IMG/VR virus record: IMGVR_UViG_3300033049_000066 | Span: 62,001-126,000 of that record | Length of the DNA stretch: 64,000 bases | Reading direction: 5' to 3' (one strand) | Shown: in pieces, positions 1 through 64,000 of the stretch | Layout of the letters: each line of letters opens with the position of its first letter | How positions within the stretch are numbered: the stretch's first letter is position 1 | Notes under the pieces: model-generated | Told to the model about the DNA's origin: nothing | Seen by the model: the letters and a program-made list of their open reading frames with translations, nothing else | Databases searched by the model: none | Made by a program: the position numbers and the translations under genes

Positions 1-121
1 AGCAATGAAAACCACATTAACTTCAAATGTGAAAACTCGTATTAAAGACAAAACGCCGACAGATCCCCGAGTTGAGAAGTTTGTTGAAGCAAACCTCGAA
101 GCCGCTGGGTCGGAAAAGTAG

Positions 122-442
122 ATGCTCGAAAACCTGGAGCCAGCGATCCGCAACGCCCTAATGTTAATATTATCGGCAATATACGAAAGTGGACTTGTTG
201 AGGAAGTTGACCTTAGGGACGTGGTCCGCCTCTTTGGTGTTACTGACACTGGAAATGTCACCTCGAGATTCTCATTTAATGAGAGTGACTGGCTTGAGGC
301 ATATCGTGACTTTAACGAGCATCGCAAACTAAATGATAGTCAGATTGCAAGCATTGATCTGAGTGCGCTTCAAGATGAACTTAACCAATTTGATTTTGTT
401 TCTGAGCTAGAGTTTTGGGAGCCAGAAGGTAAGTCAAACTAA
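122..442 (+). CDS. hypothetical acidic protein
   Basis: 106 aa ORF, start abuts upstream TAG; no recognised motif. Confidence 0.6.
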   Translation: MLENLEPAIRNALMLILSAIYESGLVEEVDLRDVVRLFGVTDTGNVTSRFSFNESDWLEAYRDFNEHRKLNDSQIASIDLSALQDELNQFDFVSELEFWEPEGKSN

Positions 443-477
443 AATAAAATCTACGCCGGTCGGCACAGACTAAATAT

Positions 478-753
478 ATGGAACGAATTAAGAACGCATT
501 AATCAGAAGTTGGCAACACGATCACATTTCGTTTATGTGTGAAATGGTCGGAACGTTGTTTACAATTGCTGGTTCATTGCTGTTGGCATTAACTGCCAAC
601 GATCCAAACATGCTAGTTATATTTCCACTTTATGAAGTTGGTTCTGTAGCTCTTATGTACGCTTATTATCGCAGGCAAATGGTTTGGTCAATAATGTTAA
701 CTGGCTACTTCGTAGTTATTAATATCGTTGGGTTTATTATTGCGCTGCCGTAG
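478..753 (+). CDS. small membrane protein (about 3 TM)
   Basis: three hydrophobic segments; CTAAATA late-type motif at 470-476. Confidence 0.65.
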   Translation: MERIKNALIRSWQHDHISFMCEMVGTLFTIAGSLLLALTANDPNMLVIFPLYEVGSVALMYAYYRRQMVWSIMLTGYFVVINIVGFIIALP

Positions 754-774
754 TAAGAAATAACCGAGAAAAAT

Positions 775-1068
775 ATGACCACAATCTACCCATTACACGA
801 TAACGTTATCGTTCGTCGTGCCGAAGAACAAACTGAAACAGCTGGCGGTATCATTTTGCCAGGTGACACTACTGAAGAAAAACCGGCCGAGGGCAAGGTA
901 ATCGCAGTAGGCAAAGGCAAAACATTATCTAACGGCGAAGTTGACGCACTTGACGTGAAAGTTGGCGACCGGATAATTTTTGGTCAAAAAGCTGGAGAAG
1001 ACATTACCATCAACAGTGAAGAATTCCTTGTAATTATTGAAGATGAGATCATTGCTATTCTTAGATAA
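775..1068 (+). CDS. groES: co-chaperonin GroES (canonical type)
   Basis: PLHDNVIVRR...TAGGIILP...GKVIAVGKG...VKVGDRIIFG; 97 aa. Confidence 0.95.
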   Translation: MTTIYPLHDNVIVRRAEEQTETAGGIILPGDTTEEKPAEGKVIAVGKGKTLSNGEVDALDVKVGDRIIFGQKAGEDITINSEEFLVIIEDEIIAILR

Positions 1069-1091
1069 TTACCGATAGCTAAGCCAATGTG

Positions 1092-1098
1092 ATAAATA
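1092..1098 (+). promoter_or_regulatory. T4-like late promoter motif (ATAAATA)
   Basis: intergenic, upstream of GAGGA RBS of a structural gene; motif recurs before late genes (4326, 10178, 11020, 16368, 25277, 27995, 29066, 34842, 36004, 54305). Confidence 0.65.
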
Positions 1099-1125
1099 TA
1101 CTGAACTAACAGAGGACAGTATATT

Positions 1126-1788
1126 ATGGCAAAACAAGAAATTAACATCGGCGCAGCAGCCAATGACGGAACAGGTGATCAACTCCGAACAGCATTCGAC
1201 AAGACAAATGACAATTTTGTTGAAGTTTATGGCGGCACCGCATCAATCGCACGTACAACAGTACCAGGCACACTTGTAGGCGCAGCTGGCGACATTGCTG
1301 GCATGATTGCCATTGACGCAACAAACATCTATGTATGTCACACAGATTATGATGGTTCAGCTACGATTTGGTCAACACTGACATTTGCTGAAGCGAATGA
1401 TTTAAGTGCAGCAGTTAACTGGATAGATGTGCCAGATGCAAATATTACAGAAACAGCCGTAGTTCAGCATCGAGCAGCAGTTCTAACAAAAGAAATAGTT
1501 GCTGAAGGATCAGCTGCTTATGCGCTAACACTATCAGACGCAGGCAAAATAATTCGCATGTCAAATGGCGGTGGTAATATTGTAACAATCCCAGCAAACG
1601 CGAGTGTCGCATTTCCAATTGGAACAGAAATTACAGTTATCCAAGAAGGTGCTGGAACAACTACAATTGCGATTACAACCGATACAGCAAACGCCAAGAA
1701 TTCACTAGCAATTTCACTTCAGTATGGTGTAGCAACATTAACTAAAGTTGATACGACTACATGGATAGTATCCGGCGACCTAACTTAA
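1126..1788 (+). CDS. virion structural protein (baseplate/short fibre-like)
   Basis: N-terminal INIGAAANDGTGDQLRTAFDKTNDNF motif typical of T4-like baseplate/fibre proteins. Confidence 0.75.
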   Translation: MAKQEINIGAAANDGTGDQLRTAFDKTNDNFVEVYGGTASIARTTVPGTLVGAAGDIAGMIAIDATNIYVCHTDYDGSATIWSTLTFAEANDLSAAVNWIDVPDANITETAVVQHRAAVLTKEIVAEGSAAYALTLSDAGKIIRMSNGGGNIVTIPANASVAFPIGTEITVIQEGAGTTTIAITTDTANAKNSLAISLQYGVATLTKVDTTTWIVSGDLT

Positions 1789-1794
1789 TAAGGT

Positions 1795-4326
1795 ATGGGA
1801 GTATTAGCCCCGGTATGGATTTCCGAGGCCGGCAGTCTAGGCGTCGCACCAGAAGGAAAGTTTTACAGGATTCGACTTGAAGCCGAAGATCCTGACTTTC
1901 CGGGCGACCTCACTAAGGTAACATACTCACTAATCGCAGGTGCACTTCCGTCAGGAGTGCAAGTAAACACAAACGGTCTCATTGAAGGAATTCCTACTTC
2001 GGTAGCGGATGTCAAGGGCGTACCGACAGAGGTTGCTGAGGACATAACATCAAAATTTGCAATTCGCATAACTGATGATGATGGCAACATAGCCGACCGA
2101 ACATTTGAGATAACAATCACCGGGCAGGATAAACCTACATGGGTAACGCCTGCTGGTTCCATTGGGAGCTGGTTTGATGGTGAAGAACTGTCATTCCAGT
2201 TTGATGCTGCTGACGCTGATCCAGGCGACGAACTTACAATCTCGCTTATAACAGGCTTGCTACCGGCCGGCCTATCATTATCATCTACTGGATTGCTAAC
2301 TGGGGTCGTTACTCCAATTCCGTCCGGGAGTCAATTATTTACATTCACGTTACAACTGTCTGATGGCAAAGATGTTGTACTGCAAGTATTTGAAATGCTG
2401 ATATATGCGCAGAATACGTTAACCGCTGACAGCAGCATGTTAACTGCGGATACTGATACAATCACAGCAGACATCATTGCGACACGACCACCGTATATCG
2501 CAAACCACGTCCCAGACTTAGGTACATTTCGCCACGACAATTACTTTTCTTATAAATTTGATGGCACCGATTTAAATGGTGATACGCTTCAATACGTGCT
2601 TACATCAGGGGTATTGCCGTATGGACTGTCGCTAGATATCAACACTGGCTGGCTGTCGGGAATCCTGCCCGACATCGCGTTAACTGAACAAGATTACACA
2701 TTTGGCGTAGAAGTGTATAAGCTGCTAGTGCCAACTGTTAAATCTACAGAATACATTACCACCATGCACCTCATTGGGAATATCGACACTGAGATTGTGT
2801 GGGTATCGGACCCAGCACTTGGCACAGTCGACAACGGAGCGATAAGCACGTTGTCGGTAGAAGCCACGCACGCCACAGCCGACTTATTTTACAGCCTCAA
2901 AGGCGGCACGATTATATACGCACCGATTATCCCAGTACCGGACGCATCGCAAGGCAGTACGTTTCAAACCGCCGCAACAACCCTGCTCACTGCTGATTCG
3001 CTCGAAACCGTAAATGTCGCGGACATCACAGCAGACAGCTCCATCACCGCAGACGCGGCGAATGTGTTAGTTGCGTACGAGGCCGGCCCGTACAATAAGC
3101 TACCACAAGGCCTAGCACTTTTGCCAAGCGGAAACATTGCTGGACGAGTTAGCTTTAAAACGTTTAGCTTTGATTCTTGTACGACAACATTTGATTCTGA
3201 ATTTGACACTAGTCTGAATGTAGATCCAACGACGTTTGATTTAACTTACAGATTCACAGTTGAAGCACATTCCCCAGCAGTCGAGCCATATTTGATTTCT
3301 GTCACGAGAGAGTTTACAATAATAGTAAACGCAGAATCGTGTAGTCCGCATAATGAATTGTACTGCCGAGCATTGCCTCCGAGAGAAGACAGACTGTTCC
3401 TTGAAACATTCCTTGCAGATGAAACTATTATTCCAACCGAGACGTTATACAGAAGTGACGACCCTTATTTTGCGTCTGCCGGTGAGGTAATTTACACTCA
3501 CGCCTATGGGCTAACGCCATCTCTTATTACTAATTATGTAGCGGCATTAGAATTAAATCACTATAATAAAAATTTAGTACTTGGTGAAATTAAAACAGCT
3601 AGGGCACTAGATGAAAATGAAAATGTAGTGTATGAAGTAGTGTACAGTCAGATTGTCGACACTTATGTTAATGCCGCCGGTATTAGCCCGCCACTAGCAA
3701 TCGATATCAACTACCCAGCAATTGACGATGGTACGTTAGTAACTACGGTTTATCCAAATAGCTTAGCAAATATGCGTACTCGAGTAATAGACGAAATTGG
3801 ACAAACTTCAAAGTTATTGCCGAGGTGGATGCTGTCTAAACAAGAAGACGGTAACATATTAGGGTTTACTCCTGCTTGGATTATTGCGTATGCACAGCCA
3901 GGACAGGCAAGTTTATTGCAATACAAAATTCAAGAATCTATCGGAACCAAACTTAATTTAATTGATTTTGAAATTGATAGATACACTATAGATTCCAGCC
4001 TGTCTCTGAATTGGCAATATTTCACAGCTGACATGGATGAGATTACAGCTGACAACACCGTGCAACTTAACGCGCCAGGTCGATGGTTACCGGGCATACA
4101 AACAACATTTGATAGAACACAATCGACTGCTGACGACACATTACTTACAGCTGATGATGATCGTTACACAGCTGATGAGTTTATATTTACTGTGATTAAC
4201 GAAACAATATTTGATGGCGGTTCGTGCCGCTTCGTTTCACCAAGTGACACATTACTTGATAACTCGGATCTTGGAGACAGGTACGTAATGTTTCCAAAGA
4301 AAACAATAGTAAACAACAAACAATAA
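1795..4326 (+). CDS. baseplate/tail structural protein with Ig-like (He_PIG-type) repeats
   Basis: repeated G-x-LP-x-GL-x-L-x3-G-x3-G Ig-like motifs; TAD-rich tracts; structural context. Confidence 0.75.
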   Translation: MGVLAPVWISEAGSLGVAPEGKFYRIRLEAEDPDFPGDLTKVTYSLIAGALPSGVQVNTNGLIEGIPTSVADVKGVPTEVAEDITSKFAIRITDDDGNIADRTFEITITGQDKPTWVTPAGSIGSWFDGEELSFQFDAADADPGDELTISLITGLLPAGLSLSSTGLLTGVVTPIPSGSQLFTFTLQLSDGKDVVLQVFEMLIYAQNTLTADSSMLTADTDTITADIIATRPPYIANHVPDLGTFRHDNYFSYKFDGTDLNGDTLQYVLTSGVLPYGLSLDINTGWLSGILPDIALTEQDYTFGVEVYKLLVPTVKSTEYITTMHLIGNIDTEIVWVSDPALGTVDNGAISTLSVEATHATADLFYSLKGGTIIYAPIIPVPDASQGSTFQTAATTLLTADSLETVNVADITADSSITADAANVLVAYEAGPYNKLPQGLALLPSGNIAGRVSFKTFSFDSCTTTFDSEFDTSLNVDPTTFDLTYRFTVEAHSPAVEPYLISVTREFTIIVNAESCSPHNELYCRALPPREDRLFLETFLADETIIPTETLYRSDDPYFASAGEVIYTHAYGLTPSLITNYVAALELNHYNKNLVLGEIKTARALDENENVVYEVVYSQIVDTYVNAAGISPPLAIDINYPAIDDGTLVTTVYPNSLANMRTRVIDEIGQTSKLLPRWMLSKQEDGNILGFTPAWIIAYAQPGQASLLQYKIQESIGTKLNLIDFEIDRYTIDSSLSLNWQYFTADMDEITADNTVQLNAPGRWLPGIQTTFDRTQSTADDTLLTADDDRYTADEFIFTVINETIFDGGSCRFVSPSDTLLDNSDLGDRYVMFPKKTIVNNKQ

Positions 4327-4354
4327 TAAATACAGCATAACAAGGAATTAACTA

Positions 4355-7300
4355 ATGGCATCAACAATTAATACATCAAACATTGATACAACATACCCGA
4401 TCGCTGGGCAAGACAACGACAGCCAGGGCTTTCGTGATAACTTCACGAATATTAACACTAATTTCGCATCTGCGAAGACTGAGATAGAAGACTTACAAGG
4501 TAAGGTCATTCTCAAGTCTGCACTGACCGGAACAACGTTAGATAATGACATGGCCGGCGCGCTAATAACAGCCGCGCAGATCCAGGGCTTCCGAGGCACA
4601 GTTAAAAACATCGCCTCAGTAGCAGCAGCCGCTGAAATCAACGTATCTGAAGGTCCGTATCAGCAAATCACGCCAACCGAAAGCACTACATTATCCTTTA
4701 CAAACTGGTCACCGAGCGGAACACATAGCGCGGTGCAAGTTGAAATTACAATAACTGACGTGTTGTTTACAGTTACCTTGCCAGGAACTGTAACCCTTGG
4801 CACAGATGGACTGCTGGGATTTGACGGCACTAAAATTACATTTGCGAGTCTCGGTACGTTTATCTTTGAATTCTCCACTGTAACTGCCGGTGGCACCATT
4901 GCAATAACTGACGTAACTAGAGGACGCTCACTCAACTTAGTCGACGATTTAACTCCCCAACTTGGCGGAAGCTTAGATGTTAACGGTAATTCAATTGTAT
5001 CAATTACTAATGGTGATATTATTATCGCGCCCGGTGGCACCGGTGACCTTATTCTTGATGGGCTTAGCTGGCCACAATCAGATGGCGGGATCGGCTATTT
5101 CTTACAAACTAATGGCTCGGGTCAACTTAGTTGGTCGGCATCCGCAGGAATCTCGAATATAATTGAAGATTCTAGTCCCCAGCTTGGTGGAACGTTAGAT
5201 GTTAACGGTAATTCAATTGTATCAATTACTAATGGTAATATTGCTATTACGCCAGATGGAATCGGCAGTATTGTTCTTGATGGACTTAACTGGCCACAAG
5301 CAGATGGAACAGCTTCTTATTTCTTACAAACAGATGGCTCGGGTCAACTTAGTTGGTCGGCCGCTGGTGGATTGCTAAATGTAGTTGAAGATTTAACACC
5401 TCAGCTTGGTGGAACGTTAGATGTTAACGGCTTTTCTATAATAACTACTGATGCAATCGAAGCCGCAGTTAGTCCGATCCTTATAACAGGCGGAAATGAA
5501 TCAGGCACCACCGGTCAATATGCAGGCCATGTAACATTGCAGGGTGGAAATGCCTCGCCCGGCACAGCCGGTAGCGTCAATCTATACGCTGGCAGCACCA
5601 CCAGCGGTTCATATTACGCCGGCAACGTTCGTGTATACGGGGGTGATGCGGCTAGTAACAAAGGTGGTGGCATCATTATAAAGAGCGGCGACGCCTTATC
5701 TGCTAATAGTAACTTCGACAGTGGCCTGATTTTTATAACCACACCTAGCCCAACTGCTGGCGGAAGCGGTGGTAACATTAATCTTACTACAGGCAATGGT
5801 AGCGGCCCATATGGCGACGGTGGCACCATTAATATCACAGCCGGTAACAGTGCCTTATATTTCGGCGGTGATGTTAACATCTCTGCTGGCTCTGGTGGCA
5901 CTGGGTACTTTGGAGGTCACGTTAACATCACCGCAGGTACCAGCAATGCCGGGTACGTAGGCGACATAGTATTAACTGCTGGCGCTGGTGGTGTAGCAGG
6001 TGAAGGTGCGGTAGAAATTAAAAATGCTAACTCTGCAATCTCAGGTCGAGTACACATTTACGAAAGTAGCGCAAATGGCACGAATAAAGTACAACTACTT
6101 GCCCCTGTCACATTAGCTGCCGACACGAATTTTGTATTCCCACCAACAGATGGTGCCAACGGTGAGGTACTGTCAACAGATGGTAGCGGTGTTACATCTT
6201 GGATTGCGGCCGGCGGGAGCAATAACTGGCTGACGGCAAACAATGGTTCAGATTTTTCAGTCGCACCGACTGCGGCGTTCCTTAATGCCATTACTATTGG
6301 CAATGGCGCATCTTCGGGATATAGAGATTCGATTGCCATCGGGACAAGCGCTAATGCATTAGGTAGAAGCGTATCAATTGGTGAGGGATCCAGTGGCACC
6401 GGATCGTATTGTGTGGCGATAGGTAAAGCAGCTCAAGCTAATTCGTCAACTACAACTGTAGTCGGGTATAACGCCGTTGCTAATGGGAATAGTGGTATAT
6501 CTTTAGGTCCAAATACTATCTCATCCGGTAGTAACTCTATTGTTATTGGTAATGGATCAAGTGCAGCACTTAATAATTCTATTGCTATTGGTAGCGATAC
6601 TGATGTTGTATTGGTGAATCAAACGGCAATTGGCTACCGGTGTGACGCAGGTGTAGTAACAACAGATGTTGCCTACTCAGTTAAGATTGGTGCAGGTAAT
6701 CCATTTGCGTCTACTGATAAAAACATGCTTCACTTATTCAGTAAGGGTAAACTTGAATTATATGGTGATGAAGCACAATATATATTACCTAATTATGCAA
6801 CTGGTTCAATTCCAGCTACTACCAATGAAGGTGGTGCTGTTTGGGATTCAACAACCAAAGAACTTAAGATATATAACGGAACTGCATTCACCGCTATCGG
6901 CGGTGGTGGAGCATCCAATAACTGGATAAGTGCGAACGTAGGCGTTGATTTTGCAACTGCGCCATCTTCTATTTCGACTAACTCAATTGTAATTGGTGAT
7001 AATGCCTTTGCTGGCAATGGTGTACTTGAAATCGAGGGTATTGCTATAGGTAAAGATGCAGGGGCTGGTCGTGCTTATAGTATCGCAATTGGATCAAATG
7101 CTGGACTGTTCACTGGCGCACCAACCACCAACTCAGCCAGTATCGCTATCGGGCAGAATGCACAAACTACCGGCGCATTTGATATTGTCGTTGGCCGAAA
7201 TTCTAGTTCAGAGGCAGGTAGCTCTAATGTAGCAATAGGTAACACCGCCCGAGCATACGGCACCGCCGTAGATAGTATTGTAATGGGGCGCGAATCGCTA

Positions 7301-7915
7301 AGTAACAAGTCAACACAAATTGCTATAGGTAGAGCTTGTAATGTAGCATCAGTTACAACAGATGTTGAATACTCAGTTAAGATTGGTGCAGGAACCCCAA
7401 CACTAGCTACTGATAAAAACATGCTTCACTTATTCAGTAAGGGCAAACTTGAATTATACGGAGATGAAGCACAATATATATTACCTGATTATGCAACTGG
7501 CAGCTTACCAGCAGGTGTTGAAGGCGGCATAGCTTATGACTCATCAACAAGTAGTGCGAAATTGTTTGATGGTACAAACTGGGGCGACATAGCCGGCAAT
7601 GATACTGCTGGCTCATATGGCACAACTGGGGCGATATCACTAAACACAGCAAATGATACTTACTTTTATCCAACTGCCACTACAACCGGCGTGATCACGT
7701 TTACATTTACTGGCGCGGCGATAAGTGGTAGAGTAACAACGTTTACTTTAGAAATGTTAGGTGCGGGCACCAATGCTCCGGTTTGGCCAGCAAGCGTTGA
7801 TTGGCCGGGTGGTACTGAACCAACTTGGACTGCGGGCGTTGACGTTGTAAGATTTACGACTAGAGATAACGGTACGACTTGGCTTGGTGTGCTTGACGGA
7901 ACAAATTTTTCATAA
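4355..7915 (+). CDS. tail fibre protein with YadA-head-like repeats
   Basis: YPIAGQDNDSQGFRDNF N-terminus, Gly-rich shaft, many SIAIG/SIVIG repeats; late motif at 4326. Confidence 0.85.
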   Translation: MASTINTSNIDTTYPIAGQDNDSQGFRDNFTNINTNFASAKTEIEDLQGKVILKSALTGTTLDNDMAGALITAAQIQGFRGTVKNIASVAAAAEINVSEGPYQQITPTESTTLSFTNWSPSGTHSAVQVEITITDVLFTVTLPGTVTLGTDGLLGFDGTKITFASLGTFIFEFSTVTAGGTIAITDVTRGRSLNLVDDLTPQLGGSLDVNGNSIVSITNGDIIIAPGGTGDLILDGLSWPQSDGGIGYFLQTNGSGQLSWSASAGISNIIEDSSPQLGGTLDVNGNSIVSITNGNIAITPDGIGSIVLDGLNWPQADGTASYFLQTDGSGQLSWSAAGGLLNVVEDLTPQLGGTLDVNGFSIITTDAIEAAVSPILITGGNESGTTGQYAGHVTLQGGNASPGTAGSVNLYAGSTTSGSYYAGNVRVYGGDAASNKGGGIIIKSGDALSANSNFDSGLIFITTPSPTAGGSGGNINLTTGNGSGPYGDGGTINITAGNSALYFGGDVNISAGSGGTGYFGGHVNITAGTSNAGYVGDIVLTAGAGGVAGEGAVEIKNANSAISGRVHIYESSANGTNKVQLLAPVTLAADTNFVFPPTDGANGEVLSTDGSGVTSWIAAGGSNNWLTANNGSDFSVAPTAAFLNAITIGNGASSGYRDSIAIGTSANALGRSVSIGEGSSGTGSYCVAIGKAAQANSSTTTVVGYNAVANGNSGISLGPNTISSGSNSIVIGNGSSAALNNSIAIGSDTDVVLVNQTAIGYRCDAGVVTTDVAYSVKIGAGNPFASTDKNMLHLFSKGKLELYGDEAQYILPNYATGSIPATTNEGGAVWDSTTKELKIYNGTAFTAIGGGGASNNWISANVGVDFATAPSSISTNSIVIGDNAFAGNGVLEIEGIAIGKDAGAGRAYSIAIGSNAGLFTGAPTTNSASIAIGQNAQTTGAFDIVVGRNSSSEAGSSNVAIGNTARAYGTAVDSIVMGRESLSNKSTQIAIGRACNVASVTTDVEYSVKIGAGTPTLATDKNMLHLFSKGKLELYGDEAQYILPDYATGSLPAGVEGGIAYDSSTSSAKLFDGTNWGDIAGNDTAGSYGTTGAISLNTANDTYFYPTATTTGVITFTFTGAAISGRVTTFTLEMLGAGTNAPVWPASVDWPGGTEPTWTAGVDVVRFTTRDNGTTWLGVLDGTNFS
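4945..5432 (+). repeat. 222-bp (74 aa) tandem repeat in tail fibre, about 2.2 copies
   Basis: gatgttaacgg at 4976, 5198 and 5420; PQLGGxLDVNG three times. Confidence 0.85.
6215..7600 (+). repeat. 696-bp (232 aa) tandem duplication in tail fibre
   Basis: aataactgg at 6221/6917; aacagatgttg...tactcagttaagattggtgcagg at 6661/7357; near-identical TDKNMLHLFSKGKLELYGDEAQYILP. Confidence 0.85.
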
Positions 7916-7939
7916 CGTAAACTAAGATCACCAAAATAC

Positions 7940-7968
7940 TTGCATTTGTATTCTAGGTAGTGTATAAT
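7940..7968 (+). promoter_or_regulatory. sigma70-like early promoter
   Basis: TTGCAT-N17-TATAAT. Confidence 0.7.
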
Positions 7969-7995
7969 ATAACTATTAACAAGCAGGTAACACTT

Positions 7996-8313
7996 ATGAG
8001 TCTAACATTAACAGAGAGTGCGGCTGAGCACATAAAAGCGTTCGGTGGCAAAGACAGAATTCGCCTCAGTGCGAAAACAGACGGGTGCGCAGGGTTAACT
8101 TATCATCTATCTATTATAAACCGGGTTGTCGAAGGCGATACCGTGTTTGAATCACGTGAGGTAGAGATTATTGTTGACGCTAAAAGCCTACCCTTCTTAG
8201 ACGGCACCGAAATTGATTATATAAGTGAAGGCGTCAATAAAATATTCGCATACAATAACCCACACGCCATCAACAATTGCGGTTGCGGCATGAGCTTTAC
8301 CACCGGAGAATAA
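7996..8313 (+). CDS. iscA: A-type Fe-S carrier (IscA/HesB family)
   Basis: LTESAAEHI, GCAGLTY, CGCGMSF motifs; start moved to ATG 7996 downstream of the promoter. Confidence 0.9.
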   Translation: MSLTLTESAAEHIKAFGGKDRIRLSAKTDGCAGLTYHLSIINRVVEGDTVFESREVEIIVDAKSLPFLDGTEIDYISEGVNKIFAYNNPHAINNCGCGMSFTTGE

Positions 8314-8315
8314 AA

Positions 8316-8723
8316 TTGGATTTAAATGATTACGAAATGTTCGTGCAGAGTAAATTATCTGAGCCGAGCAAAAATTTCGAGACAATGATAGAAAGTCTTA
8401 CAACCTTGCAGAGCACCGGCGACAAGCTAGGTGTAAAAATCCCCGAGTTGCTTACAGCAGCCGTAGGTCTCACCGCCGAAGCTGGCGAATTCGATGAGAT
8501 CGTTAAGAAATTAATATTCCAAGGAAAACCACTTGACATAGCAAATACAATTCACTTAAAAAAAGAACTAGGTGATATATTTTTCTATACGATGGTCGCC
8601 TGCATAGCACTTGGCATCACAGCCGACGAAGTCATTGAAATGAACAAGGATAAGCTATCTGAACGGTTCAAGGAAGGATTCACTGTAAACGAATCAGAAA
8701 ATCGCGCTAAGGGCGACATCTAG
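8316..8723 (+). CDS. mazG: MazG-like NTP pyrophosphohydrolase
   Basis: GLTAEAGEFDEIVKKLIFQGK...KKELGDIFFY; probable TTG start at 8316 after GGAG. Confidence 0.85.
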   Translation: MDLNDYEMFVQSKLSEPSKNFETMIESLTTLQSTGDKLGVKIPELLTAAVGLTAEAGEFDEIVKKLIFQGKPLDIANTIHLKKELGDIFFYTMVACIALGITADEVIEMNKDKLSERFKEGFTVNESENRAKGDI

Positions 8724-8736
8724 TATAATTACTAGT

Positions 8737-8976
8737 ATGGAACATCCAAATCTAGACGTAACGAAAATTAAATCTGATCTATCGCTTGAAGATATTCAGC
8801 AAAAAATCTTAGATCTTCGCCAGCGTATATCATTTGCGTACCAGATGAACAATCAGCCAATGCTACATCAACTTGAAATGATCCTTGCGGTTTACACACG
8901 TTCGCAAAATGAGATTCTTGAAGAAATGTACAAAAGTTCAGACCAAAACCTCGACGACCAAATTGATGTATCATAG
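8737..8976 (+). CDS. hypothetical helical protein
   Basis: 79 aa ORF in operon. Confidence 0.6.
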   Translation: MEHPNLDVTKIKSDLSLEDIQQKILDLRQRISFAYQMNNQPMLHQLEMILAVYTRSQNEILEEMYKSSDQNLDDQIDVS

Positions 8977-8985
8977 GAGAACTGC

Positions 8986-9660
8986 ATGGCGAGAATAAAA
9001 CATCATTATGAATTTATCTCAGGAATATCCATTGACGGCGAAGTATATTTTAACAAATACTCATTAATGATAGACTTGTATACACTTAGTGGAATCCCGG
9101 CTGATCAGAATGTAGCAATAGATCGCATGTCGTACTTTATACATAACACCGTCGCACGTAGTATTTTCATCAATGAGGCAGATACGAAAAACATAAAATT
9201 GTTAACGAAGGCTGGCCTGCCGGTGCTAACAGTACCCGAGCCGGGTGCGTTTGACCCAGTGGTACTGGCGGTAATTGTAACAAAACTGAACGCTATACTT
9301 GAAGATGTCCTCGTCATCACCACGGCAGAATTGATGAGTGAAATCAACGGTGCGATGACTCACGTCTGGGAGGTGATAGATCTCGAGGACGAAATTCACA
9401 GCATGGTGAATGGCGACGACGATACAAGATGGTGGTCATCCCCTGACCCACGCTTTGGTTCATACCCTGCCGGAATCGACGTAGATAAAATTGAGGAAAA
9501 GTCGCCATTTCCGTTGACATGGGAAATGCTCGACCTCGAGTGGGCTGGTGAATATGTAGACGAGACCGTGACGTACACTGCCGAGCCATCAACGAGCAAA
9601 TCAAGAAAAAAAGGCGTAATTATTAAAGCTAACTTTAACCGTGACACACCTAAGAAATGA
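8986..9660 (+). CDS. hypothetical protein
   Basis: 224 aa ORF, AGGAG RBS. Confidence 0.7.
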   Translation: MARIKHHYEFISGISIDGEVYFNKYSLMIDLYTLSGIPADQNVAIDRMSYFIHNTVARSIFINEADTKNIKLLTKAGLPVLTVPEPGAFDPVVLAVIVTKLNAILEDVLVITTAELMSEINGAMTHVWEVIDLEDEIHSMVNGDDDTRWWSSPDPRFGSYPAGIDVDKIEEKSPFPLTWEMLDLEWAGEYVDETVTYTAEPSTSKSRKKGVIIKANFNRDTPKK

Positions 9661-10181
9661 AAACAGATAAGTTCGGTCAGATGATTTATAACGAAGATGA
9701 TGTATTTAATATCTTAATGCACGATGTCAATCCAAATAATCCCAATCATCAACCTGGGCCATTTATAGTTGATGGAAAGCTTACCGTCGTAGAAAAAACA
9801 AATGAAATTGCTGGTTACAATGTGCTTATTGCGCAAGTAGTCGATGATTTGTCTATTGAAGAATTTGACGCGAAAAATCACAAGGAGTGGTTTATGCCGG
9901 ACAGCTACAAAGAAATGGATATAGCAAAGCACGTATTATCACTATGTAAAACAGAACACGAGCTGCAACGATGTGGACAAGAATTATTGATGTATATGGA
10001 AAGGGATCTTTTTGACCTCTTACGGTACATGGTCTACTTAGTAGATACAATGGAATTAAATAATGTAACATGGGGTATTGGGCGCGGGTCAAGTGTCAGT
10101 TCATATGTATTGTACTTATTAAAAGTACATCGCGTAGACAGTATATTTTATAAACTTGACCCTAGTGAATTCCTGCGCTAA
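9657..10181 (+). CDS. stand-alone fragment of DNA polymerase III alpha (DnaE) palm region
   Basis: GIGRGSSVSSYVLYLLKVHRVD matches the DnaE GxGRGSxxxSLVxYxLxIT-D motif; only 174 aa. Confidence 0.8.
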   Translation: MKTDKFGQMIYNEDDVFNILMHDVNPNNPNHQPGPFIVDGKLTVVEKTNEIAGYNVLIAQVVDDLSIEEFDAKNHKEWFMPDSYKEMDIAKHVLSLCKTEHELQRCGQELLMYMERDLFDLLRYMVYLVDTMELNNVTWGIGRGSSVSSYVLYLLKVHRVDSIFYKLDPSEFLR

Positions 10182-10210
10182 ATATATCTATATAACAAGA
10201 GGAAGAAAAC

Positions 10211-10585
10211 ATGGCAGGAAAACAGACATATAGGTCAGCAAATGGTCAGACAATTGACATGGAACGAATCATGTTAAAGAATGAAGGCGTGCGGGCAGTT
10301 GGGAACATGAGTGTCAATGCTCGTGGGGATGTAGTCGACAGCAATAATAAAACTATAGAGACACGCTCGGCACAAGTTAATAAGAATTATAGAAAACAAA
10401 CTGCAAACGTCGTAAAAGATACACCAATTAAGTCAAAGATAAATGTAGATAAAGTTGAAGAATCTATTACAGGGCTTGATGAGGTGCAAGAACCAGTTAA
10501 AGAACCAGTTAAAGAACCAGTTAAAGATACTACAAAAAAAGGCGGCCTAGCCGGCGCAATAGCGAAAGCATCCAAAAAGAAATGA
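10211..10585 (+). CDS. hypothetical late protein
   Basis: GAGG RBS, late motif at 10178, (EPVK)x3 repeat. Confidence 0.7.
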   Translation: MAGKQTYRSANGQTIDMERIMLKNEGVRAVGNMSVNARGDVVDSNNKTIETRSAQVNKNYRKQTANVVKDTPIKSKINVDKVEESITGLDEVQEPVKEPVKEPVKDTTKKGGLAGAIAKASKKK

Positions 10586-10595
10586 GTGAGGAATC

Positions 10596-11018
10596 ATGGC
10601 AACAGTAGTAACATATAGAGCAAATAGCGTACACGCAATTAAAGACCACGTCTTAGTGAAGGGGATGGAATTTAACGAACGCATTACGCAAGGCGGAATC
10701 ATCATACCAGGCGACGACGGAAAGTCCTCAGGAATCAAACCACGATGGGCGGAAGTGATAGCCGTCGGCCCCAAGCAGAAAGATATAAAAGTGGGAGAGT
10801 GGGTGCTAGTGGACCACGGGCGATGGACACGAGGCATCACAATGGTGGTCGGCGGTGAAGATCTTGAGCTACGTCGAGTTGACGTTGACGATATACTTTT
10901 AGTCGATGACGAATCTCACAGCAATGAATCACAGTCCTCTGCGGTCATCGGAGATTCCAACATTCACAGAATTGAAGGGTCGATGCACAATCATGACGGT
11001 GGCGGCATACTTGATTGA
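10596..11018 (+). CDS. divergent GroES-like co-chaperonin
   Basis: TQGGIIIP...AEVIAVGP...IKVGEWVLV with acidic C-terminal extension. Confidence 0.85.
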   Translation: MATVVTYRANSVHAIKDHVLVKGMEFNERITQGGIIIPGDDGKSSGIKPRWAEVIAVGPKQKDIKVGEWVLVDHGRWTRGITMVVGGEDLELRRVDVDDILLVDDESHSNESQSSAVIGDSNIHRIEGSMHNHDGGGILD

Positions 11019-11031
11019 GATAAATAACATT

Positions 11032-11346
11032 ATGAAATCACTAAAACACATTATGGAAGACGTCATTGATGACGACATGCGCGACACCGATAAACGCCGA
11101 GCCCGTCTCAAAGCAGAAGTTGAAGCAGGCATGGTCCCCGGTATTTACAATGCCTCCAGCAACGCAGACCCAGTATACACAATGGGCGACTTAGAAGCAC
11201 TTGGGTGGATGAGTCAAACTTATACACACGATAGCAGCGGCGAAGTTGACGGATGGGAACGTGATTACTTCGGCCCCAAACCAGTTAAGATTCTCAACCG
11301 CGCTGGACGCTCACGTGTTCTCAACCCAGGCGATCTCCTAGATTAA
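11032..11346 (+). CDS. hypothetical late protein (possible internal head protein)
   Basis: ATG directly after ATAAATA (11020); MKSLKHIME N-terminus. Confidence 0.55.
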   Translation: MKSLKHIMEDVIDDDMRDTDKRRARLKAEVEAGMVPGIYNASSNADPVYTMGDLEALGWMSQTYTHDSSGEVDGWERDYFGPKPVKILNRAGRSRVLNPGDLLD

Positions 11347-11364
11347 ATTACTTAGCCAGACTAC

Positions 11365-11394
11365 TTGACCTCCTCCCTGGACTTATGTTACAAT
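11365..11394 (+). promoter_or_regulatory. sigma70-like early promoter
   Basis: TTGACC-N18-TACAAT with TG extension. Confidence 0.65.
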
Positions 11395-11413
11395 AAGCCA
11401 TAGGAGATTTTTA

Positions 11414-12346
11414 ATGGCAATAAAACAATTATGGACGGAATTATACCGGCCTAGCACAGTAGACGGATATGTTTTTCGAGACGACGCACAAAAAGTACAA
11501 ATTGAGAAGTGGATAGAAGAAAAATCAATTCCGCATCTTTTATTTAGCGGACCGGCCGGGACAGGGAAGACGTCACTTGCTAAGATTTTAATCAACGGCT
11601 GCGACGTTAACGAGTTTGACGTTAAGGAAATCAACGCAAGTAGAGACAACGGCGTAGATTACATTCGCGACACAATCGAAGGCTTCGTGCAGACAATGCC
11701 ATTTGGTGAATTTAAGGTGGTACTCTTAGATGAAGCAGATTATCTATCACCAAACGCACAAGCGGTACTTCGCGGCTTGATGGAAAAGTACGCACAATCA
11801 GCTCGCTTTATTTTAACGTGTAACTTTCCAAACAAAATTATCGGTGCCCTGCATTCACGCTGCCAGGGATTTCACATCAATAAAATTGACCCAACAGAAT
11901 TTACAGCACGGGTCGCAGAGGTTTGCATCGCCGAGGAAGTTGAATTCGACCTCGACACTTTAGACAGCTATGTAAAATCAACGTACCCGGACTTGCGAAA
12001 ATGTTTGAATCTTGTGCAAATGAATTCAACAACAGGCAAGCTAGACCAAGCTAACGTCAATGATACAGGCGGTGGAAGTGATGAGTGGAAACTCGCTGCG
12101 GTCGGACTGATGAAACAGCAGAAGTACACAAAGGCACGAGAAGTTATATGCGCAAGTATACGCCCAGAGGAGATTGAAGGCGTATACAGATGGATGTACG
12201 AGACACTTGAGCTATGGGGCGACACAGAAGAAAAACAAGATGCGGCGATACTAGTTATCCGCACCGGGTTAGTGAACCACACGCTAGTGGCCGACCCTGA
12301 AATAAACCTTGCTGCTTGCCTCATTGAATTAACACAACTAGATTAA
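11414..12346 (+). CDS. sliding-clamp loader AAA+ subunit (gp44/RFC-like)
   Basis: WTELYRP, GPAGTGKT, INAS, LLDEAD, SRC motifs. Confidence 0.95.
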   Translation: MAIKQLWTELYRPSTVDGYVFRDDAQKVQIEKWIEEKSIPHLLFSGPAGTGKTSLAKILINGCDVNEFDVKEINASRDNGVDYIRDTIEGFVQTMPFGEFKVVLLDEADYLSPNAQAVLRGLMEKYAQSARFILTCNFPNKIIGALHSRCQGFHINKIDPTEFTARVAEVCIAEEVEFDLDTLDSYVKSTYPDLRKCLNLVQMNSTTGKLDQANVNDTGGGSDEWKLAAVGLMKQQKYTKAREVICASIRPEEIEGVYRWMYETLELWGDTEEKQDAAILVIRTGLVNHTLVADPEINLAACLIELTQLD

Positions 12347-12358
12347 TAAGGAGAACAC

Positions 12359-12721
12359 ATGAGATATTTTATAGTATCGTACTACAAGCAACCAACCGGC
12401 AAGATTAATGAAGCAGTTAAACTTGACACAAAAGTTAGAATGAAAGACTTACAGCAATCATCCGTCATCCTGGACTACAAAACTCGCAAGGTCGTCAAGT
12501 CCAACTTTGAGGAAGAGCTCGGCAAAGACAGGCAGCACGACTTCGAGACCATCCACGATTTTTACAAAGGGCACTACACGCAACTAATTTCACAGCTCGA
12601 AGCGAAGTACGAGGTCCTTCAGCAAGCCCTAGACATGGCGAAAACTATTGTAGACGAAGAAAACATTGAGAAAGTGACAAAAACCTTGGAAAATGCTGCG
12701 AAGGACGAAGCAGGTGTTTAA
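12359..12721 (+). CDS. hypothetical protein
   Basis: AAGGAG RBS, 120 aa. Confidence 0.65.
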   Translation: MRYFIVSYYKQPTGKINEAVKLDTKVRMKDLQQSSVILDYKTRKVVKSNFEEELGKDRQHDFETIHDFYKGHYTQLISQLEAKYEVLQQALDMAKTIVDEENIEKVTKTLENAAKDEAGV

Positions 12722-12980
12722 TGGTCCGCTAGCGATGATGGCAGCATTTTGCGTGGTGAGCCTGCGGGCATTTCAGCAGCAAAATGTCATTCACGGATAT
12801 TATAAGTGGGCAGCCGCCACAAGTTATGCCCTGGCGTTTGCTGACATCGCCATCGTGCTGGCTGTGGTTCAAATTGGCTGGTCGGCTGTATTGTGGATTG
12901 GAAGCGGCGGCGCACTAGGCGTAACATTTGCGATGTTTATACATAAAAAGTACATATATAAAGAACGTGCATCAAATTAA
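12693..12980 (+). CDS. small membrane protein
   Basis: about 3 hydrophobic segments; start uncertain. Confidence 0.55.
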   Translation: MLRRTKQVFNGPLAMMAAFCVVSLRAFQQQNVIHGYYKWAAATSYALAFADIAIVLAVVQIGWSAVLWIGSGGALGVTFAMFIHKKYIYKERASN

Positions 12981-13348
12981 TAATTACTACCACCAGCTGC
13001 GCTACAGCCACCGCAAGATCCGCCTTGTGCTGTATTTGAAAAAGCATTTTTAAATACAAAATGCGGATCGTTAGTTTTATCGTTGTAGTCGATTTGTACG
13101 CCACGCAAGAAACTTAGTGCCACGGCGTCGATATATAATAACAATCCATTTTGTTTAAGCACTGCATCGTACTCTGATGGCTTGTCAGAGAATGTCATTC
13201 CGTAAGTCATACCAGAACATCCACCTCCCGAAACAAAAATTCTTACACCGGTCTTATCATCTTCTTCTGCGATATATTGTACCAATGTTTCTGTAGCTAG
13301 ATCTGACACAATGACTTCGTCTGTTAATTTTGTTATAAATTTTGACAT
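12977..13348 (-). CDS. second A-type Fe-S carrier (ErpA/IscA/HesB family)
   Basis: GVRIFVSGGGCSGMTYGMTF ... SCGGC. Confidence 0.9.
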   Translation of the reverse strand: MSKFITKLTDEVIVSDLATETLVQYIAEEDDKTGVRIFVSGGGCSGMTYGMTFSDKPSEYDAVLKQNGLLLYIDAVALSFLRGVQIDYNDKTNDPHFVFKNAFSNTAQGGSCGGCSAAGGSNY

Positions 13349-13350
13349 TA

Positions 13351-14196
13351 CTAATCAATCACCGGTGGTTTTGGTAGTGCGGTTATCACTGCACTTGTAT
13401 CAGCTGAGATTGTAAAATTATCTATATAGAAATACGTGTTCTCATCGAATCCTGAATTCGACCAGCCAAAAATATACCCAGCGTCAAACCCTGTAATACC
13501 ATTGTCGGAATACCAATGCCCATTATGTATGTTGATTATCTTTGTAGTTATTCCGTTGCCGTTGGTCTTCCAGATTTCGTAAACACCGTCATTGTTTGCA
13601 CTGGTCGCATACTTCATGTGTATTTTCAAATGCATCCATTTGCCACGGTCCGCCCGTACAATGCCATTACTGGTTTGCCCGTTGCTACAAGTGCTACACC
13701 ACCAATTTACTGTATTCTTCTGACCATTTAATCCGTTCCGATGGTAGGCAATAAATCTACTGGTTCCATCACTATTTGCCCACAAATGTCCACCAAGTTT
13801 CGTAACAGTTTTATCACGATACTCACCTGTCCACATCCATACATAGGCTTTGTTGTTATCTGATCCAGGACCCTTGCGATGATAGTAATTTGATGGGACA
13901 TACAGATCATATTCGATCCACAACTCTCGATGCCTCGATGTTAGTTTAAACCGTTGTTCGGAAAAAGAGTCTTTGCCTATCGGTACCCCAGGGTAGCTAA
14001 ATTTCAGTGAGTATTTTCCACTTTTCGCCCTATCAGATGAGATGGATGATTTTACACCAGCCTGCCATCTAAATCCACTATTATTAACGAGTGAGCCAGA
14101 TTCAAAGCTAGTGGCATAAATTTCACCGGCTTGAACACTGCTAGCAAATATTAATAATAAAGCAGCAGTAAATTGTAATAATTTGTAAGTAAACAT
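13351..14196 (-). CDS. secreted beta-jelly-roll protein, polysaccharide-lyase-like
   Basis: signal peptide ending VQA; SDRAKSGKYSLKF, ELWIEYDLYVP, GKWMHLKIH, GVYEIW, YIDNFTIS; late motif CATAAATA on minus strand at 14231-14238. Confidence 0.65.
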   Translation of the reverse strand: MFTYKLLQFTAALLLIFASSVQAGEIYATSFESGSLVNNSGFRWQAGVKSSISSDRAKSGKYSLKFSYPGVPIGKDSFSEQRFKLTSRHRELWIEYDLYVPSNYYHRKGPGSDNNKAYVWMWTGEYRDKTVTKLGGHLWANSDGTSRFIAYHRNGLNGQKNTVNWWCSTCSNGQTSNGIVRADRGKWMHLKIHMKYATSANNDGVYEIWKTNGNGITTKIINIHNGHWYSDNGITGFDAGYIFGWSNSGFDENTYFYIDNFTISADTSAVITALPKPPVID

Positions 14197-14264
14197 AATT
14201 TTATCCTAGTTGGGCAGTAATCTGCCATAGTATTTATGCCGTTTTTGCTAGCTAATGAGGATAT

Positions 14265-14507
14265 TTATGCTATGTCTGCGTACATTCCTAGCACCGCGCC
14301 GATGATCTTGTGACGTTGTATGTCACAAGCGGTAAGCTCGCAGGTCGTGATCCCACCAACGGGGCTGTTGAGACGTTCGCACAGATCTATAAGCCCATTG
14401 TCTTTCTTACGTTTGTCAGTCTGTTCCACATCGCCAGTCACTACGATTTTACTACCCTCGCCTATGCGGGTGAGGAGCATTTTCATCTGACCGGGAGTAG
14501 CGTTCTG
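14265..14507 (-). pseudogene. phoH: displaced original 3' portion of phoH
   Basis: reads QNATPGQMKMLLTRIGEGSKIVVTGDVEQ... directly after an in-frame TAG; paralogous to the C-terminus of 15513-16244. Confidence 0.85.
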
Positions 14508-15755
14508 CTATAAATAAAAGTATGGACATCTATAAACATTTATGCACGAAGCCTCATAATTCACACCATCTCAAGCGTTATTATCAATTTTTGATTGAAT
14601 GCAGAGAACACAATGTGACTATCATAACTAATAAAGAAGTACACCATATATGCCCTAAGGCATCTGATTTATTTCCGGAGTTTAGTAATCTAAATTTGTA
14701 TGACTGGAATAAAATTGAGTTAACCTATCGTCAACATTTAATCGCACATTGGATGCTCTGGAAAGCGTATGGTGGCTCACAAGCCTACGCATTCTATGCA
14801 ATGAACAATCAAGTGAGCAAACGAGATGGGTGTAGAGTATGTCATAGTAAAATATATGAACAGGCTAAACTTGATGCTAGTATTACAATATCAAATACAA
14901 ACAGAGGATTCGCAGTATATGTTGATTCTGAAGGGCACAAAATTCGGTGCAAAATTAATGATTACCGAGTTAAAAATGGAACGTTGACATCGACTAGCAA
15001 AGGCCGCCAGTATACAGCACGTAGTGAAGAATCAAGAGCCCGGACTAGTGCATCTCTTAAAGGTAAGACTTACGGGCCTATGCAGGTTAGGCATCGGATA
15101 TTACGAAGAAAAATAAAAGTCCAGAAAGAATTGTTTTTCGATCAAAAAGAATATAAGTTTGAAATGATAGATAACTTGTATATTAATGCAAATCATATAA
15201 AGGTATTTACAAACGGCAGGCAGGTGTGGAACACCGACGGTAAGTATCGGCGGGTTAGCATAAAATTACCAATTTCTCCTCCTGGATGGTCATTTATTAA
15301 TCCTAAAATAATAATCAAGGCATTGGATATTACCGACACTAACTTTACAAGTTATATTGAGTGTTTCGGGACCGATTTGCCAAGTAAATATCATACACTA
15401 AGTTTATGCAAAATAGGAAAAGTGATGTTATATTGCACAACATTAATGAAAAATATTTACATTGACAAGGACAGTATTGCTACATACGGAATTCCCAGTA
15501 ATTGTACTCTGCCTAATCGCTGTACATTGCGATAATACTATCAATTATTGGGTGCCTGCAAATATCCTTTCGTTCCAGCTGACACGCTGCAATTGCTTTA
15601 TTCGGGTGTTGTTTTAACCGAGCTAATAGATCGGTTAACCCGTTACCTTTTGTAAATTTCTTATCGACTTGCTCAAGATCTCCGGTTATTACGATTTTAC
15701 TTCCTTTGCCGATACGTGTTAGCAGCATCTCCATTTGATTAACTGATGTCGACTG
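14508..15755. mobile_element. homing-endonuclease element carrying a replacement phoH 3' end
   Basis: HNH gene with its own TATAAATA (14509-14516) plus a divergent phoH C-terminus, inserted after the phoH DE-F codons. Confidence 0.75.
14522..15535 (+). CDS. HNH homing endonuclease
   Basis: EVHHICPK...NKIELTYRQHLIAHWML HNH motif; NUMOD3-like RSEESRARTSASLKGK. Confidence 0.85.
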   Translation: MDIYKHLCTKPHNSHHLKRYYQFLIECREHNVTIITNKEVHHICPKASDLFPEFSNLNLYDWNKIELTYRQHLIAHWMLWKAYGGSQAYAFYAMNNQVSKRDGCRVCHSKIYEQAKLDASITISNTNRGFAVYVDSEGHKIRCKINDYRVKNGTLTSTSKGRQYTARSEESRARTSASLKGKTYGPMQVRHRILRRKIKVQKELFFDQKEYKFEMIDNLYINANHIKVFTNGRQVWNTDGKYRRVSIKLPISPPGWSFINPKIIIKALDITDTNFTSYIECFGTDLPSKYHTLSLCKIGKVMLYCTTLMKNIYIDKDSIATYGIPSNCTLPNRCTLR

Positions 15756-16244
15756 AAACTCATCACCGATGATCCACGAGTGCTTGAAGGTACGACCCCT
15801 CATGAATGCTAGCGGAGCGATTTCCACGACCCCGGTCTCGAGCATTTTTGTAATTTCAAACGCGGAGTAATATTCGCGCATGACATCCAACAGGGGGCGC
15901 GTCCAGGGTGCCATCTTTTCTTCGAGTGTACCAGGTAAGAATCCGTGTTTTTCATCCTCAACGCCGACAGCTGGCCTAGTTAGCACGATACGTTCTATCT
16001 CACTTAGTCGTAATTTTTTAATCGCAGCTAGCATAGCAAGATAAGTCTTACCTGTGCCTGCCGGCCCATGCGCAATGACTATATCTTGCGTATCGTCTAG
16101 TAAGCCTATTATGTATTTTTCCTGGTTGAGCGATTTTGGAATTAGCTGAGTATCTCTAGCCTTGGTTTTTGCTTTTACAGCGTCATTGAAACTGACGACA
16201 CTGCGGGAATTCTTGTGTTGCATTTTCTTTCTAGGTTTTGCCAA
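15513..16244 (-). CDS. phoH: PhoH-like ATPase
   Basis: GPAGTGKT, LTRPAV, GFLPG, FMRGRTF, LLTRIG, GD motifs. Confidence 0.95.
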   Translation of the reverse strand: MAKPRKKMQHKNSRSVVSFNDAVKAKTKARDTQLIPKSLNQEKYIIGLLDDTQDIVIAHGPAGTGKTYLAMLAAIKKLRLSEIERIVLTRPAVGVEDEKHGFLPGTLEEKMAPWTRPLLDVMREYYSAFEITKMLETGVVEIAPLAFMRGRTFKHSWIIGDEFQSTSVNQMEMLLTRIGKGSKIVITGDLEQVDKKFTKGNGLTDLLARLKQHPNKAIAACQLERKDICRHPIIDSIIAMYSD

Positions 16245-16380
16245 TGAATATCTCCTGTGTTGTTAATTTATTTAACAATAAAACCACCACCGCAGTATGA
16301 GCACTTAAATGATGCTTTTCTATGATAAATATAGATGGTTCCATTAAATAGCAACCGCACATGAAGTCATAAATAACATT

Positions 16381-16968
16381 ATGAATGACGAATTATTTAA
16401 ATCAGACACAGACTTTTGGGCAATCGCAGATACTATAAAAAATATTTATATGTCAGATGGCGCATTAACTACATTACTTGATTTTGAAGGGGTTTTAGAT
16501 GAGTGTGATATTTACGCATTTAAAAACTGGATACTAGGTGAATTAGTTGAGGGGCCGGAAATTAGCCGGTACTCAGTAGCATGTACTTTTATGTGGCCCG
16601 GTCATTTAATGCCAGATCCAAAAGGTGCAAAACGCTTGCTACCATTCGATTGCAAGGTTAAATTTAAAAAGACAAAAATGAAAGTACCGCGCAAGGTTGA
16701 AGATGAATCAGACTTCCGCCCAGGTATACACAAACCTATACTAGACGCTATGCCAATTTGGTTAGTTGAGATTACTATGCCAAAAGATTTAATTGCAGAT
16801 ATACGAAGCGGGAGTATCGAATTAGAGGGCCAAGAAATTGACCTTGAAGACTTAGACCTTGGTTATGAAGAAGATTTAGATCAAGCAGCAACTATCGATA
16901 ACAACGAAGAAGAGTTACAAGACGAAGCCCAAGAACAAGACGAAGCAGATGAAAATCCATTTGCGTAA
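16381..16968 (+). CDS. hypothetical late protein with acidic tail
   Basis: CATAAATA at 16368; 195 aa. Confidence 0.7.
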   Translation: MNDELFKSDTDFWAIADTIKNIYMSDGALTTLLDFEGVLDECDIYAFKNWILGELVEGPEISRYSVACTFMWPGHLMPDPKGAKRLLPFDCKVKFKKTKMKVPRKVEDESDFRPGIHKPILDAMPIWLVEITMPKDLIADIRSGSIELEGQEIDLEDLDLGYEEDLDQAATIDNNEEELQDEAQEQDEADENPFA

Positions 16969-16983
16969 TAGGCGATATGACAT

Positions 16984-17589
16984 ATGACTAAAAAATTAAA
17001 TGAAGGGTTGGAATATAAAGATATGGTGGATATGATTAAGCCTACAGTATACATTGATGAATTCACCAGCAAGGTTGGCGAAGATGATGCTTATGTTGTA
17101 CTGAGTTTTTATGTACACAATATTATTGTCGCAGAAGATCTAGTTAATTGGTTTGAAACTGGTTATACATTCATCGTAGATGCAGACCGCAGCCTAGGCG
17201 AAATTGAACCCAATCGTTACCTTGTTTTTGCGGAAATCCAGCGCAGAACCCAGCTTGTCGCTCAGCTTAAAGAGATGCTTGAAGATTTTAGCACACTAAC
17301 CGACCTAGAATTAGAGGATTGGGACATAAATTACGATGGAATTGACTACAAATTCGACGCCGACGTACTTGGCGAAGTCCTACTACTTAGCCCACAGTCT
17401 TACCGAGAAGTTCACGAAGTTGAGCTAAATGAAATGCGCATCGCAGCTGGGCTAAAACATAAAAACGTGTACAACAGCACCGACGCAGCAATCAATAATA
17501 TTCGCACAGCAGCAAACCTACCTACTAGGCAAAACCCAGTTACTGACGAAGATCTTAAACAAATGCAACGAAACGCACGAATTATCTAA
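16984..17589 (+). CDS. hypothetical late protein
   Basis: 201 aa; LNE motifs at both ends. Confidence 0.7.
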   Translation: MTKKLNEGLEYKDMVDMIKPTVYIDEFTSKVGEDDAYVVLSFYVHNIIVAEDLVNWFETGYTFIVDADRSLGEIEPNRYLVFAEIQRRTQLVAQLKEMLEDFSTLTDLELEDWDINYDGIDYKFDADVLGEVLLLSPQSYREVHEVELNEMRIAAGLKHKNVYNSTDAAINNIRTAANLPTRQNPVTDEDLKQMQRNARII

Positions 17590-17613
17590 AAACATCTATT
17601 CTTCTTATCACAC

Positions 17614-17889
17614 GCTAACTCATTGATTTATATAAGGTTCTAGCATTTATTGAATCAGAGTAATATATTGGTAAGTTATTGATTTATATAAGAATACTGG
17701 TTCTTAGCGGCGTTTTTAAACGGCATTCACGTATCAGTACCAGTAAAACATAACAAAACAGCCCTAAAATAATCTAAAATAATTGCAAATAACCGCAAAT
17801 AGAGGTTGACCTTTGGCGCTAGTTGTCATATAATATATATAACAGTTAGGCAATGACGCTTTAACGCAACTTAAGAGATAAAGATTATG
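17614..17889 (+). repeat. dispersed non-coding repeat, copy 1 (two IHF-consensus sites plus early promoter)
   Basis: near-identical to 22866-23065 and 61473-61746; TTGACC(17806)-N17-TATAAT(17829). Confidence 0.9.
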
Positions 17890-18393
17890 ACTAAAATAGT
17901 AGACTATCGCATCACATCTTTCTTTAACCGTTATCATCAAAAGGTACTAAATAATCCGACATTGTACGTGTCGGGCGACTCAACCGTTAATGTCATACTA
18001 CCATCTGATTTGTTAGAGTATGCGAATGCAGCAGCTGGACATACTGGTTTTGGTTCTGGGGCAAGAGCTCGTGGTATTAGACAGCAGGTAAAAAATGCTA
18101 ACCTTGCCATTAAGGATATCTTCAATAGTATTGACAGTTTAATTACGTTTTTAGAATCTTCGGAATGCAACGCAGAAGCATATATTCAAGGGATAAAAGA
18201 AAAGCACCAAAGCGTTACTGTAAAAAATCAGTCGTTAGTTAGTGTTGACAATCGATCTGCCGATCAACATTTTAAATTGTTACATGCAAAGATTGATATT
18301 AACAGATTAGTGTTAAAATTCGGTTACGATGTAGTACTTGAGGCTCGAAAATTACTTACTATTAATGAATTTGAATTACGATTTGGAGTTTAG
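17887..18393 (+). CDS. hypothetical early protein
   Basis: first gene after the repeat promoter. Confidence 0.7.
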   Translation: MTKIVDYRITSFFNRYHQKVLNNPTLYVSGDSTVNVILPSDLLEYANAAAGHTGFGSGARARGIRQQVKNANLAIKDIFNSIDSLITFLESSECNAEAYIQGIKEKHQSVTVKNQSLVSVDNRSADQHFKLLHAKIDINRLVLKFGYDVVLEARKLLTINEFELRFGV

Positions 18394-18396
18394 ACA

Positions 18397-21300
18397 ATGT
18401 CGGTTAGGTATAAATTTAAGAGAATAATCTGGCTTTGTGATACAACAGATAAGAAACTTGCGACTGGTCAAGGTCTTCTTTACATGTGGCCTGATCCGAA
18501 TCCGTTAGTACCGCCGAAGTTCGGACTTATTAAGGCAAGTTCATATACTGGTGCAACGCCGGTCGAGGCATTCGAACGACGATATCCAAAATCATCCCAT
18601 AAAATTGATCAAGATAATATCGAACTTTTCGTGTATGAAATTGACGATAACAGGTTACACGATGATAAGATTAGAGCGGAGATCCACAAACGGTATATCC
18701 GTAACCCTGGGAGATTTCCGTTTGATGCTTATGATAAAGTTAATCATGTTGCACCGCAGGGTATTAATAACGAATCTTGCTTAGGTTATAATTACAATGA
18801 ACACAGCGGTGCCCTATTAGGATTAATCAAAGAATATTTCGGGATATTAGTAGTAGCAGACACGAGGGATCCGTGGATCCCTCGTGAAGCAGACCAAGAA
18901 AATACAGCAAAAGAAATCGCAAAAAAGTTAAAAACCAATGCACGGATTGCGTTAAACGGCCATACCGGATATGCGAAAATTATGATTACAATGGTCGCAA
19001 TACACCGGCATATATATCCATCAGATGGAGCATTTATTTTAGCAACTACGCCTGTAATTGACACGCTGTCGGGTATTATTTCGGATGCCACCGATTGGTA
19101 TTATGGTGGCAATCGGTGTAGACGAACTGTAGTCTATGACCGGGAGGCGCTAAATAATGGTAAAACCATTGCTGCAATGCGACAAGAAGCGGATAATGGC
19201 GACATAGTTTTCCTGAGCTTATCAGTTCAGGATATGCGATTTCAAGACAACGCATCATTGGTTATTGATGATAAAGAATTACGAGAAAAATACAAAGATT
19301 TAATTAGTGATGAGATTGAAATTGACCTATGGATAAGAGATGAAGCGCATTTTAACTATGCTGGCCTAGTAACCTCGAAGGTATTTGCTAGTTTGGATGA
19401 TCGGTGTCGATATATTATCGACACTAGCGCTAGCATTAACAAAATCGCTAACAATTACCACCCGGACTCAATAATAGACCGAGGCTTATTTTGGGCGCTT
19501 GCGCATGAAACAGAAAGGAAAACACCTCATATCCATATCGAGTCCCTTTCCGGAATGTGTTACGATACGCTAAGTCCCGACGTTCGTGAGGTATATAACG
19601 AAACCGAAGGATGGAGCCCATCAAAAATGACCGAACTTTTGCCGAACGGTCAGTTTAGAAGTTTAATCGCGATTAACTATATTTTAGAGAAACAGTATAT
19701 TTGCACCGATGAAAAGGAAGAAAATCCTTTGTCAATCATCAATGACATTGACTTACCGTATAAGTGTCGCCGCGTTGGCATGCATCTTTTTCCGGAGGGT
19801 GTCAACGGTACCCCTGCGAATATATACTTAAAAAAACTCGCAGATGATTTAAACGCAATGCCTCAATGGAGTCAGAAAGATGCATACGGGATAGCAAGGG
19901 CAATATTCATAACTCCTTATAATTTTAAAAAACATGCAGCAGCTCATACAAAGTCTAGCAACTCGTATCGCGATGTCATCGACTATCTCATGCAAACGTA
20001 TACTCATGTCGTTATTCTGACCCACAGGCGGTGGATCTTAGGTTCGAATATTCCGCCACTCGGACATGCAGTACAATGGGATAAAATTGTTGATCCATAC
20101 TGTCAAGAACAATTTGCCCCTGGAAGATTATTTAGAATCATGCCATGGAAAACTGCGATTAAGATATATGACCTGGCACCAGGCCACTATCTACAGAATT
20201 CAATATCGGAGATTGCGGCCAGCAGCAGTAAAATATTAAAGCAACCCGATGTTACGATCCTGTTACGTAATATTAGTTTTACAAGATATGAAAAAGGGAT
20301 CGGCATGAGATCTTGGACTCCGGAAGAGGTGTTTCGGCCATATAATAACATGCTTACTCGAAAATCCTTGTCGACGATTGGAGCCAGTATCTTAACAACA
20401 TTATCGTCCGTTGAGATTAATGCGTTGGCTTCGGCTTCATCTTCGTTAAAAAAGAACAAGGTGCTCGGAACAAACGAAAAAACTCAGCTTGTTGCTGAAA
20501 CCGGTACAGAGAAAGCTGCACCGAAGAACCAAAAAAGAAACAAGCAAGGCAAGGCGCCGGTTATGAATGACCGTAAAACATTAGATTTAATTAATAATAT
20601 ACTATTAGAAATCCCGTTTGTTGCTGTATCTACTAACATTTTGTTAATTGATGAAATATTAGATCATAGTATGATTCGGAGGATGTTTAATAGTATCATA
20701 GTTGACACTCTGCTAAATATCATAGCTAATAACCAAATTTTTAAACATGAATTACAGGATAAATTAACAGATATTCATTTAGCATTTGGGATATTGCCAT
20801 TTCTGGATATGCACGACGAGATATTTAAAAATACAACATTAAAAAAAGGTGAAGGCATTGTGTTTGTAAATTGCGAGGCCGCCGAATTTTTTGCAAATGA
20901 ATTTATTCGAGTATTTGCAATACCCAAACATACAACAGAAACAGTAGCAGTAGGAAACGCATTAAGTGGTAGTATACCGTTTTATTTGCAAAAACTGTTG
21001 CCTTGTGCTAATATAATATGTATTGAGAATAGTGATTACTATATTAGTCACTTAAAATCGTTGGGATTTACGTGTATAAAATACAACAACTTAAAGGAAA
21101 ACATGGTAAAAATTAAATACTGGGCCATTAACGCACCTTACCAAAAGGATGCGGGTGGTGTGAATGATAGCGGTAACAAACAGGGCAGCTATTGGTTTGC
21201 TTTCGTCGAAAAGATATTTGCGGTCGGACCCCCGGATGCGAAAATATTTAGTATCTCACCAAAGGCTATATTTGGAGCAGGCAATTATGGAAAATCAGCG

Positions 21301-21924
21301 TCAAAGGTAGCGAAAATATGCAATCATGGAAATTTTGTTCATATATGGCCGGACCTTGGGTCTCGGTTCCCTGGTGTAAGTATTCCAATTTGTGGATATG
21401 CAATAGATTTAGCAAAAACTACACCATATGCGACAGTTGATGGTTACGCTGACACCGATACGGTTATAATTAATAGCGATTACCCCGCCCCTTTTTATTT
21501 TTCTCCGGCTGCTGTTCGTATTATACAAAACTCATGGCAACAACACAAATCATTTGCGAATTTTGTAGAAAACTTGAACGCTAAGGACGACAATGTCGTC
21601 CTTAGAGTTAATGGTGGTCGTTTTAAACTCTGGAAGAAACTGTTTGTTGGGTTTGATCGAGATACCCAAAATAATCTTCAAGGAGCAGTAATCAACGATA
21701 ATGAACTCCCGGGGTATTTGTCAGCTAGTAAATGTAAACTATGGGAATATATCTTTAAAGTAATGGGTTGTGAAAAAGGTAATTCGGTTACTGGCGTATT
21801 CCAGCATTTACCAATAATGGACGATATGACCAGATCATATACTGATCAGGAATGGTTTTCTGCCTTTAACATCGATGAGCAAATGCAAAGAGAGATCGCA
21901 AAATTCCTACGTGAGGTCAAATGA
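18397..21924 (+). CDS. SF2 helicase-like / DNA adenine methyltransferase-like fusion (restriction-modification type)
   Basis: degenerate Walker A GHTGYAK, DEAH, GRLFR; C-terminal INAPYQ (NPPY-like) followed by a TRD-like region. Confidence 0.65.
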   Translation: MSVRYKFKRIIWLCDTTDKKLATGQGLLYMWPDPNPLVPPKFGLIKASSYTGATPVEAFERRYPKSSHKIDQDNIELFVYEIDDNRLHDDKIRAEIHKRYIRNPGRFPFDAYDKVNHVAPQGINNESCLGYNYNEHSGALLGLIKEYFGILVVADTRDPWIPREADQENTAKEIAKKLKTNARIALNGHTGYAKIMITMVAIHRHIYPSDGAFILATTPVIDTLSGIISDATDWYYGGNRCRRTVVYDREALNNGKTIAAMRQEADNGDIVFLSLSVQDMRFQDNASLVIDDKELREKYKDLISDEIEIDLWIRDEAHFNYAGLVTSKVFASLDDRCRYIIDTSASINKIANNYHPDSIIDRGLFWALAHETERKTPHIHIESLSGMCYDTLSPDVREVYNETEGWSPSKMTELLPNGQFRSLIAINYILEKQYICTDEKEENPLSIINDIDLPYKCRRVGMHLFPEGVNGTPANIYLKKLADDLNAMPQWSQKDAYGIARAIFITPYNFKKHAAAHTKSSNSYRDVIDYLMQTYTHVVILTHRRWILGSNIPPLGHAVQWDKIVDPYCQEQFAPGRLFRIMPWKTAIKIYDLAPGHYLQNSISEIAASSSKILKQPDVTILLRNISFTRYEKGIGMRSWTPEEVFRPYNNMLTRKSLSTIGASILTTLSSVEINALASASSSLKKNKVLGTNEKTQLVAETGTEKAAPKNQKRNKQGKAPVMNDRKTLDLINNILLEIPFVAVSTNILLIDEILDHSMIRRMFNSIIVDTLLNIIANNQIFKHELQDKLTDIHLAFGILPFLDMHDEIFKNTTLKKGEGIVFVNCEAAEFFANEFIRVFAIPKHTTETVAVGNALSGSIPFYLQKLLPCANIICIENSDYYISHLKSLGFTCIKYNNLKENMVKIKYWAINAPYQKDAGGVNDSGNKQGSYWFAFVEKIFAVGPPDAKIFSISPKAIFGAGNYGKSASKVAKICNHGNFVHIWPDLGSRFPGVSIPICGYAIDLAKTTPYATVDGYADTDTVIINSDYPAPFYFSPAAVRIIQNSWQQHKSFANFVENLNAKDDNVVLRVNGGRFKLWKKLFVGFDRDTQNNLQGAVINDNELPGYLSASKCKLWEYIFKVMGCEKGNSVTGVFQHLPIMDDMTRSYTDQEWFSAFNIDEQMQREIAKFLREVK

Positions 21925-22451
21925 TTGACAGCATTATTAAACATATTCGTGATCGACCGTATATGTCAGGAGTTAGTAGGGACAATGTTCGGGTGCGCTC
22001 AACGGCTGAAGTATTTACTAGAACAGATTTAGTTCTTGACTATATCAACTGGACTGATAAGAAATACCCCGATGCCTTTACAGATCCAAATAACAATTGG
22101 TGCGATAACTCAGCCGGCGATGGTCAATTATTGGGTGAGGTGCTAATCCGAAAAGTTGAACGAGCATTGGAGATAAGACAAATAACAAATTGCACAAAAG
22201 ACAGCATCGAAGGCTATGCAGCAATTTTTGAAAACGCTTTGCGTCATATATACGGTGTTGATAACCAACAATCTAATGTTGATTTATGTCGAGAGCGACT
22301 ACTATGTGGTCATGAAGAATTTAGGCACATTGTAGAAAATAATATAATCTGTGCCGACGCACTCGAATACGACTACAGCTTTGATGGGTCTTGGGAAAAG
22401 AAACAAGCCATGAATAAAAAGAAAGATGATCTATTTGATTTTGGTGACTAA
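21921..22451 (+). CDS. N6-adenine methyltransferase SAM-binding half
   Basis: TAEVFT, DNSAGDGQLL (motif I), IYGVD, NIICADAL; no NPPY motif. Confidence 0.75.
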   Translation: MIDSIIKHIRDRPYMSGVSRDNVRVRSTAEVFTRTDLVLDYINWTDKKYPDAFTDPNNNWCDNSAGDGQLLGEVLIRKVERALEIRQITNCTKDSIEGYAAIFENALRHIYGVDNQQSNVDLCRERLLCGHEEFRHIVENNIICADALEYDYSFDGSWEKKQAMNKKKDDLFDFGD

Positions 22452-22452
22452 C

Positions 22453-22818
22453 ATGAAAACCACTGAGATTACAAATTATTTTAGGTCAGATTTATTCGAA
22501 ATGTCAAATTTTCAGCCTACAACGACAGGGCTGTCTAGTGGTACTAAGCTGTGGGTCCGAGAAGAGCCGTACGGATTATCACATAACAAATACAGAATTA
22601 AAATTAGCAATCCACAAAAAGGCTCAGCAGTGTTCGCAATCTGGGGTGATGAACCAATCCAAGTCGCTGGAGATTGGGAAGTCCAGGGCAAAGATTTAAA
22701 AGAATTAAACACGTTAGTTCAAAGCACGTACCTTGATATTCGAAAACACATCAACGGAGAAATTGATTCTGCCGAGCTTGGATATGCGTTTAAAAATACA
22801 ATACGACCATCAAAATAA
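22453..22818 (+). CDS. hypothetical protein (possible internal head protein)
   Basis: MKTTEI...LFEMSN N-terminus. Confidence 0.6.
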   Translation: MKTTEITNYFRSDLFEMSNFQPTTTGLSSGTKLWVREEPYGLSHNKYRIKISNPQKGSAVFAIWGDEPIQVAGDWEVQGKDLKELNTLVQSTYLDIRKHINGEIDSAELGYAFKNTIRPSK

Positions 22819-22865
22819 CACGAATTTAAATACTAACAAACAACGAGATCAGTGATCGCAGTAAT

Positions 22866-23065
22866 GCTAACTCATTGATTTATATAAGGTTCTAGCATTT
22901 ATTGAATCAGAGTAATATATTGGTAAGCTATTGATTTATATAAGAATACTGGTTCTTAGCGGCGTTTTTGGCCGGCATTCACGTATCAGTACCAGTAAAC
23001 ATATCAAAACCGCCCTAAAATAATCGCAATTAGAGGTTGACCTTTGGCGCTAAATGTCGTATAAT
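22866..23065 (+). repeat. dispersed non-coding repeat, copy 2 with early promoter
   Basis: matches copy 1; TTGACC(23037)-N17-TATAAT(23060). Confidence 0.9.
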
Positions 23066-23103
23066 AGTTATACTATAAGCAATTAAGCAAAGGAAGAAAG
23101 ATC

Positions 23104-23481
23104 ATGAATACATTAAATATGAAGAATTTTAACAAATCACTTAAAATAGCAGCTGACCAGATGATTATGCGCAATTCAGCTATCGATTATGACGCTGATA
23201 CTGATCAGTCGGATCAGTATCAGACTGTAGCTAGTGTCTACATTGAGAAAGGATTGAGTAAAGATAATTTAAACGACTTACACATTTTTCGTGAAAAGAT
23301 GTATAAATTGCTTAAAAAGCGTTATAAAGTTAGCACAGACAGTATAACATCGTTTGCAGATCCAACAATAGCACTAAAAGCTAAAAAAGTGCCACAAAGA
23401 GCCCGAGTTATGCTGGGTATGATGGATATACTCATCGGTAAGCTAACACTAGCTGATGTACAGTTTGCTGAATTCGGTTAA
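23104..23481 (+). CDS. early protein, paralogue A
   Basis: shares KNF...DY.AD.D...KKVPQ.ARVMLG with 23593-23967. Confidence 0.75.
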   Translation: MNTLNMKNFNKSLKIAADQMIMRNSAIDYDADTDQSDQYQTVASVYIEKGLSKDNLNDLHIFREKMYKLLKKRYKVSTDSITSFADPTIALKAKKVPQRARVMLGMMDILIGKLTLADVQFAEFG

Positions 23482-23528
23482 ACTTAGCAAATAACCTCAT
23501 AATAATTAGCAATAAGGCCAATTAGCGG

Positions 23529-23557
23529 TTGACCTCTATAACTAAATGTCGTATAAT
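23529..23557 (+). promoter_or_regulatory. sigma70-like early promoter (duplicate of the 23037 promoter/leader)
   Basis: TTGACC-N17-TATAAT; leader matches 23066-23103. Confidence 0.8.
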
Positions 23558-23592
23558 AGTTACTATAAACAATTAAGCAATGGAAAAAGATC

Positions 23593-23967
23593 ATGGCTAA
23601 CCTCATAGTAAAGAACTTTGCAGAAACACTTAATCTCGCAGCAACTAGGATGATTTCAGTCGACCCGAGAGTTGACTACGGCGCAGATTCAGACGCGGAT
23701 GACCTCTACGGGGCAACAGTCCGGGCTTTCACAGATTCAGGTATTACTAAGGACGACCTTGAGAATTTACATACTGTAAAAGATGTCATTATGACAGCTC
23801 TCGCCAGCGCACATGAGGTCGACGCAAAACAGCTGGCCGCTAGTAGCAATAAACGAGATTTTTTAATATTTAAAAAAGTGCCTCAGACGGCACGGGTTAT
23901 GCTTGGTCTCATTGAGGTTATCATCTGTCAGGTGACAGTGGATTCTCATATGATTCAATTTGCATAA
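23593..23967 (+). CDS. early protein, paralogue B
   Basis: paralogue of 23104-23481. Confidence 0.75.
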   Translation: MANLIVKNFAETLNLAATRMISVDPRVDYGADSDADDLYGATVRAFTDSGITKDDLENLHTVKDVIMTALASAHEVDAKQLAASSNKRDFLIFKKVPQTARVMLGLIEVIICQVTVDSHMIQFA

Positions 23968-23995
23968 TCAATATTTTAACTACAAAGGAACCACC

Positions 23996-24193
23996 ATGAA
24001 ACGCACAGCAGAACACAGCGCAAAAATATCCAAGGCGTTAACCGGGCGCAAAATCTCAGCAGAGGCGAAACTTAATATGAGCCTAGCAAAGATGGGGCGA
24101 GCAAGAAAGCCATTTACAGCAGAACATCGTGCCAACATGCGACAAGCGCAGCAACGGCGCTGGGATCAGAAGCAAGCCCGAGAGGCGGTATAA
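23996..24193 (+). CDS. stand-alone NUMOD3-repeat DNA-binding protein
   Basis: three TAEH/SAEA-x-x-(K/N)-(I/M)-S-type motifs; AAGGA RBS; no nuclease domain. Confidence 0.65.
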   Translation: MKRTAEHSAKISKALTGRKISAEAKLNMSLAKMGRARKPFTAEHRANMRQAQQRRWDQKQAREAV

Positions 24194-24194
24194 A

Positions 24195-24479
24195 ATGTCA
24201 CCGCATCAAAATTCAATAAAAACAATTTTAATTCGCTTTGTGATAATGCTAATTTTCGTCATGCTAATTTTCGTCGGCATAACGTATTTTGGGCTTACGA
24301 CATTAGTACCAATGGTGCATCTGCAAGTACTTGACAATCAACAACAGCAGCTAGATACAAAGATAAAAGACTTGGAGTTTGATATTAAATGCGTTGAAGC
24401 CGGCAATCAACATATAGTTGTTGGTGACACTCATCTTTGTATGACACCCGATTCGCTCATTGATCATTATAAATCTTAA
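24195..24479 (+). CDS. membrane-anchored hypothetical protein
   Basis: N-terminal TM segment with 15-bp tandem duplication (MLIFV x2). Confidence 0.55.
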   Translation: MSPHQNSIKTILIRFVIMLIFVMLIFVGITYFGLTTLVPMVHLQVLDNQQQQLDTKIKDLEFDIKCVEAGNQHIVVGDTHLCMTPDSLIDHYKS

Positions 24480-24506
24480 CCGAACTAAAATTTGGAATTA
24501 TAACTT

Positions 24507-25280
24507 ATGTCAAATCCGTATAGTACACTTGGACTAACCTCGTCTGCCACTAGTGATGAAGTAAAACGTGCTTATAGAAAGCTGGCGATGAAATTCCACC
24601 CGGACCGCAATGACGGAAAGGATGCCAAGTTCAAGGAGATCAAGTCAGCGTACGATCAGATACAAAAAGGCCCGAGCCAAGACCCCGACGCGTGGTCGAC
24701 ATTTCGCAAGGAAGGTGGTTTTGCTGGAGCAGCCGGCCGGAGTTCAGTTTTTGATGATTTCTTCAATAATCGCAGACCGAACTACAAACCATCTACTGTA
24801 AATTTGTCAGCGCAAATACCATTCGCAGACGCTATATGCGGTAATCCTCAATTTTTAAAAATAAATGTCCATGGTAAATCAAAAACTGTTAAGGTTGAAA
24901 TACCTGCTGGGTTAACTCATGGTGAGAAGATAAAATACGCAAAGCTAGTCGATGGCATTGATGTTATCATTTCCTTTATAGTTGAGCCAACTCCTATGTG
25001 GGAATTGGACAAGCTAGATTTAATTCAAACACCAGATATAAGTATTTGGGATTTAATAACAGGCGGGGAGTTAGACGTTTCGTTAATTAATGGTAAAGTA
25101 ATACGCCTAAAGATTCCGGCCGGAACTCAACCTAACACCGTAATGCGGGTACAAGGAAAAGGAGTGCAATCACGTGTAACTAAAGTATTATACGGCGACA
25201 TGCTAGTTAAACTAAATGCCACGATACCAAAGGACATTCCAGCTGATCTTTTAAATATGATTAGGAAGGTCAACAGCTAA
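24507..25280 (+). CDS. dnaJ: DnaJ/CbpA-like chaperone (no Zn finger)
   Basis: J-domain with HPD ([14 protein letters not shown]), C-terminal IPAGTQP...GKG...GD. Confidence 0.92.
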
Positions 25281-25288
25281 ATATTTAC

Positions 25289-25669
25289 ATGCTACGAATA
25301 AAAACGAACCCTCTTAAGAAAATACCAGAACATGCAAAATTTGAAAATACAGAAGCACTTAGTCAAACAGGTATTGAAATGCTAATTGCACTAAACATGA
25401 CACAGAAAACGGTACTAACCGGACCGGAAGTTGGCATTGATTCTAAAATATTAGTAACAAAGGAACCACCACATTTCTTTTTCAATCCAATTCTTTCTGA
25501 GCCAAAAAACTTGCAATCTGAGGCGAAATCAAGTACAATAGCTATAACCTATACAAATTATTTAGGTGAAGTCTCCCAACATACACGAATAGATAGTGAC
25601 GGAAGTATTACAAAAGCAATCAATAATTTAAACAACGGCATAACACGTGCCAAACGAATACAGGAATAA
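25289..25669 (+). CDS. degenerate peptide-deformylase-like protein
   Basis: GPEVGI...FFNP...ITYTNYLG...NLNNGI follow the PDF layout but EGCLS and HExxH are absent. Confidence 0.5.
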   Translation: MLRIKTNPLKKIPEHAKFENTEALSQTGIEMLIALNMTQKTVLTGPEVGIDSKILVTKEPPHFFFNPILSEPKNLQSEAKSSTIAITYTNYLGEVSQHTRIDSDGSITKAINNLNNGITRAKRIQE

Positions 25670-25672
25670 AAT

Positions 25673-27931
25673 ATGCAAATCAATCCAGAAATCGAGCAGA
25701 TAACCGACTACGCAATTGCTCTCGCAAAACGGCAGCATCAGGAATATGTATTAGTTGAACATTTGCTGGTCGCATTAATAAGTTACGAACCATTTTACAA
25801 TTGTTTAAAAGGTTACGGTGTTAATATCGACGCAATGGTGAATGACATTGAGCTGTACCTGCATAATTTACCGGCAGCTCCGAGCACTGTCGAAAAGCCA
25901 AAACGAACTAACAGCATAGAGCGAGTGTTCAACCGTGCTGTAACGCAGGTTATATTTAGTGGTCGGCGCTTTGTTACTACAATTGATTTATTCTTGGCGA
26001 TCTCGTCTGAGGCAAGCAGCCACGCATCATATTTTATTTTAAAATATGGCGTTGATGACAAGGAGGCGATCGCATCGTACTGGAATGATAACTACAGCGA
26101 TATCGGTGGGAAGATGAGCGATACGCAATCAGACGAGGTGCTTGAAGAACATTGCACAAACGTATCGGCCAAGGCAGCAGCAGGTGAGCTCGAGCCGCTT
26201 ATTGGGCGAGAGGCCGAAGTGAAGGACGCGATAGAAATCCTCGCTAAGAAATTTAAGTCCAATGTGCTGATGGTCGGGGAGCCAGGTGTAGGCAAAACCG
26301 TCATCTTAGAAGGGCTCGCACAGAAAATCAACGCCGACGAAGTGCCGACGTTCATGAAGGGACACACCGTCTGGGAGCTCAACATCGGTGACATGCTCGC
26401 TGGCAGCAAGTACCGAGGAGAATTTGAAGAGAAATTTAAGAAAGTGATCAAGGCCTTGGAAGCGTCGGGCAAGGGTATACTTTTTATCGACGAAGCTCAC
26501 ACTATGAAGGGTGCTGGCAGCGGCGCAGGATCATCGTTGGATTTCGCGAACATGCTGAAGCCGGTGATCACACGCGGCAAGATCAAGGTCGTCGCCTGCA
26601 CCACCTGGGACGAATACTACGAATCCTTCGAGAAAGATAAGGCATTGATGCGCAGATTTTACAAACTAATTGTCGACGAACCAGATCACGACACCACAGT
26701 GAAGATTTTAACGGGCGTGGCGAAACGTCTGTCAGCATATCACAATGTGAAAATCGACCCGAGTGCTATCGCGTCAACCGTGGACTTGAGTACTCGCTAC
26801 ATTCACGACAGATTCAACCCAGACAAATCAATCGACATCTTAGACGCGGCCTGCGCTAAGGAACGTGCGAGTGACAACCACGACACGCTAATTAAAACTG
26901 AACATATCATTCAGCAACTAAGCAAAGTCACCGGCGTACCTACAGAACGTCTAAGCAATGAAAAAAGCAAGACACTATTGACACTGCGTGGCAATATCGA
27001 CAGCAAATTATTCGGCCAAGAAGATGCGGTGGAAGAAGTACTTAATAAAATTTACATCAACTTTGGTGGATTAGCCGAAGAAAATAAACCAGTCGCAAGC
27101 TTCTTGTTTCTTGGGCCAACCGGCACAGGTAAAACCGAGCTAGCTAAGCTAATCAGTGAAAACTTAGACATGGAACTATTACGTTACGATATGTCCGAGT
27201 ACATGGAAAAACATACAGTGGCATCACTTATTGGTGCGCCACCGGGTTATGTCGGCTACGAAGAGTCAGGTGGTGGTGGCAAGCTAATCTCAGATATTAG
27301 CAAACATCCATTCTCTGTACTGTTACTTGACGAAGTTGAGAAAGCTCACCCTGACGTGTTCAACGTGCTGCTGCAGGTCCTGGACGAAGGTAAGATTACT
27401 AGTCGCAGCGGAAAATCAGTGTCACTGCGAAATACAATCGTCATCATGACGTCAAATCTTGGCGCAGCTGACAATGAGAAAAATAACATTGGTTTCACAG
27501 ACCTGGCCCGCAGCGGCGAAGAAGATAAAGCAGTTAAAGAATTCTTTAAACCTGAGTTCCGCAACAGACTTGACGGTATTGCTAAGTTCAAGAAACTTGA
27601 AGATATAAATGTGAAGAAAATTGTTGTCAAGTTCATAAACGAACTAAAAGTCAGCTTGAAATCTAAGGGGATTGCATTCAACGCAACAGAGGCGGCCATC
27701 AATCATATTGCTGATACTGGTTACGATTCAGCACTTGGAGCACGGCCAATTAAACGACAGATCTCAGATGTGTTTAAACAGCCACTAAGTAAACGAATAT
27801 TATTTGAAGAATTAAGCAATTGCACAATTACCGCAGATTATGTCGACGGAGAAATTGTATTTACTGACACATGCGTTCCGGTAATCCCAGAGCTAAATCC
27901 CGAACCACATATTTTAACCCAAGATATTTAA
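25673..27931 (+). CDS. clpA: ClpA-type AAA+ chaperone/protease ATPase
   Basis: Clp N-domain, GEPGVGKT/FIDEAH, GPTGTGKT/LDEVEKAH, FKPEFRNRLD; 752 aa, no ClpB middle domain. Confidence 0.92.
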   Translation: MQINPEIEQITDYAIALAKRQHQEYVLVEHLLVALISYEPFYNCLKGYGVNIDAMVNDIELYLHNLPAAPSTVEKPKRTNSIERVFNRAVTQVIFSGRRFVTTIDLFLAISSEASSHASYFILKYGVDDKEAIASYWNDNYSDIGGKMSDTQSDEVLEEHCTNVSAKAAAGELEPLIGREAEVKDAIEILAKKFKSNVLMVGEPGVGKTVILEGLAQKINADEVPTFMKGHTVWELNIGDMLAGSKYRGEFEEKFKKVIKALEASGKGILFIDEAHTMKGAGSGAGSSLDFANMLKPVITRGKIKVVACTTWDEYYESFEKDKALMRRFYKLIVDEPDHDTTVKILTGVAKRLSAYHNVKIDPSAIASTVDLSTRYIHDRFNPDKSIDILDAACAKERASDNHDTLIKTEHIIQQLSKVTGVPTERLSNEKSKTLLTLRGNIDSKLFGQEDAVEEVLNKIYINFGGLAEENKPVASFLFLGPTGTGKTELAKLISENLDMELLRYDMSEYMEKHTVASLIGAPPGYVGYEESGGGGKLISDISKHPFSVLLLDEVEKAHPDVFNVLLQVLDEGKITSRSGKSVSLRNTIVIMTSNLGAADNEKNNIGFTDLARSGEEDKAVKEFFKPEFRNRLDGIAKFKKLEDINVKKIVVKFINELKVSLKSKGIAFNATEAAINHIADTGYDSALGARPIKRQISDVFKQPLSKRILFEELSNCTITADYVDGEIVFTDTCVPVIPELNPEPHILTQDI

Positions 27932-27938
27932 TTGAAGG

Positions 27939-27968
27939 TTGCTAGCGTCGCAGATTCGGCGCTAGCAA
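27939..27968 (+). terminator. intergenic stem-loop after clpA
   Basis: ttgctagcgtcg-cagatt-cggcgctagcaa inverted repeat; weak U-tract. Confidence 0.5.
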
Positions 27969-28007
27969 GTTACTCGATGTTTGATTTACAATAGCATAAA
28001 TAGTAAT

Positions 28008-28379
28008 ATGAAAACCTCATCAATTAATTTAATTCCGTACACCGCATTTGGTTCCGCCACAGGAAACTATGATCCGCTAGTCAACAGTGGAGATTTTAGC
28101 GGTGACCCCGGCAAGGCCGCAGCATATTATTCCAAGGACAAGAGCGTACAGACTGCCTCTTGGTACCTCATTGGATTCATCGGCGTCATCACCATCGAAG
28201 CTACACTTGAGAGCGATGGTACTACAGCAACATATTTTCCAATTCGTGTTATAGGCGATGGAGTAAATGCGTTAACTGAAAATGACTTCGAAAATTTAGA
28301 AGGTAATTATACTTGGCTTAGGGCTACTGTAACGCAGTTCACAGCTGGACAGATACAAAAAGTATCAATTGGGTACTAA
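28008..28379 (+). CDS. putative virion structural protein
   Basis: ATG after CATAAATA (27995); beta-rich, GNYTWLRA motif. Confidence 0.6.
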   Translation: MKTSSINLIPYTAFGSATGNYDPLVNSGDFSGDPGKAAAYYSKDKSVQTASWYLIGFIGVITIEATLESDGTTATYFPIRVIGDGVNALTENDFENLEGNYTWLRATVTQFTAGQIQKVSIGY

Positions 28380-28389
28380 AAGGTAATCT

Positions 28390-29046
28390 ATGAAAACAAT
28401 AGTCGTTTACGGTGGAAGATTTCAGCCACCGCATTTAGGACATAAGGGGTCGTATGATTGGCTTGTAAATGAATTCCCAAATGCTGATGTATACATGTCA
28501 TCGGCAGAAAAAGCCCCCGGTCCAAAAGATCCATTTATGTGGTCGGAGAAGAAACGTCTAGCAGTCGCAATGGGTGTTCCACCTAGCAAATTTATTAAAA
28601 TTAAAAATGCGTACGTTGAAGAATTGATTCGCAGTGTCATCCCTTACAATCCAAAAACTACGGTATTAATTATCGCACTAAGCCAGAAAGATGGTGATCG
28701 TTTAGTTAGCAAAAACGTTGACGATGAAGGATACGCAATTAAAAAGAATGGTGACCGCGCACCGATACAGTGGTTACCTAAGAACCCAGAGCCTGTAGTC
28801 AACGGCCACTTTTACGTCGTTGCAACCCCCACCGTCACTTTCAAGGTTGCCGGCAAAAACATCACCGGCGCAACAGAAATCCGTGATATGTATACAAACG
28901 GGGATGAGAAAACACGAGATCGCATTTTAAAAGATTTATACGGTGAGGTCAAGCCAGCGGTAAGAAAGCTATTTGATCGTAGACTTGGTGCGATACAAAC
29001 TGAAGATGTCCTTAGAGAATTTATAGAATTCGTTAACAAATTTTAA
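28390..29046 (+). CDS. HIGH-family (cytidylyltransferase-like) nucleotidyltransferase
   Basis: YGGRFQPPHLGH motif; GATEIR (SxTxIR-like). Confidence 0.85.
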   Translation: MKTIVVYGGRFQPPHLGHKGSYDWLVNEFPNADVYMSSAEKAPGPKDPFMWSEKKRLAVAMGVPPSKFIKIKNAYVEELIRSVIPYNPKTTVLIIALSQKDGDRLVSKNVDDEGYAIKKNGDRAPIQWLPKNPEPVVNGHFYVVATPTVTFKVAGKNITGATEIRDMYTNGDEKTRDRILKDLYGEVKPAVRKLFDRRLGAIQTEDVLREFIEFVNKF

Positions 29047-29079
29047 AAACATCAGAACTCAATGGCATAAATACTGCTA

Positions 29080-32000
29080 ATGAATATCACAGAGCTCGAC
29101 AATTATAAGCTTGCGAAAGCAATTGATTTTAACACTGATTTAAACCCACAGATTTTCGTCAACGACAAAATGCGGCCGGTAGTGCGTGAGAAATTGATGG
29201 AGATAGCAGATCATTTTCGTGAATTCTTAGGCGTACAAAATATTGCCTTAGTAGATATAGAAGTTAGCGGATCCAATGCTGCTTACAGCTACACTCCGCA
29301 TAGCGACATTGACTTACACCTAATCGTAGATTTTACGCAACTTCCAGACAGTGATGTTTACAGAGAGCTATTCGACGCGAAAAAATATCAATATAACAAT
29401 CACCACGATATAAAAATTAAAGGGTACGAAGTTGAATTGTACGTCCAAGACGCAGCACAAAAACATCATTCCCTCGGCAGCTACAGCGTTCTGAATGACA
29501 AGTGGAATAAAATTCCAACAAAGCAACGCGCAAATCTCGACGACGACGCCACACTTTTAAAATATGAAAAATTAAAGGACCTTGCCATCCGCGCCTTGGC
29601 AGCCGATGACAACGAGTACTTAAATAAAGTGCTTGACGTAGTGAAGAAATACAGACAGGCTGGGCTTGATCAGCACGGTGAGTTCGGCCCTGAGAATTTA
29701 GCATTTAAAATGCTTCGCACTGATGGCTACTTTGCTAAGCTATGGACGAAGAAACGCAATCACGTAGATACCGAGCTTAGCCTAGAAACCGCTGTAGAAG
29801 AGCCGGACACCTTAGCCCAAGAATTGATGGCAGAATTTGTCAGCGGCGTATCACCTCAACAAACAGAAAGTATGATCAAGCGCATGTTCAAAGCTCGCTC
29901 AGGTCTGTTTGAAGATTTTGATTACACCTACATTCAAGACAGTGCCGCCAAGCTAGTGACCTTTGAAGCATCGTACGCAGGCAACCTCGGTGCCATGGAA
30001 GTTATGCAATTTTATCGTGACGCCCCAACCGATCACGTGGACCTACTAACGAGACTTATTGCCGCTGACAAAACTAAAGAAGCATGGCAGCTTATACAAA
30101 AAGTAACCGGCACCCAGTTACAAGGACAAGAGTTCAACGAAAGCGAAGCTAAATTTATCGCTGGCATGCGGTCAACCTTTGGTGCTGCCCTAGATGACAC
30201 TAGCGATACAGCCATAATTGAAGCATGGGACGTATCTAACCAGACGCCGGTGCCATCACCAGGCTACAATAAAATTATCGCTATGAGCACGACAGTACTA
30301 GAAGACGGTACTAGATGTACCGATATGGGGCTTGTAGCAAATTTCCTGGTTGCTGAAGCTAGTAGGAATAATCCGAAGGTCTTAGAGTCAAACACAGAAG
30401 AGACAATCACTAATATCGTACAAGAATTATTTAATTCAATGTCCGGGGTGACTCCGGTAGTTGGCAATTCATACGCAATTTTACAAATAATCGCACTAGC
30501 CTCAGGAGAGTCGATAATATTAAATGGGTCACGGACTCCACTTACGATAACAGAAGTAAATCAAAAAGATACCTATGTTGAGTACGTGTTTAAGACACAT
30601 GACGGTATTGTGCGCAAATTCCCAGACGAGTTGCATCTTGGAGCTCGTGTTGACAAAACATTCCTCTTTGAAACACGTGAACAATTAGGATCGATGGAAT
30701 CATTTTTAAGACTTAAAATGTCAAACTGGGCCATTACTGATCGGTTCTTAACTGAGGTAAGTACTGGCATCTGCGAAGACCCCATGACATGGATCCAAGA
30801 CGACGACCAAGATTTTATTAACCCGGTGCCAATTATTACCGACACCGAAGTATTTAACTTCATGGATGAAATAGACAGAACAGCCTATGAGATGTTCCCT
30901 GAGAATAAAGGTTTATCAGGCTCGGCATACGGCATGGCAATGAAAAAAGCTCGGGCAAAAATAGGAACAGTTGAGCAAGTGCCGATGCAGCAAATTGTTT
31001 CAACAGAAAAATATTTAAAGACAAGTCAACTTGCCGCAATTTTAAATGGCAAAGCAAAATCATCAAGTGACTATCCTATATTATATAAGCAAGGTAACAC
31101 ATATATCGCAGGTGATGGCAACCACCGCATTGCGGCACAGTTTATTAAACAACAACCTACAATTAAAGCCTTGGTCCTAGACGGCGCAAAAATACTGGAT
31201 GAAAATTTCATCGTCAATGAACAAGACATCGACTTAGTGGAAGAGATCCGGGCAGAATTTGAAGTACATAAAAATATCAAAGAGAATTTCATTGTCAACG
31301 AACAAGGTCGCATTGTTAAAGGATCGAATACAACAGATGACGTTGGCGTAGACGAAATTAAAATCCAAGCTAAAAAGATGGGCTTCAACGTATCAATTGA
31401 TGGCGTACCTGAAATTCCAAAGAACGGTGTACCTAAGATAATTAATTATACTGCTAAGATAGAAAACGCACATGCATCCGCATTGCGAGAGTTTCTAAAT
31501 AGTAATCAGTCATTGCTTGAATCACAAGACGATTTTAAATCAGTAAGAGAATTTACAAATTCGTACAAAACTAGTCCAATTATCGGTGAGAAATATGTGT
31601 ACACATCATTGATGATTACTCCGGCGATGGGATTTATAAACCTTGCACATACCGAAGAGGCAGAGTTAATTAAAATCAAAGCTGGTTATGTTTATTTTCG
31701 ATTAGCTAGCGGCAAGATTGCACAATATCCAAAAAACGACTCCGATTTAAATTCATCACTACAGCAAATATTATTTTTTAAAACCCTGACCGAGTTTGAT
31801 CAGTTTAAGGCCGCACTTATTTTAAAATTCGGACAATGGCGTATAACCCACAAGTTACTTGAAGATGCAGAACCTAAAATATTCAAATCAGCCGCGGTAC
31901 GCGAGATGAAGTGGGAAGACTCTGCTCACATTGAGTACATGGATGATCGCCTTGCTTGGGTCGAATCACAAATTGTCGAAGGCGTTACGTTGTTTGATTC

Positions 32001-34197
32001 AAACAGCAACGCTAATACTGATTATTTTTTAAATATCAATAGTGACGCTCCAGTAATAAACAAAAAATTTATACTAGCCTTCCAAGCTCTTGTTAATAAT
32101 AGAATAATTATTAGCGAAGTACATACCGGTAGATTAATCGACTTTAATGACACCGAGTATAAAATTAAACTTGACAGTGGCAAAATTCTAACGTACCCGG
32201 ATTGTAGCAGCTCTAAAAAGATGCTTACTAAATCATTCTTGTTTGACTCCAATGACAAATATAATAAGTTCCGTACAATAATCCAACTTAAATTTAAAAA
32301 GACACTGCCGCAGATTAGTCTCGCAGCGAGTAGCATACAGCAAGACAACTTAACTGAATCGTTTCTTACAGAACTCAACATGGCCCCGGGTAATTTACAG
32401 AAGGCCGTAAATAAAATACTAAGTTCCGCTGATCCGCACGTTGGTGTTGAGTTTGAAGTAATTATGCCCGCCGACGCTGAGATGAATCCGGAAATCAACC
32501 TCCGCACAACACGGCAAGATATCTTAGATTTCTTTACGTACGACGACGAAGAATCATTTGAGAACTTTAATGATGTTTACCAAGAATGGCTACAAGAACA
32601 AGAGTCGGCGTGGTCCGAACAAAAAACAAATGAAATACTAAATGATCCGACTGAGGAGTACGACGACAAGCGTGAGTTCATGGTTGACTATACCCTGAGC
32701 GACAATGCCACCTCGCAGCTAAAAAGTATTTACAAAAAGTTAAAAATTAAAGACGACTTAGAAATTACAGATGAAATTGCGGAGTCTGTGCTTGACATGG
32801 CAGAACTCGCATATAAAGATTACGGATCCGCAGATAACTGGCCGACATCGGACGGTATGAGTCCGTACGTATTATTGTATCATGAAATATTCGTTGTTGA
32901 TAAAGAAGACGCTACAGAAAAGTTTAAAGAGATGGCCACTGAGGAATTTTATTCTACCGAAATGCTAGTAGACGAAGATGAGTACTCCATTGGTGCGTGG
33001 CTTCAGTCACTTCAGATATCAAGTATGGGTGACCTATATAGAGAGTTTGATTACGACTTAACGTGGACAGGTGGTACTAACGTTAGTGCCAATTTTGATG
33101 AAGAAATCGCCTATCAAATAGCAGATGAGCTAGGAAATCTTATTGGTGAGGACGTAACAGTTGCTGGTGAAGATAGCGACGATAGCGACAACGCGCCGGA
33201 CACGAGCGTGAACTGGGTTATTACAAATGACTCGTCAATTCGACCTAATAACGATGATGATTCTGCTCTTGAAATTATTACGCCAGTAATGGATTATTCT
33301 ACCGGGATAAAAACACTCAATAAGGTCTTTGATTTTCTAAGTGAGAAAAATGCTTACGCAAATGACTCTACAGGCCTGCACATTAATGTAAGTCTAGGAA
33401 ATATAGATCACACAAAATTAAATTACACTAAATTAATCGTTATGCTCGGCGATTCACATATATTAAAACAGTACAATAGAGAATTCAACGAATACGCTGT
33501 AGACGCATTGACTAATTTAAGTACGATGCTAGATGCAAAGCAAGGATACGATCAAGATAAGAAAGCTAAAGCCGTGTCCTTTGCAAATATGATGGGCAAA
33601 ATGAAAAGTGATTTTAACAATGCTGTAGCAAGCTCATTTGACAAAATTGATTTCGGCAAGTACAATTCAATCGGGCTCAAAGATAATTATATTGAATTTA
33701 GATCCGGCGGCGGCGCTAATTATCTTGACGACTTTGGAGATATTGTCGGAATGATTAACCGGTTCGTTGTAGCGTACGCAGTAGCAGCTGACCCAGACGC
33801 ATATAAGAATGAGTACGGTAAGAAATTATATAAACTTGCTACAAATGTCGGTCTAAGTCCGGCCTCACCTACAGCAATGCAATTATTTGCGAAATTTAGT
33901 TCCGGCATGATGACAAAGGAAGAGCTTATCCGGCAGGTTAAGATGTCAAAGACCATCTCAGACGAGCCGGTGGACACTGGTGATCGTTTAAGAACTGCGA
34001 AGAGCACCGCGACTGAAGCATTCATAGAAATTTCTGACAAGTGGGATCTATCAGCCGTCGAGACAGACAGACTGTGGAACAACGCGATTGCTATCGAGCT
34101 CGAGAGACTAGCAGATTTAAGAAATTATCTCAGGCCACCACGAGCTGCAAAAGCAGCATACACCAATTTAATGAACGATAAAGGATACTATGAATGA
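29080..34197 (+). CDS. multidomain polyprotein: Pol-beta NTase + ParB-like + three copies of an unknown domain + amidoligase
   Basis: GS...SDIDLH...ELYVQD (from aa 64); GDGNHR (aa 678); GVEFE, LEIITP, STGLHINVS, IEFRSGGG (aa 1120-1545). Confidence 0.8.
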   Translation: MNITELDNYKLAKAIDFNTDLNPQIFVNDKMRPVVREKLMEIADHFREFLGVQNIALVDIEVSGSNAAYSYTPHSDIDLHLIVDFTQLPDSDVYRELFDAKKYQYNNHHDIKIKGYEVELYVQDAAQKHHSLGSYSVLNDKWNKIPTKQRANLDDDATLLKYEKLKDLAIRALAADDNEYLNKVLDVVKKYRQAGLDQHGEFGPENLAFKMLRTDGYFAKLWTKKRNHVDTELSLETAVEEPDTLAQELMAEFVSGVSPQQTESMIKRMFKARSGLFEDFDYTYIQDSAAKLVTFEASYAGNLGAMEVMQFYRDAPTDHVDLLTRLIAADKTKEAWQLIQKVTGTQLQGQEFNESEAKFIAGMRSTFGAALDDTSDTAIIEAWDVSNQTPVPSPGYNKIIAMSTTVLEDGTRCTDMGLVANFLVAEASRNNPKVLESNTEETITNIVQELFNSMSGVTPVVGNSYAILQIIALASGESIILNGSRTPLTITEVNQKDTYVEYVFKTHDGIVRKFPDELHLGARVDKTFLFETREQLGSMESFLRLKMSNWAITDRFLTEVSTGICEDPMTWIQDDDQDFINPVPIITDTEVFNFMDEIDRTAYEMFPENKGLSGSAYGMAMKKARAKIGTVEQVPMQQIVSTEKYLKTSQLAAILNGKAKSSSDYPILYKQGNTYIAGDGNHRIAAQFIKQQPTIKALVLDGAKILDENFIVNEQDIDLVEEIRAEFEVHKNIKENFIVNEQGRIVKGSNTTDDVGVDEIKIQAKKMGFNVSIDGVPEIPKNGVPKIINYTAKIENAHASALREFLNSNQSLLESQDDFKSVREFTNSYKTSPIIGEKYVYTSLMITPAMGFINLAHTEEAELIKIKAGYVYFRLASGKIAQYPKNDSDLNSSLQQILFFKTLTEFDQFKAALILKFGQWRITHKLLEDAEPKIFKSAAVREMKWEDSAHIEYMDDRLAWVESQIVEGVTLFDSNSNANTDYFLNINSDAPVINKKFILAFQALVNNRIIISEVHTGRLIDFNDTEYKIKLDSGKILTYPDCSSSKKMLTKSFLFDSNDKYNKFRTIIQLKFKKTLPQISLAASSIQQDNLTESFLTELNMAPGNLQKAVNKILSSADPHVGVEFEVIMPADAEMNPEINLRTTRQDILDFFTYDDEESFENFNDVYQEWLQEQESAWSEQKTNEILNDPTEEYDDKREFMVDYTLSDNATSQLKSIYKKLKIKDDLEITDEIAESVLDMAELAYKDYGSADNWPTSDGMSPYVLLYHEIFVVDKEDATEKFKEMATEEFYSTEMLVDEDEYSIGAWLQSLQISSMGDLYREFDYDLTWTGGTNVSANFDEEIAYQIADELGNLIGEDVTVAGEDSDDSDNAPDTSVNWVITNDSSIRPNNDDDSALEIITPVMDYSTGIKTLNKVFDFLSEKNAYANDSTGLHINVSLGNIDHTKLNYTKLIVMLGDSHILKQYNREFNEYAVDALTNLSTMLDAKQGYDQDKKAKAVSFANMMGKMKSDFNNAVASSFDKIDFGKYNSIGLKDNYIEFRSGGGANYLDDFGDIVGMINRFVVAYAVAADPDAYKNEYGKKLYKLATNVGLSPASPTAMQLFAKFSSGMMTKEELIRQVKMSKTISDEPVDTGDRLRTAKSTATEAFIEISDKWDLSAVETDRLWNNAIAIELERLADLRNYLRPPRAAKAAYTNLMNDKGYYE

Positions 34198-34790
34198 AAC
34201 CGCAAGAATTTATAACAGAAGCCCGAAGCGATAGTATTATATTGATTGACTTTCAGCCAGCGTATCAAAGCGAGGATTTCGGCTATGACGATGCCATCGA
34301 CCAGGCTGTTAACTACATTAATAAAAAACAGCCATCCGTGACTGCTTTTTATAACGGACAGGATGTAGGCATTGAGGATACTCCCTCAGAGGTTCTTTGG
34401 CATTACATGGAACATGGACTAAACGAAGATCTCGGACATTTATTTACGTTCAAAGAGAAGTCATACGCTTGGTTAAGATCATGGATAGACGAAGGGGTTG
34501 ACGAAGCATTGATTATTAAAGTTATTCGGTACTTGGTTATGAATGACATGAATGATAGTCGAAGCATAGAAGATGAAGACTGGTTAAAACTAGTTGGTGA
34601 AGATTTTGACTTCTACGAAGATAGAGAGATGGGAATTTTTATACCTGAGATTAATATTGCTACATTACAAACACTAAACAAATCACTACTTGGTGGAGGT
34701 GGTCAACATGAATGCCTTAAGGAAATGCAGGTGCTAATGAATGCGTTTAATATTAAATATAAATTAGTACAAGAATGGATTTACGGTTAA
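34194..34790 (+). CDS. cysteine-hydrolase (isochorismatase/nicotinamidase fold)-like protein with capsid-targeting-like leader
   Basis: IILIDFQP and GGGQHECL; leader MKPQEFITE. Confidence 0.55.
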   Translation: MKPQEFITEARSDSIILIDFQPAYQSEDFGYDDAIDQAVNYINKKQPSVTAFYNGQDVGIEDTPSEVLWHYMEHGLNEDLGHLFTFKEKSYAWLRSWIDEGVDEALIIKVIRYLVMNDMNDSRSIEDEDWLKLVGEDFDFYEDREMGIFIPEINIATLQTLNKSLLGGGGQHECLKEMQVLMNAFNIKYKLVQEWIYG

Positions 34791-34869
34791 CATCCTGGGC
34801 GTAACGCACCCGCTGATTTAAAAGCGAAAACAACGACTTACCATAAATAGTATTAAATGGAAACTCATT

Positions 34870-35040
34870 ATGAAAGTAAATGAAATTATAAAAGAAACAA
34901 CAACCGCTGGTGGTATTGCTACAGTAGTGGGTGGCATCGCGCCAGCAATCACTCGTAATGCCTCAATTTACGGTAATGATAAGCCCAAAAAGAAGAAAAA
35001 GAAATCCGGCAAATATGCCAACAGCCCAGGTAACGAATAA
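34870..35040 (+). CDS. small basic late protein, possible prohead core (56 aa, not in the ORF track)
   Basis: MKVNEIIKETTTAGGIATVV...KPKKKKKK; CATAAATA at 34842; stop overlaps next ATG. Confidence 0.65.
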   Translation: MKVNEIIKETTTAGGIATVVGGIAPAITRNASIYGNDKPKKKKKKSGKYANSPGNE

Positions 35041-36011
35041 TGAATGACATGAACAGTATATTAAAGAATTTTAACAGCGCTGGCTCGGACCAGTCCAAAG
35101 AAGGCACACCGAGTGAGCAAGGAGCAATGCAATCATTGCTTGAAGGACTCGATTCAGCACAGCAAAGTGTAAATCAAATGCCAGGGACACATACGATGGC
35201 AAAGAGTACAGACACAGCGCATCCAGCAGAAAAATTCCTAGTAGGCGGCGAGCACGACAAAGAAACTAATTTAGCAGAAGTAACTCCAGATGAAGTAGCA
35301 GCGATATGGAAAGAAGTATTTCCGCATAGCTCAGTACAAATTAACAAATTACAAAACGGCGCAGCTTTTAAATTTCGACTAGCAGCTGGCCCAAGTGAAG
35401 TATCCGGTGGTATAATGGACAATGATCCATTAAATTACATGGTAATGTTACGTGGTAAAGAATGGAAGGAAAATTTAACGTCACTAACTGTTGCTCCGGA
35501 AGAAGGTTCGCATATGGCTTTTGGAAGTGTTAAGCTTCGTAAAAAGACAGCTAAAAATATTACTACTGATTTAATCCGCAACCGTTTTAACCAAATAAAA
35601 GACTTCATTACTGCTAATGCGTCAAAGTTGCACCAAATTGATTTTGACATCAATGAGAAATTAGGAACTACAGTTACAGAATCAGATACATACGAAGATA
35701 CTATTGCAAAACGCAACCCAGTCAACAATGTCCATAAAAAACAATCGTTTAAAGATATTTTCCGATCAATGGAAGAAACAGAAGAAGACCTAGCAACCCG
35801 ATTTAAGAAAGAGTTGCATGACGAACTAGATGAAACAGCGAAAGACCCCGAACTTAGAACTACTGGAAGTATGAGCGGGATGCTAGATGATATAAAACGT
35901 CTTATTCGACAAGGCAAGACAGTCCAGGTAACTGCCAGGGGCTTGCCAACTGACAGATATAGACTCGGTGCAATTGTATCTTATTCATTGTCACATGAAG
36001 AAACTAAATAA
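35040..36011 (+). CDS. hypothetical late protein (possible internal head protein)
   Basis: 323 aa with LLE, LAE, VTE and LDE motifs. Confidence 0.65.
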   Translation: MNDMNSILKNFNSAGSDQSKEGTPSEQGAMQSLLEGLDSAQQSVNQMPGTHTMAKSTDTAHPAEKFLVGGEHDKETNLAEVTPDEVAAIWKEVFPHSSVQINKLQNGAAFKFRLAAGPSEVSGGIMDNDPLNYMVMLRGKEWKENLTSLTVAPEEGSHMAFGSVKLRKKTAKNITTDLIRNRFNQIKDFITANASKLHQIDFDINEKLGTTVTESDTYEDTIAKRNPVNNVHKKQSFKDIFRSMEETEEDLATRFKKELHDELDETAKDPELRTTGSMSGMLDDIKRLIRQGKTVQVTARGLPTDRYRLGAIVSYSLSHEETK

Positions 36012-36030
36012 CTAAACAAAGGAAAGTAAA

Positions 36031-37635
36031 ATGAAATTACACGAAATGTTCAACGGTGACGTCAAAGAAAACAAAGAAGCCGACGTTAAGCCAACGTACC
36101 TACAAGATGAAATCCTCGAACGTTTAAAGGCGTCAGGTGGTAGCGTGTACACAGGTAACGCAAGATTGGTAAAAGACGGCGTTACAGCGATCCTAGCAAT
36201 CAACGGTCAACGCAGATTCGCAATCTTCCCAGATGGCACGTACAAAGCAAGTAAAAAATTCATTGACTTTCAACGTGATGGTTGGGAATTAGAAATTGCT
36301 AACTTTGAAAGCGTAGAAGAAGCCAAAGGAAAAAGTCCAAAGTCTGATATTCGTGTAGACAATGCCGGTAACAAGAAATGGTACAAAGATGGTGAATTAC
36401 ACAGAGAAGACGGACCAGCAATTGAGTTCGCGGATGGTGACCGGTGGTGGTACAAGAACGGTAAACAGCACCGAGATGATGGGCCAGCTGTTGAACAGGT
36501 AAATTCCACAAAGGGCTGGTACATAAATGGTAAGTTACACAGAGAAGATGGCCCAGCAATTGAATACGAAAATGGTGATCAATATTGGTACATAAATGGC
36601 AAATTACATAGAGAAGATGGCCCGGCTGTTGAACGTGCGGATGGCAGTAAAGAGTGGTACTTAAATGGCGTAAAACAAGAACCTAACGTTTCAGAAGAAA
36701 GAGAAGTGCGCACTGGCGTAGAAGAAGCCAAAGGAAAAAGTCCAAAGTCTGATATTCGTGTAGACAAAGATGGTAACAAAAGATGGTACGTAAATGGCGT
36801 ATTACATCGAGAAGATGGCCCTGCTATTGAACTCGCAGTTGGCTCCAAATTTTGGTTCATAAATGGCAAAAGACACAGAGAAGATGGCCCTGCTATTGAA
36901 CTCGCGAATGGCGACCGCCATTGGTACAAAAACGGCAAAAGACACAGAGATGATGGGCCGGCTATTGAGTACGCGGAAGGTGACCGCCATTGGTACATAA
37001 ATGGTGAAAGACACAAAGAAGATGGGCCAGCTGCAGAACAAGCAAATGGCTCCAAATTTTGGTTCGTACATGGCAAAAAACACAGAGAAGATGGCCCTGC
37101 TATTGAACTCGCAGATGGTGAAAAACAGTGGTTCATAAATGACAAAAAACACAGAGAAGATGGGCCAGCCGTTATACAAAAAGCCGGCTCCAAATTTTGG
37201 TACATAAATGGCGTAAAACAAGAACGTAACGTCTCTGAAGAAATAGTTCCTTACACTAAAAATGGTGATACCGATCAAGGCGAATATATTGATGATGAAA
37301 CTGGTCAAATATATGACCAAAATGAAATTGAGACAGTACACGGCAAGAATCGAGAAAAACAACACCACGCTATTAATAACTCAAATCGATCCGAAGATGA
37401 TTACGTGGCCGAGCCTGAAGTTACTCCGAAAAATCCCTTAGCCGTTAGCATGTTTGGCGATATCGCAGCAGGTGGTGGTGATCCAATTGATCATTTAATG
37501 ACCTCACATAACATGACGATGGATCAGGTTGATGCACTAGCACGTGAGCAAGGGTATACTGATGCTTATGAATGGGCAGAAAGTTTTATTGAAATGGAAT
37601 CAATTCTTAGGAACGCAGGTATTCAAAAATCATGA
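36031..37635 (+). CDS. HREDGPA-repeat (MORN-like) protein
   Basis: ten 23-aa WxxNGxxHREDGPA repeats in two blocks; leader MKLHEMF. Confidence 0.8.
   Translation: MKLHEMFNGDVKENKEADVKPTYLQDEILERLKASGGSVYTGNARLVKDGVTAILAINGQRRFAIFPDGTYKASKKFIDFQRDGWELEIANFESVEEAKGKSPKSDIRVDNAGNKKWYKDGELHREDGPAIEFADGDRWWYKNGKQHRDDGPAVEQVNSTKGWYINGKLHREDGPAIEYENGDQYWYINGKLHREDGPAVERADGSKEWYLNGVKQEPNVSEEREVRTGVEEAKGKSPKSDIRVDKDGNKRWYVNGVLHREDGPAIELAVGSKFWFINGKRHREDGPAIELANGDRHWYKNGKRHRDDGPAIEYAEGDRHWYINGERHKEDGPAAEQANGSKFWFVHGKKHREDGPAIELADGEKQWFINDKKHREDGPAVIQKAGSKFWYINGVKQERNVSEEIVPYTKNGDTDQGEYIDDETGQIYDQNEIETVHGKNREKQHHAINNSNRSEDDYVAEPEVTPKNPLAVSMFGDIAAGGGDPIDHLMTSHNMTMDQVDALAREQGYTDAYEWAESFIEMESILRNAGIQKS
36311..37242 (+). 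repeat. duplicated repeat cassettes made of 69-bp coding repeats (4 + 6 units)
   Basis: identical 52 bp at 36311-36362 and 36716-36767; both blocks end in NGVKQExNVSEE. Confidence 0.9.
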
Positions 37636-38186
37636 AAATTTCTGAACTAGAAAAAAATGATGCAGTAACAAAAGATAAAACACTTGAAGCATCGCTCGCA
37701 CTATGCGAAGGTATTATATCAATGTTAACCGGACGTATATCCAAAGCAACACGGAACTTTTTAAAAACACAAGGTGGTAATATTGACCGAGCAATTAGAG
37801 TTGCAAGAGGTATGCTAAGTGGCATCGGTCGCAACAGTAATTGGGATAATATTGTACTTGAGCTGTCTGGCTTGAAGACAGGCAGATTGCACGAAGCAGA
37901 ATACGAAGGTGGCATTGATTTTGAGGCACAACCAGACTACGCAAATGTTAAGGGCGTGAATCTCGACAATCCAAGATCCCACATTGATTCAGTAGCAGCA
38001 AATAAAAAGCAAGCAGCAAAATTAAATAAGGCGTGGGTAAGACTCGTTGGAAATTTAAGCAAGCTGAACGCAATGGATCCTAAGTCTGCACAGACGTTGA
38101 AGATGAATTTACGTAGCTTAGCACATACCGCAAAAGAAAATAATTTCAACTTAGTTCCATCCCCGGAACAAGTATTTGGCGACTAA
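37632..38186 (+). CDS. hypothetical late protein (possible internal head protein)
   Basis: MKISELE leader, internal LHEAE. Confidence 0.65.
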   Translation: MKISELEKNDAVTKDKTLEASLALCEGIISMLTGRISKATRNFLKTQGGNIDRAIRVARGMLSGIGRNSNWDNIVLELSGLKTGRLHEAEYEGGIDFEAQPDYANVKGVNLDNPRSHIDSVAANKKQAAKLNKAWVRLVGNLSKLNAMDPKSAQTLKMNLRSLAHTAKENNFNLVPSPEQVFGD

Positions 38187-38204
38187 TTAATTTCTCCGAA
38201 CTAC

Positions 38205-38235
38205 AAAAATAGGCCCAATTAGGGTCTATTTTTTT
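38205..38235 (+). terminator. rho-independent terminator (possibly bidirectional)
   Basis: aaaaataggccc-aatta-gggtctattttttt, at the end of the late block. Confidence 0.8.
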
Positions 38236-38245
38236 GCCAAAGGCA

Positions 38246-38274
38246 TTGACCTTTAGCGTGTACTATTGTATAAT
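38246..38274 (+). promoter_or_regulatory. sigma70-like early promoter
   Basis: TTGACC-N17-TATAAT. Confidence 0.8.
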
Positions 38275-38299
38275 AGCACAACAAAGGAGAATAACAATA

Positions 38300-38563
38300 A
38301 TGTCAGATAACAAAATATTCAATCAAGAAGAAAAAGCTAAATTAAAACACCTCATGTCAGAAGGCATGTCTGTACTATCGGAAATTGAAGCACTAAGCGG
38401 TGGCCTGGCTGATACAGCTAAAGCAATTGCAGAAGAAATGGATATCAAACCAGGAGTGCTAAAGAAAGCAATTAAAACGGCTTATAAATCTTCGTTCACA
38501 CAAACCACAACGGACTACGAGTTACTGGAAAATATTTTAGAAACTGTAGGTCGTACTGAGTAG
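38300..38563 (+). CDS. small dsDNA-binding protein (T4 DsbA/GapR-like)
   Basis: AAGGAG RBS; helical LADTAKAIAEEMDIKPGVLKKAIK pattern. Confidence 0.55.
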   Translation: MSDNKIFNQEEKAKLKHLMSEGMSVLSEIEALSGGLADTAKAIAEEMDIKPGVLKKAIKTAYKSSFTQTTTDYELLENILETVGRTE

Positions 38564-38681
38564 TGTCGGTACCAGCCGAAGGCAAGCTGAAAGGTGGCAA
38601 TGGCGCTGTAAAGAAACAAAAAACTTCACAGCGGCCAACGCAGCCACCTGCTCCGGGTAAATCAAAAGGTGCTACACTATG
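38561..38681 (+). promoter_or_regulatory. structured RNA leader of the DNA polymerase gene
   Basis: nested stems TAGTGT-GGTACC/GGTGCT-ACACTA, AGGTGGC/GCCACCT, GCTGT/ACAGC; outer stem covers the RBS and start. Confidence 0.6.
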
Positions 38682-41435
38682 AGCTTTGTAGATGCGATAT
38701 ACGTTAAAGATAAAGATCTCGTACGAGTCGTAGAGCGTGTAAATGGCAAGCGAATCTTTGTTGACTATCCCGCGGAGTACACATTTTATTATGAGGATCC
38801 TCGAGGCAAGTACAAAACTGTCTATGATAAAAATGTCAGCAAATTTACAACGAAATCAGCGAACGAATATCAGAAAGAAAAGAGAATGCACAGCGGCACA
38901 ACCTTGTACGAAAGCGATTTCTTGCCCGTGGCGCGCTGTCTTGAGCGCAATTACAGTGGTGCTGAGATTCCTGATTTACAAACCGCATTTTTCGACATTG
39001 AGGTTGACTTTGATAAAGTCAAGGGATTTAGTCCGACCTCGGACCCTTTCAACAAAGTTACAGCAATTTCAACGTACTTGAACTGGAATAATACTCGCCT
39101 CACGCAAGTGGTCGCACCACTACACATGTCACCGCAAGAAGCTCAAGAAATATGTTCGCACTTCACAAACGTCGTTCTGTACACTGATGAAAAAGAGATG
39201 CTCAAAGATTTCCTTGATATTATCGACGATGCTGATGTGCTTAGCGGTTGGAACAGTGAAGGGTACGATATTCCGTACATGGTAAATCGCATTACACGTG
39301 AGCTATCTAAGAATGACACCCGGCGGTTCTGCTTGTGGGATAAATTTCCAAAGAAACGTATCTTTGAACGATTTGGTGCTGAGCAAATGACGTATGATTT
39401 AATAGGCCGAGTTCATATGGACTATATGCAATTATACAGAAAATACACTTACATCGAAATGCCGTCGTACAGCTTGGATTCAATTGCTGAGCACGAGCTA
39501 GGCGAAACTAAAGTTGCGTACGAAGGCTCGCTTGACAAGTTGTACAACAAGGATTTCAGAAAGTTTATTGAGTACAATATCCAAGATACAATGCTATTAC
39601 ACAAGTTAGATTTGAAATTAAAATTTATTGATTTGGCGAATTCCGTGGCACATGAAAACACAGTTCTTATCCCGAGGACCATGGGCGCGGTTGCTGTTAC
39701 AGAACAAGCGATTATCAACGAGGCGCACATGCAGGGATTCATTGTGTCGGACAAGGTGCGACACGCTGATGATGATAACACGCAGGCAGCAGGTGCGTAC
39801 GTAGCATATCCTAAGAAAGGTTTACACAAGTGGGTGGGGTCGGTTGACATCAACAGTCTGTACCCGTCAGCAATTCAAGCTTGTAACATGGCGCCTGAGA
39901 CAATTGTCGGGCAGCTACGACCGATAGAAACCGACAAGTACATTGAAGAAAAGATGGCAGATAAGCTTGTAACAAATGCTAAGGGCAAGACCAGGTCCAA
40001 GAAGGGAACCTCGTTTGCTATGGCGTGGGAAGGACTATTTGGATCGCTTGAATACACTGCGGTAATGGAACGACGAGAGGATGTGCAGGTCACCATTGAC
40101 TGGGAACCCAAGACCTCCGGTGATTTGTCTACGTTTGCTAAATTAGCCGGGGACTCGACATTGTCAGCCAAGGACGCCAACGACCTGATCTTCAACAGCG
40201 GGCAACCGTGGGTAGTATCTGCTAACGGCACGATCTTCTCACTTGAAACTGCTGGCATCATTCCCGGCCTTTTGAAACGCTGGTATTCGGAGAGACAGGA
40301 AATGCAGGCAAAGCTAAAACAAGCTATTGCTGCTGGGAATAAAGACGATATTGCGTACTGGGACAAGAGGCAGCTCGTGAAAAAAATTAACTTGAACTCC
40401 CTGTATGGTGCGATTTTAAATCAACATTGTAGATTCTTTGACAAACGCATTGGTCAGTCTACGACCCTTACAGGACGAGCCATTGCGCAGCACATGGATG
40501 CTCATCTCAACCAATGCCTCACCGGCGAATACGACCATGCCGGACAATGTATTATATATGGTGACACAGACTCAGCCTATTTTACAGCATGGCCTGTAGT
40601 AGAAAAATCCGTCAAAGATGGTACGCAGGAATGGGATAGAAGTATTGCGATCGCGTTATACGATAGCTTAGCAGATGAGTGTAATACAAGCTTTCCGCTC
40701 TTTATGAGCAGGGCATTTAACTGCCCGACAGAGTACGGAAAGTTAATTAAATGTGGCCGAGAAGTTGTAGCATCCAACGGATTATTTATTACAAAGAAAC
40801 GCTATGCGTTGATGGTAATTGATAATGAAGGAAAGCAACTTGATGTAGACGGCAAGCCAGGGAAAGTCAAAGCGATGGGGCTTGACTTAAAACGTTCAGA
40901 CACCATGCCGATAGTACAAGAATTCTTAAAAACTATTCTTGATTCAACGCTAAACGAGCTCGGCAAAGAAAAAGTAATTGAACAGATTCTTGCGTTCAAG
41001 ACAGAGTTCAAGGCGCTACCAAGCTGGGAGAAAGGTTCTCCCAAGCGCATTAATAATTTAACAATGTACACAGCAAAGGAGCTAAATGGCAGAGCAACGG
41101 GCGAAAAAGCCACCCTGCCCGGGCATGTACGTGCTGGATTTAATTATAATAATCTTCGTGACCTGCACAACGATAATTTTACCATGGCGCTAACTGATGG
41201 CGACAAAGCAATTATATGTAAATTAAAAGACAATGCGATGAATATAACTAGCGTAGCAAGACCAACAGATGAAAAGCAGATACCTCAATGGTTTAAAGAT
41301 TTACCATTTGACGATGAGTTAATGCAAGCAATGGCAATAGATCAAAAAGTTGATAACTTGCTAGGTGTGCTGGACTGGGATCTTGCTGCTCATACAGACA
41401 CAACGAGCACATTCGGAAAACTATTTGAATTTTAG
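38679..41435 (+). CDS. family B DNA polymerase (gp43-like)
   Basis: FDIEV, GWNSEGYD exonuclease motifs; DINSLYPS, KINLNSLYG, YGDTDS, KKRY. Confidence 0.97.
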   Translation: MSFVDAIYVKDKDLVRVVERVNGKRIFVDYPAEYTFYYEDPRGKYKTVYDKNVSKFTTKSANEYQKEKRMHSGTTLYESDFLPVARCLERNYSGAEIPDLQTAFFDIEVDFDKVKGFSPTSDPFNKVTAISTYLNWNNTRLTQVVAPLHMSPQEAQEICSHFTNVVLYTDEKEMLKDFLDIIDDADVLSGWNSEGYDIPYMVNRITRELSKNDTRRFCLWDKFPKKRIFERFGAEQMTYDLIGRVHMDYMQLYRKYTYIEMPSYSLDSIAEHELGETKVAYEGSLDKLYNKDFRKFIEYNIQDTMLLHKLDLKLKFIDLANSVAHENTVLIPRTMGAVAVTEQAIINEAHMQGFIVSDKVRHADDDNTQAAGAYVAYPKKGLHKWVGSVDINSLYPSAIQACNMAPETIVGQLRPIETDKYIEEKMADKLVTNAKGKTRSKKGTSFAMAWEGLFGSLEYTAVMERREDVQVTIDWEPKTSGDLSTFAKLAGDSTLSAKDANDLIFNSGQPWVVSANGTIFSLETAGIIPGLLKRWYSERQEMQAKLKQAIAAGNKDDIAYWDKRQLVKKINLNSLYGAILNQHCRFFDKRIGQSTTLTGRAIAQHMDAHLNQCLTGEYDHAGQCIIYGDTDSAYFTAWPVVEKSVKDGTQEWDRSIAIALYDSLADECNTSFPLFMSRAFNCPTEYGKLIKCGREVVASNGLFITKKRYALMVIDNEGKQLDVDGKPGKVKAMGLDLKRSDTMPIVQEFLKTILDSTLNELGKEKVIEQILAFKTEFKALPSWEKGSPKRINNLTMYTAKELNGRATGEKATLPGHVRAGFNYNNLRDLHNDNFTMALTDGDKAIICKLKDNAMNITSVARPTDEKQIPQWFKDLPFDDELMQAMAIDQKVDNLLGVLDWDLAAHTDTTSTFGKLFEF

Positions 41436-41447
41436 TTGCCGAAAAAC

Positions 41448-41476
41448 TTGATTAAAAGTACAAGATCAAGTATAAT
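41448..41476 (+). promoter_or_regulatory. sigma70-like promoter
   Basis: TTGATT-N17-TATAAT. Confidence 0.65.
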
Positions 41477-41498
41477 ATATTATATAGAGGAATAATAA

Positions 41499-42221
41499 AT
41501 GATTGATAATTTAAAAGATTTAATAGCACATACACACGATCTTGGCTGCATAGATTTAGTTAAGATAATCGGTACTGATACCGAAACTACTGTTGAAGGT
41601 AAAGCTGAAGACCGTAGTGTAGTAATTCAAGCAAAATTCAATACTCCAATTACTGAGTTTAAGGGCACCTTTGGCATGCCGAATATGTCAACGCTTAAAA
41701 CTATCCTAGGCATTGAGGAGTACTCGGCAGATGCAAAGATTACAATTAAGCACGATGCCGTGAAAGGTCCAGTAAGCTTAAACTTTCTTAATAAGGTTGG
41801 TGACTTTACTAATGATTACCGCTTTATGACAAAAGAACTAATTGAAGACCAGCTTAAAACAGTTAAATTTAAAGGTGTTACGTGGCACGTGGAACTTGAA
41901 CCAAGCATGTCAAGCATCCAACGCTTGAAGTTCCAAGCACTAGCAAACCCAACCGAAACGACCTTCCTTGCTAAAACAGAAGGGACAGACTTAATATTTT
42001 ACTTCGGCGACCACAGCACTCATGCAGGCAACTTTATCTTTGCTAGCGGCATTACTGGCAGCTTATCACATGCTTGGCATTGGCCAATTGCGCATGTAAT
42101 TAACATCCTTAGCTTGCCTGGCGATAAAGTACTTCGATTCAGCAATGATGGCGCGGCACAGATTATTGTCGATAGTGGCATAGCTGAATACACTTATATC
42201 TTACCGGCACAAGCTAAGTAG
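41499..42221 (+). CDS. sliding clamp (gp45/PCNA-like), putative
   Basis: 240 aa two-domain alpha/beta pattern ending YTYILPA; adjacent to polymerase; clamp loader present. Confidence 0.65.
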   Translation: MIDNLKDLIAHTHDLGCIDLVKIIGTDTETTVEGKAEDRSVVIQAKFNTPITEFKGTFGMPNMSTLKTILGIEEYSADAKITIKHDAVKGPVSLNFLNKVGDFTNDYRFMTKELIEDQLKTVKFKGVTWHVELEPSMSSIQRLKFQALANPTETTFLAKTEGTDLIFYFGDHSTHAGNFIFASGITGSLSHAWHWPIAHVINILSLPGDKVLRFSNDGAAQIIVDSGIAEYTYILPAQAK

Positions 42222-42234
42222 CTAAAATGCTAAA

Positions 42235-42513
42235 ATGCTAAAAATTATAGCCGGGCCATTGATTGATGTTATCACCGCCCAGGGGTGGGATTCATCAGGG
42301 CAACCCGAGCTTCAGGTTACAGTGGCTGCGAATGGTCAACTTGAATCGATGCTGCAAGAAATTAAAACGCTTCGCATTCAAGTTGACCAAATGTTAGCAA
42401 AATCACGTCGGGATGACGAGCTGTGCGCGAGGCATCCGGGATTACAAGATTTACGTAACCAGTACTTATTGGTTTATAAATTAGTAGAGGAAGAACATGG
42501 CGAAAAACTTTAG
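42235..42513 (+). CDS. small protein, PAL-helix family
   Basis: C-terminal RHPGLQDLRNQYLLVYKL. Confidence 0.6.
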   Translation: MLKIIAGPLIDVITAQGWDSSGQPELQVTVAANGQLESMLQEIKTLRIQVDQMLAKSRRDDELCARHPGLQDLRNQYLLVYKLVEEEHGEKL

Positions 42514-42682
42514 AGAAGAAAACTACGGTAAATCATACACAAGTGTAATCGATGGACTTGAGAAACGTATTACGATCTTAGAACAGCAATTATCATGGGA
42601 CCGAAGCCTTAGAGAAAAGAACCCAGTCTTACAAGATCTTTACGAGAAGTACATCGCAACGCTATTGTTGGTAAAAAAATGA
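42497..42682 (+). CDS. small protein, PAL-helix family
   Basis: KNPVLQDLYEKYIATLLL. Confidence 0.6.
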   Translation: MAKNFREENYGKSYTSVIDGLEKRITILEQQLSWDRSLREKNPVLQDLYEKYIATLLLVKK

Positions 42683-42900
42683 ACGATTTACGAGACTGCC
42701 TGGATCTTCAATATAATCAAGATGGTGACCAAATTGACAATCGGAATCAAATTATCCAATCATTACGGTCGCACATTGAAGGCACAGAAAGGGATATGCG
42801 TATTGAAAAAGAGAAACGAGAAAGATCACCTGCATTGAAAGCCGCATGGGAACAGTACCACGTACTATTGAGGTTAACTGATGAAACCAAATCAAAGTAA
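42679..42900 (+). CDS. small protein, PAL-helix family
   Basis: RSPALKAAWEQYHVLLRL. Confidence 0.6.
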   Translation: MNDLRDCLDLQYNQDGDQIDNRNQIIQSLRSHIEGTERDMRIEKEKRERSPALKAAWEQYHVLLRLTDETKSK

Positions 42901-43007
42901 ATGAGCTAACGGCTACACGATTAAATAAGAATTAATGTTTCAAAATACTAGCTATAAATCATTGTATATGTTATAATAGTACCAGCACGAATAGAATGGA
43001 AAAGTAA

Positions 43008-44600
43008 ATGAAAGATAAAATAAATTATAACCTAACCGATAAACAAGATGATTACGCCTTGTTCTTACCGGCAATTTCGTCATTTTATTCGACGTACATT
43101 GGCAAGCAGCAAACCGATCCGAATTATGTACCGGCGAGTAGGATGCCCGCCGGTATTCCAGATATGGAAATGATGAACTTCTTTAATAACCAAAAAGGAC
43201 TATTTAAATATCGTTGGGGCTTATACAGCGCAGGACATGCCAACTTAGATTTAACTAAAGAAGTGCCCAAGGAAGATATGATCCGCAAACGCAGCAGTGA
43301 CACTCTATTACTAGCTGACTCAGGCGGGTTTCAAATTGCGAAGGGTGTTTGGGAAGGTGAGTGGAATAACCCAAACTGTCCAAAAGCTGAAAAGTACAGA
43401 AGTACCGTGCTAAAGTGGTTATGTAGTATTAGTGATTACAGCATGACACTTGATATACCAACCTGGACGTTTACAAATCCTGAGTCGGCGAAAAAATCCG
43501 GCATTTACAGCTATGAAGATGCTGTGAGTGCTACACGGTACAATCACGAATACTTCATGAAGAATAGCACAGGTGATGCTAAATTCTTAAATGTTATGCA
43601 GGGTGGTAATCACACTGAGGCAGAAGCGTGGTACGAAGAAATGAAAGAGTTTAGTGATCCTACTAAACACGAGAAGTATTTTAGAGGCTGGGCGATGGGT
43701 GGTGCTAACATGGCCGACCCACACCTCGCCATTAAAAGAGTAGTAACATTGATACATGATGGCTTACTTGAAGAAGGCAAACAAGACTGGATGCATTTCT
43801 TAGGAACAAGTAAACTAGAATGGGCAGTGCTATTGACCGCTCTACAACGAGCAGTTCGAAGAACCCATAACAAAAACTTTACGATTAGTTTTGATTGTGC
43901 AAGTCCTTTTTTAGCTACTGCCAATGGACAGATATACCATGAGACCGTTACCCCGGACTATAGAAACTTAACTAATAACAATAAAAGCGGTAAATGGTCA
44001 TATCGGATGAGTCCCACTGCTGACAACAAACAATACGCGAATGATACTCGCATGTTCAGCCGTGGGACAGTTGCAGATGGAATACATGATATTTTTGAAG
44101 ATAGCCCCATAAGCGAGCATCTAACAATGAAAGATATATGTATATACGCACCTGGTGACCTAAACAAGATCGGCAAGGAAGGCCGAACTTCTTGGGATAG
44201 TTTCTCTTATGCACTAATGATGGGCCATAATGTTTGGCATCATATCAACAGTGTACAAGAAGCAAACCGCCAATACGATAATGGTTGTCTGCCTAAGATG
44301 TTAGTCGACGAGAAAACTGGTGTCACAATAACAAATATAATAGACGCCGTTTTCTCTACAAATATATTTGAAGAGCGACTGGAAATACTTGAAGTGTATT
44401 CTAAGTTCTTCATGGGTATCAGCGGTGCCCGAGGCATGGGCGGAAAGAAGGCAATCAATGCTGCCGCGAAATTTGACGCGATGTTTGATTTAGACATGAC
44501 ACAATCAGAATTGCTGGAAGAAGCGCATTTAATTATGCACCCAGTTAAAGCACCTACTAAAATAGCAGATGATACCAATCTGTTTGATTTTGGAGAATAA
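43008..44600 (+). CDS. dpdA: TGT-fold deazaguanine transglycosylase (DpdA-like)
   Basis: LADSGGFQ, TLDIP, VMQGG, GWAMGG, HFLG, SFDCASP; co-located with folE/queD/queE. Confidence 0.75.
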   Translation: MKDKINYNLTDKQDDYALFLPAISSFYSTYIGKQQTDPNYVPASRMPAGIPDMEMMNFFNNQKGLFKYRWGLYSAGHANLDLTKEVPKEDMIRKRSSDTLLLADSGGFQIAKGVWEGEWNNPNCPKAEKYRSTVLKWLCSISDYSMTLDIPTWTFTNPESAKKSGIYSYEDAVSATRYNHEYFMKNSTGDAKFLNVMQGGNHTEAEAWYEEMKEFSDPTKHEKYFRGWAMGGANMADPHLAIKRVVTLIHDGLLEEGKQDWMHFLGTSKLEWAVLLTALQRAVRRTHNKNFTISFDCASPFLATANGQIYHETVTPDYRNLTNNNKSGKWSYRMSPTADNKQYANDTRMFSRGTVADGIHDIFEDSPISEHLTMKDICIYAPGDLNKIGKEGRTSWDSFSYALMMGHNVWHHINSVQEANRQYDNGCLPKMLVDEKTGVTITNIIDAVFSTNIFEERLEILEVYSKFFMGISGARGMGGKKAINAAAKFDAMFDLDMTQSELLEEAHLIMHPVKAPTKIADDTNLFDFGE

Positions 44601-44601
44601 G

Positions 44602-44883
44602 ATGATAACAAATGTAAATGATCTAGTGGAATTTATGGAAGCTGAATCAATTGCATGGGCCCGTGATGAGAATGATACTAAAACAGATTCAGGGACCGGC
44701 GCCGGAATAAAAAGACAATGGGAAAACAGAGATACGTTTCCGTGTCCGATATATTACTTAGCAGGTAAAGAAATAGCTAGCGACCCGACTAAATCTGATG
44801 GCGAGCGGCGGATAATACTTGAGGTTAATATTGCATGGTTTGACGAAGATGGAAATGTAACAGATAAGCCTAATGGAACCTGA
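44602..44883 (+). CDS. hypothetical protein
   Basis: ATG after GGAG. Confidence 0.55.
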   Translation: MITNVNDLVEFMEAESIAWARDENDTKTDSGTGAGIKRQWENRDTFPCPIYYLAGKEIASDPTKSDGERRIILEVNIAWFDEDGNVTDKPNGT

Positions 44884-45085
44884 GGTTGACAAAATAAAAC
44901 GTGATGTGCTATCCGAAGCCGGCATCGCCTGGCATATTTTAAAATATCAAGCAGCGCCGAAAATGCGACTTGAAATGAGATGTTGTCACGATCCGGCTCG
45001 TAAACTTGGCGAACAGAATTATGTAGATTATATAGTAACTAACAAGCACAATGATGACATAAATTGGGATGAGAAATATGAATAG
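44873..45085 (+). CDS. hypothetical protein
   Basis: 70 aa ORF overlapping neighbours. Confidence 0.5.
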   Translation: MEPEVDKIKRDVLSEAGIAWHILKYQAAPKMRLEMRCCHDPARKLGEQNYVDYIVTNKHNDDINWDEKYE

Positions 45086-45602
45086 AGAATATGAAAATCA
45101 AGATCATAACGAAGACACAAACTTTTTCGTAGGGTACGAGGTCGAACATACGCCCGCACATAAGTTGAAAACCTTGTTTGTAGTTGGCATTCAGCCCCTC
45201 AGAGAAATATTGTCTAGAGCAAACGCGCTCGGATGTGTTGCAGTATATTTTGGAGCGAATATGAGTTTTAACGCTGCGACAAATGATGAGATTACTGAGT
45301 GGGTTAAGATGATAGATGCTGTGCTAATGCATCCGGATGATTTTTGGTGTACGCTCGACTTTGACGTTCGCTATAGTGAAGACATCGTACAGACAGTGTT
45401 AGTTGATAAGCCTAACTTTATTCCGATGATTAGTGTTAAGATCCCGTATGCCGGGCAAATGGGTTATAACGCAACAGTTAAAATTGATGACAAAGATTTT
45501 GAAGCAAGTAACCCAGGGGTGTGGTGTCATAAGTTACACAGTTTAATGGATCCGGACAAATACACCAACTGGAAAAAATACAAAGAAGATAAAATCATTT
45601 AA
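45069..45602 (+). CDS. hypothetical protein in the modification locus
   Basis: 177 aa; GYEVEHTP, YFGAN, KIDDKDF..SNPGVW. Confidence 0.7.
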   Translation: MRNMNREYENQDHNEDTNFFVGYEVEHTPAHKLKTLFVVGIQPLREILSRANALGCVAVYFGANMSFNAATNDEITEWVKMIDAVLMHPDDFWCTLDFDVRYSEDIVQTVLVDKPNFIPMISVKIPYAGQMGYNATVKIDDKDFEASNPGVWCHKLHSLMDPDKYTNWKKYKEDKII

Positions 45603-45612
45603 GGATAATATT

Positions 45613-45819
45613 ATGAGCAACATTGAAACAACAGAAGACACTAGTGAAATTTTAGAAACTCGGATTAAAATACCAATGCCAGCAAAAGAAGGCGAGTCAA
45701 TCCAGTACGTAGATCTAAAGTTTACGCGACCAAATGCCGACCATAATACACTTTGGACGTGCTGGGCAACAAACGAGTTTATTGCTGAAGCACTAGAAAT
45801 ATTCAACAACATTGCCTAA
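45613..45819 (+). CDS. hypothetical protein
   Basis: AAGGA RBS, 68 aa. Confidence 0.55.
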   Translation: MSNIETTEDTSEILETRIKIPMPAKEGESIQYVDLKFTRPNADHNTLWTCWATNEFIAEALEIFNNIA

Positions 45820-45823
45820 ATAG

Positions 45824-45852
45824 TTGACAATCCCTACTAACTACTATAAAAT
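45824..45852 (+). promoter_or_regulatory. sigma70-like promoter
   Basis: TTGACA-N17-TAAAAT. Confidence 0.7.
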
Positions 45853-45858
45853 ATAACT

Positions 45859-46290
45859 ATGAGAGACAGCATTAATATTGATGATCAACTTGCTAGCAGC
45901 CGGCGTAACAAAATTGTACAACGTACGGCTAACGCAGGAAAATCTATATGGGTTCGCTTCCAGCGTGAAGGCATCCATTGTTACCCAGCAGCAGCTACGG
46001 ATCCAAATTTAGCAGATGTTGCTTTCCTTGCTCACCCGCACCGCCACATTTTTCACTTTGAAGTACAGATAGCTGTTGTACACGATGATCGTGACATTGA
46101 ATTTATACAGTTTAAACGATGGCTTGAAAGTATGTTTGACGACAAGATTTTGCAATTAGACGAAAAATCATGTGAGATGATCTCCAATGATATGTTCGCT
46201 ATGATTGCAGAAAAATATCCCAACCGGGAGGTTATCATTAGCGTGAGCGAAGATGCCGAGAATGGATCATTGATCCATTATACATTATAA
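45859..46290 (+). CDS. T-fold QueD paralogue, DpdL-like (putative CDG decarboxylase)
   Basis: LAHPHRHIF fits LxxxHRHxF; SCEM and VSEDAENG T-fold ends. Confidence 0.65.
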   Translation: MRDSINIDDQLASSRRNKIVQRTANAGKSIWVRFQREGIHCYPAAATDPNLADVAFLAHPHRHIFHFEVQIAVVHDDRDIEFIQFKRWLESMFDDKILQLDEKSCEMISNDMFAMIAEKYPNREVIISVSEDAENGSLIHYTL

Positions 46291-46316
46291 TTTTTTAACT
46301 ACACAAGGAGCCTGCA

Positions 46317-46592
46317 ATGGCCTATAATAAGAAAAAGAAAAACCCACGTACCGAGCAAGTTTGGAAAGACCTTGACACCTACCGCGCATTTTGCGTGAGT
46401 CATGGTTATCGGTTTAACGAAAAGGACTTGTATAATATGCGTACATATCCTTTCCAGCAGTTTAACAAGTTCCGTAATGGAAAGAACTGTAAGAATCAAT
46501 GGGACTTTGATTTAAATCGATTCCACAGCAAGCCGGTTTATAAAGGTAAAGGTGGTGGATATAAAGGTAAAAAGCCTTTTGTGAACCGATAA
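46317..46592 (+). CDS. small basic hypothetical protein
   Basis: AAGGAG RBS, 91 aa. Confidence 0.65.
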   Translation: MAYNKKKKNPRTEQVWKDLDTYRAFCVSHGYRFNEKDLYNMRTYPFQQFNKFRNGKNCKNQWDFDLNRFHSKPVYKGKGGGYKGKKPFVNR

Positions 46593-46603
46593 GGAGATAT
46601 AAC

Positions 46604-47779
46604 ATGCGAAAACTAATTTATTGCGGTTTGGAAAGTTACGAAGGTCGCTACACTCTACAGTTACAAGACTGGAGTGAACGCGCCTTTAAGAAGCGTGGTA
46701 TCGACTACATTGTGGTGCCTGGACAGGAAATAGATAATACTAAATCCATCCAGGTCGGGCAGGTGCTTGATGCTCACGGGCGGTCATTCTTTAGTATGTC
46801 GCAGATGATGAATCTCGTACAGATGATGCGCAGTGGTGAGGTCACAGGAGAGGATTGTATTTTCTTTGAAGATATGTTCACTCCTGGCATTGAGTCACTG
46901 GGCTATATCATGAATCAGATCCCTGAGGTTGATAGGCCACAAATTTATGTACGTTGCCTAGCACAGCGAGTAGACCCCGATGATTTTGTTCATGTATGGG
47001 GCATGGACTGGATGTCAACGTATGAAAAAATGGTTAACGAATTGCCCAACGTACATGTACTTGCAACTAATGAAGAAATGATTGCTAACATGAAAATAGT
47101 TGGGTGGTCGGCACCACTGTATAACATTAGCGGACTAGCATTTGGCAAAGAAGAAGTACAGGAACGGGTTGGTGAAATTAGACCGTTTAACAAAAGAACA
47201 AACCGTGTAGTATTTGGCGCCAGATGGGACCAGGAAAAACAGCCCGATTTCTTTATGGATTTAGCTGAGCTGTACCATGACACCAGCATAGACCCAGCAA
47301 TCTTTACAATATGCCAAGGTGGGCCACTCCGTAGCAACAATCAAAAGTATATTGACCGGGCACGAAAATTACAAGAAGAAGGCAAACTTGAAATACTTGA
47401 AAATTTAAAGAAAAATGAGTACTACGAGGTCTTGAATGATAGCAGGGTGTTATTTAATTGTGCTTTGCAGGATTGGGTTAGTAACACAGTATCGGAAGCT
47501 GATACCTGTGGTGCGAACGTGTTGTATCCTGCGTACAGATCGTTTCCAGAAACATTTGCTAACGACGCATCACGGTTATACGTGCCGTGGAGCATGGACG
47601 ATGCCTATGAAAAATTAAGTCAGTTGTTAAACGCACCGAGCCCGAACATGGGCAAGATAAGTGATTGGACAAATGGTACTATTGATCGGTGTATTGATAT
47701 TATGGAAGGTAACGGTGAAGAATGGCTACGTGATGATATGCGTTACCGAGATCACATTGTTGATAGAAAATATAAATGA
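46604..47779 (+). CDS. GT-B fold glycosyltransferase
   Basis: FGARWDQEKQP, ALQDWVSNTVSEA, VLYPAYRSFPE (GT4-like C-terminal domain). Confidence 0.8.
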   Translation: MRKLIYCGLESYEGRYTLQLQDWSERAFKKRGIDYIVVPGQEIDNTKSIQVGQVLDAHGRSFFSMSQMMNLVQMMRSGEVTGEDCIFFEDMFTPGIESLGYIMNQIPEVDRPQIYVRCLAQRVDPDDFVHVWGMDWMSTYEKMVNELPNVHVLATNEEMIANMKIVGWSAPLYNISGLAFGKEEVQERVGEIRPFNKRTNRVVFGARWDQEKQPDFFMDLAELYHDTSIDPAIFTICQGGPLRSNNQKYIDRARKLQEEGKLEILENLKKNEYYEVLNDSRVLFNCALQDWVSNTVSEADTCGANVLYPAYRSFPETFANDASRLYVPWSMDDAYEKLSQLLNAPSPNMGKISDWTNGTIDRCIDIMEGNGEEWLRDDMRYRDHIVDRKYK

Positions 47780-48045
47780 TTGATCCAGATCTTACTCATT
47801 ATGGCGTATTCTTACAGGAGATACACTCTATTAGAGATACGCCTGATGAGTTATCAGCAACCACTACCATTACCATAAAAAGCACGGCGACTGCCACTAA
47901 TGTTAATGCAGAGCAATTGATACGTGACCTCGCTTTGATGAGCGCGGTGCGCGGAACTGCTGATCCAGCAGTAAAAGACGCGTTTGAAAAATTATTAACA
48001 ATAATGGCACTTACACAATCTACTAGCACAAGGCCACAATTTTAA
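47776..48045 (+). CDS. small protein, PAL-helix family
   Basis: ADPAVKDAFEKLLTIMAL. Confidence 0.6.
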   Translation: MIDPDLTHYGVFLQEIHSIRDTPDELSATTTITIKSTATATNVNAEQLIRDLALMSAVRGTADPAVKDAFEKLLTIMALTQSTSTRPQF

Positions 48046-48048
48046 AAT

Positions 48049-48330
48049 ATGAAAGACGTGAATGGCAAGTCGTTAAAACGTGAGCACTATATGCTCTTAA
48101 AGGACTTAGGAATAGAGATTGTTATGTACGACTTAAGAACGTATATCGAAAAAAATCAACACCATTACGGATTTGAAGTGCATGGATCTTTAACGACCGG
48201 TGTTGATTTTGACGAGATACTCGCCCTGTTAAGACTTATGAAATCAGCCACGAATACGTCGAATCCAGCTATCGTCGACGCACTTGATCGATTAAGACTA
48301 GTTATTGGAATAACAGATGGACATAACTGA
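48049..48330 (+). CDS. small protein, PAL-helix family
   Basis: SNPAIVDALDRLRLVIGI. Confidence 0.6.
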   Translation: MKDVNGKSLKREHYMLLKDLGIEIVMYDLRTYIEKNQHHYGFEVHGSLTTGVDFDEILALLRLMKSATNTSNPAIVDALDRLRLVIGITDGHN

Positions 48331-48574
48331 ACAAGAATTGTTTAAGAAGCTTGGAATTATTATTACCGGACTCCGATATGAGCATACTGGCATGCGAACT
48401 AAAAACGCCATGCTACTTAGATCTGGAACTTTTCTAATAGAAGATGAAAAGTTCGCTGAAAGTTGCAAACTAATCGAACTCATTGACGAAATTCATAAGT
48501 CAGCAAATCCAGCAATAAAGGAACAGCTTAATCACTTAATTACACTAATCGAATTAACAAAGGAAGAAAAATGA
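48317..48574 (+). CDS. small protein, PAL-helix family
   Basis: ANPAIKEQLNHLITLIEL. Confidence 0.6.
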   Translation: MDITEQELFKKLGIIITGLRYEHTGMRTKNAMLLRSGTFLIEDEKFAESCKLIELIDEIHKSANPAIKEQLNHLITLIELTKEEK

Positions 48575-49017
48575 ATAAATGGGATAAGCGATTCCTAGAT
48601 ATGGCGAAGTTGGTCTCAACTTGGTCGAAGGATCCGAGTACGCAAGTCGGTGCGGTAATTGTGCGGCCGGACAAAAGCGTAGCATCAGTTGGGTTCAACG
48701 GGTTCCCTATTGGCATGCCGGACAACGAAAAATTATACAATGATCGTGAGGAAAAGTACAGCAGAATTATTCATGCTGAGATGAATGCGTTAAACTTTTC
48801 GCAAGATGCTTCGCTTGCTGGTTATACATTATACTCATATCCATTTTTATCCTGTAACAGATGTTACCCACAAATTGTACAAGCCGGCATTACACGGATT
48901 GTGGCGCCAATATGCCCGGTGGCACTAGAAGAACGCTGGGGAGATGCATTTGCAAAAGTACGCGGTTACGCAACCGAGCACATAGGAATTACCGTAGATG
49001 AGGTCGACTATGAGTGA
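48571..49017 (+). CDS. dCMP deaminase
   Basis: WSKDPSTQVGAVIV, GFNG, HAEMNA, SCNRC. Confidence 0.92.
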   Translation: MNKWDKRFLDMAKLVSTWSKDPSTQVGAVIVRPDKSVASVGFNGFPIGMPDNEKLYNDREEKYSRIIHAEMNALNFSQDASLAGYTLYSYPFLSCNRCYPQIVQAGITRIVAPICPVALEERWGDAFAKVRGYATEHIGITVDEVDYE

Positions 49018-49222
49018 ATATCAGGCTATTGCTGCGGTTTTGTGCTCAGACATAGATATACTAGCGACCGTAGCAGAAATGGATTCATGGTCAAAGGATG
49101 ACCTTAAAGAACTAATATTTCGGTTAAAAAAGCAAAAGGATTTGCTCATAACGGATGACAAGCACCGAAAAATGCGTTATAATGCTATGCAAGCATTATT
49201 TAATACAGGACAGAACACATGA
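49010..49222 (+). CDS. hypothetical protein
   Basis: small ORF, GAGG RBS. Confidence 0.5.
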   Translation: MSEYQAIAAVLCSDIDILATVAEMDSWSKDDLKELIFRLKKQKDLLITDDKHRKMRYNAMQALFNTGQNT

Positions 49223-50202
49223 ATTTACGAGGACGGAAAATTTTAGTAACGGGCGGACGTGGCTACATTGGTAGCCACACAGCAAAGACGTTGATCGCTG
49301 CCGACGCAGAAGTTTTTATTATTGACAAAAGATATGTATCTAAGAACAAAGTAAAAGGTACGACACTTTATGGCATGGGTGACTACGACGACCCTGAGAT
49401 ACTTAATAATTTACGAGAGAAAGGTGTAGATGGAGTTGTGCATTGTGCTGGCACAAGCCTTGTCGGGCCTAGTGTTGACAATCCTAGCGAATATTATAAT
49501 AACAACGTAATAAGAACTATTCGTATGTTGGATCACTTGAAGGAATGGGATACACCACCATTTGTTGTATTCAGTAGCAGTGCCGCAGTATACGGAGAGC
49601 CATCCGAAGTACCAATCTTAGAAACCGCCGAGTTACGGGCGAAGTCACCATACGGTAATTCAAAACTAATGATTGAGCGTGTACTGCAGGATTACGAAAC
49701 TGCTTACGGTATTAGAAGTTGGTGTTTTCGATATTTCAATGCGGTAGGCGCAGCTATGCCAACATCAAACCTTGGGCCAGAGGAAGGTGATACGCATATA
49801 ATTCCTCGGATATTTGACGCGTATTACAATAACAAACCATTTAAATTATACGGTACCGGCTACAACACACCTGACGGTACTTGCATCCGCGATTATGTAC
49901 ACGTAGAGGACATTGCCACCGCGCATATGACAGCGTGTCATTATTTAGCCTCCGGAAATCAATCTAAGATTTATAATTTAGGTACCGGCACCGGATATAG
50001 CAACTCCGAAATACTTACAGCATTTACTAATATAATTGGCCCCGTTGATATACGAATTGAAGGACAACGCACCGGTGATCCAGATCAGCTCATAGCAAGC
50101 TCAAGTAAATTTACCGCCGACACTAAATGGCTTCCGCAGTTTAGTGACGTTACCACGATTTTAACCTCATACAGAGACTATTATGAAAAAAGAAATAACT
50201 GA
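49219..50202 (+). CDS. galE: UDP-glucose 4-epimerase-like SDR
   Basis: TGGRGYIGSH, SSSAAVYG, YGNSK, RYFN, DGTCIRDYVHVED. Confidence 0.9.
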   Translation: MNLRGRKILVTGGRGYIGSHTAKTLIAADAEVFIIDKRYVSKNKVKGTTLYGMGDYDDPEILNNLREKGVDGVVHCAGTSLVGPSVDNPSEYYNNNVIRTIRMLDHLKEWDTPPFVVFSSSAAVYGEPSEVPILETAELRAKSPYGNSKLMIERVLQDYETAYGIRSWCFRYFNAVGAAMPTSNLGPEEGDTHIIPRIFDAYYNNKPFKLYGTGYNTPDGTCIRDYVHVEDIATAHMTACHYLASGNQSKIYNLGTGTGYSNSEILTAFTNIIGPVDIRIEGQRTGDPDQLIASSSKFTADTKWLPQFSDVTTILTSYRDYYEKRNN

Positions 50203-50818
50203 TTACGCTAACCCTTTTGACGCCAACGATGAATTTGAAAAAGTATTAGGTGAGTTCACCGGTGCGAAAGGGGTCATTGCTACTGACAGTTGTACACATG
50301 CGGTTGAGCTTGGGCTACGTTGGTCAATGCCTAAAATGTACGCAACGATACCGCCGCACGTACATCACACCATCCCAATGACATTGAAAAAGCTTGGCAT
50401 TGAATACATGTTTTCTGAGGATGACTGGGAGAATGAACACAGAATACAAGGCTCCACCGTGTACACTTCAGCCAAGCATCTGTCTAAGGATATGTTCCAG
50501 ACAGAAAATCCAAACCAGCTGAAAATATTGTGCGTATCATTTGCTGACGATGCCGCACTAGCGATCGGCCATGGTGGCGCAATATTAACAAACGACAAGA
50601 AAGCTTATAACTGGCTTAAACTAGCAGCGTACGACGGCAGGGATCGTCAGGCTATTGACTTGTCAAAAGATAGTGACACTACAGATGGTTATCATTACGG
50701 CATGCGGCCATCGGATGCGTTAATTGGACTTGAGAAATTAGCAAACGGAGAAATTCTTGATCTTAGAGATCGGTATAAAGATTATTCCAATATGCAGGAG
50801 GTTTTGCTAAATAAGTAG
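50183..50818 (+). CDS. truncated DegT/DnrJ sugar aminotransferase-like protein lacking PLP-binding residues
   Basis: FEKVLGEFTG...DSCTHAVEL, GGAILTND, YDGR; SF..K lysine absent. Confidence 0.7.
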   Translation: MKKEITDYANPFDANDEFEKVLGEFTGAKGVIATDSCTHAVELGLRWSMPKMYATIPPHVHHTIPMTLKKLGIEYMFSEDDWENEHRIQGSTVYTSAKHLSKDMFQTENPNQLKILCVSFADDAALAIGHGGAILTNDKKAYNWLKLAAYDGRDRQAIDLSKDSDTTDGYHYGMRPSDALIGLEKLANGEILDLRDRYKDYSNMQEVLLNK

Positions 50819-51040
50819 GTAATTGCACAAAGGTGATTACCCAGGCAATGCCTCGTTACACATAAACGTTAGATGTGATGGAAAGAGAATGAACTTAACA
50901 ATACCAATGAGCTTAACGAAAATCTCATATCACAATTTGGACATAACCGTGTCCAATAATCTAACACTAAATCAAACAGGCACCTCAGAGGTCTTTGGCG
51001 AAACTAATACGTACATTGACAAATCTGAGTACAATATTGA

Positions 51041-51070
51041 TTGACATAATATGTCAATCTCTGCTATACT
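51041..51070 (+). promoter_or_regulatory. promoter with a palindromic operator-like site over the -35
   Basis: TTGACATA-A-TATGTCAA; TTGACA-N18-TATACT with TG extension. Confidence 0.65.
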
Positions 51071-51123
51071 ATTAGTAGAAAAGTTACTAGCAGAAGCTAA
51101 CTAGCACATAAACAGGAGTACAA

Positions 51124-51807
51124 ATGAGTTTCAATAAAATAAAAACAAATCCAGAGCTGGGGCACGAAATTGCTAAGCATCTTGAAAAAATAGGTGTACA
51201 AACACCAATGAAAGACAACGGTCTAGATCGGACAACAAAAATTGATATTATTACACAAAAAATGACCGATATTATGACAACGTTAGGGCTTGATCTAACC
51301 GATGACAGCTTAATGGATACACCAAAACGTGTGGCAAAAATGTACGTTAACGAAATATTTTGGGGGCTAGATGCAGACGCATTTCCAAAATGTACCGCGG
51401 TAGAAAACAAAATGAATTACGATGCTATGGTTGTAGAACGTAACATTAATGTTCAGTCAAATTGCGAACATCACTTTGTTGTAATTGATGGTTTCGCAAC
51501 CGTCGCGTACATTCCGGGAAAAACTGTAATTGGTCTTAGTAAGATTAATCGTGTAGTTGAATACTTCGCGAAGCGACCACAAATACAAGAACGACTAACG
51601 GCGCAAATTTATTATGCACTAGCGTATATACTAAACACAGAAGATGTTGGTGTTATTATTGACGCCCAGCATTTTTGTGTAAAATCAAGGGGCGTCGAAG
51701 ATGTAGGTAGTAGCACCGTCACTAGTAAATTAGGTGGCGCATTTAAAAACGATCCAGCAACTAGAGCTGAATTCCTTGCAATTTTTAACAACAACGGTAA
51801 TCATTAA
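51124..51807 (+). CDS. folE: GTP cyclohydrolase I
   Basis: DTPKRVAKMY, SNCEHHF, GLSKINR, RPQIQERLT, HFCVKSRGV. Confidence 0.96.
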   Translation: MSFNKIKTNPELGHEIAKHLEKIGVQTPMKDNGLDRTTKIDIITQKMTDIMTTLGLDLTDDSLMDTPKRVAKMYVNEIFWGLDADAFPKCTAVENKMNYDAMVVERNINVQSNCEHHFVVIDGFATVAYIPGKTVIGLSKINRVVEYFAKRPQIQERLTAQIYYALAYILNTEDVGVIIDAQHFCVKSRGVEDVGSSTVTSKLGGAFKNDPATRAEFLAIFNNNGNH

Positions 51808-51809
51808 TT

Positions 51810-52142
51810 ATGATATTTTTTAAAAAACTATTAGCTAGGTGGGCGGCGGAAGGAACGCAAGCATACGAATACAACGGAGAACCGTTGTATACCTCGGCGA
51901 CATCCGCAGCTAATGCTAAGCGGCCATACAACGGTGAATCACGTGGAGAGGAATTTAAGAATCCAATGAACATTACATTGTACAACGCAATGGGCGGGCG
52001 AATTATTAAATTTCATAGTTACAATCGCAAGTTGGAGCAATCGCAAGAAACCACGTACATCGTTCCGAGTGATGAAGATTTTGAAAGTGCGCTAGGACAG
52101 TTTATTACGATTGAAGCAATGAAGCACACTAACAATGAGTAA
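51810..52142 (+). CDS. hypothetical protein
   Basis: 110 aa ORF in operon. Confidence 0.6.
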   Translation: MIFFKKLLARWAAEGTQAYEYNGEPLYTSATSAANAKRPYNGESRGEEFKNPMNITLYNAMGGRIIKFHSYNRKLEQSQETTYIVPSDEDFESALGQFITIEAMKHTNNE

Positions 52143-52464
52143 TTCATCTGACTTACATAATTTATATAATTTACCGGATGATCAATTTTTATGGCCGACG
52201 GGCAAGCCGGTTGTGGGCAGCACCGTACAGGTTACTACACAGAACGGGACTATCCCCGTCTACGATCGTGGGCTAGTTGTCAAAGATGCAGACGGAAACG
52301 ACGTTGATGTTGGTGAGTTTATAACCTCGGTCAATAAACGTTTATGTATAATACAACCAAGTCTTGAAGCGCACGAGAAATATCCGGCGTTGAAGGATGC
52401 GTATGATCAATATAAAATGTTAGAAAAATTGCTAATGGAAGGTGATAATGCTAACAAAGATTAA
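52135..52464 (+). CDS. small protein, PAL-helix family
   Basis: KYPALKDAYDQYKMLEKL. Confidence 0.6.
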   Translation: MSNSSDLHNLYNLPDDQFLWPTGKPVVGSTVQVTTQNGTIPVYDRGLVVKDADGNDVDVGEFITSVNKRLCIIQPSLEAHEKYPALKDAYDQYKMLEKLLMEGDNANKD

Positions 52465-52657
52465 AATTTTCGTGCAATGTAAATTGTTCGGCCTGCACGA
52501 TTGGACCTGTGCTAGAGAACAAGGCATTCCCGCCACCCAGGATCAGATCTCCGGCGGAGTTCAAGGTTTTACTAATTATGCGAAACTGTATTGTAAGGAT
52601 TGCGGTACGATTAGCAGGCTGTCACAAAGACAGATTGATGATGTCTTTAAACGTTAA
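52448..52657 (+). CDS. small Cys/His protein (DUF1660-like CxLFGxHxW...CxxCG)
   Basis: CKLFGLHDW...CKDCG. Confidence 0.5.
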   Translation: MLTKIKIFVQCKLFGLHDWTCAREQGIPATQDQISGGVQGFTNYAKLYCKDCGTISRLSQRQIDDVFKR

Positions 52658-52658
52658 A

Positions 52659-52732
52659 GTCTGCGTAGCTAAGAGGCCTAGCAAGGGATTTTAAATCTCT
52701 GCACGTGGGTTCGACCCCCACCGCAGGCACCA
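52659..52732 (+). tRNA. tRNA with UUA anticodon (ochre-suppressor type), CCA encoded
   Basis: acceptor GTCTGCG/CGCAGGC, D-arm GCT/AGC, anticodon stem AGGGA/TCTCT with loop TTTTAAA, T-arm GTGGG-TTCGACC-CCCAC, ACCA end. Confidence 0.85.
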
Positions 52733-52779
52733 AATATTATACTAACATTAATCACTCATTAATCACTTCAGGAACTACA

Positions 52780-53484
52780 ATGAATCAAGATATTAAAGAA
52801 CAATTTTTGCGTGATACTAAAAATCACACCATGGAGGTCCTGCACGAAGATGGACTGTATCGTCACCTAAGATTTACAAAAGGTGGCTCACAGTGCTATC
52901 GCTTCGACATCCATACCTGGCCTGGATTTTTATGTATTTGTCAAGACATGGGAACTTACGTTTTTAGTCGCACACCCGACATGTTTGATTTCTTCCGGCT
53001 GAAGGACAATGACTGGAGCAAAAAGCATATTATCAACACGGGGTACTGGGCAGAAAAGTTACAAGCGGTAGATCGTGACTCGGCGCGAGGTGATGGTAGC
53101 GGCGCGACGGAATTCTCGCAAGAAAAATTTGCCGAGCACGTAAAGGAAGAATATGACAATTTCTGCGAAGGGCTAGCGGACCATGATGAAGACGAACTTA
53201 CAGAAGCGTTTGACGATGACCGCTCGATGAAATCACAGCTTGCGGAATTGTGGGAATGTCTTGAATCGGAGGTGATTGCGCAGTCTTACGATGGGCAACT
53301 TAGAGCGTATGATGCGGCGATGGGATTTGAGTGGCAAGACGATAACGGCAACCTCGCGTTCGACATGCATGACTTTTGGGATCATAACTGCACGGAATAT
53401 ACATTTCACTTTATTTGGTTGCTACACGCAATCGTGTACGGAATTGGGGAATACGATAAACTGAATTTAGTAAATGATACCTAA
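52780..53484 (+). CDS. hypothetical phage protein
   Basis: AGGA RBS; the track start at 52705 lies inside the tRNA, so the start was moved. Confidence 0.7.
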   Translation: MNQDIKEQFLRDTKNHTMEVLHEDGLYRHLRFTKGGSQCYRFDIHTWPGFLCICQDMGTYVFSRTPDMFDFFRLKDNDWSKKHIINTGYWAEKLQAVDRDSARGDGSGATEFSQEKFAEHVKEEYDNFCEGLADHDEDELTEAFDDDRSMKSQLAELWECLESEVIAQSYDGQLRAYDAAMGFEWQDDNGNLAFDMHDFWDHNCTEYTFHFIWLLHAIVYGIGEYDKLNLVNDT

Positions 53485-53656
53485 TTCCAAATTTTCAAAT
53501 TATGAAGTATTCGTACAAGAGGTAATAATTAAATTCATTACCGAATGCGATGATCCAACTGAAATACGATGTATTGCTGAATTTTACAGAGTTGATTTAG
53601 ATCAATTTAAGATTGATCATTATGAAGAAATACTATTTGCGTTATTGAAGAAATGA
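53474..53656 (+). CDS. hypothetical protein
   Basis: 60 aa ORF. Confidence 0.45.
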   Translation: MIPNSKFSNYEVFVQEVIIKFITECDDPTEIRCIAEFYRVDLDQFKIDHYEEILFALLKK

Positions 53657-53699
53657 TGTTATAATACAGTATGCGTAAACAAATTATTAGGAGTATTAT

Positions 53700-54293
53700 A
53701 TGAAGTGGACAATAGATAAAAGTTTTGACTGGTGCTATGGTCACCGCGTACATAATCAGTCGTTGAATGCAGATTTCACCGGCGCGGACGGTGCCTGCCT
53801 CGCATGTAGACATTTACACGGTCATCAAGGACAGCTTAAGGTTATGCTAGAGGGCGATGAACTAATCCGTGGAATGGTCACGGATTTTAAACATCTGGGC
53901 TGGATGAAAACGTTCATAGACGATGTCTTAGATCATAAGTTCATCATGGACATCAATGATCCTCTGTTACCACACGAGGTACCGGATTACTACGGAAATG
54001 CGATTGCGACTAGCGACAGTCACATTGCAGCAGGCGGGCTGCTGCTGAGTAGATGTACAGAATATCCCGAGGGGTACTGGACGCCACGCTTAGATTTGCT
54101 ACCATCCGACACGATACAGGCCGTCCGTGAAAAATATGAAGGCATTATATTCGTTGATTTCGTACCGACCTCAGAGAACTTGGCAGCGTGGTTGCTTGGC
54201 ATAGCACAGAAAAAGATGAAGGAACTAGATGTTAAGGTGGTAGCCGTAGAATTTTGGGAGACCCCAAAGAGCCATTGCAGGGTGGAAATATAA
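53700..54293 (+). CDS. queD: 6-carboxytetrahydropterin synthase
   Basis: CYGHRV, CRHLHGH, GMVTDF, LDHKF, PTSENLA, WETP. Confidence 0.92.
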   Translation: MKWTIDKSFDWCYGHRVHNQSLNADFTGADGACLACRHLHGHQGQLKVMLEGDELIRGMVTDFKHLGWMKTFIDDVLDHKFIMDINDPLLPHEVPDYYGNAIATSDSHIAAGGLLLSRCTEYPEGYWTPRLDLLPSDTIQAVREKYEGIIFVDFVPTSENLAAWLLGIAQKKMKELDVKVVAVEFWETPKSHCRVEI

Positions 54294-54328
54294 TCCATAT
54301 CAGACTAAATACTTGATAGGAGAGTATA

Positions 54329-54688
54329 ATGTTTGATCGTTACACGAAAAATTTCAGAGAAAAACCATTTGCGACTATAAGCGGTACTGTCGCATTTGCG
54401 GTCGGCGTAGTTGGATTAATTACAGCTGGCAATCAAGCTGCGGAACATGTTGGTGAATACTTTGTTTCGGCGGCAGAATTAGAGATCGCCAAGACAGAAG
54501 TGATCAGCGTTATACGCAAGGAAGCAATTATAACAAGAAATGTAATTGTTGGAGAAATTTTAGTGCGAAAGTCTGAATTGCAACGTGAACTTGAAGATAC
54601 AAAAGATGCCGGGCGTATCAGCTCAATCTTAGAAGATATCACGGTGCTGAACCACCGACTAAATAAGATAAGAGGAATAGATGAATGA
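54329..54688 (+). CDS. single-TM late protein
   Basis: CTAAATA at 54305, AGGAG RBS, N-terminal TM plus coiled coil. Confidence 0.6.
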   Translation: MFDRYTKNFREKPFATISGTVAFAVGVVGLITAGNQAAEHVGEYFVSAAELEIAKTEVISVIRKEAIITRNVIVGEILVRKSELQRELEDTKDAGRISSILEDITVLNHRLNKIRGIDE

Positions 54689-54960
54689 AGTACATTATAC
54701 TCGCAACATTATTATTTATTAGCGCAGCCCAAGCTGGCGGTTATAAAAATCAATCTATTCAGCAAGAGCTTCGGAGTACTCCTGAAATGTCAGCTCGATG
54801 CAACGCAAATATTAATTACTTCGAGCGAAAAGTTTTTAAGTACAGCACAAAAGTTCATATTGGAACCGGAGAAAAAATAAAACTCCGGTACTACAGAGAT
54901 GAACTAGAATCATGGATAGATTACTGCGTCAATGATGCGGCAGATCCAGACTTTCAATAA
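54685..54960 (+). CDS. small secreted protein with two Cys
   Basis: signal peptide MKYIILATLLFISAAQA. Confidence 0.6.
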   Translation: MKYIILATLLFISAAQAGGYKNQSIQQELRSTPEMSARCNANINYFERKVFKYSTKVHIGTGEKIKLRYYRDELESWIDYCVNDAADPDFQ

Positions 54961-55052
54961 ATTAACTATAGTCCACAAAGAATATCCACAGTAACAACTA
55001 CTTAGAATGAATTATTAACATTCATTACGGCTCATTGATTTAAAAATAGAGG

Positions 55053-55081
55053 TTGACAGAACTAATATAATATCGTATAAT
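55053..55081 (+). promoter_or_regulatory. sigma70-like early promoter
   Basis: AGAGG-TTGACA-N17-TATAAT; same AGAGGTTGAC context as the repeat promoters. Confidence 0.8.
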
Positions 55082-55102
55082 ATAACCATAGGAGAATTTT
55101 TA

Positions 55103-55624
55103 ATGAATAAAACTTATTTAAATTACAATGACGTGGAAGCGCATTGTCTAGAAATCGCACAAAATATTTCGCGTGACGATTGGCACCCGGATTATATCAT
55201 CGGCTTGACCCGTGGTGGGCTGCTACCGGCAACGCTGCTAAGTCATCGACTAAACGTGCCGATGTCCTCACTGGATGTAAGTTTGCGTGATGGCGGCATG
55301 GAATCGTGTAGTAATTGCTGGATGGCCGAAGACGCGTTCAATGGAAAAAATTTACTAATTGTCGACGATATAAATGATACAGGTGCGACACTACAGTGGA
55401 TTGTAGATGACTGGATGTCGAGCAATTTGCCCAACGATCCCAAATGGGGGACGATTTTTGGTGACAACGCTCGCTTCGCCACTATTGTAAATAATGCCGG
55501 TAGTGATTTTAAAAACGTTTCCTACAGTGGGCTACAAATTAATAAAGATGAAGATGATTCCTGGATTGTTTTTCCGTGGGAGGAGTGGCAGCCAGCAATA
55601 GGAGAGAAAGATGGCGAAGATTAA
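55103..55624 (+). CDS. type I phosphoribosyltransferase (xanthine/guanine PRT-like)
   Basis: IIGLTRGGLLPA, LLIVDDINDTGATL, WIVFPWE. Confidence 0.9.
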   Translation: MNKTYLNYNDVEAHCLEIAQNISRDDWHPDYIIGLTRGGLLPATLLSHRLNVPMSSLDVSLRDGGMESCSNCWMAEDAFNGKNLLIVDDINDTGATLQWIVDDWMSSNLPNDPKWGTIFGDNARFATIVNNAGSDFKNVSYSGLQINKDEDDSWIVFPWEEWQPAIGEKDGED

Positions 55625-56489
55625 AGTAGCAGAGGTGTTTCATAGCCTCCAGGGTGAAGGATTACACACCGGCATACCGTCAGTTTTCGTAAGGACATTC
55701 GGATGCAATTTTCAATGTGCTGGATTTGGTATGCCGCCAGGTAAGAAAACAACTGAGCCGGATGAAATTGCTGCGAACTTTTTAAAAGAAAACCCAAGCA
55801 CGACATATACTGGCCTTCCACTTGCTTTGACTGGGTGTGACAGCTATGCAAGCTGGCACCCAAAGTTTAAATCACTTAGCCCGGTACAGGCAGTTACAGA
55901 AATTGTCACCAGGATGGAAGATACACGCAAAGAAGATAGTGGCATGCGGTACAACAACGGCAGTACGCATCTTGTCATAACTGGTGGTGAACCGCTACTG
56001 GGTTGGCAGAGAGCATATCCTGAATTATTTGATGAGGTAGCCAACAAAGGCTATCGTCACATAACCTTTGAGACCAACGGAACACAGAAAATCACAGATA
56101 AATTTGCAGATTATTTACTGCTGCGACAGATTAAAAAAACAAAGGATGAGAACACAATCACGTTCAGTGTTAGTCCCAAGTTGTCGTGCTCCGGCGAACT
56201 ACAAGAAGAAGCACTACGGCCTGAAATTGTAGCAAGCTATCAAAAATTTGGTACAGTGTACTTAAAATTTGTAGTCGCAAGCAATGATGACATGGCTGAT
56301 GTTGTAACTTTTGTAAATGCCTATAAGGAAGCTGGTTGGGATGGTGAAGTTTATCTTATGCCATGCGGTGGCGACACTGAATTATATAATTTAAATGCCC
56401 CTGAGGTCGCCAAGCTTGCGATGACATACGGCATGAGATACAGCGCACGGCTACAGGTTGACCTTTGGAAAAATGCCCACGGCACCTAA
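55611..56489 (+). CDS. queE: 7-carboxy-7-deazaguanine synthase (radical SAM)
   Basis: EVFHSLQGEG, RTFGCNFQC...CDS, ITGGEPL, ETNGT, VSPK, RLQV. Confidence 0.92.
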   Translation: MAKIKVAEVFHSLQGEGLHTGIPSVFVRTFGCNFQCAGFGMPPGKKTTEPDEIAANFLKENPSTTYTGLPLALTGCDSYASWHPKFKSLSPVQAVTEIVTRMEDTRKEDSGMRYNNGSTHLVITGGEPLLGWQRAYPELFDEVANKGYRHITFETNGTQKITDKFADYLLLRQIKKTKDENTITFSVSPKLSCSGELQEEALRPEIVASYQKFGTVYLKFVVASNDDMADVVTFVNAYKEAGWDGEVYLMPCGGDTELYNLNAPEVAKLAMTYGMRYSARLQVDLWKNAHGT

Positions 56490-56707
56490 TAAAAACTTAC
56501 TACGGTGATGTTGATCTTAGAGGGGCTGAGTGGCAAGTGACACGCGCCAGGATTCCGCACAAATGTATTTTTACAGGCAGGTGGATTCTCCCAGGAGAGT
56601 TGGCAATGCGGTGTTTCCGCTATCCTGAGAGGTATGTTTTAGAAAGCCAGGTTTGCTGGGCCTCTACGGCTGAATATGTAATGCAACGACTAAGAGGAAA
56701 TGTTTAA
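56465..56707 (+). CDS. small protein, tandem family member 1
   Basis: PHKCIFTGRWILP...W..LRG. Confidence 0.6.
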   Translation: MEKCPRHLIKTYYGDVDLRGAEWQVTRARIPHKCIFTGRWILPGELAMRCFRYPERYVLESQVCWASTAEYVMQRLRGNV

Positions 56708-56951
56708 CATGAATTGCACAGAAGACATAGCCAACGTTGTAATAAGTACAAACATATTAGCCGAGCCGAACATCACTATACAAAAGTGCCGCGTCTACAG
56801 GAAGGCTGAATGCAGTATTACAGGCGCAAAGATACCGAGATTCACTAGGGCATATAAGAAAACCACCACAATTTATATTTACGGTGATCCAATTTACTAC
56901 AGTGAATGGCTCTCAGCAAAAGGCCATACTTTCTACAACCTAACAAAATGA
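56700..56951 (+). CDS. small protein, tandem family member 2
   Basis: AECSITGAKIP...WLS. Confidence 0.6.
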   Translation: MFNMNCTEDIANVVISTNILAEPNITIQKCRVYRKAECSITGAKIPRFTRAYKKTTTIYIYGDPIYYSEWLSAKGHTFYNLTK

Positions 56952-57184
56952 TTTTGCCAGATCACATAACCAACGAGACTATACGCAGGATGAATTCGTA
57001 TGTATGGAACCGTACATTATCTATATGGCCTCGCCGTTGCAAATTATCTAAGGAATACATACCGATGTTTTCCTATGCTTATCACGGTACGCGCACGATC
57101 CTCGGGCCCGGTACCCCAGTGTACTACACGCGCTGGCTGTCAGTAGATTCGTACTTAATTCAAAAATTAAAAGGTAATCTTTGA
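56948..57184 (+). CDS. small protein, tandem family member 3
   Basis: WPRRCKLSKEYIP...WLS...KLKG. Confidence 0.6.
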   Translation: MILPDHITNETIRRMNSYVWNRTLSIWPRRCKLSKEYIPMFSYAYHGTRTILGPGTPVYYTRWLSVDSYLIQKLKGNL

Positions 57185-57402
57185 TGAGTCAAAAACAATG
57201 CCGCCGACTGTCGAATTACCATTGGGAGATAACCTTATTGTTTTGGCCTCGAAAATGCATGGCATCGCGTAAATGGATTCTCCCATTTACGTATGCGGTT
57301 AAAGGAACATGCACATTACAAGGTATGTGCTCAAAGATACGTATAGTTCATTGGGTAGACCCCAATGCATTTTTAATTCAAAAATTAAAAGGAAATATAT
57401 GA
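57181..57402 (+). CDS. small protein, tandem family member 4
   Basis: WPRKCMASRKWILP...W...KLKG. Confidence 0.6.
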   Translation: MMSQKQCRRLSNYHWEITLLFWPRKCMASRKWILPFTYAVKGTCTLQGMCSKIRIVHWVDPNAFLIQKLKGNI

Positions 57403-57665
57403 TGAAAAAACGACCAAAATTATGGGATGAATACGACGCAGAGGATGCACGTACTATGCCTGTACCCAACGGGCAGTGGAAATTAAAACGTACGTGGAAA
57501 TTACAAAAGTGTAAGGTAACTAGCGTGTTAATTCTTCCAAGCACTATGGCGTGGTGTAAGAGATTTCGCAACGCACAAAATGGCCTGCGACTGCCTGATG
57601 TTTGGGTAACGGAAGAGGCATATCTATTTGAAAAATTAAAAGGCTCAAAAAGATTGACAGACTAG
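57399..57665 (+). CDS. small protein, tandem family member 5
   Basis: LQKCKVTSVLILP...WV...KLKG. Confidence 0.6.
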   Translation: MMKKRPKLWDEYDAEDARTMPVPNGQWKLKRTWKLQKCKVTSVLILPSTMAWCKRFRNAQNGLRLPDVWVTEEAYLFEKLKGSKRLTD

Positions 57666-57682
57666 TAGAAAAAGTTTATACT
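57654..57682 (+). promoter_or_regulatory. sigma70-like promoter
   Basis: TTGACA-N17-TATACT. Confidence 0.65.
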
Positions 57683-57746
57683 ATATAGATAATAATTCGC
57701 TACGGTGAGAACCTTGTAACGAAGATGAACTAAAGGAATTATATAA

Positions 57747-58151
57747 ATGTTTAAAACAATAAAAGCAGCATGGCGCGTATGGCGTAGAAAAGATATTAAC
57801 GGCATCATTAAAGTTAAGAAACGCACAACAAAAGAAATTGCCGAGCATTTAGCAATGATGCAGCGACAGAAGGATGCAGCCACTGATCGTGATGAGCCGT
57901 GGGTCGGTATGCTCGACATGGACGTCGACTACAACAATTTAAACGCTGGCAGTTTTAATCTTGACTGGAATGACAAATTCATCGCGCAGCTAGCACGGGC
58001 TGGCTATGTTGGTGCGGTTGATGCAGATCTAATTGACCAATGGTTTACGGATGTTTGCAGAAACGTGGTACTAGAAACATACGAACAAGTCCAAGCAGAT
58101 CCGATAAATAGGGCAAAAGACTTGGGCAACGGCCGTCGGTCATACAAATAA
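57747..58151 (+). CDS. hypothetical protein
   Basis: AAGGA RBS, 134 aa. Confidence 0.7.
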   Translation: MFKTIKAAWRVWRRKDINGIIKVKKRTTKEIAEHLAMMQRQKDAATDRDEPWVGMLDMDVDYNNLNAGSFNLDWNDKFIAQLARAGYVGAVDADLIDQWFTDVCRNVVLETYEQVQADPINRAKDLGNGRRSYK

Positions 58152-58161
58152 AGGAGCAACC

Positions 58162-58551
58162 ATGTCCCGAAAACTAACTATGTCGTGTCGATCATTTTAT
58201 GATTTAAAGAACAAAATCGATGCAATAAAAGGGGTTCGCACAGTTACAAACTCATCCCTAAGAGAAGCAAAAGCTCTAGTTGAAGGTATTACACCTGGAC
58301 ACAGCGAAACATTGCACGTCACCCACAAATTACTCGGTCACGATTTTTCAGAGGGGGTGCGATTAATTAAAGCTAGTGGATTAACTGTACAAGTTAGTCG
58401 TATTGAACCAGCTGACGAGATTGTTCGAGGTGATATAGCAGACCAGATACGACAGATAATAACGTTCGCGACAATGGCGGCGCAATACGACATTAGCAAA
58501 TCATTGCTAGATGTTTTGGAAACACACTGCACGGTACATATAGAAGAATAA
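58162..58551 (+). CDS. protein with a ribosomal bL12 (L7/L12) C-terminal-like domain
   Basis: KIDAIKGVRTVTNSSLREAKALVEG resembles bL12 KIxVIKxVRxxTGLGLKEAKxLVE. Confidence 0.65.
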   Translation: MSRKLTMSCRSFYDLKNKIDAIKGVRTVTNSSLREAKALVEGITPGHSETLHVTHKLLGHDFSEGVRLIKASGLTVQVSRIEPADEIVRGDIADQIRQIITFATMAAQYDISKSLLDVLETHCTVHIEE

Positions 58552-58563
58552 ACGGAGAAAATA

Positions 58564-58920
58564 ATGGATGAAAACGTACGATTTGAAAAAACTGAATGGG
58601 CAGATGACGAGGCGGCAATAGCTAATAGTCAAGCTGCTAATTTAGAGAAGAAACATGCCCGTGGCACCTCACATCGCGATGTGAACACGAAGGAAGTTAG
58701 TGATGGTAGCTCAGCGGACTATTACATCCTCCCGGCTGGTGCTAAGCAGCTTCAAGATTTAATTAGTCATCGCAACATGAATTCGCAAATTGGGGAAATC
58801 TTTAGAGAAAGTTATCGTTACGGTCTAGCAGCACATTGCGATCAAATGCGTGGCGCGAAGAAAATACAATTTTACATAAAGGCGGAAATTGCGCGCCTTG
58901 AGAAACTAGGATTACAATGA
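58564..58920 (+). CDS. DUF3310-like phage protein
   Basis: GSSADYY...LQDLI...GEIF...YRYG...AKKIQFY pattern. Confidence 0.5.
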   Translation: MDENVRFEKTEWADDEAAIANSQAANLEKKHARGTSHRDVNTKEVSDGSSADYYILPAGAKQLQDLISHRNMNSQIGEIFRESYRYGLAAHCDQMRGAKKIQFYIKAEIARLEKLGLQ

Positions 58921-59987
58921 AATATTTAATAGTCGACACAATGAATTTATTCTTCCGGGCACGGCATGTTGTACACCGCGGCGCCGACCTCTCAGAAAAG
59001 CTCGGGCTAAGCATGCACATGATGATCGCTGCTGCGAACAAGCTCGCGAGGCGTGAAGGCATTGACCACGTTGTCTTCGCCTTAGAGGGTGGTAACAACT
59101 GGCGTAAGGATGTGTATCCGCCGTACAAGAAACAGCGAGCAGACGCACGACAGAAGCGCACAGAGGCCGAGGTTGAGGAAGATACACTGTACTTTGAGGT
59201 GTACAATCAATTCGTTGAATATCTAAATGAAAAAACAAACGCTTCCGTTATCGCGGTCCCGGGCATCGAAGGCGATGATGTTATCGCAAGATTTATCGCC
59301 CTGCATCCGGATGACGAACACATGATTCTAAGTAGTGATACAGACTTTTATCAGCTTATTAATGAAAGGATACACATGTACAATGGCATAACGAAAGAGC
59401 TAATTACCGATAAGGGTAACTTTGACGACAACAACAAACCTATTATGGATAAGAAAACCCAACAGTTCAAGCACATTGGCGATCCTGAATGGTTATTGTT
59501 TGAAAAGTGTATACGTGGTGATAAGTCCGACAATATCTTTAGTGCGTATCCGGGCGTAAGAAAGAAAGGCACAAAAAATAAAACTGGGTTGATTGAAGCA
59601 TTTGCCGATAAAGATAAGAAGGGTTTTAACTGGAATAATTTAATGTTACAACGATGGACTGATCACCTCGGCGAGGAACACAGGGTACTTGACGATTACG
59701 AGCGCAATTGTAAATTGATTGATTTGTCGCGTCAACCACAGGACATCATCAACAAGGTGGATGAAGCAATCATCAACGCATTATTAATAAATAGCACAAC
59801 TCCAATATTACCAAGGGACGTAGCATTTCAGTTTATGAAATTCTGCGGTGTACACGACTTAGTCAGATTATCCGAGCACCCCGAATCTGTTGTTAAGTGG
59901 ATGGCAAAAGCATACGATGGACACATTGTAAATTTATCAGGAATAGACGAATGGAAGACATACAAAAAATTAGGGCAAAGTCAGTAA
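58917..59987 (+). CDS. rnh: 5'-3' exonuclease / T4-type RNase H
   Basis: LIVDTMN, WRKDVYPPYK, EGDDVIA, SSDTDFYQL, GDKSDNI. Confidence 0.92.
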   Translation: MKYLIVDTMNLFFRARHVVHRGADLSEKLGLSMHMMIAAANKLARREGIDHVVFALEGGNNWRKDVYPPYKKQRADARQKRTEAEVEEDTLYFEVYNQFVEYLNEKTNASVIAVPGIEGDDVIARFIALHPDDEHMILSSDTDFYQLINERIHMYNGITKELITDKGNFDDNNKPIMDKKTQQFKHIGDPEWLLFEKCIRGDKSDNIFSAYPGVRKKGTKNKTGLIEAFADKDKKGFNWNNLMLQRWTDHLGEEHRVLDDYERNCKLIDLSRQPQDIINKVDEAIINALLINSTTPILPRDVAFQFMKFCGVHDLVRLSEHPESVVKWMAKAYDGHIVNLSGIDEWKTYKKLGQSQ

Positions 59988-60424
59988 TAAAAAACAAGTT
60001 CTGGATCCTTCAACAAAACAATGTTAAGGTAGGACAGGCTAAACGAACCAACAAAAATATTGAAATTCGCATATACGGTTCTCCAGTTGGCAGGTACGCA
60101 AATTTTGCTGAGATGAAAAAGTCTGGCTTGTTTGAATTTACAGAACTGCCAAAGGCGGACGCTACCCCTAGCGAAGATGTACACGGGTACCCTATCGCGG
60201 GGATTGCGTACAACGCGGTATGGAATGTAAAATATAAACTGCCGTTGTATACGCAATCCTCGGACAGCAAATCATGGTTCGCTGCCGGCTATTATAAAGT
60301 TAATATAAATGGGATCTGGATAGTTCAATTATGCCCAAAACTTATATCATTGCAACGAAACACATACGAAGGACCATTCCGGACAAGCCCTGGGCTCAAT
60401 CAGTACAACGAGATATTTGAATGA
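59951..60424 (+). CDS. hypothetical protein
   Basis: ORF overlapping the end of rnh; start uncertain. Confidence 0.6.
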   Translation: MEDIQKIRAKSVIKNKFWILQQNNVKVGQAKRTNKNIEIRIYGSPVGRYANFAEMKKSGLFEFTELPKADATPSEDVHGYPIAGIAYNAVWNVKYKLPLYTQSSDSKSWFAAGYYKVNINGIWIVQLCPKLISLQRNTYEGPFRTSPGLNQYNEIFE

Positions 60425-60588
60425 GTGACGATGAGCTATTAGTACTAATAAAATACGGCACCAAGGGTACTGCTATATTTCAGTGGTGGGGCAGAACCCC
60501 CACCACTGAAGACCAATGGGAACTCGCAATAGTAAAGCATTGGCAGTACGTAGCACATCTAACACGTCAAGGGAGAACAAAGGAATGA
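60421..60588 (+). CDS. small hypothetical protein (55 aa, not in the ORF track)
   Basis: ATGA overlaps at both ends. Confidence 0.45.
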   Translation: MSDDELLVLIKYGTKGTAIFQWWGRTPTTEDQWELAIVKHWQYVAHLTRQGRTKE

Positions 60589-60806
60589 GCGGATTACATA
60601 TTTCACGATTTATTGATAAGATAAAGATGTTTGAGGCGAAAAACGCAAAAACATTCACTATGTCAATTCGCGACGCGAAAGATCTACATGCTGATATAAC
60701 AAAACTGCTAATTGGACTCCAGGTATTACAAGCTGTAAAACCTAAGGTTGAACCCGACGAAGTGCAACAGATTGAAATATCTGGTGGTGGCTTTATTGAT
60801 AAATAA
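60585..60806 (+). CDS. hypothetical protein
   Basis: MSGLHISRFIDKI...IEISGGGF. Confidence 0.6.
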   Translation: MSGLHISRFIDKIKMFEAKNAKTFTMSIRDAKDLHADITKLLIGLQVLQAVKPKVEPDEVQQIEISGGGFIDK

Positions 60807-60841
60807 TGTACGTACATTATATACCCACAGAGGAATCAATA

Positions 60842-61129
60842 ATGGCAAGACCGAAACCTAAAATTATAGCTGAGGTAACAAACAAAGCAACATACAAAAC
60901 CGACCAAATACTAGCAAGTGATGGAGTATGGGCGGTTTATTTCCAAAACCGGGCAATTAACATAAAGACGCAAAATATGCTAGTTCAGTACCCCGGCCCC
61001 AAGTATAAGAAAGTATCCTTTAGCAACAAAGGTCACGCAATTAACCTAGCTAAGAAGCTCAATCGACAATTTAAATCCGACGAGTTCACAGTTATGTTTT
61101 TATCCGAGGGCGAGCAGGTTTATCCGTAA
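60842..61129 (+). CDS. hypothetical basic protein
   Basis: GAGG RBS, MARPKPK. Confidence 0.65.
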   Translation: MARPKPKIIAEVTNKATYKTDQILASDGVWAVYFQNRAINIKTQNMLVQYPGPKYKKVSFSNKGHAINLAKKLNRQFKSDEFTVMFLSEGEQVYP

Positions 61130-61470
61130 TGGATAAACGTACCATCACTGAAGAAGTTTTAAAGGAGATAGATTCTCAGTACGATTTAGAATCAGCGCTA
61201 AAATCTTGGTGGTGGTTCAGCTACAGCAACGTCAATTCTGTCAGATTAACAAAAGCCGGTCATGCCGCAATTAATCAGGTTATGAAACCTTTTGTCTTTG
61301 ATTGTACGCTAAACAACACTGGCACCGGCATAAAGCAACTAATTAAGCTAGGCACTCCATTCTATGCTGATTTTCAAAATCAGCAAATCACTATATATAG
61401 TGCAAAATTAGCAACAATGATAAAAATATATCCGAGCTTTAATAGATACATTGAAATAATAAACAAATAA
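61129..61470 (+). CDS. hypothetical protein
   Basis: 113 aa, translationally coupled. Confidence 0.6.
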   Translation: MDKRTITEEVLKEIDSQYDLESALKSWWWFSYSNVNSVRLTKAGHAAINQVMKPFVFDCTLNNTGTGIKQLIKLGTPFYADFQNQQITIYSAKLATMIKIYPSFNRYIEIINK

Positions 61471-61472
61471 TG

Positions 61473-61746
61473 TAAGTCATTGATTTATATAAGGTTCTAG
61501 CATTTATTAAATCAGAGTAATATATTGGTAAGTTATTGATTTATATAAGAATACTGGTTTTTAGCGGCGTTTTTGGCCGGCATTCACGTAGCAGTACCAG
61601 CAAAACATAACAAAAGAGCCCTTAAATAATCTAAAATAATCTTAAATATCTGCAATTAGAGGTTGACCTTTAGAGTTAGATGTCATATAATGTATATAAC
61701 AGTTAGGCAATGACGCTTTAACGCAAATTAAGAGATAAAGATTATG
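61473..61746 (+). repeat. dispersed non-coding repeat, copy 3 with early promoter
   Basis: matches copy 1 through to the ATG; TTGACC(61663)-N17-TATAAT(61686). Confidence 0.9.
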
Positions 61747-62151
61747 CCAAAGATTACAAAATTAACTCGCGCAAACATTAACACACTTCGCAACGACATG
61801 GATGCTGCACTAGCATCAGTTCTTAAAACCCATGGTCTTACTGCCGATTTAGGTCGCATGACTTTCTCAGATAGCGAAGTTCGCTGTAAATTAACAGTTA
61901 TTGTTGGTACAGGTAGTATAGAATCAGTTGCTACTATTAATCTTGCTGACGAACGTAAATTTAAGCAGTACGCAAGCAAATTTGGCTTAACTGGCTCAGA
62001 ATTTGGCAAGTCCTTTAAGGTACGTGGCAAAACATTCACTATTGTTCGCATTAATCCAAAAGCAAAAGTTGGCGGTTACCCAATTATCGCTAAAAACGCA
62101 AATGGCACATCTTATAAGTTTCCAGCATCATCAGCTATAGAGGCAGTATAA
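61744..62151 (+). CDS. hypothetical early protein
   Basis: first gene after the repeat promoter. Confidence 0.7.
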   Translation: MPKITKLTRANINTLRNDMDAALASVLKTHGLTADLGRMTFSDSEVRCKLTVIVGTGSIESVATINLADERKFKQYASKFGLTGSEFGKSFKVRGKTFTIVRINPKAKVGGYPIIAKNANGTSYKFPASSAIEAV

Positions 62152-62152
62152 C

Positions 62153-62581
62153 ATGAAAGCGTACACTACACTTATCGCAAACGCCCTTTATTGTAACGAG
62201 GAACGTGCTATTAACGTCGAGCGTTATATAAACGAAGGTAATATGATAAATTGGGCAGACGCAAGCGCCCAACTAATAAACACGATCGCTCGTGCTGTAA
62301 ATGAAAAACTAATACGTGAGGTGGTCGCTCGCCCAGCAAGGAAAACAGCAACCACTTCGGCGCCATCGGCTGCGAGGAAGGCTAAAGCCGCGCCGAAAGC
62401 CGCTAAGAAAGCGACAAAAACAGGCACGAAAATCGCACACGCTATGATAATTTACAAAGAAATGTTCGTAGATGGTACGCAGTGTAGTCGTCAGGACGTG
62501 ATTAGCGCACTAACAAACAGCATGGGCATTTCGCGCCAGCAAGCTGCTGGCTATTACCAGACCTGCAAGAAGAGAGTATAA
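62153..62581 (+). CDS. early protein with Ala/Lys-rich linker and HTH-like C-terminus
   Basis: ARKAKAAPKAAKKA; SRQDVISALTNSMGISRQQAAGYYQ. Confidence 0.6.
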   Translation: MKAYTTLIANALYCNEERAINVERYINEGNMINWADASAQLINTIARAVNEKLIREVVARPARKTATTSAPSAARKAKAAPKAAKKATKTGTKIAHAMIIYKEMFVDGTQCSRQDVISALTNSMGISRQQAAGYYQTCKKRV

Positions 62582-63408
62582 TGTTAAATAAAACAATAGC
62601 AAAAACGCTTACAGCACGTTACACTCTGCCTAATCGTACATTTGGACTTGGTACTAGCAAGGCAACCAGCAACGAGTGTCGCTTCCGCAGGTTAGTCACG
62701 AACATAATCGTTGGTGGCTCACTCGAGGAAAATGCACTAGCCGCCCAAGGAGATATATTTGAAAAATACAATGATTGCGAAGCGATTGCCGATGCAAGGC
62801 TTGGCATACTCACAGCAATTTTACAAGCAAATGGTATAAGATTTGCGAAGCGTAAGGCAGAGTACCTTATACAAACTGCTATAAACATTATGCATCAGCA
62901 CAAGGGACAAGTTCCGGACACTCGAGCGGCACTAGAGCGATTCCGTGGCGTTGGTCGACATGTTGCTAGCATCGTCTTAGCACTTGGATTTGGTCAAAAT
63001 CACTTCGCGGTTGATTTGCATGTAAAGCGGGTTGCGTATCGGTTAGGATTGGTGGGCAAAAAAGACTCAGAACGTGTAATTGAGAAGAAGCTTACCGAAG
63101 GGGTTGCTCCTGAGGATTGGGCAAAATACTCACGCGCATTTGTTGACTTCGGTAAAGAATTTTGTACAAAGACTCCAAATTGTAACAAATGCTTTCTGAA
63201 AAAGAAATGCGAAAAAGTCCAAGAACCCATTGCTACCGCTAAGAGTTCGGCGCAAGCAGTTAAAATTGGTGATGGCGTTTATAAAATTGTAGCAGGCAGT
63301 TCAGCAATTCCGTACAATGTTACAGTTAAACAAGGTGCAGTCTCGTGTAATTGCAAAGGCTACAGATTCCGTAGAACCTGCTCGCATCTTGCAGAAATTT
63401 CGCAATAA
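62581..63408 (+). CDS. HhH-GPD glycosylase (endonuclease III-like) fused to a SWIM Zn finger
   Basis: LERFRGVGRHVA, FAVDLHVKRV, CTKTPNCNKCFLKKKC (4Fe-4S), CNCKGYRFRRTCSH. Confidence 0.85.
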   Translation: MLNKTIAKTLTARYTLPNRTFGLGTSKATSNECRFRRLVTNIIVGGSLEENALAAQGDIFEKYNDCEAIADARLGILTAILQANGIRFAKRKAEYLIQTAINIMHQHKGQVPDTRAALERFRGVGRHVASIVLALGFGQNHFAVDLHVKRVAYRLGLVGKKDSERVIEKKLTEGVAPEDWAKYSRAFVDFGKEFCTKTPNCNKCFLKKKCEKVQEPIATAKSSAQAVKIGDGVYKIVAGSSAIPYNVTVKQGAVSCNCKGYRFRRTCSHLAEISQ

Positions 63409-63412
63409 TAGG

Positions 63413-63441
63413 TTGACACATAACACAAGTTCGTCTATAAT
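63413..63441 (+). promoter_or_regulatory. sigma70-like early promoter
   Basis: TTGACA-N17-TATAAT. Confidence 0.8.
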
Positions 63442-63470
63442 ACTATTATACAATACAGGATACAAGCACA

Positions 63471-63869
63471 ATGTCAACACCTAATCCAGAAATTGGGACA
63501 GTGATCACGCTTACAACTCGGTATTCGAACGAATACATGTTTGCGGATTCACAGTACAATGACACTACCTACGAAAATGTAACTGTATTGAGCCCAGAAC
63601 CATGGATGAAATCAGATCAAATAAAGATATCAAGTTGTACTGATCGGATGCCGTTCCGGGTTATTGCTATGAAAAATATTCATTCAATAGACAATACAGT
63701 AATTGAGTCATTTGTTTCCAGCATTAGAGAAATTCTAGTACAGGGTTCAAAAGATAATCAGTACACGGTTGTCGTAGATAACAGCATAGCAATATCATGT
63801 ACATGCCCAGGATACACATTCCGAGGTAAGTGTAAACATTTAACCGCAGCTGAACTAGAAGTAGCATGA
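63471..63869 (+). CDS. SWIM zinc-finger protein
   Basis: VQGSKDNQYTV...CTCPGYTFRGKCKH. Confidence 0.8.
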   Translation: MSTPNPEIGTVITLTTRYSNEYMFADSQYNDTTYENVTVLSPEPWMKSDQIKISSCTDRMPFRVIAMKNIHSIDNTVIESFVSSIREILVQGSKDNQYTVVVDNSIAISCTCPGYTFRGKCKHLTAAELEVA

Positions 63870-64000
63870 ATTCAGAGATTATCACAAAATGCAAGACTTT
63901 AGAAGCTCAAGTAATTATGTGTACCTTAAAAGGATTGAACACGAAAGCCATGTTATTACGCGGCATAATACAAGCTATTAAATATACACCCAAGAACGCA
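63866..64000 (+). CDS. hypothetical protein (partial, runs off the window)
   Basis: ATGA overlap; open to window end. Confidence 0.4.
   Translation, partial: MNSEIITKCKTLEAQVIMCTLKGLNTKAMLLRGIIQAIKYTPKNA

What the first reader, a model, noticed from the sequence alone, without database searches (positions are those of the whole stretch)
14265..16244. Homing endonuclease that splits phoH and supplies a recoded replacement 3' end
Seen: full-length phoH reads ...GDEF-QSTSVNQMEMLLTRIGKG..., while a second, more canonical 3' half (QNATPGQMKMLLTRIGEG...) begins abruptly at the same Gln codon (14507), 1.25 kb downstream. Between them lies an antisense HNH gene whose late promoter TATAAATA (14509-14516) sits at the junction and whose stop overlaps the phoH stop region. 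Inference: an intron-less element that keeps its target gene functional and immune to re-cutting by bringing a divergent C-terminus. The junctions happen to be T|CAG and G|CAG, but there is no room for a ribozyme core.
Basis: partly seen in the sequence, partly recalled or inferred. Interest (0 to 1): 0.65.

Follow-up and report, generated by a model that had tools for sequence, protein, structure and literature searches.

The report
Homing-endonuclease cassette replacing phoH's 3' end
A selfish nuclease gene has inserted into the phoH gene of a jumbo phage, bringing a foreign copy of the gene's last 80 codons so that phoH stays whole, and the same cassette recurs at the same codon in related phages.

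Summary
The minus-strand phoH (15513-16244, 243 aa) is a hybrid. Codons 1-163 and the detached 80-codon fragment (14265-14507) both resemble the uninterrupted phoH of the closest syntenic phages (about 82% and 78-85% aa identity). The attached codons 164-243 are only 55-57% identical to those relatives and fall in another phoH clade.

Between the two 3' ends lies a 1248-bp insert (14508-15755). It holds the foreign 3' end, a convergent MobE-type HNH gene (14522-15535) that overlaps the phoH end by 23 nt, and a 14-nt leader.

All eight full-length HNH homologues whose contigs I examined sit beside phoH. Seven are convergent and overlap its end. Four gene families keep a full-length remnant and three keep a stub, each starting at the same Gln codon of DExQN.

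So this is a site-specific, intron-less homing cassette that carries a replacement C-terminus. It is a phage counterpart of the fungal mitochondrial "mobile ORF" gene hybrids.

Cleavage, immunity to re-cutting and expression are inferred, not shown. The "late promoter" is plausible: the motif is conserved across cassettes and recurs at gene starts, although the exact octamer is not enriched. I rate it a new variant of a known kind, of moderate to high interest.

The parts
15513..16244 (-). Hybrid full-length phoH CDS (243 aa plus stop). TTG start with an AGGAG Shine-Dalgarno sequence 7 nt upstream.
   Evidence: Pfam PhoH positions 3-204 of 205, E 4e-68. ORF. Shine-Dalgarno sequence read.
15756..16244 (-). 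phoH codons 1-163, the resident (native-like) 5' part. The last codon or codons (F163, possibly H155) may already come from the donor.
   Evidence: 82% aa identity to L003/L004. Nearest tree neighbours are L004 and L003. dN to L004 is 0.126, higher than expected from the detached end.
15513..15755 (-). Attached foreign 3' end: codons 164-243 plus stop (QSTSVNQMEM...MYSD*).
   Evidence: Only 51-57% identical to the syntenic relatives. Best matches anywhere are 60-67% (P0001-P0003). Separate clade, SH-aLRT 97. GC 0.40.
14522..15535 (+). MobE-type HNH homing endonuclease gene (337 aa). It is convergent with phoH and overlaps it by 23 nt (15513-15535).
   Evidence: PHROG 655 E 2e-24. hhalign to T4 MobE 97.9%, E 5e-13. 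H41, H42, N63, H72 and H76 are invariant in 22 homologues. Full-length homologues are 43-55% identical (per-sequence identities).
14508..14521 (+). 14-nt leader of the HNH gene holding TATAAATA (14509-14516). It is the only non-coding DNA in the insert.
   Evidence: N(A/C)TAAATA lies 4-6 nt before the ATG in 7 homologous cassettes. ATAAATA-N5-ATG occurs 4 times in the window against 0.44 expected. The exact octamer is not enriched.
14508..15755 (.). The whole inserted cassette, 1248 bp: foreign phoH 3' end, HNH gene and leader.
   Evidence: Absent from 7 syntenic relatives. Direct-repeat spacing of 1248.
14265..14507 (-). Displaced native phoH 3' end (80 codons plus stop, QNATPGQMKM...). It is cut off from the gene by an in-frame TAG.
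   Evidence: Pfam PhoH positions 129-204, E 2.4e-18. 78-85% identical to L003-L005. Sister of L004, SH-aLRT 95. No stop or frameshift; dN to L004 is 0.113 with dS saturated.

Best explanation
A free-standing MobE-type HNH homing endonuclease gene travels as one compact unit with the last 80 codons of a phoH gene from another phage lineage. The two overlap tail to tail.

This 1248-bp unit sits inside the resident phoH, immediately 5' of the Gln codon of the conserved Walker-B-adjacent motif DE-x-QNAT. The resident 5' part now runs in frame into the imported 3' end, so a full-length PhoH is still encoded. The resident 3' end is pushed 1.25 kb downstream and is silenced by a stop codon.

Inferred mechanism:
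1. The nuclease cuts cassette-free phoH alleles at or near this conserved site during co-infection.
2. The break is repaired from the cassette-bearing genome. Homology is supplied by the phoH 5' part on one side and by the retained remnant on the other. For the founding event the second side may have been joined by one-sided, illegitimate end joining.
3. In the invaded genome the target is split. Its downstream half is replaced by divergent sequence (QSTS instead of QNAT), which should prevent re-cutting.

Shown here: the anatomy, the foreign origin of the attached end, the native origin of the remnant, the recent date of the insertion, and the recurrence at the same codon. Inferred: the cleavage site, immunity, expression and the repair route.
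For: **Origin of the three pieces.**
- Identity to seven syntenic relatives with intact phoH: 5' part 68-83%, detached end 69-85%, attached end 51-57%.
- C-terminal tree: the detached end is sister to L004 (SH-aLRT 95, branch length 0.16). The attached end is in another clade (97, branch length 0.79). Forcing the two ends together costs 9.2 lnL, AU p = 0.053.
- The attached end shares an indel and motifs (QSTS.NQ, GDLEQ, DK.F) with natural phoH of another branch, P0002/P0004/P0005.
- GC and GC3 link the attached end to the HNH gene, and the detached end to the 5' part.

**The cassette is one unit.**
- The attached end and the HNH gene physically overlap by 23 nt, and the insert has only 14 non-coding nt.

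**Date of insertion.**
- The remnant has no stop or frameshift. Its dN to L004 (0.113) equals that between intact relatives (0.114-0.149), although dS is saturated. It was therefore part of a working gene until recently.

**Recurrence.**
- All 8 contexts of full-length HNH homologues lie next to phoH; 7 are convergent and overlapping.
- Full-length remnants are present in L117/L125, L118-120 and L126. Stubs ('TTQN..') are present in L121/122, L123/124 and L127.
- Every remnant starts at the same Gln codon.
- All these contigs share the phoH-o16381-o16984 synteny with the window.
- Every attached end deviates from QNAT right after the Gln: QSTS, QNSS, QGTT or QNCT.

**Target conservation.**
- The site DEM|QNATPGQMKMLLT is conserved, largely even at DNA level, in 26 otherwise divergent IMG/VR phoH genes, all intact.

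**Nuclease identity.**
- The nuclease domain is homologous to T4 MobE, and its catalytic His/Asn residues are invariant.
Against: - No cleavage, homing or expression data exist.
- No close donor for the attached end has been sampled; the best match is 67%.
- The AU test against a common origin of the two ends is only borderline (p = 0.053, 80 columns).
- The 5' breakpoint is unresolved, and the 5' part itself is somewhat more diverged than the remnant predicts.
- Fold searches with the AlphaFold model did not recover a known HNH structure, and Pfam has no hit. The nuclease assignment therefore rests on the motif, on PHROG and on homology to MobE.
- T4 MobE and other free-standing enzymes often cut at a distance from their own insertion site, so the cut site need not be the junction.
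Confidence: 0.8

Rival explanations
1. A local tandem duplication of the phoH 3' end, followed by fast divergence of the attached copy, with an unrelated HNH gene landing between the two copies.
For: The two 3' ends are direct repeats in the same frame position. The AU test does not formally reject their monophyly at 0.05 (p = 0.053).
Against: - The ends are 54% identical to each other, while the detached end is 85% identical to L004.
- The attached end shares an indel and motifs with another phoH branch.
- Its GC matches the HNH gene.
- The HNH gene overlaps the attached end by 23 nt.
- The same arrangement at the same codon occurs in at least seven other gene families.
Confidence: 0.05
2. 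The detached fragment is the foreign piece, dragged in with the HNH gene from its previous host, and the attached end is native.
For: The fragment abuts the HNH start, only 14 nt away.
Against: - The detached end groups with the phage's closest syntenic relatives, and the attached end does not.
- Its GC (0.52) matches the 5' part (0.46), not the HNH gene (0.36).
- It is the attached end, not the fragment, that overlaps the HNH gene.
Confidence: 0.04
3. An RNA- or protein-level element (group I or II intron, intein, trans-splicing), or a programmed switch that makes use of both C-termini.
For: CAG is present at both junctions. A related phoH (L117/L125) does carry an intein elsewhere in the gene.
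Against: - No Rfam hit at E<=1.
- Only 14 non-coding nt in the insert.
- The attached end finishes with its own stop codon.
- The remnant is preceded by TAG.
- The HNH gene is antisense.
- There are no inverted repeats that could serve an invertase.
Confidence: 0.02
4. A metagenome assembly chimera that joins two phoH variants from co-occurring phages.
For: The record is a metagenome-assembled viral contig. Reads could not be inspected.
Against: - The junctions are codon-exact and the insert has no slack.
- Independent assemblies from NCBI, ENA, JGI and Logan show the same architecture.
- Flanking synteny is intact.
Confidence: 0.03

Closest known systems
Fungal mitochondrial mobile ORF elements (mORFs) that carry a foreign gene C-terminus. 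Examples: Allomyces macrogynus atp6; Glomus atp6, atp9, cox2 and nad3 (PMC3630166, citing Paquin et al. 1994).
   Same: An endonuclease ORF plus a foreign C-terminal coding piece is inserted into a conserved gene. The inserted piece is in frame with the native 5' part. The native C-terminus is displaced about 1 kb downstream and is the copy that matches close relatives. The inserted copy clusters elsewhere.
   Different: Here the host is a phage genome rather than a mitochondrial one. The enzyme is a MobE-type HNH rather than LAGLIDADG or GIY-YIG. The endonuclease gene is on the opposite strand and overlaps the replacement end tail to tail, instead of lying downstream on the same strand or being fused in phase.
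Phage T4 MobE, a free-standing HNH homing endonuclease between nrdA and nrdB (PMC2790892, PMC2988022).
   Same: The nuclease domain is homologous (39% identity over 80 aa; hhalign 97.9%). Both are free-standing, intron-less and sporadically distributed. A closer homologue, L084, sits between nrdA and nrdB just as MobE does.
   Different: T4 mobE is intergenic and leaves no gene duplicate. This protein is 337 aa against 141 aa, and its long C-terminal region is shared only with the phoH-associated subfamily. It sits inside the target gene.
Aeromonas phage Aeh1 nrdA split by a mobE insertion, the 'genes in pieces' case (PMC3045599; Friedrich et al. 2007, cited in PMC2988022).
   Same: A MobE-type homing endonuclease gene is inserted within the coding sequence of a conserved phage enzyme, and the enzyme's function is preserved.
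   Different: In Aeh1 the gene is split into two expressed halves that reassemble as protein. Here the gene is kept whole by an imported replacement end, and the old end is discarded.
[quoted passage not shown]
   Same: It offers a route by which a homing element with homology on only one side can enter a new site. This fits a founding event that left the native end beginning exactly at the break.
   Different: That work was experimental, used engineered substrates and concerned introns. It did not describe a natural cassette carrying a gene end.

Membership tests
MobE-type HNH free-standing homing endonucleases | HNH (beta-beta-alpha-metal) motif with conserved His...Asn...His, and homology to MobE | tested here: met
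   H41, H42, N63, H72 and H76 are invariant in 22 homologues. hhalign to T4 MobE 97.9%, E 5e-13; BLASTP 39% identity, E 5e-11. PHROG 655 E 2e-24. Pfam has no hit, and fold searches were uninformative.
MobE-type HNH free-standing homing endonucleases | Free-standing: own start and stop, not inside an intron or intein | tested here: met
   Separate ORF on the opposite strand. No Rfam family matches in 13300-17000.
MobE-type HNH free-standing homing endonucleases | Sporadic presence or absence among otherwise syntenic genomes | tested here: met
   Absent from 7 syntenic relatives and from L113 and L236. Present in other lineages that share the same synteny.
MobE-type HNH free-standing homing endonucleases | Site-specific cleavage of the endonuclease-free allele, and gene conversion | not testable with these tools
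   Only indirect evidence: the same insertion codon in all cassettes and a highly conserved target sequence.
Endonuclease-borne C-terminal replacement hybrids (mORF type) | The inserted C-terminal piece is in frame with the native 5' part and is phylogenetically foreign | tested here: met
Endonuclease-borne C-terminal replacement hybrids (mORF type) | The native C-terminus is displaced downstream and is closest to that of near relatives | tested here: met
   The detached end is 78-85% identical to L003-L005 and is sister to L004.
Endonuclease-borne C-terminal replacement hybrids (mORF type) | The endonuclease ORF lies on the same strand, downstream of or in phase with the inserted C-terminus | tested here: not met
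   The HNH gene is antisense, with a convergent 23-nt overlap. The same holds in 7 of 8 homologous contexts.
Endonuclease-borne C-terminal replacement hybrids (mORF type) | The hybrid is transcribed and the displaced end is not | not testable with these tools
PhoH (PF02562) | Full-length match over the curated cut-off, with P-loop and Walker B (DE) present | tested here: met
   229 bits against a cut-off of 27, positions 3-204 of 205. GPAGTGKT and GDEF are present.
Group I/II intron or intein | A ribozyme core, or an in-frame Hint domain, at the insertion | tested here: not met
   No Rfam hit. Only 14 non-coding nt. Stop codons at both junction sides.

The most novel reading that the evidence does not exclude
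This is a family of phage homing cassettes whose mobile unit is obligatorily three things together:
- the nuclease gene;
- a divergent replacement end of its own target gene, which keeps the gene working and destroys the target site;
- the retained native stub, which serves as the downstream homology arm and lies next to the nuclease's conserved leader.

Such cassettes would be repeatedly swapping PhoH C-terminal modules across a large lineage of big aquatic phages. They would thereby generate chimeric phoH genes, including endonuclease-free chimeras such as P0002.
Probability: 0.5. Interest if true: 0.7.

Novelty: new variant of a known kind. Interest (0 to 1): 0.6.

Why it matters
- **A third solution in phages.** Free-standing phage homing endonucleases are usually described as intergenic (T4 mobE, the seg genes) or as splitting a gene into two working halves (Aeh1 nrdA). 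Here the element brings its own replacement gene end. That solution is so far documented in fungal mitochondria.
- **A recurrent family.** It is not a single accident. It recurs with a fixed insertion codon, which offers a natural target site to test.
- **Domain shuffling in a marker gene.** phoH is widely used as a marker of marine phage diversity. Hybrid genes and orphan 3' fragments would distort phoH trees and amplicon surveys.
- **A decay series.** The remnants range from 80 intact codons down to stubs of 4-12 codons, which allows relative dating of invasions.

Tried and rejected
- **Near-identity DNA search in the phage collection:** no match.
- **Rfam scan of 13300-17000 at E<=1:** nothing.
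- **Pfam and NCBIfam on the HNH protein and its homologues:** no nuclease family hit.
- **PDB profile search:** only a spurious E 0.37 hit.
- **AlphaFold2 model** (pLDDT 84.8, pTM 0.45) searched with Foldseek against PDB and with VIA-align wide. The best matches were E 0.24 and Z 4.9 to helical repeats, which is uninformative.
No read-level check of the junctions, of cassette-free alleles or of RNA was possible, and read laying was not used.
- **TATAAATA as an enriched promoter word:** rejected, 2 found against 6.3 expected.
- **Locating the 5' recombination boundary** by sliding identity and dN: unresolved, because the 5' part is too conserved and dS is saturated.
- **Profile scan of viral contigs** returned the broad MobE-like N-domain family; only 7 of 80 loci lie near phoH. 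It was therefore not a census of the phoH-specific subfamily.
- **P0001 and P0003**, the best matches to the attached end: P0003 has no HNH gene, and the P0001 contig had no DNA available.
- **Inverted repeats for an invertase-type switch:** none convincing.
- **Left out on purpose:** I did not build, search or fold a joined model of the 5' part plus the detached end. The pieces were always analysed separately by reference.
- **One tree script** returned no answer and was rerun in 'quick' mode.
Full report
**Context.** The window is bases 62001-126000 of a 293-kb IMG/VR viral record, that is, a jumbo phage. No near-identical phage is present in the GenBank phage collection. The closest named PhoH proteins, at 53% identity, belong to PA5oct-like Pseudomonas jumbo phages.

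**Observation.**
- On the minus strand, 15513-16244 encodes a 243-aa PhoH that matches the Pfam model end to end (positions 3-204 of 205, E 4e-68).
- A second, isolated PhoH C-terminal piece of 80 codons lies at 14265-14507 on the same strand (Pfam positions 129-204, E 2.4e-18). It is preceded by an in-frame TAG.
- The two C-terminal pieces are 54% identical as protein. They lie in register exactly 1248 bp apart.
- Between them, on the plus strand, is a 337-aa ORF (14522-15535). Its last 23 nt overlap the end of phoH.

**Which 3' end is native?** Scanning IMG/VR with the PhoH protein gave seven contigs (L003-L008, L055) with the same gene order around phoH. The o16984 and o16381 homologues lie on one side, and in most contigs the o12693 and/or o12359 homologues lie on the other. 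In all seven phoH is uninterrupted.
- Identity to these relatives: 5' part (codons 1-163) 68-83%; detached end 69-85%; attached end 51-57%.
- All seven relatives read WIIGDEM|QNATPGQMKMLL. The DNA alignment shows homology of the detached piece starting at the CAG, possibly one base earlier. The attached copy departs from codon 163 or 164 onward: TTT CAG TCG ACA TCA against ATG CAG AAT GCA ACT.
- In a tree of the C-terminal 80 columns, the detached end is sister to L004 (SH-aLRT 95, short branch). The attached end lies in another clade (97) on a long branch. Forcing the two together costs 9.2 log-likelihood units (AU p = 0.053).
- The attached end shares 'QSTS.NQ', 'GDLEQ' and a one-residue insertion ('DK.F') with natural uninterrupted PhoH proteins of another branch (P0002, P0004, P0005). 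P0002 comes from a syntenic phage, L113, that has no endonuclease gene. The best match found anywhere is only 67%, so the donor has not been sampled.
- Base composition agrees. GC is 0.46 (5' part), 0.52 (detached end), 0.40 (attached end) and 0.36 (HNH gene); GC3 is 0.47, 0.56, 0.38 and 0.33.
The 5' half goes with the detached end.

**Age of the insertion.** The detached end has no stop or frameshift in 80 codons. Its non-synonymous distance to L004 (0.113) is the same as between intact relatives (0.114-0.149), while synonymous sites are saturated. It was thus under purifying selection for nearly all of its divergence, so the insertion is recent relative to the split from L004.

The 5' part is somewhat more diverged than the detached end predicts (dN 0.126, against about 0.07 expected from the N/C ratio seen in relatives). 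It also carries a few residues typical of other branches, such as H155 and F163, which are also found in P0001. Co-conversion may therefore reach upstream of codon 163, but the 5' boundary cannot be placed.

**The endonuclease.**
- Pfam and NCBIfam have no hit.
- PHROG 655 'homing endonuclease' matches at E 2e-24.
- A profile of 22 homologues matches T4 MobE at 97.9% probability, E 5e-13. The single sequence gives 39% identity over the catalytic region.
- H41, H42, N63, H72 and H76 are invariant.
- One homologue, L084, sits between nrdA and nrdB like T4 mobE.
- An AlphaFold2 model is confident locally (pLDDT 84.8), but fold searches were uninformative.
- The ORF is full length relative to its homologues, so it is probably active.

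**Recurrence.** A protein search found 24 full-length homologues (about 43-56% identity over 86-99% of the query). I looked up eight of them, and all eight lie next to phoH.
- In seven, the HNH gene is convergent with phoH and overlaps its end, by 4 nt, or by 23 nt in L126 as in the window.
- L117/L125, L118-120 and L126 have a complete phoH 3' remnant of about 80 codons, immediately upstream of the HNH start on the other strand.
- L121/122, L123/124 and L127 keep only a stub ('TTQNST..', 'TTQN..', 'TTQNVT..'). The 13-nt sequence ATTTTGAGTAGTT is identical in all three, although their HNH proteins are only 43-57% identical.
- Every remnant begins at the same Gln codon of DE-x-QN.
- In L117 and L118 the remnant again resembles cassette-free relatives more than the attached end does (for example 73% against 64%).
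- All these contigs share the phoH-o16381-o16984 synteny with the window at 38-54% identity. The cassette is therefore spread through one large phage lineage.
- All attached ends differ from the canonical QNAT right after the Gln: QSTS, QNSS, QGTT or QNCT.
- The target DEM|QNATPGQMKMLLT is conserved in 26 otherwise divergent IMG/VR phoH genes, all intact.
- The more distant homologue in L083 is also convergent with, and overlaps, a distant phoH, and has no remnant. In L128 the HNH gene follows phoH on the same strand.

**Mechanism.** *Shown:* a 1248-bp unit made of a foreign phoH 3' end and a MobE-type gene overlapping tail to tail, with 14 nt of leader. It is inserted at a fixed codon and leaves the native end behind.

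*Inferred:* the enzyme cuts cassette-free phoH at or near the conserved DE|QNAT sequence. Repair copies the cassette from a co-infecting carrier, using the 5' part and the remnant as homology arms. The founding event may have used one-sided, illegitimate repair as documented for T4 (PMC2988022). The split target, with a divergent downstream half, protects the carrier. The physical overlap of the nuclease gene with the replacement end means the two cannot move separately without truncation.

**Promoter claim.** The exact TATAAATA is not enriched: 2 occurrences against 6.3 expected. However, two observations make a promoter or start signal plausible.
- ATAAATA-N5-ATG occurs 4 times against 0.44 expected, and none of 100 shuffles reaches that number. 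All four lie in short spacers before plausible gene starts (11032, 14522, 16381, 28008). An N6 variant precedes a 1705-aa ORF.
- N(A/C)TAAATA lies 4-6 nt before the ATG in seven homologous cassettes.

No expression data could be obtained.

**Comparison with known systems.** The logic is that of fungal mitochondrial mobile ORFs that import a foreign C-terminus and displace the native one (Allomyces atp6; Glomus atp6, atp9, cox2 and nad3; PMC3630166). It differs in host (a phage), in enzyme family (MobE-type HNH) and in the antisense, overlapping arrangement.

Among phage elements it differs from intergenic T4 mobE (PMC2790892) and from the Aeh1 nrdA split (PMC3045599). Six literature searches found no description of a phoH-targeting endonuclease or of a C-terminus-carrying cassette in phages. 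The library lacks most subscription journals, so this absence is not proof.

**Limits.**
- There is no biochemical, read-level or RNA evidence.
- The donor is unsampled.
- The C-terminal tree has only 80 columns.
- The census covers 8 of 24 homologues.
- I did not construct or search a joined sequence of the 5' part plus the detached end. The pieces were handled separately by reference.

**Verdict.** This is a new variant of a known kind of selfish element, and it forms a recurrent family. Interest 0.6.

Noticed in passing
window 11020-11034, 14510-14524, 16369-16383, 27996-28010; also 29067-29082: The motif ATAAATA-N5-ATG (N6 at 29067) lies in short intergenic spacers directly before gene starts. 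These include a virion structural protein gene (16381) and a 1705-aa ORF (29080). There are 4 exact hits against 0.44 expected. It may be this phage's promoter or start signal for near-leaderless genes.
   Followed up: partly
L117:4999-6783 (-) and L125:3903-5687 (-): In these related contigs phoH is 594 aa. It carries an intein-like insert (LAGLIDADG_3 hit) inside the P-loop (GPAGTGK|...|T), in addition to the HNH cassette and the 3' remnant. The same gene has been invaded twice.
   Followed up: partly
window 12977-14196 (-): Two genes lie between the phoH remnant and the o12693 homologue: a 123-aa Fe-S cluster biosynthesis (HesB/IscA-type, PF01521) protein and a 281-aa ORF with a hydrophobic, signal-peptide-like N-terminus and no family match. 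Both are absent at this position in L004 and L005, so this is a variable spot next to the cassette.
   Followed up: partly
L115:808-1743 (-) = G000:C1 about 263561-264496 (outside the window): The same genome holds a second MobE-like HNH gene (311 aa, 42% identical in the nuclease motif). It lies between a 459-aa ORF and a 145-aa ORF, neither of which was searched against any family. No duplicated gene end was noticed in the ORF list of this locus.
   Followed up: partly
L121, L123, L127: about 20-35 nt upstream of the HNH start: An identical 13-nt sequence, ATTTTGAGTAGTT (the reverse complement encodes T-T-Q-N of the phoH stub), is kept in three cassettes whose HNH proteins are only 43-57% identical. 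It may be a constrained site, such as a binding half-site, a promoter part or a homology arm.
   Followed up: no
L009:5001-5698 (= L135): phoH in contig IMGVR_UViG_3300033153_001580 changes frame after ...QMKMLLTRI. This is either a frameshift or a sequencing error in an otherwise intact relative.
   Followed up: no
L113:5001-5738 (P0002): This syntenic phage has no endonuclease gene, yet its phoH 5' part groups with the window's relatives while its 3' end is of the 'QSTS' type. It may be a chimera left after loss of a cassette, or a member of the donor lineage.
   Followed up: partly
L128:2024-4275: Here a full-length HNH homologue (48% identical) lies downstream of phoH on the SAME strand. 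It is called with a roughly 50-aa N-terminal extension, and no remnant was detected. This is a different arrangement of the same pair.
   Followed up: no

What the first reader, a model, noticed from the sequence alone, without database searches (positions are those of the whole stretch)
17614..61746. Three copies of a 200-275 bp non-coding element with paired IHF sites feeding a strong early promoter
Seen: near-identical copies at 17614, 22866 and 61473. Each has two matches to the IHF consensus WATCAANNNNTTR on the minus strand (for example 17616-17628 and 17672-17684, 56 bp apart, within a repeated ATTGATTTATATAAG), then AGAGGTTGACC-N17-TATAAT. Copies 1 and 3 also share the leader up to the ATG, while copy 2 switches to the leader shared with 23529. 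A remnant precedes the 55053 promoter. Known: promoter-containing repeats in T4-type phages can shuffle early gene cassettes. Inference: a portable IHF-bent promoter or recombination module, or an origin-like element.
Basis: partly seen in the sequence, partly recalled or inferred. Interest (0 to 1): 0.7.

Follow-up and report, generated by a model that had tools for sequence, protein, structure and literature searches.

The report
IHF-box early-promoter cassettes in a jumbo phage
The three repeats are recent copies of a promoter cassette that occurs about 40 times in a 293-kb marine jumbo phage; its upstream 13-bp box, most likely a binding site for the host DNA-bending protein IHF, keeps to one face of the helix relative to early promoters across a whole clade of uncultured phages.

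Summary
The window lies in a 293-kb marine T4-related jumbo phage. That genome holds about 40 homogenised sigma70-type early promoters (AGAGGTTGAC-N17-TATAAT plus a shared leader).

- **Long form.** Ten promoters carry the roughly 190-bp upstream module with two boxes 56 bp apart.
- **The box.** The 13-bp core TAAGTCATTGATT reads AATCAATGACTTA on the other strand, which fits WATCAANNNNTTR.
  - It also occurs singly or inverted upstream of other early promoters.
  - It is found in more than 130 distinct contexts in uncultured phages, at three distances from the promoter about 10.5 bp apart.
  - In bacteria, box pairs sit between DnaA boxes, inside iteron arrays, and beside guaA with repeated arm-like motifs. 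The first two are classical IHF contexts, so host IHF is the likeliest binder.
- **Age of the copies.** Three diverged long modules are ancestral and syntenic in a relative with 61% amino-acid identity. Seven near-identical copies, including all three in the window, are a recent burst. The window copies border genes absent from that relative.
- **Recombination.** The copies are mosaics of one another, and one strain carries a different gene after a family promoter.

Best reading: a PeSL-like early-promoter cassette without the stem-loop, activated through a phased IHF bend and also serving as recombination homology. An origin role for the three ancestral modules is not excluded. Binding and transcription are untested.

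The parts
17616..17886 (+). Copy 1, long-form cassette: box 1 at 17616-17628, box 2 at 17672-17684, conserved middle block, 10-bp A-tract units at about 17766-17805, -35 at 17806-17811, -10 at 17829-17834, and leader up to the ATG at 17887
22868..23103 (+). Copy 2, long-form cassette: boxes at 22868-22880 and 22924-22936, about 21 bp fewer A-tract bases, -35 at 23037-23042, -10 at 23060-23065. From the promoter spacer onward it has the promoter and leader type of the 23529 promoter. ATG at 23104
61473..61743 (+). Copy 3, long-form cassette: boxes at 61473-61485 and 61529-61541, -35 at 61663-61668, -10 at 61686-61691, and the same long leader as copy 1. ATG at 61744. Box 1 starts 3 nt after the stop codon of the upstream gene
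23511..23592 (+). Promoter-only family member (-35 at 23529-23534, -10 at 23552-23557) in front of a paralogue (23593-23967) of the gene behind copy 2. This is a tandem duplication of promoter plus gene
   Evidence: (D3, D8)
55031..55102 (+). Family promoter with a half box (CTCATTGATTT, 55031-55041) 11 nt upstream of the -35 hexamer (55053-55058); -10 at 55076-55081; ATG at 55103
63401..63470 (+). Further family-type promoter (AATAGGTTGACA-N17-TATAAT, -35 at 63413) without a box, in front of a SWIM zinc-finger gene
17887..24479 (+). Genes behind copies 1 and 2 (168, 1175, 176, 130, 125, 124 and 116 aa). None has a homologue in the closest large relative G006, so this is a lineage-specific (hyperplastic) stretch bracketed by the cassettes

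Best explanation
The element is the long form of a dispersed early-promoter cassette of a marine T4-related jumbo phage.

**Composition.** The core is a near-consensus sigma70 promoter with an A-tract upstream region and a shared leader and ribosome-binding site. It is presumably read by host RNA polymerase right after infection. Upstream lie one to three copies of a 13-bp box, TAAGTCATTGATT.

**Proposed mechanism.** The box is most likely a high-affinity site for the host DNA-bending protein IHF. It holds defined helical registers relative to the promoter in either orientation. The inferred mechanism is architectural activation: a protein-induced bend, helped by the curved A-tract DNA, brings upstream DNA or the protein onto RNA polymerase. 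This would resemble what I recall (not checked here) of IHF-stimulated sigma70 promoters such as lambda pL and Mu Pe.

**History.** The two-box long module is old: three copies are syntenic in a relative with 61% amino-acid identity. In this phage it was recently copied to seven more places by homologous recombination between promoter cassettes. The cassettes therefore also act as portable homology that moves and swaps early gene cassettes, as PeSLs do in T4-like phages.

**Shown versus inferred.**
- Shown: anatomy, copy census, conservation, phasing, mosaicism and strain and relative differences.
- Inferred: IHF as the binder, activation as the effect, and early timing.
For: **Census.** There are 10 long copies and about 40 family promoters. 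Assembly depth over the element is 10-12 times that of unique sequence.

**Not an RNA or a gene.** Fold z-scores are -0.3 and +0.6, there is no Rfam match, and there is no usable ORF.

**Box and promoter go together.**
- All 29 box matches within 1 mismatch lie upstream of a promoter of this type: 27 within 260 bp of a listed family promoter, 2 at the variant promoter at genome 2377.
- 29 of the 58 IHF-consensus matches in the genome lie in the 3.8% of sequence upstream of these promoters.

**Conservation.**
- The relative G006 (MCP 89%; 234 shared proteins at a mean 61% identity) has 26 exact boxes.
- It has three long modules with the same Box1-56 bp-Box2 plan at syntenic places, although the spacer sequences are unrelated.

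**Phasing.**
- In dereplicated IMG/VR and genome data, the box-to-promoter gaps cluster at 15, 25 and 36 bp for direct boxes, and at 13 and 22-28 bp for inverted boxes.
- The Rayleigh statistic is R = 0.76-0.78 at a 10.5-11 bp period (p about 1e-11) for direct boxes, and p about 0.002 for inverted boxes.

**IHF as the binder.**
- The minus strand fits WATCAANNNNTTR.
- Excluding reverse-strand self-matches of the near-palindrome, variation among boxes falls mainly in box positions 4-7, which are the NNNN of the consensus.
- Tandem boxes occur in 13-14 Porticoccaceae/SAR92 genomes between DnaA boxes, inside iteron arrays of many bacteria and phages, and just after guaA next to repeated arm-like motifs.

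**Recombination.**
- 330 of 595 site pairs are four-gamete incompatible.
- Copy 2 is a chimera.
- The first gene behind a family promoter is conserved in G006 in 13 of 34 cases, against 242 of 418 genome-wide (p = 0.018).
- A 99.7-99.8% identical strain contig diverges from this genome exactly in the leader after promoter 270286(-). It continues into a helicase-like gene that is absent from run X1 (phage depth about 350-400x) and present in X2 at about 12x.

**Host polymerase.** The cultured relative PA5oct depends on host RNA polymerase and has TTGAC/TATAATA promoters (PMC7318152).
Against: - No binding, transcription or timing data exist. No RNA run was listed and the IHF-DNA complex job was not folded.
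- The host is unknown, so its IHF is assumed.
- The four 'free' positions are largely conserved (GTCA) across diverged phages. The box is a near-palindrome (TAAnTCAnTGAnTTA). Tandem boxes only 25-26 bp apart could not all hold IHF at once. These three points would also fit a dedicated dimeric regulator.
- In the window copies the boxes start about 113-134 and 169-190 bp upstream of the -35 hexamer. I believe this is farther than typical IHF-activated sigma70 promoters.
- Cultured relatives and two uncultured ones lack the box, so it is not needed by this type of phage in general.
- The strain difference rests on one contig end. Public assemblies break at the repeat, so the junction itself is not bridged.
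Confidence: 0.6

Rival explanations
1. The box is the operator of a dedicated sequence-specific dimeric regulator, phage-encoded or a host factor other than IHF, that activates or times a subset of early promoters. On this view the fit to the IHF consensus is coincidental.
For: - The box is a 15-bp near-palindrome.
- The 'N' positions are largely conserved between G000 and G006 while the flanks are randomised.
- Tandem arrays occur at 25-26 bp and 34-38 bp spacing; from memory, this resembles cooperative operator arrays.
- With the palindrome centre taken as reference, direct and inverted boxes share positions near -59 and -69.
- Cultured relatives that infect hosts I take to have IHF (Vibrio, Pseudomonas, E. 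coli, Sinorhizobium) lack the box.
Against: - The same 13-mer in tandem occurs in bacterial chromosomes of many phyla, at DnaA-box clusters, in iteron arrays and beside guaA, and in phage contigs of 28-65% GC. That calls for a very widespread binder.
- Variation is asymmetric: the left half varies while TTGATT does not. This is unlike a symmetric dimer site.
- The one conserved DNA-binding gene next to an ancestral module, a 76-aa winged helix, does not co-occur with the box.
Confidence: 0.17
2. The long modules, at least the three ancestral ones, are replication origins: IHF-site arrays plus AT-rich DNA next to a promoter that supplies the primer or activating transcript, as in T4-type origins. 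The seven recent copies are then by-products of promoter recombination.
For: - Exactly three long modules are syntenic between G000 and G006, spaced about 83-110 kb apart around the genome.
- They carry extra conserved motifs (AATAGTGG, AAAACCGCC) unrelated to the promoter.
- Elsewhere, tandem boxes lie mostly in origin-like settings: DnaA-box clusters and iteron arrays.
- A further conserved box pair lies between the uvsY-like gene and the AAA-ATPase and uvsW-like genes. From memory, T4 ori(uvsY) lies in the corresponding region.
Against: - Single boxes at phased positions upstream of many promoters point to transcription.
- No initiator gene is linked to the modules. Flanking genes are small and poorly conserved.
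- GC skew shows no origin signal.
- Ten copies in G000, seven of them recent, is an odd number for origins.
- No downstream unwinding element was identified.
Confidence: 0.15
3. The cassette is a selfish mobile element whose defined left end, the box, is the site of a site-specific recombination system (integron-like or att-like) that inserts box-to-box gene cassettes.
For: - Homology begins exactly at the first base of the box in more than 12 independent junctions.
- Next to guaA in bacteria, the boxes lie among repeated arm-like motifs. From memory, guaA is a known insertion site for integrative elements.
- The cassettes border lineage-specific genes.
Against: - There are no terminal inverted repeats or target duplications.
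- Right-hand ends are variable and lie within promoter or leader homology.
- The observed crossovers (copy 2, the strain contig) lie in the promoter or leader, not at the box.
- No recombinase gene was noticed next to the cassettes. This was not searched systematically.
- A sharp left edge is equally expected if the box is simply the first selected part.
Confidence: 0.06

Closest known systems
PeSLs (promoter-early stem-loops) of T4-like phages (Arbiol et al. 2010, PMC2839356; Comeau et al. 2014, PMC4122927)
   Same: - Repeated intergenic cassettes made of an AT-rich region, a sigma70-like early promoter, a Shine-Dalgarno site and the ATG.
- Concentrated next to small ORFan genes that differ between close relatives.
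- Crossovers mapped between the -10 and the ATG or within the promoter.
- Each phage lineage has its own homogenised version.
   Different: - The stem-loop terminator that defines PeSLs is mostly absent here: 5 of 40 promoters have one, and 9% of boxes lie in hairpin loops.
- In its place is a conserved 13-bp protein-site-like box, often in arrays, kept in helical phase with the promoter.
- The long form is about 190 bp upstream of the promoter and conserved across genera.
- The phage belongs to the RaK2/PA5oct-type jumbo group, not to the classical T4-like phages.
- Mini-circles could not be tested.
IHF-stimulated sigma70 phage promoters (lambda pL with upstream IHF sites and a distal UP element; Mu Pe) - from my own knowledge, not checked here
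   Same: Strong early phage promoters read by host polymerase, with one or two IHF-consensus sites and A/T-rich DNA upstream. Dependence on the face of the helix is expected for a bend that delivers upstream DNA to the polymerase.
   Different: - Here the arrangement is multiplied about 20-fold within one genome and conserved over a clade.
- Boxes occur in both orientations and in arrays of up to three or four.
- In the long form they lie much farther upstream, starting about 113-209 bp from the -35 hexamer.
IHF sites in replication origins and DnaA-box clusters (E. coli oriC, datA, DARS2; pSC101 and R6K origins) and in att sites of integrative elements - from my own knowledge
   Same: The identical 13-mer, in pairs, was found here between DnaA boxes in Porticoccaceae/SAR92 genomes, within iteron arrays, and next to guaA.
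   Different: In the phage, the boxes are tied to promoters, with no DnaA boxes, iterons of a Rep protein or integrase arm sites around them.
T4 replication origins oriF (uvsY) and oriG (gene 34): promoter plus downstream unwinding element - from my own knowledge
   Same: Origin function there depends on a promoter. There are a few copies per genome, and one conserved box cluster here lies next to the uvsY-like gene.
   Different: T4 origins use MotA-dependent middle promoters and a downstream unwinding element. No IHF arrays are described for them, and nothing here shows initiation.

Membership tests
PeSL regulatory cassettes | Near-consensus sigma70-type early promoter (-35, 17-bp spacer, -10) | tested here: met
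   About 40 promoters match AGAGG-TTGAC[C/A/T]-N17-TATAAT
PeSL regulatory cassettes | AT-rich region directly upstream of the -35 | tested here: met
   10-bp A-tract units (CTAAAATAAT and variants) occur 1-5 times. Predicted curvature lies in the genome's 95th-99th percentile
PeSL regulatory cassettes | Stem-loop terminator just upstream of the promoter | tested here: not met
   A terminator-like hairpin was found upstream of 5 of 40 promoters, about 2 of them convincing. Only 12 of 134 unique boxes lie in hairpin loops of 5 bp or more
PeSL regulatory cassettes | Conserved Shine-Dalgarno site and start codon at the 3' end | tested here: met
   A shared leader (ACAGTTAGATAA..GAGCAAAGG..ATG) occurs in most family members
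PeSL regulatory cassettes | Sits in variable regions next to genes that differ between close relatives | tested here: met
   Downstream genes are conserved in G006 in 13 of 34 cases against 242 of 418 genome-wide (p = 0.018). Window 17.9-24.5 kb is absent from G006. A strain contig diverges in the leader
PeSL regulatory cassettes | Recombination between cassettes gives excised mini-circles | not testable with these tools
   Only assembled contigs of two runs were available, and they break at the repeat
IHF binding site | Match to WATCAANNNNTTR | tested here: met
   The minus strand reads AATCAATGACTTA, with all 9 specified positions matched. Apart from reverse-strand self-matches of the near-palindrome, variants differ mainly in the NNNN positions
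IHF binding site | A/T-rich tract on the 5' side of the core | tested here: inconclusive
   Distal boxes are followed by TATATAAG/TATATAG on the correct side. Proximal boxes vary (CTTGGG, AATTCATT, TTTTGCTA)
IHF binding site | Occurs where IHF sites are known to act (origins, DnaA-box clusters, att sites) | tested here: met
   Tandem boxes lie between DnaA boxes in 13-14 Porticoccaceae/SAR92 genomes, in iteron arrays, and after guaA among repeated arm-like motifs
IHF binding site | Bound and bent by IHF; effect lost in ihf mutants | not testable with these tools
   The complex prediction job was not folded. The host is unknown and no IHF/HU gene is in the phage
T4-type or iteron-type replication origin | Promoter with an adjacent unwinding element, or iterons next to a cognate initiator gene; initiation mapped there | tested here: inconclusive
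   A promoter and AT-rich DNA are present, and three ancestral modules are syntenic. No linked initiator gene was found and there is no skew signal. Initiation cannot be tested here

The most novel reading that the evidence does not exclude
The three ancestral long modules (box - 56 bp - box - conserved motifs - box - promoter) are IHF-assisted, transcription-primed replication origins of a large clade of uncultured T4-related jumbo phages. This phage has recently copied such an origin-promoter unit to seven new places, so that each new gene cassette arrives with both an early promoter and a potential initiation site.
Probability: 0.15. Interest if true: 0.75.

Novelty: new variant of a known kind. 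Interest (0 to 1): 0.47.

Why it matters
- **A testable early-transcription signal.** It gives a sequence-defined handle on early transcription in a large group of uncultured marine jumbo phages: a 13-bp box in fixed helical registers upstream of host-type promoters. It suggests these phages recruit a host architectural protein to drive their first genes.
- **A wider reach for regulatory-cassette shuffling.** This mode of genome change was described for classical T4-like phages. It appears here in the RaK2/PA5oct-type jumbo group, in a variant where a protein site replaces the stem-loop. The data include a datable burst (3 old copies, 7 new) and a strain-level gene swap.
- **Practical uses.**
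  - The box and promoter pattern can be used to find early regions in metagenomic jumbo-phage contigs.
  - The exact match to the box pair between DnaA boxes in SAR92/Porticoccaceae genomes is a weak lead to the host.

Tried and rejected
- **Structured RNA.** Fold z-scores were -0.3 and +0.6 and no Rfam family matched. Rejected.
- **Small ORF in the element.** All frames contain stops, apart from a 58-aa minus-strand ORF over the promoter and the start of the next gene that I judged spurious. Rejected.
- **Extra sigma70 promoter or terminator inside the module.** None was found.
- **T4-type late promoter.** TATAAATA exists elsewhere in the genome in front of ATGs, but the box is not one.
- **Phage-encoded HU/IHF.** No PF00216 match in the genome.
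- **DNA similarity in cultured phages.** None.
- **Relatives G001 and G003.** They lack the element and the box.
- **Cultured relatives.** Vibrio phage 2.275.O, PA5oct, Phosso and Turkey5 show no box enrichment.
- **Promoter-only pattern scan of IMG/VR.** Swamped by chance hits.
- **Metagenome contig scan with the long box pattern.** No hit.
- **Reads.** Only Logan contigs of two seawater runs were served. They break at the repeats, so neither a circle nor a deletion between copies 1 and 2 could be tested. No RNA run was listed.
- **IHF plus box complex prediction.** The job was not folded and gave no verdict, so it is no evidence either way.
- **GC skew as an origin signal.** It is dominated by transcription direction and uninformative.
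- **Box as the conserved loop of a terminator hairpin.** True for about 9% of boxes only.
- **76-aa winged-helix gene beside one ancestral module as the binder.** It does not co-occur with the box.
- **FNR-like reading (TTGAT-N4-ATCAA).** The second half-site is not conserved. This rests on inspection.
- **Literature search for the 13-mer.** The exact 13-mer occurs in no held paper, and the listed hits to its 10-nt fragments were unrelated.


Full report
**1. The observation**

The three copies are present at window 17616, 22868 and 61473.
- Each begins sharply with a 21-bp repeat unit that recurs 56 bp downstream.
- Next comes a conserved block of about 55 bp, then a run of 10-bp A-tract units, then AGAGGTTGACC-N17-TATAAT, then a leader up to the ATG.
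- The 21-mer occurs six times in the window and never in 100 shuffles.
- Copies 1 and 3 are 91% identical and share the leader.
- Copy 2 lacks about 21 bp of the A-tract units. Within the promoter spacer it switches to the sequence of the neighbouring promoter at 23529, which drives a paralogue of the gene behind copy 2.
- A half box precedes the promoter at 55053.

**2. Genome context**

- The window is bases 62001-126000 of a 293,278-bp IMG/VR virus record with 41.6% GC.
- The two ends of the record overlap in a coding tandem repeat, so the genome is probably closed.
- It comes from seawater metagenomes, where it reaches about 350x assembly depth in one run.
- Its T4-type major capsid protein is 65-66% identical to those of Vibrio phage 2.275.O and Pseudomonas phage PA5oct.
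- PA5oct relies on host RNA polymerase and has TTGAC/TATAATA promoters (PMC7318152).
- The genome also holds T4-like TATAAATA motifs correctly placed before several ATGs. The box is therefore not the late promoter.

**3. Census in the genome**

- BLAST finds ten long copies, at genome 56845, 60825, 79616, 84866, 123473, 161440, 184150, 203686 (partial), 269191(-) and 271242(-). It also finds about twenty promoter-only copies.
- A pattern scan gives 40 promoters with the extended -35 context, most followed after 22-47 nt by a small gene.
- Assembly depth over the element is 10-12 times that of unique sequence, which agrees with this count.
- Genes behind the long copies are mostly ORFans. Exceptions are an HD phosphohydrolase and short repeat-containing proteins with weak DUF6745 matches; an HhH-GPD glycosylase-like gene is the third gene behind copy 3.

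**4. What the upstream module is not**

- It has no usable ORF; the only one listed is a 58-aa minus-strand ORF over the promoter and gene start that I judged spurious.
- It has no fold better than shuffled sequence, no Rfam match, and no further promoter or terminator.
- Only 5 of 40 promoters have a terminator-like hairpin upstream.

**5. The box**

- The part shared by all versions is the 13-mer TAAGTCATTGATT.
- Besides the paired distal boxes, it occurs singly 29-43 bp (box start) upstream of the -35 hexamer in nine other promoters.
- It occurs inverted upstream of three promoters, at genome 2291/2353, 195197/195240 and 271074.
- All 29 box matches within 1 mismatch lie upstream of a promoter of this type.
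  - 27 lie within 260 bp of a listed family promoter.
  - The other 2 lie at the variant promoter at genome 2377.
- Half of the genome's 58 IHF-consensus matches lie in the 3.8% of sequence upstream of these promoters.
- Its reverse complement, AATCAATGACTTA, matches WATCAANNNNTTR at all nine specified positions.
- Among box variants in this genome and in its relative G006, and setting aside reverse-strand self-matches of the near-palindrome, differences fall mainly in positions 4-7, the four unspecified ones. TAA and TTGATT hardly vary.

**6. Relatives**

- Two relatives with capsid identity of 81-83% lack both the element and the box and have their own promoter families.
- This genome has about 1048 internal repeat matches, against 26 and 46 in those two.
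- A closer relative is G006 (IMGVR_UViG_3300032254_000001, 344 kb, terminal repeats). It shares 234 proteins at a mean 61% identity and has capsid identity of 89%.
- G006 has 26 exact boxes and three long modules: Box1, 56 bp, Box2 followed by AATAGTGG, a block ending in AAAACCGCC, then Box3 14-26 bp before AAAGGTTGACC-N17-TATAAT.
- The 56-bp spacers are unrelated in sequence, yet the spacing is exact.
- These three modules are syntenic with the three diverged copies of this genome (60825, 161440, 271242).
- The seven near-identical copies, including all three in the window, have no long module at the matching places in G006.
- The window copies, and most of the others, lie beside genes that G006 lacks. 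The whole stretch at window 17.9-24.5 kb is absent there.
- Genome-wide, the first gene behind a family promoter is conserved in G006 in 13 of 34 cases, against 242 of 418 for all genes (p = 0.018).
- So three modules are old and under selection, and seven are a recent burst associated with new genes.

**7. The clade and the phasing**

- Collection scans found the box next to AGGTTGAC promoters in many IMG/VR contigs (53, 56 and 30 stretches for three gap or orientation classes).
- Most of these contigs encode proteins 40-65% identical to this phage's.
- After removing near-duplicates, the gap between box and promoter clusters at 15, 25 and 36 bp for direct boxes, and at 13 and 22-28 bp for inverted ones.
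- The Rayleigh statistic is 0.76-0.78 at a period of 10.5-11 bp (p about 1e-11) for direct boxes, with p about 0.002 for inverted boxes. Periods of 7-8 bp show nothing.
- The box therefore has to face the promoter from one side of the helix, whichever way it points. This is the signature of a DNA-bound protein that bends DNA toward, or touches, the polymerase.
- The phase relation fits a reference point at the palindrome centre (box position 8). It fits equally a point just beyond position 13, which is where I recall the IHF dyad to lie.
- The phasing therefore cannot tell these two binders apart.

**8. Who binds**

Points for a dedicated dimeric regulator:
- The box is a near-palindrome.
- The middle positions are largely conserved.
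- Tandem boxes are common (at least 120 stretches), with favoured spacings of 25-29, 34-38, 42, 48-54, 56 and 64 bp. At 25-26 bp, two IHF dimers could not both bind.

Points for IHF:
- Carriers range from 28 to 65% GC.
- A scan of one genome per bacterial species found tandem boxes in 59 stretches.
  - 13-14 are in Porticoccaceae/SAR92/HTCC2207 genomes, at one locus where the pair, 30 bp apart, lies between DnaA boxes.
  - Many others lie inside iteron arrays.
  - Six lie right after the stop codon of guaA, among repeated arm-like motifs. From memory, guaA is a known insertion site for integrative elements.
- Origins and DnaA-box clusters are the classical places for IHF sites. So are att sites, if that is what the guaA-adjacent loci are.
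- No phage-encoded HU/IHF was found.
- The only conserved DNA-binding gene next to an ancestral module does not co-occur with the box.

I put IHF at roughly two in three, and another specific binder at about one in five.

**9. Recombination**

- Among the seven recent copies, 330 of 595 pairs of informative sites show all four combinations, so the copies are mosaics.
- The number of 10-bp A-tract units differs between copies in whole units.
- Copy 2 is a chimera with its crossover in the spacer.
- Fragments of the same phage from other samples are 99.99-100% identical (L031, L037).
- One fragment, L025, is 99.7-99.8% identical but diverges from this genome exactly in the leader after the promoter at 270286(-).
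  - It continues into a helicase-like gene found nowhere in this genome.
  - That gene is absent from run X1, where the phage is at 350-400x, and present at about 12x in run X2, where the phage is at 10-20x.
  - This looks like a real strain difference at a family promoter. The junction itself is not bridged by independent data, so a chimeric contig is not excluded.

**10. Comparison with known systems**

- The cassette behaves like the PeSLs of T4-like phages (PMC2839356, PMC4122927). Shared features are the early promoter, the AT-rich region, the shared ribosome site, the location next to variable ORFans, and crossovers within the cassette.
- It fails the defining stem-loop test. It adds a conserved, phased protein-site box and a long form conserved across genera.
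- I therefore file it as a new variant that works like a PeSL, not as a member.
- The origin reading is kept as a rival for the three ancestral modules. They are few, syntenic and roughly evenly spaced, and carry extra conserved motifs.
- A fourth conserved box pair lies beside the uvsY-like gene.
- Nothing here shows initiation, and GC skew is uninformative.

**11. Verdict**

- IHF is supported by comparison only.
- The origin idea remains open, but only for the three older copies outside the window.

Noticed in passing
window 52659-52732 (+): ARAGORN calls a tRNA with anticodon TTA, which would read the UAA stop codon: a possible suppressor tRNA gene in the phage.
   Followed up: no
window 36379-37221 (+): A tandem repeat with a 69-bp period lies inside the 534-aa ORF at 36031-37635 (repeat finder D1). 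Repeated segments also occur within the 1186-aa ORF at 4355-7915 (D4-D6, D10).
   Followed up: no
G000 genome 142268, 142360, 142614 (locus L272): Three family promoters in a row are followed by no ORF, or by only a doubtful 30-aa one more than 120 nt downstream. They may drive small RNAs or tRNAs.
   Followed up: no
G000 genome 1-60 and 293220-293278: The two ends of the record overlap within a coding tandem repeat (an Ala/Pro/Glu-rich repeat). The record classed as 'linear, 83% complete' is therefore probably a closed genome.
   Followed up: partly
G000 genome 276257-276672 versus L025 7528-7904: A gene that by eye carries GIY-YIG homing-endonuclease motifs has a strongly diverged allele in the otherwise 99.7-99.8% identical strain contig.
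   Followed up: partly
L025 1-1487 (-), contig IMGVR_UViG_3300033048_000030: A helicase-like gene (protein P0001) follows a family promoter in one strain. It is absent from this genome and from run X1, and present in run X2 at about 12x.
   Followed up: partly
L573 1087-1129 and 12-13 other Porticoccaceae/SAR92 loci (L548-L602): Two exact boxes 30 bp apart lie between DnaA boxes (TTTTCCACAG upstream; TCCACAAAGTTATCCACAG downstream) at one conserved chromosomal locus. This is an oriC-like or datA/DARS-like site. It may hint at the host group of this marine phage.
   Followed up: partly
L557, L575, L582, L598, L603, L605: In several Beta- and other Proteobacteria, a box pair lies right after the stop codon of guaA (GMP synthase) among repeated GTTACACA/GCTACACA motifs. 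It looks like the arm of an integrative element's att site.
   Followed up: partly
G000 genome 2260-2440 (locus L545): An inverted, diverged pair of boxes (62 bp apart) plus a variant promoter lies between a UvsY-like gene and an AAA-ATPase gene, near UvsX- and UvsW-like genes. G006 has the homologous box cluster at 207408. Homologues of these flanking genes recur in 6-7 tandem-box IMG/VR loci; adjacency to the boxes was not checked.
   Followed up: partly
window 25673-27931 (+) and G000 genome 59795-60382: The phage encodes a ClpA/ClpB-type double AAA+ ATPase (752 aa) and, elsewhere, a ClpP-type protease.
   Followed up: no
G000 genome 203600-203660: In the partial copy at 203686, the degenerate first box lies in the loop of a 12-bp-stem terminator hairpin followed by a T-run. 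G006 has the matching hairpin with an exact box at 331113.
   Followed up: partly

Follow-up and report, generated by a model that had tools for sequence, protein, structure and literature searches.

In phage T4, the first 10 residues of a head-loaded protein suffice for packaging, and gp21 cleaves after L/I-x-E (PMC9026906). The internal proteins IPII and IPIII of T4 (NC_000866) begin with MKTYQEFIAE-A(R), Alt begins with MELITEL, and gp24 with MAKINELLRE. In the phiKZ-like giant phages (phiKZ, 201phi2-1, and SPN3US), a diverged gp21-like protease trims many of the proteins inside the head, cutting after Glu, and the propeptides serve targeting (PMC9026906). Iyer, Burroughs, Anand, de Souza, and Aravind (2017; PMC5512222) described the polyvalent proteins of phages and conjugative elements, in which a single polypeptide unites numerous mutually unrelated domains, enzymatic as well as binding, Pol-beta nucleotidyltransferases (NTases) among them, and for which capsid delivery is predicted.

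The window analyzed here is a stretch of 64,000 nucleotides from the 293-kb genome of an uncultured jumbo phage from seawater that is distantly related to T4. Its DNA polymerase shares 42-46% identity with the polymerases of Sinorhizobium phage Phosso and of GAP32-type coliphage relatives, and, judged by the polymerase, GAP32 and Phosso are the closest cultured relatives. Seawater DNA runs were the only sequencing runs found to hold phage sequence; no RNA runs with phage sequence were found. We think that, on balance, the cassette at positions 27995-38233 is a late, hairpin-bounded, hypervariable counterpart of the T-even internal-protein loci, the cargo of which would be packaged and ejected.

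The cassette and its late-type motifs

The block carries a late-type motif (CATAAATA) at its start, two more inside, and a hairpin at either end. It encodes proteins of 123, 218, 1705, 198, 56, 323, 534, and 184 aa, and five of these eight have a leader. Directly upstream lie the genes for DnaJ (24507-25280) and for a ClpA-like AAA+ protein (25673-27931; TIGR02639, E = 1.5e-231), which precede the cassette in relatives too. A strong hairpin after the ClpA-like gene (27932-27977, + strand; minimum free energy -21.9 kcal/mol, z = -3.6 versus shuffles) forms the upstream boundary. The block ends in a hairpin running into a U tract, like an intrinsic terminator (38205-38233, + strand; minimum free energy -17.7 kcal/mol, z = -4.0, an equally good fold in 0 of 200 shuffles). 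A sigma-70-type promoter, TTGACC-17-TATAAT (38246-38274, + strand; 11 of 12 consensus positions), then opens the next, early-type unit, made up of an 87-aa gene and the DNA polymerase gene. A megablast search of the block against cultured phages returned no match.

The late-promoter-like motif CATAAATA is found on the + strand at 27995-28002, 29066-29073, and 34842-34849, which is 5, 6, and 20 nt ahead of the ATGs at 28008, 29080, and 34870, respectively. The canonical form TATAAATA was rejected as the late motif, since the window shows no enrichment for it (2 matches versus 6.3 expected), and was replaced by NATAAATA. The latter behaves like a promoter: its copies number 76 on the + strand and 35 on the - strand, and, of the former, 42 are at most 40 nt upstream of an ORF start, that of the portal gene among them. 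Broad leaders and NATAAATA occur together (odds ratio 7.8, p = 1e-4). The sequence-only reading of this DNA had the genes following late motifs; within the block this applies to those at 28008, 29080, and 34870, which NATAAATA precedes, whereas the remaining genes abut or overlap their upstream neighbor. BLAST and phmmer searches of the genome with T4 gp55 as query gave no credible hit, and a PHROG scan of ten neighboring window genes revealed no late sigma factor. Because gp55 was not found in the genome, "late" refers here to the behavior of the motif alone. In that sense, the block is supported as a late-type transcription unit.

Two classes of leader

Two leader patterns can be told apart. 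Class I, M-[KR]-x-x-E-[FI]-[IMV]-x-E, is present on the 198-aa and 56-aa proteins; class II, M-[KRN]-[LI]-x-E-[LMF], is present on the 1705-, 534-, and 184-aa proteins and resembles the MELITEL of T4 Alt. All block leaders of both classes end with the gp21 cleavage motif [LI]xE. The 198-aa protein begins with MKPQEFITE-AR, to be compared with IPII and IPIII, and the starts MNITEL and MKVNEIIKE can be set beside those of Alt and gp24.

We searched for the strict leader pattern M[KR]x(2-3)E[FILM][ILMVFA]xE. It occurs at 10 of the 5,555 open ATGs of the genome, and all 10 are real ORF starts on the coding strand. At the N-termini of the 414 called proteins, it was observed 8 times versus 0.05 expected when residues 2-12 were shuffled, and of 1,779 internal Met only one matched, which is where a head-module gene truly begins. 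Codons vary between the leaders, and the peptide is retained. The class II pattern M[KRN][LI]xE[LMF], drawn up after the data were seen, has 4 occurrences versus 0.135 expected, and 3 of the 4 are in the block. By these counts, the shared leaders are real and far beyond chance, and two classes are present, a 9-residue IP-type and a 5-residue Alt-type. The leaders named in the sequence-only reading hold up at 29080 (MNITEL), 34194 (MKPQEFITE), 34870 (MKVNEIIKE), 36031 (MKLHEMF), and 37632 (MKISELE), but the genes at 28390 (218 aa, MKTIVVYGG) and 35040 (323 aa, MNDMNSIL), in the same interval, have none. MKTTEI at 22453, also taken for a leader, falls outside both classes because it lacks an [LI] three residues before its Glu and has neither a second Glu nor a late motif. 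The remaining tagged proteins of the genome matched no known family.

In four related contigs, the cassette is kept between the ClpA-like and DNA polymerase genes; the cargo is swapped and the leaders are retained (MKSTEFITE, MRATEFITE, MKATEFLIE, MRLFELF, MKLFELF, and MRIFELE). The 9-residue tag pattern has 5 and 2 matches in related genomes, where a control pattern has 0. Neither form of the exact tag patterns is present in GAP32 and Phosso, which counts against packaging. Across related phages, these comparisons reveal a conserved putative tag on divergent or unrelated cargo, and the cassette, compared in this way, is hypervariable and fast-evolving.

Predicted cargo of the cassette

The 198-aa protein (34194-34790, + strand; leader MKPQEFITE-A, 34194-34220) is an alpha/beta protein according to homology, its AF2 model, and fold matches. 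It has 83 homologues, and E9, D19, K89, and C174 are invariant in the 42 that were aligned. The Glu that ends the leader is thus conserved in 42 of 42, at identities down to about 31%, although the leader varies in length from MKLVE-A to MKVNEILTE-A. In the AF2 model (pLDDT 88), residues 1-6 of the leader are disordered; the best AFDB fold relative has no leader, and its residue 1 aligns with phage residue 17. The best PDB fold match is the cysteine hydrolase 8rkz, with a probability of 1.0 but a TM of only 0.44, and the invariant D19 (in VDFQ), K89, and C174 are candidates for the Asp-Lys-Cys triad of isochorismatase-like hydrolases. The protein had no Pfam match, a PDB search with the family profile gave nothing below E = 0.4, and tblastn against cultured phages gave no match. 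It is a candidate distant isochorismatase-like cysteine hydrolase. The 56-aa protein (34870-35040, + strand; leader MKVNEIIKE-T) has a Gly/Ala-rich stretch and a lysine-rich tail. Its homologue in L015 begins with MKSHEFISE-TTTAGGIATVV; in L003, the tail module is placed behind a larger insert.

The largest protein, of 1705 aa (29080-34197, + strand; ORF call and homology), starts with the class II leader MNITE-L. A Pol-beta-type minimal NTase domain occupies residues 13-235 (29116-29784; phrog_36119, E = 1.9e-37); its G-S...D-x-D motif does not vary across the aligned phage homologues. Repeat domain A (residues 440-559, 30397-30756; AF2 pLDDT about 90) is beta-rich with a helix and ends in WAITDRFLTE, and repeat domain B (residues 815-928, 31522-31863; AF2 model) ends in WRITHKLLE. 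The two are homologous in a direct BLASTP comparison (E = 8e-6), which detected what a self-BLAST of the whole protein, finding no internal repeats, did not. Repeat domain C (residues 996-1071, 32065-32292; AF2 model), the third of these beta-rich domains, is likened to A and B only through strand-and-helix order and by reading. Residues 625-705 (30952-31194) contain a DGNHR motif and give a ParB/Srx-like lead only (phrog_17560, E = 4.6e-5); Atlas feature matches include ParB_N clusters, AF2 confidence is low, and there is no Pfam match. The Amidoligase_2 match (PF12224; residues 1348-1458, 33121-33453; E = 2.4e-9, 37.9 bits, cut-off 22) covers only profile positions 20-140 of 245 and falls inside a C-terminal module, 1090-1705, with limits drawn from homology. 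The AF2 model of residues 236-1110 has a mean pLDDT of only 57, and with it Foldseek found nothing usable in PDB and BFVD (query-normalized TM all at most 0.11). Profile searches matched no ART family in this protein, and tblastn of its first 33 residues against cultured phages gave no match.

At least 180 relatives, 1,000-2,234 aa long, make up the family of the 1705-aa protein. The N-terminal NTase is common to all, the C-terminal amidoligase is usual, and the inserts are swapped (PF18760 ART-PolyVal, PF03496, PF02195, PF01435, PF10463, PF01464, PF00182, or PF00383; the types include ART-PolyVal, ParBc, M48/U49 peptidases, lysozyme-like domains, and a deaminase). The start M[ND][IL]xEL is present in 110 of 120 relatives, and the residue before Glu varies. 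Judged by these predicted domains, the family bears the hallmarks of polyvalent proteins, that is, multiple unrelated effector-type domains and combinatorial swapping. It shares with the proteins of PMC5512222 the Pol-beta NTase, the predicted capsid delivery, and the exchange of ART-PolyVal, ParB, metallopeptidase, and lysozyme-like inserts. In contrast to those, it has a fixed frame of N-terminal NTase and C-terminal Amidoligase_2, and the word "amidoligase" is absent from PMC5512222. Linkage to MuF or portal is also lacking here, and the proposed loading would use a T4-type leader and a gp21-type protease, not an in-built peptidase.

Two further proteins carry class II leaders. The 534-aa protein (36031-37635, + strand; MKLHE-M) has two arrays of MORN-like repeats of about 23 aa. 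It matched DUF6745 at 27.1 bits (cut-off 27) and was not matched by the MORN_2 HMM; its Atlas neighbors, viral DUF6745 and MORN_2/YwqK clusters with scores of 0.78-0.84, are leads only. The syntenic genes in relatives begin with MRLFELF and MKLFQLF. Homologues of the 184-aa protein (37632-38186, + strand; MKISE-L) begin with MKLFELY, MKIFELF, MKLFELF, and MRIFELE.

The other three of the eight proteins have no N-terminal leader, which counts against packaging, as does the position of the cassette amid replication genes and away from the head genes. The conserved 123-aa protein (28008-28379, + strand; MKTSSINL, phrog_13657), the first gene product of the late unit, has homologues in L002, L003, and L015. 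The 218-aa protein (28390-29046, + strand) belongs to the cytidylyltransferase family (HxGH motif; PF01467, 22.3 bits with a cut-off of 21; TIGR00125, 29.3 bits with a cut-off of 27.7), and its NMN-adenylyltransferase-like N-terminus leads directly into the first strand. In the 323-aa protein (35040-36011, + strand), LLE-G at residues 33-36 is invariant among 4 aligned homologues; LLEGLD, here at 35136-35153, is otherwise confined to the N-terminal region of the major capsid protein. The enzyme cargo predicted by the sequence-only reading is borne out for the nucleotidyltransferase, the amidoligase, and the repeat protein, and the predicted hydrolase becomes a probable cysteine-hydrolase-like protein.

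Prohead protease and internal cleavage motifs

A prohead protease gene, which packaging of the T4 type calls for, is present in the genome. Its product belongs to the gp21 family (PF03420, E = 4.2e-24, above the cut-off; phrog_207, E = 1.6e-55), is 34% identical to T4 gp21, and conserves the catalytic His and Ser motifs GE(I/L)xHP and GVSSRG. The phage has head genes of T4-like type (phrog_213 for the portal, phrog_138 for the major capsid protein). A gene for a 112-aa protein with the strict leader MKSTEFITE-W is situated in the interval from the portal gene to the protease gene; in T4, the prohead-core genes 67 and 68 occupy this interval. Docking prediction with the protease and the leader peptide gave no answer and is evidence neither way.

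The sequence-only reading also held that (L/I/V)xE motifs separate the domains and that the proteins are cut there into modules. This is not supported. [LI]xE occurs about 1.07 times per 100 residues genome-wide, and its frequency in seven block proteins is that predicted from composition (z = -1.6 to +1.3). In low-confidence, linker-like segments, we found 12 of 18 sites versus 47% expected (p = 0.08), and [LI]xE was no more frequent there than other Glu residues (p = 0.18). Intervals around homology breakpoints held 7 of 24 sites versus 11.7% expected (p = 0.017), but these intervals were drawn after the fact, and we therefore do not count this value as support. The placement of [LI]xE at domain borders is only suggestive.

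Discussion

The cassette shares several features with the T4 genes for IPI, IPII, and IPIII: an N-terminal M-K-x-x-(x)-E-F-I-x-E with a small residue after it, the [LI]xE motif, a gp21-family protease in the genome, late-type promoters, small basic members (here the 56-aa protein), and varied, fast-changing cargo behind a conserved tag among related phages. The class I tag differs in being 9 residues long, not 10, and in permitting R as its second residue. The tagged genes, known from sequence alone, number at least 10 and are spread across the 293 kb, and no cargo protein of this distant marine jumbo lineage is homologous to the T4 internal proteins. With Alt, the 1705-aa protein shares large size, putative late expression, and an I-T-E-L just after the start (MELITEL versus MNITEL). 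The two would also share the logic by which a host-directed enzyme made only late must travel into the next cell. The 1705-aa protein is, however, not a member of the Alt family: it is 2.5 times larger, multidomain, and without an ADP-ribosyltransferase domain (some of its relatives have ART domains), and its cleavage is a prediction. Its delivery may nevertheless be Alt-like. As in the phiKZ-like phages, head-internal proteins would be trimmed after Glu by a gp21-like protease; those phages differ in their S/A-x-E sites, long propeptides, and non-homologous cargo, and the head genes here are T4-like.

In the mechanism that we propose, the leader propeptide on five of the eight proteins would steer them to the prohead scaffolding core, the gp21-type protease would then cut the leader off after the Glu of [LI]xE, and the trimmed cargo would remain in the head and leave together with the DNA. 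Since the start tag is very like the head-loading tag of T4, the tagged proteins are probably injected with the DNA. We infer packaging, cleavage, ejection, and any role in host takeover or counter-defense; the T4-like leaders with their [LI]xE ends, the protease gene, the late-type unit, and the enzyme cargo agree with the sequence-only reading, whereas the cutting into modules and the two leaderless genes of its interval do not. N-terminal trimming is expected; inter-domain cutting is possible but not supported. It is improbable that the polyvalent enzyme of about 190 kDa, loaded by way of leader and protease, is cut at inter-domain [LI]xE sites (these would be LTE559, IKE735, LRE804, LLE928, and LTE1093/1098) into several separately injected effectors. 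If it were, it would be a capsid-processed polyprotein in a tailed phage, and the family of at least 180 members would be a large unexplored reservoir of injected anti-defense modules.

The alternative with most weight, though we consider it unlikely, is that only class I leaders are capsid tags, the class II N-termini being ordinary conserved first helices. The 1705-aa protein would then be a late, cytoplasmic, unpackaged enzyme that might modify DNA, virion proteins, or host targets late in infection. In the 110 of 120 relatives, the distance between MN[IL]xEL and the LNP motif of the NTase core is constant, and similar starts are seen in stand-alone NTases from a cyanophage (MNLQEF) and from a Maribacter phage that is not T4-like (MNLKTL); the class II motif may therefore belong to the fold and not be a tag. 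The pattern is moreover short and defined post hoc, and about 190 kDa is a big cargo. Yet the residue before Glu is free while the [LI] two before it, the Glu, and the next Leu are kept, as an [LI]xE site predicts, and M[KR][LI]FEL is found on unrelated syntenic genes of the four relatives. The packaged Alt, itself a 682-aa enzyme, begins with MELITEL; the 1705-aa gene has its own late-type motif; and relatives contain ART-PolyVal and further domains that characterize injected polyvalent proteins.

We give even less credence to the leaders being tags for a partner outside the prohead, either the ClpA-like unfoldase and DnaJ encoded directly upstream, here and in relatives, or membrane or secretion targeting. 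The tag nearly equals the experimentally defined capsid-targeting sequence of T4, one tagged gene lies within the head-morphogenesis cluster, tagged genes are spread over the genome and unlinked to the ClpA-like gene, and the leaders are hydrophilic, unlike signal peptides. Least credible of all is a chance likeness or a by-product of translation-friendly A-rich codons after ATG. MK starts are common, [LI]xE is a frequent tripeptide, and chance is the simplest account of MKTTEI at 22453; but for class I, it is contradicted by the genome-wide counts (8-10 strict leaders versus 0.05 expected, virtually never at internal Met), the invariant Glu in 42 homologues of the 198-aa protein, and the zero control matches in related genomes, and the peptide is kept despite varied codons.

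If the tag works as in T4, packaging into the head would mean that nine residues suffice to list the injected proteins of an uncultured clade of marine giant phages, with at least 10 such proteins per genome, almost all of unknown function. Injected proteins act ahead of any phage gene expression and would therefore be prime candidates for anti-restriction, anti-defense, and host takeover. T4 targeting and processing would reach a lineage with a polymerase only 42-46% identical to those of its nearest cultured relatives. T4-type systems for display and delivery might also be able to use the tag as a handle for packaging. Finally, a T4-type system would be linked to polyvalent proteins, and the at least 180 proteins with NTase and amidoligase ends would gain a testable loading mechanism.

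Leader peptides at gene starts

The sequence-only reading described a run of late genes opening with a shared leader. Within this block (window 27995-38233) the ORFs and N-termini are as described. Two genes of the interval described (28390-38186) carry no leader, one encoding a 218-aa cytidylyltransferase-like protein (at 28390) and one a 323-aa protein (at 35040). We searched all open ATGs on both strands of the whole genome for class I leaders (M-[KR]-x-x-E-[FI]-[IMV]-x-E), with M[KR]x(2-3)E[FILM][ILMVFA]xE as the query. All ten matches lie on the coding strand at real gene starts; 0.05 matches are expected by chance, as estimated by shuffling residues 2-12 in each of 414 called proteins. 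At internal methionines there was one match in 1,779, which is the true start of a 112-aa head-module gene. The peptide is kept across the ten leaders and the codons vary. Two of the ten belong to the block, on the 198-aa (MKPQEFITE) and 56-aa (MKVNEIIKE) proteins.

The class II form, M[KRN][LI]xE[LMF], was defined post hoc and occurs four times genome-wide against 0.135 expected; its members in the block are MNITEL, MKLHEM, and MKISEL. MKTTEI at 22453, previously counted as a shared leader, falls outside both classes and has no late motif. This gene comes after a 1,175-aa ORF (18397-21924) and an overlapping 176-aa ORF (21921-22451), neither of which had a match in NCBIfam, the database searched. 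It is almost certain that these leaders are genuine and under selection.

Elsewhere in the genome, adjacent 139-aa and 320-aa genes (genome 130679-132057; 4679-6057 of stretch L010) open with an identical 27 nt encoding MRAQEFIKE, which suggests, from the nucleotide identity, tag duplication or recombination at the tag. Three paralogous proteins at genome 22670, 23616, and 287231 start with MNEINQLK(K/S)LMEA; they form a distinct N-terminal family unrelated to the leaders.

Comparison with T4 capsid-targeting sequences

In the T4 record, internal proteins IPIII and IPII start with MKTYQEFIAE-A, Alt with MELITELFDE, and gp24 with MAKINELLRE. Residues 1-10 of IPIII are enough for packaging; targeting depends on residues 4 and 7 and processing on residues 8 and 10, and the T4 prohead protease gp21 cleaves after L/I-x-E; placing Asp at the final residue of the T4 tag prevents processing and leaves targeting intact (PMC9026906). 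The class I leader is one residue shorter than the T4 internal-protein tag, with F, I, and E in register; the next residue is small (G, A, T, or V) in eight of ten. The back-translated 9-residue pattern had five and two matches in the two closest related genomes, where a control pattern had none. The 10-residue T4 form had three matches, all in T4 (ipII, ipIII, and gene 61.1) and in no other genome scanned. T4 gene 61.1 itself (54 aa, hypothetical; NC_000866 18966-19130, L021 3967-4131) starts with MKTFKEFIKE, a leader resembling a capsid-targeting sequence outside the annotated internal-protein genes.

Metagenomes yielded 83 homologues of the 198-aa protein. The leader-ending Glu is invariant across 42 aligned homologues, down to about 31% identity, and leader length differs, with MKLVE-A and MKVNEILTE-A as the extremes. 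AF2 modelled the protein at pLDDT 88, with disorder at residues 1-6 and a first strand beginning at residue 14. The best AFDB relative (TM 0.78/0.87) lacks the leader, since its residue 1 aligns with residue 17 of the phage protein. Because of the invariant Glu, the variable length, the disordered start, and the leaderless relative, the class I leader of this protein looks like an add-on to the fold. We consider it likely that class I leaders are T4-type capsid-targeting propeptides removed by a gp21-type protease.

Class II can be likened to the I-T-E-L of T4 Alt. Homologues of the 184-aa protein start with MKLFELY, MKIFELF, MKLFELF, and MRIFELE, and for the 1705-aa protein 110 of 120 relatives begin with M[ND][IL]xEL, in which the residue preceding Glu varies freely. 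In the giant protein (the 1705-aa protein and its relatives) the motif may have a structural rather than a targeting role: its offset from the nucleotidyltransferase (NTase) core is fixed throughout the family, and comparable N-termini are found on stand-alone NTases of a cyanophage (MNLQEF) and a Maribacter phage (MNLKTL). That class II leaders are also T4-type capsid-targeting propeptides removed by a gp21-type protease is a tentative proposal, and we lean slightly against it.

Source genome and head module

The source is a 293,278-bp IMG/VR virus record, about 83% complete, of which the window is positions 62001-126000. The sequence was present in two seawater metagenome DNA runs; a search for RNA runs holding it found none, and the block had no DNA-level match in the cultured-phage collection. 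The family-B DNA polymerase (38679-41435) shares 42-46% identity with the polymerases of Sinorhizobium phage Phosso and GAP32/CBB-type jumbo phages.

The same genome contains a T4-type head module (stretch L009), in the order portal, 79-aa gene, 112-aa gene, acidic 253-aa virion protein, gp21-type protease, homing-endonuclease-like insert, 365-aa scaffold-like protein, and major capsid protein. The prohead protease gene that the sequence-only reading called for was thereby located, outside the window at genome 247032-247664 (PF03420 E = 4e-24). Its product is 34% identical to T4 gp21, and the GE(I/L)xHP and GVSSRG motifs align. The homing-endonuclease-like ORF (phrog_314; genome 247664-248260, L009 7664-8260) sits between the protease and scaffold-like genes.

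The cassette in related contigs

Gene order is kept in four contigs (L002, L003, L015, and the window): DnaJ, ClpA-like, a 123-aa gene, cytidylyltransferase, giant protein, 198-aa gene, variable genes, an 87-aa gene, and polymerase. Just upstream of the cassette in the window are the DnaJ-type gene (J domain with HPD; 24507-25280) and the ClpA-like gene, encoding a full double-AAA+ ATPase (25673-27931; TIGR02639 E = 1.5e-231); both are conserved among the relatives. The giant protein is 527 (L002), 1,434, 1,115, or 1,705 aa long. Residues 1-235 are kept; of the three relatives, L002 and L003 also keep an extra stretch to about residue 355. The middle is exchanged among the four contigs, and the C-terminal amidoligase module is present in the two longer relatives (L003, L015) and missing from the 527-aa L002 protein. 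Small cassette genes come and go, and those gained or lost start with MKSTEFITE, MRATEFITE, MKATEFLIE, MRASDFLIE, MKSHEFISE, MRLFELF, or MKLFEFQ. Like the T-even internal-protein loci, the cassette combines a constant tag with changing cargo.

The giant protein and the smaller candidate cargo proteins

The 1705-aa protein (29080-34197, + strand) consists of a Pol-beta-type NTase (residues 13-235; phrog_36119 E = 1.9e-37, G-S...D-x-D invariant), a helical module (236-357), three related beta-rich domains (about 440-559, 815-928, and 996-1071; pLDDT up to about 90; domains A and B match each other at E = 8e-6), and a C-terminal module (1090-1705) matching Amidoligase_2 at 37.9 bits (cut-off 22). 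A DGNHR-motif segment gave ParB-like leads only. The sequence ...[LI]xE-NFIVNEQ occurs twice, 27 residues apart (706-715 and 733-742; window 31195-31320). The family comprises at least 180 proteins of 1,000-2,234 aa on contigs of up to 357 kb, with inserts that include ART-PolyVal, ADP-ribosyl exotoxin-like, ParBc, M48 and U49 peptidase, LysM/SLT, GH19, and deaminase domains. Judged from domain matches, this repertoire is the signature of polyvalent proteins, for which packaging and injection have been predicted (PMC5512222); the NTase...amidoligase frame is not described in that paper. In the T4-like cyanophage DSL-LC02 of Synechococcus, a homologue of the NTase domain exists as a separate protein (L006 1501-2253) with the annotation aminoglycoside nucleotidyltransferase. 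Its gene sits immediately 5' of the DNA polymerase gene, a neighborhood that the window matches.

The 198-aa protein is alpha/beta, with D19 (in VDFQ), K89, and C174 invariant. Its top PDB fold match is a cysteine hydrolase (probability 1.0, TM 0.44), and it is a candidate distant isochorismatase-like protein. In the 56-aa protein the tag is followed by a Gly/Ala-rich stretch and a lysine-rich tail. The 534-aa protein has two MORN-like arrays of about 23 residues per repeat, each preceded by VEEAKGKSPKSDIRVD (window 36300-36800). The 184-aa and 323-aa proteins matched no known family. Members of the 323-aa family have an invariant LLE-G about 35 residues in. LLEGLD occurs twice in the 88,872-residue proteome, in the 323-aa protein (window 35136-35153) and near the N-terminus of the major capsid protein, as residues 17-22 (genome 249439-249456, L009 9439-9456); T4 gp23 has PLLEGEG at the place matching the latter. 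In this post hoc observation, LLE-G may mark a longer propeptide.

Probable transcription signals in and around the block

The late motifs noted earlier held in part. NATAAATA has 76 copies on the + strand and 35 on the - strand, with 42 of the 76 no more than 40 nt ahead of an ORF start, and it precedes the portal gene and other structural-looking genes; by strand and position it behaves like a promoter. Broadly defined leaders and NATAAATA co-occur (odds ratio 7.8, p = 1e-4). No enrichment was found for TATAAATA. Within the block, CATAAATA precedes three genes, at 28008, 29080, and 34870, and the others abut or overlap their neighbors. A strong hairpin (27932-27977) lies 3' of the ClpA-like gene, a hairpin with a U tract (38205-38233) ends the block, and a near-consensus sigma-70-type promoter (38246-38274) starts the polymerase unit. 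No gp55 homologue was found in the genome, so "late" is inferred from motif behavior.

Genome-wide, 56 genes have NATAAATA no more than 60 nt before the ATG, and in 20 of them the spacing is exactly 5 nt (16) or 6 nt (four); spacings of 18-25 nt form another mode. Close spacing in the window is seen, for example, at 27995-28010, 29066-29082, 14509-14524, and 16368-16383. Were transcription to begin at the position used by T4 late promoters, mRNAs from these closely spaced motifs would be leaderless.

Possible cleavage within the 1705-aa protein

The sequence-only reading also proposed that the proteins are cut into modules at E motifs separating domains, which our tests did not support. The genome-wide density of [LI]xE is 1.07 per 100 residues, and its frequency in the seven proteins of the interval is in line with composition (z = -1.6 to +1.3). 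Between residues 236 and 1110 of the 1705-aa protein, 12 of 18 [LI]xE fall in low-confidence segments, which make up 47% of this region (p = 0.08); Glu residues outside the motif lie in them nearly as frequently (22 of 47; Fisher p = 0.18). Homology-breakpoint intervals, drawn post hoc and covering 11.7% of the protein, hold seven of the 24 [LI]xE (p = 0.017). FLTE559 and KLLE928 lie exactly at the C-terminal edges of repeat domains A and B, and belong to the repeat itself. In T4 Alt, a large cargo protein, trimming is confined to the ends (PMC9026906). Internal cutting into modules is possible but unsupported, and we regard it as improbable.

Implications

We favor, a little less firmly than the class I assignment, the interpretation of the block as a whole as a head-cargo cassette. 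A role in counter-defense or host takeover may be supposed from the domain types in the giant-protein family and from the logic that an enzyme made late and directed at the host must reach the next cell to be of use. The components of the cassette are of known kinds, namely T4 internal proteins with Alt and polyvalent proteins, now seen in an unstudied marine jumbo phage lineage.
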